A stretch of DNA of 64,000 bases from Octopus bimaculoides (lineage: Eukaryota), in assembly GCF_001194135.2 (NCBI RefSeq), contig NC_068999.1:2686294-2750293 (forward strand), given 5' to 3'. A program made the position numbers and the translations under genes. Below, one piece after another: positions 1-64,000 of the stretch (positions are counted from its first letter, which is position 1; every line of letters starts with the position of its first letter). Under the pieces are notes generated by a model. That model was not told where the DNA came from. It saw only the letters and a program-made list of their open reading frames with translations, and searched no databases.

Positions 1-1459
1 AATTAGGATAAATATGTTACTGAAACAAATAAAAGGGTTAAAAACTGAACTAAAATATAACAGAAAAGTTACCTTACGACAATCGATTTGGAGGCGAGCA
101 GGTCAGGTTAGGGCACAATAAGCAGGGCCGAACTCGGAAAATCGAGCAACATAGCCAAACAGTCTGAGCTGGGTTTACTGAATCGTACAAGTAACAAGAT
201 ACATCCCAGGTTCTGAGCAGAATCGTTGGCTGGCTACGAAATCCGACTATGGCGTGGCGTAGCCGCAGAGCAAAAGAATGAAGAGGAATGGTATAAATGG
301 GTATTTTCCTGAATAGAATCCAGTATTGAGACAGTAATATCAATTCCGTGGTAATTTCGTAACTCAGAGACTGGTTATTGTAAAATGGTAGTCTGTGAGA
401 GATTCCAAAGGGTAAAGTAATCCATTTTGTGAAAATAATAAACTTTTGATGGGCTGCAATTGTCAGTAATGGTCGTGAGCAGTGTCGGAAGTCTATTGCC
501 AACAGCCTTCGCAACAATTTCACACTGCGAAAAGCAAACTTGTTTTAAAAAATTGTTTTATTTTTAACGAAGTTCATACCATGCGAAGAAAGGGGTGGCA
601 GGCTGCTTCAAGCTTTCTTTTCAATGTAGCTTTTTATTTTATGCAAATTATTATTTACCTAAATTACACATGACCGTTCAATTACGTTCGTGTGAGTCAC
701 GGGTTCGAATCCCACGAATAACAATTTATCGTTCGGATGATACATTCATGACCGTTACATCAGATTGTAAATAATAAAATAAACTATTTTCATTAATGTT
801 GCCAACACTACTTAATAAACTTCTGATTGATTGATGAAACAAGTGAAGAAACTTGTGAACTGTTAATAGCTCAGAAAACATCTTTTGTATTGGATTGCTG
901 CAGAAAACTTTCTGCTAAAAGAATAGAATTTGATTTTATGAATATGTTGAGGATCGAGATGGAATTAAAGTTGAGTTGATGCACGCACTCACATATATAT
1001 ATATACATACATACATATATACAAAAACACCCTGTTGATGTTGAAATTCCAATGAAAGAGCCTTGGATCTGGGTTAGAAACCGATTCTTTCTCTATTGGC
1101 AAGAAATATTGAAATAAAACTTAATAATCACACACACACACACACACACACAGAATCAAAACGTGAAGTTCTATGTTTATGCCAGTCATATTTGTATAAA
1201 ACAGAACATATTTCTCCAGCATCATCTCTTTTGGTTCGAATCCACAGAGAGAAAGGTTTCTACCCAGGGTGATACTTTTATTCCGCCGTGCATCAACCAA
1301 ATATATTCTACATACATTAAAATGGTGTATATATGTGTAATGCAGGCGATTTCTCAGCCATTGCAACGAAGTCTATGGTTCTATACAGAACAGTGTTAGA
1401 TAGTTCATCGTGTATTTTTATATACTAATATATATTTCTTGTTCTTTTTCTTTGTTCAG

Positions 1460-2116
1460 GTTTGGTTCCAGAATCGCAGAGCAAAATGGCGCAAGAAAGA
1501 AAAGGTCGGTCCGCAATCCCATCTTTATGGCCCCTATTCCAATAACCTGAACGTTGGACGTGTTGGAGTGTTGTCCAGCCATCAAAGTTATGCGGATCTC
1601 TTGATGAAATCCTACGAAAATCATATTCTTGGTCGATACACCCTGGCCTCGGCCCAGGGTGCTAACCCACAGTTCTCACCCCCAACGGCAGCAGCTGCTG
1701 CTGCTGCTGCTGCTGCTGCCGCCGCAGCTGGCTTTTACAGTCCTATGGCGCTAGCAGCAGCAGCGGGACTATCGTCCACGTCATCGTCTCAGATAAGATC
1801 TTTTCCTTCGTTCAGCACACATTTACCTCCCCCTGGCTCTTTCCAGCATCTCTTGGCAAGTATGACGTCAACGGCAGCGAAGACCCGCGACGGCAACAGT
1901 AACAGTAACGGGTCGCCTGCCAGCAACAATGTTAGTTCTGGAGAGTCGACGTCGGCGTCGCAGTCTCCGCCGACCACAGCAGGGCTGACGGTCACTTCGG
2001 GAAGTTTCGCTGATGCTGACAGGCGTTCGTCAAGTATAGCTGCTCTTCGAATGAGAGCCAGAGAACACGAAATTAGGCTCGGGCTTAATGGCAAATGTAA
2101 CAGTATTGTTTATTAA
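1460..2116 (+). CDS. Arx: Aristaless/Arx-type PRD-class homeobox gene, terminal coding exon (upstream exons not found in the window)
   Basis: Acceptor ttctttgttcag|GTT at 1459/1460 is the typical PRD-class phase-0 intron before VWFQN. Translation: VWFQNRRAKWRKKEKVGPQSH (aristaless-type post-homeodomain KVGPQSH), SFQHLLASMT, and OAR motif DRRSSSIAALRMRAREHE. Stop TAA at 2114-2116. Confidence 0.93.
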   Translation, partial: VWFQNRRAKWRKKEKVGPQSHLYGPYSNNLNVGRVGVLSSHQSYADLLMKSYENHILGRYTLASAQGANPQFSPPTAAAAAAAAAAAAAAGFYSPMALAAAAGLSSTSSSQIRSFPSFSTHLPPPGSFQHLLASMTSTAAKTRDGNSNSNGSPASNNVSSGESTSASQSPPTTAGLTVTSGSFADADRRSSSIAALRMRAREHEIRLGLNGKCNSIVY

Positions 2117-2138
2117 GGGGCGAATATTTGGGGGAAAA

Positions 2139-2457
2139 AATAAAAAATAAAGAAAACAAAATATTGTAAAATTTACAACTAAATTTATAACAACGAAATT
2201 CTGTGAAATTTAGAGAAAATAATTGCATTAATTCCATTATTAACTAATATTTGTTCATAAACTAAATGGAAAGATAAGGGAGTTTCTTTTTTTTTTATTA
2301 TTTACATTAACATTTTTCTACCTGCCAAATTTCGCATTTAATTCAAAAGATTCGAGAAATCCAAGAAATAAAACTGAACGAAAAAAAAAAAACATGAAAC
2401 TATGAGAATCTAAAGTCAAAAAAGCAGCCGTTTGTTTTTTTCACTTCCAACAATAAA
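2139..2457 (+). terminator. Candidate poly(A) signals of the Arx 3' UTR
   Basis: AATAAA at 2139, 2146, 2367 and 2452 downstream of the stop codon; which one is used is unknown. Confidence 0.4.
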
Positions 2458-3336
2458 ATTGTACAACTAAGTGTAGGAAAATGCAATATTAACAAGAACA
2501 ATTCTGGAAGGACATTTTTGCTTCAGATCCTTTTAATATTGTATTGCCAGAAATAATTTTAATTTGTACTGCAAAAAAACAACAAAAAAAGCGAAAACAA
2601 AAAGGAAACAAAAACACAAAACAAAACTAGTTTTAATTGCATAACACGACCAAGGGTCCTGTTACATGTACAATAGAGTCTTTTAATTATTTCATCGACC
2701 AATTTGATCAAAATCTTCATTCTCTTTCCACAGTATTTCCGATCTCTTTTCACTGATGTCCATGTATGGATGTATGTAATTCTGTGCATGTGTTCATGTG
2801 ATATGTGTGTATGTTTTTATGTGTATGTCTGAGACAAGATGTGCATGCATATGTGTGTGTGTACATATTTATATATATATATATATATATATNNNNNNNN
2901 NNNNNNNNNNNNNNNNNNNNNNNNNNNNNNNNNNNNNNNNNNNNNNNNNNNNNNNNNNNNNNNNNNNNNNNNNNNNNNNNNNNNNNNNNNNNNNNNNNNN
3001 NNNNNNNNNNNNNNNNNNNNNNNNNNNNNNNNNNNNNNNNNNNNNNNNNNNNNNNNNNNNNNNNNNNNNNNNNNNNNNNNNNNNNNNNNNNNNNNNNNNN
3101 NNNNNNNNNNNNNNNNNNNNNNNNNNNNNNNNNNNNNNNNNNNNNNNNNNNNNNNNNNNNNNNNNNNNNNNNNNNNNNNNNNNNNNNNNNNNNNNNNNNN
3201 NNNNNNNNNNNNNNNNNNNNNNNNNNNNNNNNNNNNNNNNNNNNNNNNNNNNNNNNNNNNNNNNNNNNNNNNNNNNNNNNTATATATATAAAGTACGATT
3301 TATTCGTAATCAGAGGTGTTCGTAAACCGAGTTACT

Positions 3337-3382
<46 letters not shown>

Positions 3383-3419
3383 CATACACAAAGGCATATA
3401 TATACATACATATACAAAT

Positions 3420-3479
<60 letters not shown>

Positions 3480-3967
3480 TTGTATTTGTAAATATATATA
3501 TATATGTGTGTGTGCGTATGTATATATGCATGTGGCTGTGTGCGCGTATGTCTATGTGTGTATGTGAGTAAGCACACGTGTTTATTTAATTAAAATCATA
3601 TATTTCGAATTGCCTGATAATCTTTTTTCTGTTCTTGTATTTGGTTTGCAAAATTCTTAATGTGAACACGTGTGTTGAAACACATTTTGTTGTATCTTGG
3701 TCGATGAGTGGAGGTGGGGGAGGTCATAACGCCTGTAATAAACACACGCACTGGCTTTATCTCACTCTCTTATTATTAGCCAATTGCTAAGTTATTTAAT
3801 CAATCAATTAATCGATTGCTTGCTTAATCAGTCGGTTAATCAATCAATCAGTTGTTTGTCAAAGTCCTTTCGTCGCTTTTCGCAACCTCATCAATGACAT
3901 GCTCTCCTTACTGCAGGCCTGCTTCAAGTCTGTTTCTTGTTTGGTTACTATTTGTGTAGTGTTTTAG

Positions 3968-4170
3968 GCGATGAGCTGGAAGAATTGTTTGCACCTCAAG
4001 CAAAATGCTTTGTGGCATTTCGTCTGTCTTCATGTTCTGATTTCAAATTTCGCCGAGGTCGACTTTGCCTTTCATCCTTTCGGAGTCGATAAAATAAGTA
4101 CCATTTGGGCAATGTAATCGACTTAGTCCCCCTCCTCCGAAATTGTTGACCTAGTGCCAAAATGTGGAAT
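3968..4170 (+). mobile_element. tRNA-derived SINE family A with central domain GGTCGACTTTGCCTTTCATCCTTTCGGGGTCGAT and (ATT)n tail
   Basis: Recurs at ~6675-6850, 7440-7575, 11380-11520, 17095-17300, 31250-31455, 35680-35830, 46850-47030 and 61590-62210. The core resembles the Nin/Deu-type SINE domain (from memory, unverified). Confidence 0.7.
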
Positions 4171-6351
4171 CAATATTTATATAGTATAGCCATATCTCTA
4201 GTTCGTTGGTTAAATAAGTAATCAACTGACTAATAGCAAAGAAATGAAACAGAACCAGTGCGTGTGGTTATTACTGACGTGACGACCCTCCCAAGATACA
4301 ATCTTTTTTTATTTTCTGTTTATTCTCAGTTTCCAGTAGCATGTGATAGCCGATTTAGTGATCGAGTTCTGAACAGCCCTCCACGCAGCCGAGTATCACT
4401 CAACACTCAAACTACATTACTTTTAGATCGTCTTCATTCAGAGTGTTCCTCAATGCAAATTACAACACACTAATCTTTTAAGTTAACGATCGATGTTTCA
4501 GAGAGTAACACTCAATCAGTTTCCATTTCCAGCAACCAGCTTGACTTTGCCTGTTTTCATAACCCAAGGCTTGACGGAACCACACTGTATACATTCACAG
4601 AAGTCCAGAAAAACTGATGTAATGATAATCAAAATACTCGCCGTTACTTTGTTTCCAGCTATTACAGAATGCTTCTTACAATGGGTAACAGACAATATAC
4701 CAAAGTGATTAGGAATGTATTTAAGATAATTAGGTAAAATCTAGGAAAAAATATTAATACTGAAAATCAAAAAAAAAAAAAAATACGTATCGCAAATCGA
4801 GGAGATAAATCATATAGAACAAATCAAACGGTTTTATATTTATAAAATAGAACAAGTGAAACGGTTTGTATCTGTGATGTAGAAGTCAAAGAGTTTTACG
4901 TTGGTTGCAGACGTTTAAGATTTTGGTACTGAGCTCAAGTTTCTGCTTTTCTAGGTCACTTTCTTGCGAAAGTTTCGAACGTGTAACCTGATTCTATAAG
5001 TGGAGAAGCTACACACAGAGACACATCATTTAATAGGAGCCTGTATGTTGTCAATTGACCTGCAATAAATTGCTGACAAACCTCTCTCAAATAACACTGT
5101 CTCGAAAAAGGACGGTGTACACTGGACAATGTCGAGCTACACGTTCCTAAAATAGACGGGTTGGCTTTTGGCACCAAACAACAACATATTTACTCGCAGT
5201 TTAGATAAGATGTAACATGACAGTTTTTCTTCTTTTCTTATTTATTTTTTTGTTTTACTCAACCCTCTGATTTTCATCAATATTTTCACCATTTTCATGC
5301 AATATTTCTTTGCAAGGTGTCAAGGGGTAAGTTAACGGTGAACAAAATCCACAGTTCGATTTCGACTCTCGTTTGCTTCTCTATTCATTTTACTTTGTTC
5401 ATGTCTTTGAAATCCGTGTATCTCTATCAGAAAGTATCACAGTGAAAGACCTCAACGATTTCAAACAAAAATAATTTTGACTGCCTCACTTTGGAATGAA
5501 TTATTTCTCCAAGAACTTAAATTTCGATGTAGCAATATTTTCGGTAAACTGTTGCATTTTCTGTCAATGACAGAAAATGTTATGAGATAGTTCTAACAAC
5601 GACAACAGCAACAACAACAACAACAACAACAACAACGAAAGCTTCAACTACAACAACTGTTTAGTAATTGATTTGGACTGATTCCCATTTTCCTCCTTTT
5701 ATCCCACTTTTATCCCTCTTTTATCCCCTATATTCCCTGAGGTTCCAGTCGAAACTCACTACGATCTCGAGTTAAAGGCTCCCTCAGTTAATTCATCTGA
5801 AGATTAACCAGTTATTTAACAGGGTTCACAGTTGTGGCTTCAAAGTTGGAGTAGTATTCATCGTATTTTCGATAAATAGTCTCCCACGCCAAATAAGCGA
5901 CTTGTCGCTTCGCGTAGTATGTATGTACGTATGTATGTATGTGTGTGTGTCTGCGTGCGCATATGTATAAGTATGTATGTATGTATGCAAGTTGGTTGGT
6001 AGGTATGCGATGCGATACGAGTCCAGTTGTTTACATACCTCAATGTTGAAGGGAAACACACGTGTCACGATACACAGACGTCAATGTCATGTTCCACAAA
6101 ACTAAATTAATTAAATATTTCGAAGTCGAATTTATATTTCAGGTAAACAGACAGGATGTTCGTGGTTGTGGATACAACGTGCGTGTGTGTGTGTGTGCGT
6201 GCACGTGTGTGTGTGCGTGCACGTGTGTGTGTGCGTGCACGTGTGTGTGTGGTTTGACATTAAACTATATAATTTTAATTTGTGTAGTAATATATTGTCA
6301 TGTGAAGAGTGTTGGTTTGTGGTGAGGGTCAGTCTGTTGTTATTATCATCA

Positions 6352-6404
<53 letters not shown>

Positions 6405-6616
6405 GTTCAGTAGTTTTATTTTTATAACGTGCTTTCACTTCACTACCGAGCGCAGCTCTGTGCGCCTTGGGTATGTGCTGTGGTTTGCTGTGGTGCTCTT
6501 ATGTTTACTGTATTGAAAGTGTTTTGCGTAGGATGTGTGCAGTACCCAGTAGTGCAATTTTCTGTATGTTATATATATTTGTAAGTCCTGCTATTTTTGT
6601 TATGTATTTGTCTGAA

Positions 6617-6673
<57 letters not shown>

Positions 6674-6844
6674 CGTTAGTCCGCCGGACAAAATGCTTCA
6701 CAACATTTCGTCCGTCTACATTCTCAGTTCAAATTCCACCGAGGACGATGTCAATGAAATAAATACCAGTGAAATACTGGGTTGATATTATATCGACTAT
6801 CCCCCTCCCCCAAAATTTCAGGCCTTGTGCCTACAACAGAAAGG

Positions 6845-6908
<64 letters not shown>

Positions 6909-7287
6909 GCACACCGGACAAAATACCAAGCAACATTTCGGCCGTCAGGATTTGGGAAAGAAATTAGTGAACGGTGAGGAGGAGATGTCAGCAGCAATCC
7001 CCACCCCATCATATTTACATTAACAATATACTAATATTTAATGTTAGTTCTACCACATTGCACCAATAACAGACTGTATTCCATTGTACTCCATTGTACA
7101 CCACATTATACTAACAAGCCACTACTGTAACCCTACAATATACCATCGTACGTCCATAGCCGACCGACATCCACTTGGCGCTTCTCTAACGCATCATTGC
7201 ACAAACAGAACTCGTACCACATCACATTAATAATACTCCGCATTAACATCACACCACATTAACACAGCCAGGCACTAACACTAAACA

Positions 7288-7325
<38 letters not shown>

Positions 7326-8512
7326 GACAAGAATTTTGCTGAATATTTTCCATTAGTCTATAAAGACGGCATCTTAGGCGTACGGTGAATTCTCACGGTG
7401 AGTAATTACAAGAACAATAGCAACAACAACTTAAATAAAGATCCTTTCTACTACAGGCACAAGGGCGGAGATTTCAGGAAAGGGTCAAGTCGATTACATC
7501 GACCCCAATGCTCGACACTGAAAGGATGAAAAGCAAGGTCGACCTCGGTGGAATTTATACTCAGAACGTAAACCTTCAGTCAACATTTTAGCTGATCTTT
7601 GATGTCTTCAGATTTACCTTTAAATTGAGCAAATCCCTGATTTTCTTTTTTTCCGAGTTTAGTCATTCTTCGACATTGGGCTCCTCCATATTTTCTATCT
7701 TTCAACCATTTTTTCTCTGTTTATTCTTTCCCTTTTTCCTCTTCAACAGTTTGCAAAATCTGTAGCTTCCTTTTCTCTTCCATTGTCCTAAGATAATTGA
7801 GGTTCTTTTTAATGTGAGAGGTTGGTGGCTTCGGTTTCCTGCTAATCAGTTTCTAGGACTCTTTCATTATTTCTCAATCCTCGACTGGCGTGCCTTCAGA
7901 ATAACATCTTTTATGATTCTCTCTTATGGTGGCTGCCGTCGATCTTCTCTTCTCGTTTACCAGTTGTTCTGAAGAAAAAAAGCCTTTACTTCATCGCAGA
8001 TGATAGAATGTGATTAGAGGATGTTTAGGTTGCTATTTCTGACTTGTGTCAAATGACTCCATAGAGAATCCCTGTCATCAGGGGCCACAGATGGAGGAAT
8101 AAATCAGCAGAATATCCCAAGAATGCATTGTTATCGAGATTGCCGGGGAAAATTATGAAGTTTGGCAGGAACGGAATTCGCGACGTCACTGTAACAATGA
8201 ATTTATTTGATGCACCTTGGCTTTGTGAATAAATCTAGATAAGCTTGGATTTTCAGAAAAAGAAATCAACCAACTAACTCGCACATTATAAATACAATTT
8301 GTAAGTGGAACAATAAAAATATGCAAGACTTCTCTCAGGTTCAAAATATGATGTTGTTGTTGTTGTTATCTACATTCCATCGATGGAGATTTGTATCTTT
8401 GTTAGAAACCAGCTCTTTTCTCAATGGAAGAATTTAAATAATTAAAAACAGATAGCATATTTACATACATACATGTGTGTGTGTTTGTGTGTGCGTGTGT
8501 GTACAAATATGA

Positions 8513-8573
<61 letters not shown>

Positions 8574-8648
8574 CGTGTATTATATATATATCTATATACA
8601 TATATACAAACATGTATATATATACATATACATATACGTACATGAATA

Positions 8649-8697
<49 letters not shown>

Positions 8698-8740
8698 TTA
8701 CATATGCATATGTGTATATATATAGGTGTATGTATGTATG

Positions 8741-8802
<62 letters not shown>

Positions 8803-9186
8803 TAGATAGATAGATAGATACATATATATCAACATACTGACAAACACACACATACATACATACACACATGCAGACATACATGCACACATGCATATATGCA
8901 CAGGCATATGTGCATGCCGCTATGTAAGAAGTGCTGATAGGAGACTTCTGTTCCTCAATTTGTTTATATAATTAGAAATATGAATAATTTAGTTAGATAA
9001 AATATACGTCTTGCAGGTTTTGTCTGATAGAGAGGAAGATGATGTGTGCAGTTAAAGCTACAAAACCGCGCGTGCGCACACAAACGCACGTACGCACACA
9101 CACACATCTATTGTATACATATGCATATGTCATGTACGTACATACACACACTCACATATATACATATGCAAATATACATGCATATG

Positions 9187-9239
<53 letters not shown>

Positions 9240-9601
9240 NNNNNNNNNNNNNNNNNNNNNNNNNNNNNNNNNNNNNNNNNNNNNNNNNNNNNNNNNNNNN
9301 NNNNNNNNNNNNNNNNNNNNNNNNNNNNNNNNNNNNNNNNNNNNNNNNNNNNNNNNNNNNNNNNNNNNNNNNNNNNNNNNNNNNNNNNNNNNNNNNNNNN
9401 NNNNNNNNNNNNNNNNNNNNNNNNNNNNNNNNNNNNNNNNNNNNNNNNNNNNNNNNNNNNNNNNNNNNNNNNNNNNNNNNNNNNNNNNNNNNNNNNNNNN
9501 NNNNNNNNNNNNNNNNNNNNNNNNNNNNNNNNNNNNNNNNNNNNNNNNNNNNNNNNNNNNNNNNNNNNNNNNNNNNNNNNNNNNNNNNNNNNNNNNNNNN
9601 N

Positions 9602-9665
<64 letters not shown>

Positions 9666-12427
9666 AAACGCATTTGTAACAATGTATGCCTTCAATTTTC
9701 TTTTATTTATTAGAATTCTTCCTAGAATGTGAGAGCTGGTTTCTAACAAAGACAGAAAACTCGATCAATGGAATTTGGATTACAATAACGATAAGGGTCC
9801 ATTATTAAAGTTTAGAAAAGTCTTGCATATTTTTACTGCTCCACTTACAATTGTATCCGTTAACTACGTGTCCGCTGATTTCTTTCTTCTTTCTTCTTTT
9901 TGCTTGAAAATCCTTGAAAATCCTTGCTTTCCAAGATTGTCATTTAGACTTTTAATAACATAACCGAATGAATTGGTAATTATTGGTATGGATGTGAATT
10001 TATTAGCAGGTTAGAAGAACTGCGGGTTTCCTAGCGATTGTCCCTAAGTATTATTAGCTTTGTTGGATCTATGTAAAGTAACTTTTGCTCAAGCTGATTG
10101 TCTAAGAAATAAGTTCTTGATTTTTGCATTATTTTCAAGAACCATTCCAGCATGTATGTATGCAAACAGAGGTGACAGAGGTTAGATCTGTGTAGTATTC
10201 TGTCGGTTACGACGACAAGGGTTTCAATTGGTCTGATCAACAGAACAGCCTGCTTGTGAAATTAACATGCAAGTGGCTGAGCACTCCATAGACACGTGCA
10301 CTCTTAACGTACTTCTCAGGGAGATTCAGCCTGACACAGGATGTGAAATCGCTGGCTTTTTCAAATCCAGCTACTACTCATTTTAGCCAGCTGAGTGGAC
10401 GGGAGCAACGTGAAATAAAACTGTCTTGCTGAAGGACACAATGCGCCGCTAGAAATCGAACTCATGACCTTTCGATGCACCTTCACAATTTGTATGGAAG
10501 CACCTGTGAAAGACAGTGAATATTGCGTGCTTTGTGTTGAAAGATAGTTTCCAAACCTCTCTTCAACTGAGCAACACAGTGTTATCTGCCGGTTTTGAAA
10601 ATAAAGTGAGATGCCACAACTTGGTTTTAACATACATTTTATATTGGGTGTATATAATAGTATATCGTTGATATTATGTTAAACTGTCGTATGTTCAAAT
10701 TTTGTCAAATGTGTTTTTTTTTTCAATATTTAATTTTGCTTGCAATAACTGGTTCTTTTGGTCAAACTCATCATATCTCCAGCTGCCTCAGATGAAAATT
10801 GTCAAAGTGTAGCACAACGGTTTAGCATTTTTCAAAAGTGTCATAAGTCTCAAATACGACAGTTTTGCAAAAATATTTCTGACTGAAAAATATCATACAT
10901 GCATGGAGTTACGATTTTATGCTCCCAAGAAAGTATCATTGTTAAGCTGAAATTGTTGCTAATGTAAACAGAAGTGGAATGGTGAAACTATTTTTTTTCC
11001 TTTTCTGAAAAAGCAACGTTTTGGACTTACGACACTTTTGCATAATAGCAACGATANNNNNNNNNNNNNNNNNNNNNNNNNNNNNNNNNNNNNNNNNNNN
11101 NNNNNNNNNNNNNNNNNNNNNNNNNNNNNNNNNNNNNNNNNNNNNNNNNNNNNNNNNNNNNNNNNNNNNNNNNNNNNNNNNNNNNNNNNNNNNNNNNNNN
11201 NNNNNNNNNNNNNNNNNNNNNNNNNNNNNNNNNNNNNNNNNNNNNNNNNNNNNNNNNNNNNNNNNNNNNNNNNNNNNNNNNNNNNNNNNNNNNNNNNNNN
11301 NNNNNNNNNNNNNNNNNNNNNNNNNNNNNNNNNCTTATACGTATGCGCGCGCGATTGAGTGAGTGTGAGTGTGTGTTGATTTGAACTCAGAACGTAAAGA
11401 CGAACGAAATGCCGCTAAGCGTTTCCCCCTTGCGTGCTAAGGCTTCGGTTAACTCAGAGTCTTAATGAGAGTAATAATCCTTTCTACTAAAAGCACAAGG
11501 CCTGAAATTTGTGAGGAGCTACTGCCTGAAGAACCATTTTGGGCGAAACGTATAAGTCCTTGTGCTTCGTCTTTCTGTCTCATAAATTTCGACTCTACCC
11601 ATCTATTCAGTACTTTTTCAATGAATGTTACCTGCTGTTCATAATATATTAACATGTATACATAAACACACGTGCATGTATGTATGTATGTATGTATGTA
11701 TGTATGTATGTATGTACGCACGTACGTATGCATGTTTGTATGCATGTACGTACGTATGTGTGTATGTATGTAAATACGTATGTATATATGTTTGTATGTA
11801 TGTATGTATGTACGTACGTACGTATGTATGTATGTATGTTTGTATGTTTGTATGCATATATGTACGTAGGTATGTTTATTATAATATTATTAAAAGCCCT
11901 AACTTCAAATAAATGGTTAAATATACGCTCATATCTGTATATACATATATACATACATAATATATGCATTCATGCATACACATGTGTGTGTATCGTGTGT
12001 GCGTATGATGTACATCGTGTACGTGTGCTTGTTGTGTGTATATAATGTATGTGTGAATACATACATACATACATATATATGTATATATATATATATATAT
12101 ATATNNNNNNNNNNNNNNNNNNNNNNNNNNNNNNNNNNNNNNNNNNNNNNNNNNNNNNNNNNNNNNNNNNNNNNNNNNNNNNNNNNNNNNNNNNNNNNNN
12201 NNNNNNNNNNNNNNNNNNNNNNNNNNNNNNNNNNNNNNNNNNNNNNNNNNNNNNNNNNNNNNNNNNNNNNNNNNNNNNNNNNNNNNNNNNNNNNNNNNNN
12301 NNNNNNNNNNNNNNNNNNNNNNNNNNNNNNNNNNNNNNNNNNNNNNNNNNNNNNNNNNNNNNNNNNNNNNNNNNNNNNNNNNNNNNNNNNNNNNNNNNNN
12401 NNNNNNNNNNNNNNNNNNNNNNNNNNN

Positions 12428-12458
<31 letters not shown>

Positions 12459-12480
12459 CAGAGAGAGAGTGTGTGTGTGA

Positions 12481-12530
<50 letters not shown>

Positions 12531-13076
12531 CAGACAGACAGACAAAGTGAGTGAAGGAAGGGGGATTATAAATACTTATACTTATACATATATATATATA
12601 TATATGCACATACATAAGAATACATATATACACGCACGGATATATGCAAATGTGTGTGTGTTGGTCCTACAACTCCTTTTGGGGTCGTAGTGGAGCCATT
12701 CTGACATACAGCATGTCGTGGACATTTCAAAAACCCGGTGGAGCTCACTCTAATCCAAGAAAGGATAAAAAGCTTTAAGTCGGCAGGATTCGAATCAAAA
12801 ATGCAGAGAACAAGAACGAATACTGCAAGGTAATCTACCTGATCTAAGGATATGGTTATTTCTATCTATCTATCTATCTATCTCTATTTCTCTCCCTCTC
12901 CTTATCTCTCTTTCTATATCTCTATCTGTCTCACTTTCCATATATGTATGTATGTATGTGTGTGCGTGTATGTACGTGTGTATATGCGTGTGTTGTGTTT
13001 ATATGTATGTATGTATATATATGTGTTTGTGTGTGTATGTGTATGGATATGTATTATACATACACACACACTATAC

Positions 13077-13160
<84 letters not shown>

Positions 13161-13715
13161 GTATACACATACTATATATATATATTTGTATGTATACATG
13201 TATATATATATATACATGTATAAACTAGCGAAGGCAAAATGCTTTCGTTCTCAAATTTCGCGATTTTTCACTTCTTTATTTATTTATACATTTATTTATT
13301 TTCTTCACTCTTTCTTTCTTTCTTTCTTATTTTTCCTGTTTTTCATTGTCTTTTTATTCCAGTTTTATTTCTTTCTTGACTTCTTTCTTTTCTTACCGTT
13401 TCGCTCTCCTCCTCCTCTCCCCCCTCTCTCTCTTTCCTTAAATTAAATTGACCAGAGATGAAAGCAAAGAGATAATTAGTTATTATAGTCGCCATTTTGT
13501 AGTCGTGTTTTTCAATAGTAAATATATGGAGTGGAAATGATAACGAGGAATGTGAAAGAGTTAACGGATGATATTGATAAATCNNNNNNNNNNNNNNNNN
13601 NNNNNNNNNNNNNNNNNNNNNNNNNNNNNNNNNNNNNNNNNNNNNNNNNNNNNNNNNNNNNNNNNNNNNNNNNNNNNNNNNNNNNNNNNNNNNNNNNNNN
13701 NNNNNNNNNNNNNNN

Positions 13716-13754
<39 letters not shown>

Positions 13755-14664
13755 GATGTTTCCTTCGTTATCGCACTACGACTAAATGTAGGAGAAGCTT
13801 CCTTACCACCAACCCAGTCACCTGGCCTCTGGCATTCTGAAAGACGCACCCTGTTTGTAAATTTATGATTTAATTTCCTTATGACTTCTCTATCAACTGT
13901 TAAAAGTCAAGTATGCTTCCATTTCCCCCATGCACGAACCCACATCCTGTCATTCAGTCTGATTGCTTACCACGCTCGCCGCTAGCAGAGTCGGAACAAA
14001 AAGACGGTCTACGCGATCAGATGCGATGCCTGCAAGCCAAGATGGACGAGAAACGTGTAAATAATTAACGCCACCTCATCAACAATGCCCCGCATTGTTC
14101 AGGTACAATTACCAGCGAGATGACAAAGGTTAATAGATTTTGTTCTGTGAAGATGAGAGATACCAGCTGTATGGAAAATAAGAACGTTTCCAAATCGGAA
14201 TGGTGTGCCGAAGTGGTAGCAATAGTGACAGTGATTCTATAGATAATTACAGTGATACGTCATTCTCGGTAGATAGCATGATAGATGGTTAAACATCGGA
14301 TGAAGACTGGTCTTTTAATTTACAGCATCCATTGTAGTAAAGCTTATTCAAACAAACAGCTAACTGTTTGCTGAAATGGCAGGAGAGATGCTTCATTCTT
14401 TCCTACTGAAGGAGATCAGCCAAAGAAAGTTTTCAATGGATGAATTTTATAACAAAAATAAATAAATCAATTATATTCTCGTAAGCCACCATATTTTGCT
14501 TGTGTATAATTGTTTAATTATTTACACTGTTATGCAAATGAGCTTAACATTTGTTTGTTATTCACTGCCAACACGGCCTATTAGATGTGCGTGTGCGCGC
14601 GCTCATGTATCCCCTTTCTTGCTCTCTCTCTTCTTCATTAAACTACACACGCGCACACATATTT

Positions 14665-14745
<81 letters not shown>

Positions 14746-16254
14746 CATACATATATATGTATATATATGTATGTATATATACATACATGCATAAATATAT
14801 ATATATGTACATATATNNNNNNNNNNNNNNNNNNNNNNNNNNNNNNNNNNNNNNNNNNNNNNNNNNNNNNNNNNNNNNNNNNNNNNNNNNNNNNNNNNNN
14901 NNNNNNNNNNNNNNNNNNNNNNNNNNNNNNNNNNNNNNNNNNNNNNNNNNNNNNNNNNNNNNNNNNNNNNNNNNNNNNNNNNNNNNNNNNNNNNNNNNNN
15001 NNNNNNNNNNNNNNNNNNNNNNNNNNNNNNNNNNNNNNNNNNNNNNNNNNNNNNNNNNNNNNNNNNNNNNNNNNNNNNNNNNNNNNNNNNNNNNNNNNNN
15101 NNNNNNNNNNNNNNNNNNNNNNNNNNNNNNNNNNNNNNNNNNNNNNNNNNNNNNNNNNNNNNNNNNNNNNNNNNNNNNNNNNNNNNNNNNNNNNNNNNNN
15201 NNNNNNNNNNNNNNNNNNNNNNNNNNNNNNNNNNNNNNNNNNNNNNNNNNNNNNNNNNNNNNNNNNNNNNNNNNNNNNNNNNNNNNNNNNNNNNNNNNNN
15301 NNNNNNNNNNNNNNNNNNNNNNNNNNNNNNNNNNNNNNNNNNNNNNNNNNNNNNNNNNNNNNNNNNNNNNNNNNNNNNNNNNNNNNNNNNNNNNNNNNNN
15401 NNNNNNNNNNNNNNNNNNNNNNNNNATATACAGAGTTAGCGGTTACAGTAACCGACTAAGGGATAAAATATCCGTATATACCATCGGTATCCGTTACCCG
15501 TGTTATCCCCGAGCATTGGTGTGCAGACACACCATACACGTAGAGTGCAGATAACAACAGGATAAACAAGAGTTTATTAGGAACCAATATAAATGATTAC
15601 AAATATCGTACACACATACACGCGCGTACACACACACATATATATATTGTATTATGTTTAGAAACGATGCATGGCTCCAGTATTTTCGACTTGAGTCAAA
15701 TGCAGCGAGCCACTCCAAATCCTTGTACGAGTATCCGTAGGAGTGGAGTCAGGACAGGTTAGTTTGTACTGGCATCGAATTCTATAAATCGTAATAATGA
15801 AACCAAATCTAATAATGATGTTTTGAATGCATTTAATACGAACGTTTCAGAACTGAGTAATATAAAACAGGAAATACACCCCCTTACGCAATACCTTCTT
15901 CAGTCAATACATTTAGAAGTGCATTAACTGAAGTAGGTCTTGCGTTAGGGATGTATTTCTTATTATGCAGATCTGAAACGTATGTCTTAAATGATTTCAA
16001 CATATCATTCGGTTTATGTATGTATGTATGTATGTATGTATGTATGTATGTATGTATGTATGTATGTATGTATGTACGTACGTACGTATGTATGTATGTT
16101 TGTATGTTTGTATGCATATATGTACGTAGGCATGTTTATTATAATATTATTAAAAGCCCTAACTTCAAATAATTGATTAAATATACGCTCATATTTGTAT
16201 ATACATATATACATACATAATATATGCATTCATGCATACATATGTCTGTGTATC

Positions 16255-16525
16255 ATGTTCAATTCCCGGCGACGCGTTGTGTCCTTGAGCAAGACACTTT
16301 ATTTCACGTTGCTCCAGTCCACTCAGCTGGCAAAAATGAGTTGTACCAGTAATTCGAAAGGGCCAGCCTTGTCACATTCTGTGTCACGCTGAATCTTCCC
16401 GAGAACTATGTAAAGGGTACACGGGTCTGTGGAGTGCTCAGCCACTTGTACGTTAATTTCACGAGCAGGCTGTTCCGTTGATCATATCAGCTGGGACCCT
16501 TGTCGTCGTAACTGACGGAGTGCTT
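16255..16525 (+). mobile_element. SINE family C
   Basis: GTGTCCTTGAGCAAGACACTTTATTTCACGTTGCTCCAGTCCACTCAGCTGG; an inverted copy lies at ~10205-10480. Confidence 0.65.
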
Positions 16526-16599
16526 CTTTCTATGCATGTATGTATGCATGTATGTATGTATGTATGTATGTATGTATGTATGTATGTATGTATGTATGT

Positions 16600-16815
16600 A
16601 TGTATGTTATTTGTGTGTCTGTGTTTCTCCCTCCACCATCCTTTCACAACCGATGTTGATGTGTTTAGGTCTCCGTAACTTAGCGGTTCGGCAAAAGAGA
16701 CCGATAGAATAAGTACTAGGCTTACAAAGAATAAGTCCTGGGGTCGATTTGCTCGACTAAAGGCGGTGCTCCAGCAAGGCCGCAGTCAAATGACTGAAAC
16801 AAGTAAAAGAATAAA
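16600..16815 (+). mobile_element. SINE family B with internal microsatellite
   Basis: CGTAACTTAGCGGTTCGGCAAAAGAGACCGATAGAATAAGTAC...CAGTCAAATGACTGAAAC; recurs at ~19070-19380, 26695-27065, 41480-41720, 49600-49800 and 63870-64000. Confidence 0.7.
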
Positions 16816-16840
16816 AGACAGACAGACAGACAGACAGATG

Positions 16841-16937
<97 letters not shown>

Positions 16938-19122
16938 GTACAATCAAAGGATCCAAGTGTAGGAAGTTTATAAGCTTCGAGCATGTATGCAGTTAGTGTA
17001 GAAGAGAAAATGTAGACAATATTCGATAAATAGATTTATTAACATCGTACGTTAAACTATATCGTACGTTCGTACCATATTGAAATTATTTTCTGCTATT
17101 GGCACAAAGCCTAAAATTTGAGGGAAGGGGTGCTAGTTGATTACTTCGACCCTAGTGCTTGACCGGTGCTTACTTTATCGACCACCAAAAGGATGAAAGG
17201 TAAAGTCGACCTCGGCGGAATTTGAGGACATAAGGAGCGGACGAAATGCCGCTGAGCATTTTGTCCGGTCTGCTAATGATTCTGCCAGCTCGCACCAGAT
17301 TGAAATTAAAAGGAACTTTGATAAGTTGACCGTCTCCTTACGACTCCCGGCTTAGCAGCTGAAGCGGCTAAAGATGCGATTAAAATTCCCAGAAGCGAAG
17401 GAATGGAACAGGTGAAACACATGTGTATACACACACACACACACACGCATTCGCGCGAGCGCAGACACACACATGGGCGCAGGCATGGCTGTGTGATAAG
17501 AAGCTTGCTTCCCAACCACATGGTTCCATGTTCAGTCCATCCATCCATCCAGCCAGCCAGCCATTCATCACTCTATCTGTCTGTCCGTCCGTCCGTCTAT
17601 TCACCCATCCATCTTTTCTGCCCTCTATTCCTGGGAAGATCGAGAGGGAAGGGTCCTTTTGATAACTTGTAGAATTCACCCCATCTTCTATAAGAATTTA
17701 CCGTTGATAAAAGAGCTGGAATCCACAGAAATGACTTGCCTTGNNNNNNNNNNNNNNNNNNNNNNNNNNNNNNNNNNNNNNNNNNNNNNNNNNNNNNNNN
17801 NNNNNNNNNNNNNNNNNNNNNNNNNNNNNNNNNNNNNNNNNNNNNNNNNNNNNNNNNNNNNNNNNNNNNNNNNNNNNNNNNNNNNNNNNNNNNNNNNNNN
17901 NNNNNNNNNNNNNNNNNNNNNNNNNNNNNNNNNNNNNNNNNNNNNNNNNNNNNNNNNNTATATATATATATATATATATGAGTGAAATTACTCATGGAAG
18001 TTAATGTTCAAAACAATCTTTTATTTACACCAACAGAAAAGAAACACCAACAATTCAGCGTGTAGTTGTTTGTTTGTTTTTTGTCTATTATTTTTTTTTT
18101 ACTCTAAAATCTAACGAAATCTGTTTTCTCTTTATTATGTCATGTACATTTGTTAATAATGGATTATTTGTATAACAGCCTTAATATAATCTATATTTCA
18201 TCGGTCTATTTAAGAGAAGCAGTCAAGCATGCTCTATTAGTTCCACTATAACGCACCGAATCTCACAAAAAGAAAAAGGATAAAAAAAAAGAAAGCTTCG
18301 AGTCAATGGCGTGGTTTAACTGTTGTCTGCACTGTTTTTGTGTTATTGTTATTGCTGTTGTTGTTGTTGCAGGTGGTTGTGGTATTGGTTGTGGTTGTGG
18401 TGGTGGGCCCGGCCCCTTTGATCGAGAATTCATCAGTTAATCTCCACGCTCCTGAATGTAGCCAATTAATGTTTAATTCTTCTGCTCGACTATATCAGCA
18501 GTCATTAATAGTTTAGTACAAGTTCTGTTATTCAGCGAGCCATCTATTCTTGCAAGCTACTTGAGAAGACAATAGACCTCTGGCAAACTGGCTACTAAAT
18601 AATGACTGACTCCTGCTAGAAGAGAGCAATCACTTAAAAATGTGCAGCGTCCAATGAAGTTGGCTATAATCACTGAAAAGCGGGGTAGAATCAAGTTTTA
18701 GCTAATGACCACCGATCAATATATTTACACAATACCTGCACTCGTGTTCCATCACCGACTACACATACCATTGCAAACCAATTGCCATCCTCTCTCTCTC
18801 CAACTCCTCGTCCTCCGTTCATCACCCCTACCTACTATCTCTATATCACTTCTTCTCCTTCTTCTTCTTCTTCTTCTTCTCAAATCTACACCATTTAACC
18901 TGATAAACTCCCAGCCAGTTCAGCTGGCGTCCTGGTTTCAATTCATGGTTAAGGATACTTCACTCGCACGACATCATTAACTTGACCCCCCACCCCGGAA
19001 AAAATAAATAATAATAAATAACAAAAAAAAAAGGATGAACGCCACACAATCTTATTCCACACCTTGTTCTACTAAAGCCTTGCGAGTGGATTTGGTAGAC
19101 GGAAACTGAAAGAATCCCGTCG

Positions 19123-19164
<42 letters not shown>

Positions 19165-20237
19165 TTTATGTATATGCGTGTATATGTTTGTGTGTGTTTT
19201 TCCTCGCAACATCGCTTGACAACCGATGCTGGTATGTTTACGTCCCCGTAACTTAGCGTTCGGCAAAAAGAGACCGATAGAATAAGTACTAGGCTTACAA
19301 AGAATAAGCCCTGGGGTCGATTTGCTCGGCTAAAGGCAGTGCTCCAGCATGGCCGCAGTCAAATGACTGAAACAAAAAGAAAAAATGAAAAAGAATATAT
19401 ATATGTATNNNNNNNNNNNNNNNNNNNNNNNNNNNNNNNNNNNNNNNNNNNNNNNNNNNNNNNNNNNNNNNNNNNNNNNNNNNNNNNNNNNNNNNNNNNN
19501 NNNNNNNNNNNNNNNNNNNNNNNNNNNNNNNNNNNNNNNNNNNNNNNNNNNNNNNNNNNNNNNNNNNNNNNNNNNNNNNNNNNNNNNNNNNNNNNNNNNN
19601 NNNNNNNNNNNNTTAGATTTACAACAAATCATTTCTTTTTATTGGAAACCATAAACATCCCAAATACAGTTTTTCCTGGCTTATTCGCACTGGTCAAGGT
19701 GAATCCACGGCTGGGCAGATAAAAAAGAATAAATACTTCGTCCTTCTAGTTGTTTATCTTATGTCTTTAACCCCCATTTCCCCTTAATTTAATCTAAATT
19801 TGAAGAGGTAAATATTTAGGAGGGGGTCAAGCGAAGGAATTCGCACCTGTCAAAAGTCGATAATAACCAACCATACACTTGGCCACGGGGAAGTCAAACT
19901 ACAAACATTGCCGCACGATTATCAAGTTGGTCAGACATTCTTGATGTTATTTTCAAACAGACGATATCGACTTTTAAAAATGTCTCTGTCATACTGAGAT
20001 GCCTGGCATTGTATTGGTGAAGTAGACGTGGTATTTTGACTTGTTTAACCCCAGGTTAGTTTTTGACTGAGCAAACTTTCAATTATAGATGTTCCAAACA
20101 TGAGCATCCCATTTTTTTTTCGGACATAAAATAACTCTTAGACAAAATAATCTAACCTGATGTGTCTAATGTCAGTTAGCAATCGTAACGGGTTCAATAC
20201 TTAGTGACTGTATCCGTCAGTATATGAAAGAATTCTA

Positions 20238-20364
20238 CAGGGTGTCCACAAAGTTTGGGTACATGGCGATTAACACGTACTTTAAGAAATTATTATTTCT
20301 TATATTTAATTGTTTATGTTATGATTTTATTTACTCCGTGTACCCAGACCTTGTGGACACCCTG
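20238..20364. mobile_element. Tc1/mariner-type MITE
   Basis: TA|CAGGGTGTCCACAAAGTTTGGGTACATGG ... CCGTGTACCCAGACCTTGTGGACACCCTG|TA; 29-bp TIRs with 3 mismatches, TA target duplication. Confidence 0.85.
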
Positions 20365-23300
20365 TATAATATATTAAGTAACTAAGTGAAACAAGTGCTA
20401 AATATATATTTCAGCCATGGATACAACACAGTGTCTCTGTTAAGATACGAACCGCTAACCTCTTGTTTTGCTGCATACCATTGATTCGGTCATCGCGTTC
20501 CCTGTTATTGATTAGACAAAACAAAGTAAGCAGTAAATTTTCTTTGGCCAATACTTTATAGCCACCAACTAAACAAACTAGATATATCAAAATATATTTG
20601 GCCTTGATATCGTATGACTTTGGGCTCAAACCCAAATTTAGTGCAACTTCTCTTCCAGCAAACAAAATGTTGTGCTTTTCTCTATTTTAGAAGCCTTCGT
20701 CTTCAGCAAATATAAACCACTTTATGGATTCTTTATAAAATTCCTTAAATCCTTGAAATTTCTTTAGTTCGGATTACATGATTATTACAGATGACATTTG
20801 GTGAGATGTTATGGTCTAAATGCTGTATTAATCAGCACAAGACTTCGAGAAAATGTTCTCCCTGGATTTTACAGAAATAGATTGAAATAAAAACAGTATC
20901 GAATCTATAACAATGTCATACATTGATTTATATAAGTTACGATCTTGTGTCCTATTGTTTAAATAGTTAAAGTATTGCAAATATCTTTTGTAATAATTCC
21001 TGGATAGCCGAGGCTTTTGAGCTGGCGTCCACTCCCGATTAAAGTAATTTCGCTTCATTTTAATCATATATCGGATTGATTATAATATAATAGTTTCTTC
21101 CAGAGACGAGAAACCTTAGGCAAAGGATTCACCATCTCGAAAACCCAACCAAAGCAGGAGTAAATTATACAATACACCTACAGATGAGTTGACTGTTTAG
21201 TGGTGTTGTGTGGTGCCAGTTTCCCGTTAAATCCTAAACTACCCCACTCACTAAACACAATCAGTCATGGTTTACTAGTGTGGTACCACCCAAGACTGAA
21301 ACATAACACACAGGGAATATTAAAGCTATGAGTTTCTCTTGGTTACTTACTAAACCTGATACATGACCCAATTTTACACGACAAAGCTGTTAGAAGCATT
21401 TTGCAAACCTTGAAACCAAGACGACAGGCTCACGACAAGCTGCATCTCAGCTCAGAGAATAAAAATGGAAAGTTTCTCATTGGAAGCCCACTACCATTTG
21501 TTCCATGAATAGGAATCTGTAGATAATGTCTTCAGTGGTTCCCCTATCAGCAATATCTCCCTTTTTCAGTTTGTAACGTCAGGTATCACAGAATTTCAAG
21601 TAATCGCTCGTTTCTAACCGAATATTCCACAGATATCGTGGTTAACAGTAACTCATGAGTCTTGCCATTATCTTTGCCTCACGAGTTTAACATTCACCAT
21701 TTTTTCTATGATTAACTCCAAAGAAAAAACAAGACATTGAAAGAACATTATCCACTGGTCAATCCTCTTTTTTTTTTTATAAATATATATATATATCAAA
21801 ATCTGGTCTTTCCAGGTTGGACCTCACTTACCAATTTCTTTAAACATCCACGGACTTCTAATCTGGACGGCTGTCTCTTCTCTAATAATAAACTTTACTC
21901 CTCCGACCCCCTCTCTCACGATTCAATGACACTTCTACTACTCCTCCTGCTTTACCCCTCTCTCACTATTCAATGACTCTTCTACTATTCTTCCTTCTTG
22001 GTTTAGCAACGGTGGCGTAATTTTCTTTCAAACTGAGTTTCGATACGTACTACAATTAATTGTTTGTACGAAAAGGTCTATGCACATCAAATTGTCTTTA
22101 AATTAAGTGGCGGCAGAATTATCGCTGAACTTTTAAAAGGTTAATTTATTGTTGCCTACCGCCAGCTATATGTTGATTGTTCAATGATAGGGAATGGAAG
22201 CCAGCTATTTTGTACTGACCCCGAATGAGATGACAAATTATATCGTTGTTTTGATGAAAATTATTCGTTGTTTGAAAAATATTGTTGAAGTTTAATAAAA
22301 TTTAATATACACTCAATGCATGAAGTGTCATTGTTGGGCCCAAGGCCCACTGAAGAACCCTCCACAGGAGCTAGCTTAAAAACCGCTCGATAGGGTGGGT
22401 TTTAAGCTAGTATTAATATACAAACAGCATCACTTATTTCTCTTTGAGGCACAATTCCCTAATGTCCAAACTGGTTCAGCTCTGTTCCTCTCGTTAAAAC
22501 TGGTCTCATCTCAAAAACAAAGATTTTAGCTCCAATCTCTCTTCCTTTTTGATTCCTCTAAATTCATCTGATGACGCAAACGTTCCCCAGATTCCTCTAA
22601 TCACCGACACGTATTACTGTTTCTAGTCCTACATGGACGACATCTATATTTTACCTCAACTCTTAATACACCATCCGACGTCTTTGTTTCTTCACTTTTA
22701 AAAGAGCCAAATTAAATAGTTCTAAACAGCCACCCATCGCACCCTTTTAACCCTGATCGGTCCTCCAAACACTTTTTATCGATATCTTCTTCACCTCCAG
22801 TCCTAACCCAGCACTCAGTCTCAGCCTGTCGGGTCGTGTGTCACTTTTGCTTAAGGAAACCTCACAAACCGCCTGCTACTTCATTCAGTCAGAGACCCGA
22901 CAATTCTCAACTTCTCACCTTTCGGAGATCATCTGTTTCTACTTTGACTTATTCCAGACAGTTGTGTGGTCACTACAACTTTCCTACATCTCAATGTGGT
23001 CACTGGTCACTATCGCCTTCCTTGGTATGGACTTTCACATCTCTAACACAGCCCTAAGTGGTTCATTTTCAAATATCATCATCATTGTTTAACACAGCCG
23101 GTATCCTCCTCCTCTTCTACCCATTACAACTTTTATAATTGTGGTCACGTGGTTAGGCAAGAGGCCCCTGCTATCTGCAAGATTAGAATCTCTTCGTTGA
23201 ATTTCAACTCAAAACACAAACTTATATAGCAAGGTGTCTTTCCCGACAATGGGACAATTCTGTTCTCTCTACCATCGTGAACATTATTAATCGACCCTCA

Positions 23301-24457
23301 AAGGATAAAAGGCAAGTTTGATCTCACAGCAATTCGAAATCAGGGAAGCGGTCCAGAACAAATACTGCTTCTCCCTCTTCAATGACCACCACTACAGAAT
23401 CTGTGGAGCCAGATCTACTCTTCCCCATCACCATTGGGTTCTTTCTCTCCTACAGCCTCAATACACTCCAGAACTGCAGAGAACCTGCTCTTCAGTATAA
23501 TTTACCATTGGTTCCTCATTCAATCAAGTCTTCAGCAGTCTGATGAGAATCTTTTATTCATGTAATTATTTTATTAGGACACAGCTTTTATAGAAATTCC
23601 TTCGACACAAAACAAGGAAATATTTGTCTGAGAGGAATTGGAAAATATGTTACAAACATTGGATTGGGTGATATTGTCAAAGTGAATGTCACCACTGGAA
23701 GAACATCATTGAAGGTGAAGGTCATTATTGGAGAGGTGCTGAAGTTCTGCTGGAATGGCATTGTTGAAGGTGGAGGTCACTGTTGGAGGGACCTTACTAA
23801 AGATGAAGTTCTTCTGTCAGTATTTTTCAATACACAGACATTTCTACATAATCATCATCATTAACCTAATGATAGCATGAATGATGACAGACAGACACTG
23901 GGCAGATTTTTGAGAAAACAAAACCAAACAATAAATGAATGAAAATAAATATTTTATTTTTTCATTAATTTTATCATCATATTTGTATAAAATAAATTTG
24001 TTTACACTACATGACCTTGTGAGTTTGTGTGTGTTGTACATGCTGACAATGTTTGGATGGAACACCAGAGACCAAAATCTTATTTGAGATTCCTGCCCTC
24101 TTGGAGAGGTTGCAGACCATGTCTCACTCATATATTCCAGTCTGGATTTAGTTTCTATGGTTAGATGTCCTCCCTATTGCGCATGTATGTGTGTGTGGGC
24201 AGGGGAAAGCATTAAAAAAAAAAAACAGATGAGTTATAGAAGTTTAATGTAAGCCCTCATTTGGAGAATTGGTTTAACAAACCAGTAAGGAATGGAGGAA
24301 TTAAAACTGAAGGAGGGGGAATCTTATAAAAATGGAAAATGAACGAAAGAAAAACTTTAAAGAAATATTTTCGGTAATTTTATGTTGATAAACAATAATT
24401 GGGAAACAATGATACAGCTTTAATGCAAGTATCAAGAGAATATTTCAGTGTATGTGG

Positions 24458-24495
<38 letters not shown>

Positions 24496-24674
24496 GTGTA
24501 TATATATATATTTATTTGTTTATGGGTTTCAGCCAAGTGGCTGCGGTCATGCTGGTGCACCATACACATGCAGAAAGAGAGAGAGAGAGAGAGAGAGAAT
24601 ATATTTAGATGTACATAATATTATATATTTACAGAATATTGAATTTACACAAGAAATATGATTACATGGGTATA

Positions 24675-24680
24675 TTTATT
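24675..24680 (-). terminator. Candidate POLA1 poly(A) signal
   Basis: AATAAA on the minus strand about 110 nt downstream of the stop codon. Confidence 0.35.
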
Positions 24681-24791
24681 TGTGTGGGTGGGTGTGGATG
24701 GGTGGATGGACCCTTGACACAGATGGAACGGCCCTTCAATAACGTAATGAAGGAATAAAATACAAAATCTGGGAGAAGGAGTAACAATCAT

Positions 24792-59174
<34,383 letters not shown>

Positions 59175-59189
59175 GGCTACTTGAATTAT

Positions 59190-59198
59190 GGCGCGAAA
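59190..59198 (-). promoter_or_regulatory. E2F binding site in the POLA1 promoter/5' UTR
   Basis: TTTCGCGCC (fits TTTSSCGC) 16 bp upstream of the inferred ATG; POLA1 is an established E2F target in animals. Confidence 0.6.
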
Positions 59199-62100
59199 TA
59201 TAGATGGCACTGTAGTCAGCAAGCAGTTACTTCCCCATATACGGTGTACTTTACAAGACTGTATCCAGTTATAATAAGGCCATCGTTCTGTCAACTCCCG
59301 TTTGCGCTCTCTAAGCTAAACAGACAGTTATTATATAGTGGAGCTGGTTCAATTCATTGTTCCTGTCCACTACAAGAGTGTAATCTAGTTCATATATGGC
59401 CACTCATTTTTGTATAGTTTTCATTTGACATAAAGTCAATGTTTTTCAAGTAAAATAATAGTATATTACTGGTACATAGGAAGACAAAGTCGACCTCGCT
59501 GGGACATTTATTCAAAACATTTCCATTATTCGAAATATTAAAGTTATAAAAGCGGTAAATCCACACAAAATATGTTTGACCTAAAAATATTTGCGTCGTC
59601 AAGTAAAATAACAGATTCACCCGATCTGTCTATATTTATAATTTGTTATCGTGTTATAAATCTTCCAACACACTTCTTCTCTGGCCAACAACACGTTCTT
59701 TTTCCCGACATAACCACTCAATTATAATAAATAATACTTTGTTGCAACGACTGAACGGTCGAGATTGGAGGGGAAAAAAGAATTAAAATAAAAGAAAAGG
59801 GGGAATGAAATATAAACATGTGTATATCTATATCATACACACATGTATTATGCTTATATAGATATATACATACATCAATGTGTGTTTTAGGGGTGGGAAG
59901 AGAGTGAAAGAAAAAGATGGGTGGAGAGAGAGAAGTAGAGGGATTAACAATGTGAAAACAAACGAGAGAGAGAGAGAGAGAAAAAAATAAATAGATAGAA
60001 AGAGAGATGGAGTGAGAAATAAAGAGAGAGAGAGAGGGGGAGGGAGTGTGTGTGGTTTTTCTGTCGACATTCATTTAAGTGAGATGTCATTTCGAGTGAT
60101 CAGTGATTGAGACGAACTTTTCACTGTCGACCAATTCTAGTCAAAGTATTCATCAATATTTACAGTAAATATTTCCCCAGAAAGGCGGTGACATCTTTGA
60201 AGTGTTGAGTCTGATGTTGCTGCGGAGTGACGTGGAAGAGAAGCTGACTGAGTCGACAACGGATCTCTCTTACCTGGTAAACTGAACTCTACACCCACTT
60301 CTACCTTTATTGCCCTTTATTTATTTGACCTTTTTTCATTGCCATCAGCAAGAATTTCCCCAACACAAAACCCCACTGCGAGTCACCCCTAAAGGGAGAT
60401 GTCTGTGTGTGTGCCTGTAATAATAATAGTAATTACAAGAACCATTTCTGCGAAACCATCTTCTTGGTATTTCTGGTGGCCAACACTTTATCTAAACAAC
60501 ACTTGATGACGAAGCAGTTGTTTGTTTATAGATCAATCGTCCTTAATACATCATCAGACACCCAGATACGAAGTTACATACATAGATACGCGTGTGTATA
60601 CACACACACACACACACACAGAGCTAAAATTTATGTGTTTATTTCGGGTCCTGTCTACATACATTGTTTGTAACTGTTTTATTTATTTGCTTGCTTTTTT
60701 TAAATATGCTTTTTATTGTTTTAATTGTTTTCTAAACTGACATGTTGGCTATCATAATCTTCTACCTTAGATTCTCCCTAAACACACCAGTCTCCGCATT
60801 TCTTAGATTATTCCTGGTACAACTTTCAGTTTACGTCGGACGCTCCGTTCAGAAACTCCAACAACAATCGTAATGATTATTTCCCAAACAAAAACATTAT
60901 TAGCTTTTGTCTTACAAGGCAGCAACCCCCATTGAAAGAACCTAATTGTGCAATACGATATGAATGAAGTGAACGATGCCAAAAATGTCTAGAAATAATA
61001 TGAACATTCCCTTACGTATTGAGGGGGATGAAACAGGGATCTCTACGGATGTTTATTATTAACGACGGAGACGAAGCCCAATGTCCACCAGGGCCTCTGA
61101 AACTGGAAGCAGGATGTTATCTTTAAATCAGATCGAATTATTAACGACCATATATATATTATAGGGGAGGGTGTTTACTAGGATTAATTGATATTGCTCC
61201 AGTATGACTGCAACCACATTGTTGAAACGAATAAAAGAAAATATTAATTGGTATTTATTTTATTGACCCTTGGTAAATGAAAAGTAAAGGGTTAATATCT
61301 AGATATTAAATGAAAAGTAAAGGGTTAATTTCCTTTAATATACGGTGCATTGCAACTGTTACACATTTTGGTTTCCATTTTCCCCACCGGGTGCGGATCT
61401 AAATATTAACCCAGCAAAGTTGATTTCAACAGAACCCAGAACGTAAAACGATTTAACAAAAATACCGCAAAGCATTTCTTTTACTGCTCCACTGATTCTT
61501 TCATGCTATAATGATAATGGCACGAGGCCAAATTTACAAAGGAAAGGCAGAATTGAATAAATAGACAATAATAATAATAATAATGATTTCAAATTTTTGC
61601 CACAAGGGCAGCTTGTGTGTGTGGGGAGAGGGGGTTAAGTCGATTACATCGACCCAGTGTGTAACTGGTACTTATTTAATCGACCTCGAAAGAATGAAAG
61701 GCAAAGTCGACCTAGGCGGAATTTGAACTCGGAACGGAACGGAAAGACTGGCGATATGTCACTCGGTATTTCGCCCGGCGTGCTAACGGTTCTGCCAGCT
61801 CGCCGCCTTAATAATAATAATAATAAGGATTATTTCAAATGTTGGCACAAGGCCAGCAATTTCGGGGGAAGGGACTAGTCGATTTACATCGACCCCCGAT
61901 ACTCAGCAGGTACTTATTTCATCGACCCCGAAAAGGATGAAAAGCAAAGTCGACTTCGGTGCCATTTGAACTCAGAACATTAATGAGTCAGACGAAATAC
62001 CACAAAACACGTCCCCCCCACGCAACCATCGCTCTAACGGTTCTGTCAACTCGCCACCTTAATAAGAATTCTTCCTGCCACATGCACAAGGCCTGACAAT

Positions 62101-62489
62101 TTGGGGGTACAGGCTAGTCGATTATATCGACCCCAATACTTGACTGGTACTTTATCGACCTCGAAAGGGAGAAAGGACGTAGTGGGGTGCAATAAATAAT
62201 ACAAGGCATTTTGTTCGACACAGTTGAATCGTTAGTGATTCTAATTTCCACTCGGTTAATCATGATGTCATTCTTACATGACACAAGCTGACATATTTGT
62301 AAGAATGGGACGTATTTAACTGAGACGATTCCTTCATACATTCGTACCTACATGCATGTGTCATTATTCAATTTATTTCAAGATATCTTGCTTATAGAGA
62401 AAGAACCGTATCTCATCCAAGAATAACAGTATTTTAAGAATTAGAAATTATCGACTAGATTATGCGTGGGAAATAACAGTGTACTCAAA

Positions 62490-62845
62490 GTAGTCGCCCT
62501 CAACTTCCACCACAGCCTCAGGACTGCTCTGGAAGCTGGCGCGTGCGTCCCTCGCTGTATCCTTGGGAACATCCTCAAACGCCTCCTTGATCTTGGTTAC
62601 CAGTTCGGCCTTCGTGTTGCAGGCAGAGCGGTTGGTATCTTTCTCAACCATGCTGCACACATCGTAAACCATAGGATTACTATCGAGGGGATTGGAAGGC
62701 CAGAAATTGGGACTGGTTAAGTTATAGAAATTCTCCGACAACCACTTCTGTCTCTTTCCTGAGGAATGGCATGGTGCCAAAACCTGGTACCACACATATG
62801 GCCTTCCAATACAAAGCCTCTCCAGCCAGCGATTGACCACAATCT
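62490..62845 (-). pseudogene. Tc1/mariner transposase C-terminal remnant
   Basis: PYVWYQVLAPCH..QKWLSENF..NFWPSNPLDSNPMVYDVCSMVEKDTN, a degenerate form of QQDxAPxH and WPxxSPDLNPLD; interrupted upstream by a SINE fragment. Confidence 0.75.
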
Positions 62846-63519
62846 CCAACAGTTCAGTGGGACTGAACCCGGAACCATTTAGTTGGGAAGCAAGCTTCTT
62901 ACCACACATCATACTAGTATGTATTTTGACGATTCCTGAATGATGAAAGATAAGGTCGACCTCAGTAGAAAACACAAAAGCAATATAAATAGAAACGTTA
63001 ATAATAATTACAATTGTATGTAGTTTGTAATAATTATTTCTAACACAGGCAGCACGAGATCAGCCATTTGGAGCGAGGGAAAGAGCGCAGCCTTGTACTA
63101 ACTGGTGCTTTATTTAACATCGACACAGAAGACATGAAAGGTCACACATCTCGTAATAACTATATGTATATTTATTACAGTGGAGTGCGTTAGTTTGGAT
63201 AAGTTTGTTAGTCTTGCGGAACATTATGACATTTTGGAAAGGTTGGCTCTTAGAGGGGGAGAGAGAGACAGGGAGAGACGTGCTGCTAAAAATAAAGTGT
63301 TTCTCTTAGAAAAGTCACAGTCCTCGAAACGTTTCACCTTGGTGGCATGGCTCACCCTCAGTATTCTTGTAGAAGTTTTATCCCTCAAAGAAGCATGAAT
63401 CGAAGTTTGGTGGATTGGTGAAAAACGAAATTAATAATGTATATATAACGCTTTCACTAATTAAAAGTAATGAACAGTGTAATATTAGTTATCAAGAATA
63501 TATTTGGGTTCTGACTGAT

Positions 63520-63563
<44 letters not shown>

Positions 63564-64000
63564 TTTAAATCAGAGTGAGCGAAGTCGTGTTTGTGATCTT
63601 CGCCATCCAAACTGGTGATGTCCCATTCCAGTTCTCACGTGTCGATGTCTGTTGGAACACGAACATAATTCCTATGATGAAAAATGATTTGGAAAATATT
63701 TAGTGCATGGGCATATATATATATATATATACGACGGGCTTCTTTCAGTTNNNNNNNNNNGATCTTCGCCATCCAAACTGGTGATGTCCCATTCCAGTTC
63801 TCACGTGTCGATGTCTGTTGGAACACGAACATAATTCCTATGATGAAAAATGATTTGGAAAATATTTAGTGCATGGGCATATATATATATATATATACGA
63901 CGGGCTTCTTTCAGTTTCCATCCACCAAAACCACTCACAAGGCTTTGGTCGGCCCGAGGCTATAGTAGAAGACACTTGCCCAAGGTGCCACTGAACCTGG

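Follow-up and report, generated by a model that had tools for sequence, protein, structure and literature searches.

The ARX-POLA1 locus of human and mouse (Xp21.3-p22.11) harbours the ultraconserved ARX enhancers hs119-hs123, hs145 and uc467, and the interval between the two genes is among the best-studied ultraconserved enhancer clusters of mammals. The genomic regulatory block (GRB) model is said to go back to Kikuta and Engstrom in 2007. The human gene order is PCYT1B-POLA1-ARX; the enhancers of ARX are located downstream of it, between ARX and POLA1, and a 41-kb duplication comprising the terminal POLA1 exon and the whole of ARX has been described (PMC8955779). In mammals, POLA1 is a very large gene whose last intron contains uc467 (PMC1964772). 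More generally, conserved ancestral microsyntenic pairs (CAMPs) and GRBs associate a trans-dev gene with a non-paralogous neighbour that stays adjacent across phyla, following a logic of cis-regulatory constraint (PMC3514665; review PMC5728398). For coleoids, 275 retained 'metazoan microsyntenies' were reported by Schmidbaur et al. (2022), based on blocks of at least three genes shared with at least six distant species (PMC9023564). The main text of Irimia et al. 2012 (PMC3514665) mentions neither Arx nor Pola, and the terms Arx, Pola1, aristaless and 'polymerase alpha' are absent from six supplementary files of Schmidbaur et al. 2022 (PMC9023564). The searches that we made found no paper on ARX/POLA1 synteny or microsynteny.

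Here we analyse the same pair in a window of 64,000 nucleotides of Octopus bimaculoides DNA (contig NC_068999.1, positions 2,686,294 to 2,750,293); octopus coordinates below are those of this whole stretch. The octopus pair belongs to a known category, that of the conserved ancestral microsyntenic pair or GRB. As in human and mouse, the two orthologs lie directly next to each other, 3' end towards 3' end, a developmental transcription factor stands beside a housekeeping gene, and non-coding conservation is found 3' of Arx. In contrast to the very large mammalian POLA1 with uc467 in its last intron, octopus POLA1 covers 34 kb and its introns lack conserved blocks, so that long bystander introns bearing conserved elements, as predicted for GRBs, are absent; the 22.7-kb intergenic interval is the larger compartment. 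Sequence-level conservation of this interval with the vertebrate elements is not expected. No PCYT1 exon was found in the 4.8 kb that the window holds upstream of POLA1. By their identities, the two genes correspond to a trans-dev target and an unrelated bystander, a homeobox transcription factor next to a replicative polymerase subunit, and the element at 18146-18254 provides the conserved non-coding sequence outside coding regions that characterizes GRBs. With the metazoan blocks of Schmidbaur et al. (PMC9023564) the pair shares an ancestral linkage that survived coleoid genome reorganisation and a relatively large intergenic distance.

The Arx exon and the POLA1 gene

The window holds the last exon of the Arx gene, the remaining exons lying upstream of base 1 (Table 1). 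Its translation, VWFQNRRAKWRKKEK...DRRSSSIAALRMRAREHEIRLGLNGKCNSIVY, is free of stops up to the TAA at 2114-2116, which makes exact the end at 2116 on the plus strand that the earlier note had assigned to an Arx-type gene. A splice acceptor, ttgttcag (1452-1459, AG at 1458-1459), directly precedes the exon. It falls before homeodomain residue V47, a position common to the octopus exon, Owenia, Pecten and Argopecten. The part of the homeodomain present in the window, residues 47-60, reads VWFQNRRAKWRKKE and includes the paired-class Q50, and the C-terminal OAR motif, DRRSSSIAALRMRAREHEIRLG, scores 31.2 bits against the PF03826 profile (cut-off 20.1).

The exon was used as query in a library-wide HMMER search and its relatives were sorted by homeodomain arm. 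Nearly all named relatives among the matches listed by a separate homologue search are aristaless/ARX-like. The Arx/aristaless arm QRRYRTTF is present in all 46 of the 46 full-homeodomain matches that precede any Alx-type or Rx-type protein in the ranking (ranks 3-110), and in 49 matches in total (ranks 3-145). Mammalian ARX (P0417) appears at rank 92 (E=1.7e-6), ahead of the first Alx-type arm (KRRNRTTF; rank 111, E=2.6e-5) and of the first Rx-type arm (rank 113, E=3.0e-5). The flank KWRKKEKVG agrees with that of Al (KWRKQEKV) and not with that of ALX4 (KWRKRERFG), and the homeodomain of the scallop ortholog scores higher against Drosophila Aristaless (3a01, 116 bits) than against ALX4 (110 bits). 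Homeodomain residues 1-46, in which the Arx/al-type signature (arm QRRYRTTF, DVFTREELA) would be expected, are encoded upstream of the octopus window, as is the region of the N-terminal octapeptide/eh1 motif that reads SCYDIASLIG in Owenia and SSYDIDSLIG in scallop. Judged from the sequence of the last exon, which is the part read here, the gene is an Arx/aristaless-family ortholog.

POLA1 is complete. Human POLA1 served as a guide for locating its exons, and the resulting model was compared with data from the PDB, O. vulgaris and Argonauta. In the 39-exon model all introns are GT-AG, the open reading frame is intact with a single terminal stop, and both ends are exact, the stop at 24792 on the minus strand that had been noted earlier and the start at 59174. 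The protein is 93.2% identical to O. vulgaris POLA1 (P0241) over 1437 of 1440 residues, hence over its full length, and the latter carries the domains PF12254, PF03104, PF00136 and PF08996. A 35-exon draft (1246 aa) had aligned through residues 115-1243 with residues 302-1455 of human POLA1 (PDB chain 8d96_C; 1425 bits, E=0). DNA colinearity with Argonauta POLA1 extends exon by exon. It backs exon 1 as well, positions 59129-59235 matching 10046-9938 of the Argonauta locus (L005), at the start of Argonauta POLA1. All three family-B polymerase motifs, A, B and C, are present. Assembly gaps within the gene fall in introns alone, three in intron 1 and one in intron 34, and the frame is continuous across them. 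POLA1 is thus an intact gene and not a pseudogene. Its introns have a median length of 0.69 kb, the longest being 4.2 kb; the 3' introns had been described as short, and the last eight indeed measure 439-1031 bp. The matches listed by a homologue search that used a 222-aa polymerase fragment as query were all short fragments.

Table 1. Coordinates of the Arx-POLA1 region in the octopus window and of the corresponding block in Owenia
Feature	Position	Strand	Description
Last exon of Arx/aristaless-family homeobox gene	1460..2116	+	homeodomain residues 47-60, C-terminal region, stop (translation)
14-alanine tract, Arx C-terminal region	1688..1729	+	translation
OAR/aristaless C-terminal motif	2018..2083	+	Pfam PF03826, residues 187-204
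Arx-POLA1 intergenic interval, stop codon to stop codon	2117..24791		22,675 bp; eight assembly gaps
Tentative second conserved block	17984..18100		colinear with Argonauta +7513-7634
Conserved non-coding element, common to Argonauta hians	18146..18254		AT-rich, single-copy
Tentative pair of short conserved blocks	19824..19942		colinear with Argonauta +2605-2725
POLA1, complete (DNA polymerase alpha catalytic subunit)	24792..59174	-	39 exons, 4314-nt CDS, 1437 aa
POLA1 exon 1	59135-59174	-	ATG 59174-59172; phase-1 donor; 4,176-bp intron with three gaps before exon 2
POLA1 exons 1-8	59135-59174; 54849-54958; 54171-54267; 53985-54065; 53488-53600; 49941-50053; 48994-49259; 48544-48628	-	
POLA1 exons 9-16	47323-47507; 47083-47195; 46465-46581; 45852-45926; 44732-44805; 43837-43901; 42896-42933; 42363-42482	-	
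POLA1 exons 17-24	41798-41885; 40824-40885; 40078-40173; 39806-39922; 38865-39028; 37884-38013; 37558-37671; 36215-36314	-	
POLA1 exons 25-32	35295-35401; 35005-35157; 34575-34697; 34368-34400; 33737-33829; 33269-33474; 32307-32439; 31736-31867	-	
POLA1 exons 33-39	30822-30897; 29752-29850; 28581-28738; 27427-27549; 26482-26598; 25710-25785; 24792-24913	-	
Polymerase motif A	35295..35401	-	exon 25; DFNSLYPS (consensus DxxSLYPS)
Polymerase motif B	34575..34697	-	exon 27; KLTANSMYG (consensus KxxxNSxYG)
Polymerase motif C	33737..33829	-	exon 29; YGDTDS
POLA1 last exon (39)	24792..24913	-	TGA stop 24794-24792
Owenia fusiformis PCYT1-POLA1-Arx block	locus L007, CAIIXF020000004.1:11.69-11.75 Mb		PCYT1-like (-), POLA1 10001-47305 (+), Arx from 53494 (-)

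The pair in other animals

The earlier note had proposed that the adjacency be scored across animals. It was found again in the annelid Owenia fusiformis, where the immediate 3' neighbour of POLA1 is Arx, tail to tail, across an interval of 6,188 bp that contains no N. Owenia Arx encodes a 407-aa protein with a homeodomain and an OAR motif, which we matched to P0362 by this length and the identical C-terminal end; the P0362 homeodomain differs from that of mammalian ARX at 2 of 60 positions. The last exon of Owenia Arx shows 42% identity with the octopus exon (E=8e-42) and ends in RKCNGIVY before the stop. The two loci are thus alike in the gene pair, its tail-to-tail orientation, the exon structure of Arx and the C-terminal motifs. 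They differ in the size of the interval (6.2 kb in Owenia), whose sequence shows no detectable resemblance to that of octopus, and in a Methyltransf_21 gene that is nested in an intron of Owenia POLA1. PCYT1 lies on the 5' side of POLA1 in Owenia, which reproduces the human order PCYT1B-POLA1-ARX.

In the other animals examined the adjacency was not seen. In Argopecten irradians, both genes are located on the same strand of the same chromosome, POLA1 at 15.69-15.73 Mb and Arx at 19.37 Mb, at a distance of 3.64 Mb, and the gene 3' of POLA1 encodes tubulin. No POLA1 was found within 10 kb of Arx in Pecten. In Lottia, no Arx was found in the 10-kb flank of POLA1, and the 3' genes encode an unrelated 440-aa protein and a 3-beta-HSD-like protein; the 10-kb flank in amphioxus likewise showed no Arx, a TLD-domain gene occupying this place. 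In Argonauta, Ptychodera and Asterias nothing was seen within 10 kb of POLA1, and this 10-kb flank is uninformative on linkage. The Arx-POLA1 linkage is not universal. Adjacency is seen in three phyla, Mollusca (the octopus window), Annelida (Owenia) and Chordata (published for human and mouse), and among the taxa examined it stays below the four-major-taxa threshold of Irimia et al. (PMC3514665).

The intergenic interval and the retention of the pair

The interval comprises 2,510 N, about 3.3 kb of interspersed repeat, about 2.1 kb of tandem repeat and about 15.2 kb of unique sequence, and its eight N runs are located between 2893 and 19612. No Pfam match was obtained in the filtered stop-free segments of at least 45 aa, a filter that also left out those segments that most resembled microsatellites, and no Rfam family or tRNA was detected. 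A hidden gene between Arx and POLA1 was considered and rejected on these grounds, which bears out the observation in the earlier note that nothing recognisable as a gene separates the two.

Octopus was compared with 10 kb of the Argonauta intergenic interval. The element at 18146-18254 is 75% identical to Argonauta over 112 bp (blastn, E=3e-12) and colinear, its distance 3' of the POLA1 stop being 6.5 kb in Octopus and 6.8 kb in Argonauta. The best opposite-strand control match reached E=7e-7, and this element is the only one that clearly exceeds the control level. It has no second copy in the window and a single match in the Argonauta locus (L005). A structured RNA was considered and rejected, as fold z-scores of -0.7 to +1.5 gave no signal. 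The DNA around the element cannot be aligned between the two species, nor can the POLA1 introns, in which no conserved non-coding block was found; every non-repeat Octopus-Argonauta match within POLA1 is an exon. These data agree with the earlier proposal that constraint need not sit in POLA1 introns, since these are short and devoid of conserved blocks and the intergenic DNA has at least one. The element could serve Arx, POLA1 or another function, and its sequence does not link it to Arx in particular.

The tail-to-tail pair in octopus, human and Owenia makes an origin in the bilaterian ancestor most likely. Such an age had been suggested for the pair before, and it is supported by the gap-free Owenia pair and by PCYT1 beyond POLA1. 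We consider it very probable that the Arx-POLA1 adjacency descends from the protostome-deuterostome ancestor. Alternatively, Arx and POLA1 could have joined separately in cephalopods, annelids and vertebrates, aided by a location on the same ancestral chromosome. In genomes that rearrange slowly the pair is apart, in scallop outright and in Lottia and amphioxus at the 10-kb scale, as this alternative would predict, and the shared scallop chromosome raises the odds of secondary juxtaposition. However, three independent events would be needed, each giving immediate adjacency and each tail to tail, and we estimate the chance of a specified gene becoming the immediate 3' neighbour in a specified orientation at roughly 5e-4 or less per lineage (a rough estimate which holds even with both genes restricted to a single chromosome that carries about 1000 genes). 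With PCYT1 also beyond POLA1 in both Owenia and human, we regard repeated re-association as extremely improbable. The tail-to-tail arrangement in octopus is read from a scaffold of a short-read draft assembly, in which the Arx exon and POLA1 might have been wrongly joined across one of the eight gaps; only one of these, 19409-19612, is bridged by colinear Argonauta matches. Yet a random mis-join would have had to pick exactly the POLA1 neighbour found in Owenia and human, in the same orientation. Most of the gaps are bordered by (TA)n or (CA)n microsatellites, as would be expected of local assembly dropouts rather than of mis-joins, and POLA1 keeps its exon order and reading frame across four gaps. 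We therefore judge a scaffolding artefact to be highly unlikely.

An adjacency of ancestral origin may also have been retained neutrally, remaining unbroken by chance in octopus, Owenia and vertebrates and being broken elsewhere, with no selection involved. Indeed, the linkage was lost without obvious consequence in scallop, where both genes still share one chromosome, and the pair is broken in the 10-kb view in Lottia and amphioxus, in contrast to most CAMPs, which these two genomes keep (Irimia et al., PMC3514665). Neutral retention would also fit the short octopus POLA1 introns without conserved blocks, which suggest that POLA1 does not act as an enhancer-bearing bystander. On the other hand, coleoid genomes are heavily rearranged (PMC9023564), which makes the neutral survival of a two-gene adjacency unlikely, the vertebrate interval is packed with ARX enhancers (PMC1964772, PMC8955779), and at least one intergenic element has been kept between Octopus and Argonauta amid surroundings and introns that do not align. 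Neutral retention appears rather unlikely to us, and a regulatory cause of the retained adjacency is quite possible.

Overall, the octopus window is probably a retained piece of an ancient bilaterian PCYT1-POLA1-ARX neighbourhood that may be held together by Arx cis-regulation. According to this explanation, the DNA 3' of Arx would contain Arx cis-regulatory elements that cannot be parted from the promoter of the gene, and POLA1 would be the housekeeping neighbour that bounds the Arx regulatory landscape, following the logic of genomic regulatory blocks. In octopus, the intergenic DNA, and not the introns of POLA1, would carry the constraint, and this would leave a small target next to the POLA1 3' end as the only permissible breakpoint. 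A bolder and more doubtful proposal is that PCYT1-POLA1-ARX forms a genomic regulatory block that spans the bilaterians, is over 550 million years old and goes unnamed in systematic surveys. In it, the regulatory landscape 3' of Arx would have been held against the 3' end of POLA1 ever since the common ancestor of protostomes and deuterostomes. The ultraconserved enhancers of vertebrate ARX might then be elaborated descendants of this landscape, and octopus elements such as 18146-18254 might be Arx enhancers at the equivalent position.

If Arx, POLA1 and PCYT1 already stood side by side in the bilaterian ancestor, the regulatory block of vertebrates rests on a scaffold older than itself, and the locus would become open to comparative study in tractable invertebrates, in the 6-kb interval of Owenia and the 22-kb interval of octopus. 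The octopus offers a contrast that is informative about what keeps such blocks intact, as the pair has survived in a heavily rearranged genome with its conserved signal in intergenic DNA and not in bystander introns. That the linkage is lost in scallop, and apparently in limpet and amphioxus too, indicates that the constraint is conditional.

Two weaker stretches of the interval are also colinear with Argonauta. The block at 17984-18100 is 70% identical over 126 bp (blastn, E=2.5e-6), at the level of the best control match. The pair of blocks at 19824-19942 consists of 28 bp at 93% and 41 bp at 85% identity; each block taken alone has an E-value at noise level, and the two keep an 80-bp spacing in both species. 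This pair could lie inside the POLA1 3' UTR.

Identity of the two genes

The octopus Arx gene is represented in the window by its last exon alone, the remaining gene lying upstream of base 1. This open exon stands right behind a polypyrimidine tract and an AG acceptor. Its translation runs through VWFQNRRAKWRKKEK, a 14-alanine tract, PPPGSFQHLLASMTS and DRRSSSIAALRMRAREHEIRLGLNGKCNSIVY to a TAA stop at 2114-2116. A paired-class homeodomain with Q50 ends in it, and an OAR motif comes next (Pfam PF03826 at 31.2 bits for a cut-off of 20.1). As only 14 homeodomain residues fall inside the window, orthology was judged through the relatives of the exon. Named matches in a first homology search were nearly all aristaless/ARX-like, the exceptions being a few proteins of scallop, mussel and scorpion that bear the automated names ALX1-like or Rx1-like. 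We also ran a library-wide HMMER search with the exon, without length limit, and classified each full-homeodomain match. The Arx/aristaless arm (QRRYRTTF with DVFTREELA) was present in 49 matches, which include all full-homeodomain matches at ranks 3-110. Mammalian ARX (P0417, C-terminus ...TQLNILPGTSTGKEVC) ranked 92 (E=1.7e-6), while the earliest Alx-type protein (KRRNRTTF...DVYAREQLA...RERYG) ranked 111 (E=2.6e-5) and the earliest Rx-type protein 113. Drosophila al and vertebrate ARX form one family, and the homeodomain of the scallop ortholog is closer to Drosophila Aristaless (3a01) than to human ALX4. The acceptor preceding homeodomain V47 has an identical position in Octopus, Owenia, Pecten and Argopecten. 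The ranking of the relatives, the OAR motif and this acceptor bear out the Arx-type assignment made in the earlier note: on sequence comparison, the octopus homeobox gene is an Arx/aristaless ortholog.

The closest full-length relative of the exon, the protein P0361 (445 aa, 59% identity), has the same homeodomain as Owenia Arx throughout and ends in NGNIVY; it may represent Arx of a further cephalopod or other mollusc. The alanine tract of the octopus exon is C-terminal to the homeodomain, is encoded by mixed GCA/GCT/GCC codons and is absent at this position from the Owenia and scallop orthologs. Polyalanine tracts are well known in vertebrate ARX, though at other positions.

POLA1 is complete on the minus strand, with 39 exons, GT-AG introns throughout and a 1437 aa protein. 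Human POLA1 served only as a guide for exon finding, and splice sites were chosen afterwards; four variable N-terminal exons were added last, from the database O. vulgaris protein. The product is 93.2% identical to O. vulgaris POLA1 over 1437/1440 residues. The 35-exon draft (1246 aa) showed 77% identity to Argonauta hians POLA1 and matched human POLA1 in PDB with 1425 bits (E=0). Argonauta POLA1 DNA is colinear with the octopus exons, exon 1 included. These comparisons mark the source as an Octopus species. Together with the Arx exon translation, this model places the gene ends at 2116 and 24792 and the POLA1 start at 59174, exactly as the earlier note had them.

Rfam (tRNA family, 41.7 bits) and ARAGORN both report a tRNA-Ser(GGA)-like sequence in POLA1 intron 12; it may be a genuine tRNA gene, or else the head of a SINE of tRNA origin. 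In intron 1, a short interstitial telomere-like repeat adjoins a gap. A 199-aa stop-free stretch upstream of POLA1 has no Pfam match at E<=0.01; visual inspection suggests the remnant of a Tc1/mariner transposase in its C-terminal part.

The interval between Arx and POLA1

The stop codons of the two genes are separated by 22,675 bp, made up of ~3.3 kb of interspersed repeat with copies elsewhere in the window, ~2.1 kb of tandem repeat and ~15.2 kb of unique DNA. No Pfam family (E<=0.01) was matched by stop-free segments of >=45 aa and non-trivial composition from either strand; searches with ARAGORN and with Rfam, the latter at its gathering thresholds, were likewise empty over the interval, and the NCBI annotation of Argonauta has zero genes in the 10 kb 3' of POLA1. 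On this evidence, Arx and POLA1 have no other recognisable gene between them; the interval may house an unannotated non-coding RNA or a gene with very short exons. SINE-like repeats are found both in the interval and in POLA1 introns. The Argonauta POLA1 locus holds dozens of copies of this family, which is thus older than the Octopus-Argonauta split or is active in both lineages.

The Argonauta POLA1 locus, which on the intergenic side reaches 10 kb 3' of POLA1, was searched for matches to the entire window. No conserved non-coding match was observed in the POLA1 introns, where non-repeat matches were all exons and the others SINE-like repeats. Within this reach, the interval contains one clear conserved non-coding element (75% identity over 112 bp, E=3e-12), whose distance from the POLA1 stop is 6.5 kb for Octopus and 6.8 kb for Argonauta. 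It is single-copy and AT-rich, with TAAT/ATTA cores and no RNA-structure signal. Two weaker colinear blocks are only tentative because the opposite-strand control reaches E=7e-7; the one nearer to POLA1 could be its 3' UTR. An intergenic conserved element, with introns devoid of conserved blocks, fits the earlier proposal that POLA1 introns are not necessarily the seat of any constraint. The element is no more than a candidate regulator of Arx.

Features of the window and of POLA1 loci in other species
Feature	Locus	Position	Strand
Arx last exon	window	1460-2116	+
14-alanine tract	window	1688-1729	+
SINE-like repeats, intergenic	window	3963-4180, 16592-16818, 17090-17293, 19164-19388	
Conserved non-coding element	window	18146-18254	
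Weaker colinear blocks (tentative)	window	17984-18100, 19824-19942	
Gap with Argonauta matches on both sides	window	19409-19612	
POLA1 (gene model)	window	ATG 59174, TGA 24794-24792	-
SINE-like repeats, POLA1 introns	window	41139-41300, 46652-46813, 49409-49608, 52467-52628	
tRNA-Ser(GGA)-like sequence	window	45163-45237	+
(TTAGGG)3	window	58646-58663	
Gap adjoining (TTAGGG)3	window	58684-59073	
Stop-free stretch	window	62463-63059	-
PCYT1-like gene	L004 (Lottia)	1-1378	
PCYT1-like gene	L007 (Owenia)	1-2683	-
PCYT1-like gene	L008 (Ptychodera)	1-5922	
Methyltransf_21 gene	L007 (Owenia)	24514-25392	-
EBP	L006 (Branchiostoma floridae)	5515-8655	
EBP	L009 (Asterias amurensis)	5804-7763	

Age and cause of the adjacency

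Public assemblies were looked up with POLA1 and Arx proteins of other species, each view covering the gene and 10 kb per side. The decisive case, Owenia fusiformis, branches early among annelids and is assembled to chromosome level. In this assembly, a PCYT1-like CTP_transf_like gene (-) lies 5' of POLA1 (+) and the gene of a 407-aa homeodomain and OAR protein (-) begins 6,188 bp past the POLA1 stop, in an interval without N. Across its full length, the last exon of the latter shares 42% identity with the window exon (E=8e-42), and the two end in RKCNGIVY* and GKCNSIVY*, respectively. Its length and identical C-terminal end equate this protein with P0362, which carries an octapeptide-like motif and departs from mammalian ARX at 2/60 homeodomain positions. 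In human, PCYT1B, POLA1 and ARX have been duplicated jointly, in that order, and a 41-kb duplication comprises the POLA1 terminal exon and the entire ARX coding sequence (PMC8955779); order and orientation are the same as in Owenia. An independent lineage, picked in advance, thus has Arx and POLA1 tail to tail as in human, which supports the ancient pair suggested in the earlier note. One Owenia POLA1 intron hosts a nested Methyltransf_21 gene (292 aa) on the opposite strand.

The adjacency was recovered in this annelid but not in all taxa. In Argopecten irradians (CM084277.1), POLA1 (15.69-15.73 Mb) and Arx (19.366-19.373 Mb) lie on the same strand 3.64 Mb apart, with a tubulin gene 3' of POLA1; chromosome-scale linkage has therefore outlived the broken adjacency. 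This 39-Mb chromosome has a Phage_integrase/DUF3504 gene just 5' of POLA1. No POLA1 exon was found within 10 kb of Arx in Pecten maximus, and no Arx within 10 kb of POLA1 in Lottia, where POLA1 is followed 3' by an unrelated gene coding for 440 aa and by one that is 3-beta-HSD-like, or in amphioxus, where EBP lies 5' and a TLD-domain gene 3'. The block is thus broken in at least one lineage. In Ptychodera, Asterias and Argonauta, neither a called gene nor an Arx-like exon appears in the 10 kb 3' of POLA1, a reach shorter than the 22.7 kb seen in octopus and therefore uninformative on adjacency.

Much the simplest reading is that the adjacency goes back by common descent to the protostome-deuterostome ancestor at least, and we consider this very probable. 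Independent re-association of the two genes is a minor alternative: we estimate the chance of a specified immediate 3' neighbour in a specified orientation to be of the order of 5e-4, even were both genes restricted to a single chromosome carrying about 1000 genes. A scaffolding artefact in octopus is likewise minor. The 64-kb window has 13 runs of N. Three lie in POLA1 intron 1, one in intron 34 and none elsewhere in the gene, whose exon order and reading frame are unbroken over them. Eight (2,510 N in total) fall in the stop-to-stop interval 2117-24791, most with (TA)n or (CA)n microsatellites on one or both flanks, the usual mark of local dropouts in short-read assemblies. Both sides of one match DNA 3' of Argonauta POLA1 with order and orientation kept, and that join is therefore supported; by sequence comparison, the Arx-POLA1 scaffold join is thus backed at one of its eight intergenic gaps.

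The stretch between ARX and POLA1, downstream of ARX, holds all but one of the human ARX enhancers (PMC8955779), and uc467 occupies the final POLA1 intron, next to ARX (PMC1964772). Genomic-regulatory-block logic (PMC5728398, PMC3514665) frames the landscape proposed for octopus Arx. DNA 3' of Arx would be part of this landscape, breakpoints in it would be selected against, and POLA1 would be its edge and not an enhancer-bearing bystander, leaving only a short stretch beside the POLA1 3' end free to break. The conserved elements in long bystander introns that such blocks predict were looked for in octopus POLA1 and not found. We regard a regulatory cause of the retained adjacency as possible rather than probable, its main rival being neutral persistence.

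That developmental genes share deep microsynteny with unrelated neighbours is already known in kind: Irimia et al. list 595 pairs (PMC3514665) and Euprymna retains 275 metazoan blocks (PMC9023564). Lottia and amphioxus keep most ancestral pairs (PMC3514665); that Arx-POLA1 is unseen within 10 kb in both may be why it is absent among the examples named in the main text of that survey. No paper in the literature library we searched names Arx-Pola1 synteny outside vertebrates, and the Schmidbaur supplements name neither gene. The pair may already sit unnamed in a survey's supplementary table.

The other side of POLA1

A PCYT1-like (CTP_transf_like) gene is head to head with POLA1 in limpet, annelid and hemichordate, like PCYT1B in human. 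The Lottia gene matches rat/human CCT-alpha (3hl4) with E=2.5e-44, better than PCYT2. PCYT1-POLA1 thus looks like a second ancient adjacency, kept more widely than POLA1-Arx. No PCYT1 exon was found in the 4.8 kb of the window upstream of POLA1. In Branchiostoma floridae and Asterias amurensis, EBP (emopamil-binding protein) takes the place of PCYT1 5' of POLA1, which may reflect a deuterostome-side rearrangement of the POLA1 neighbourhood; human EBP is X-linked too.
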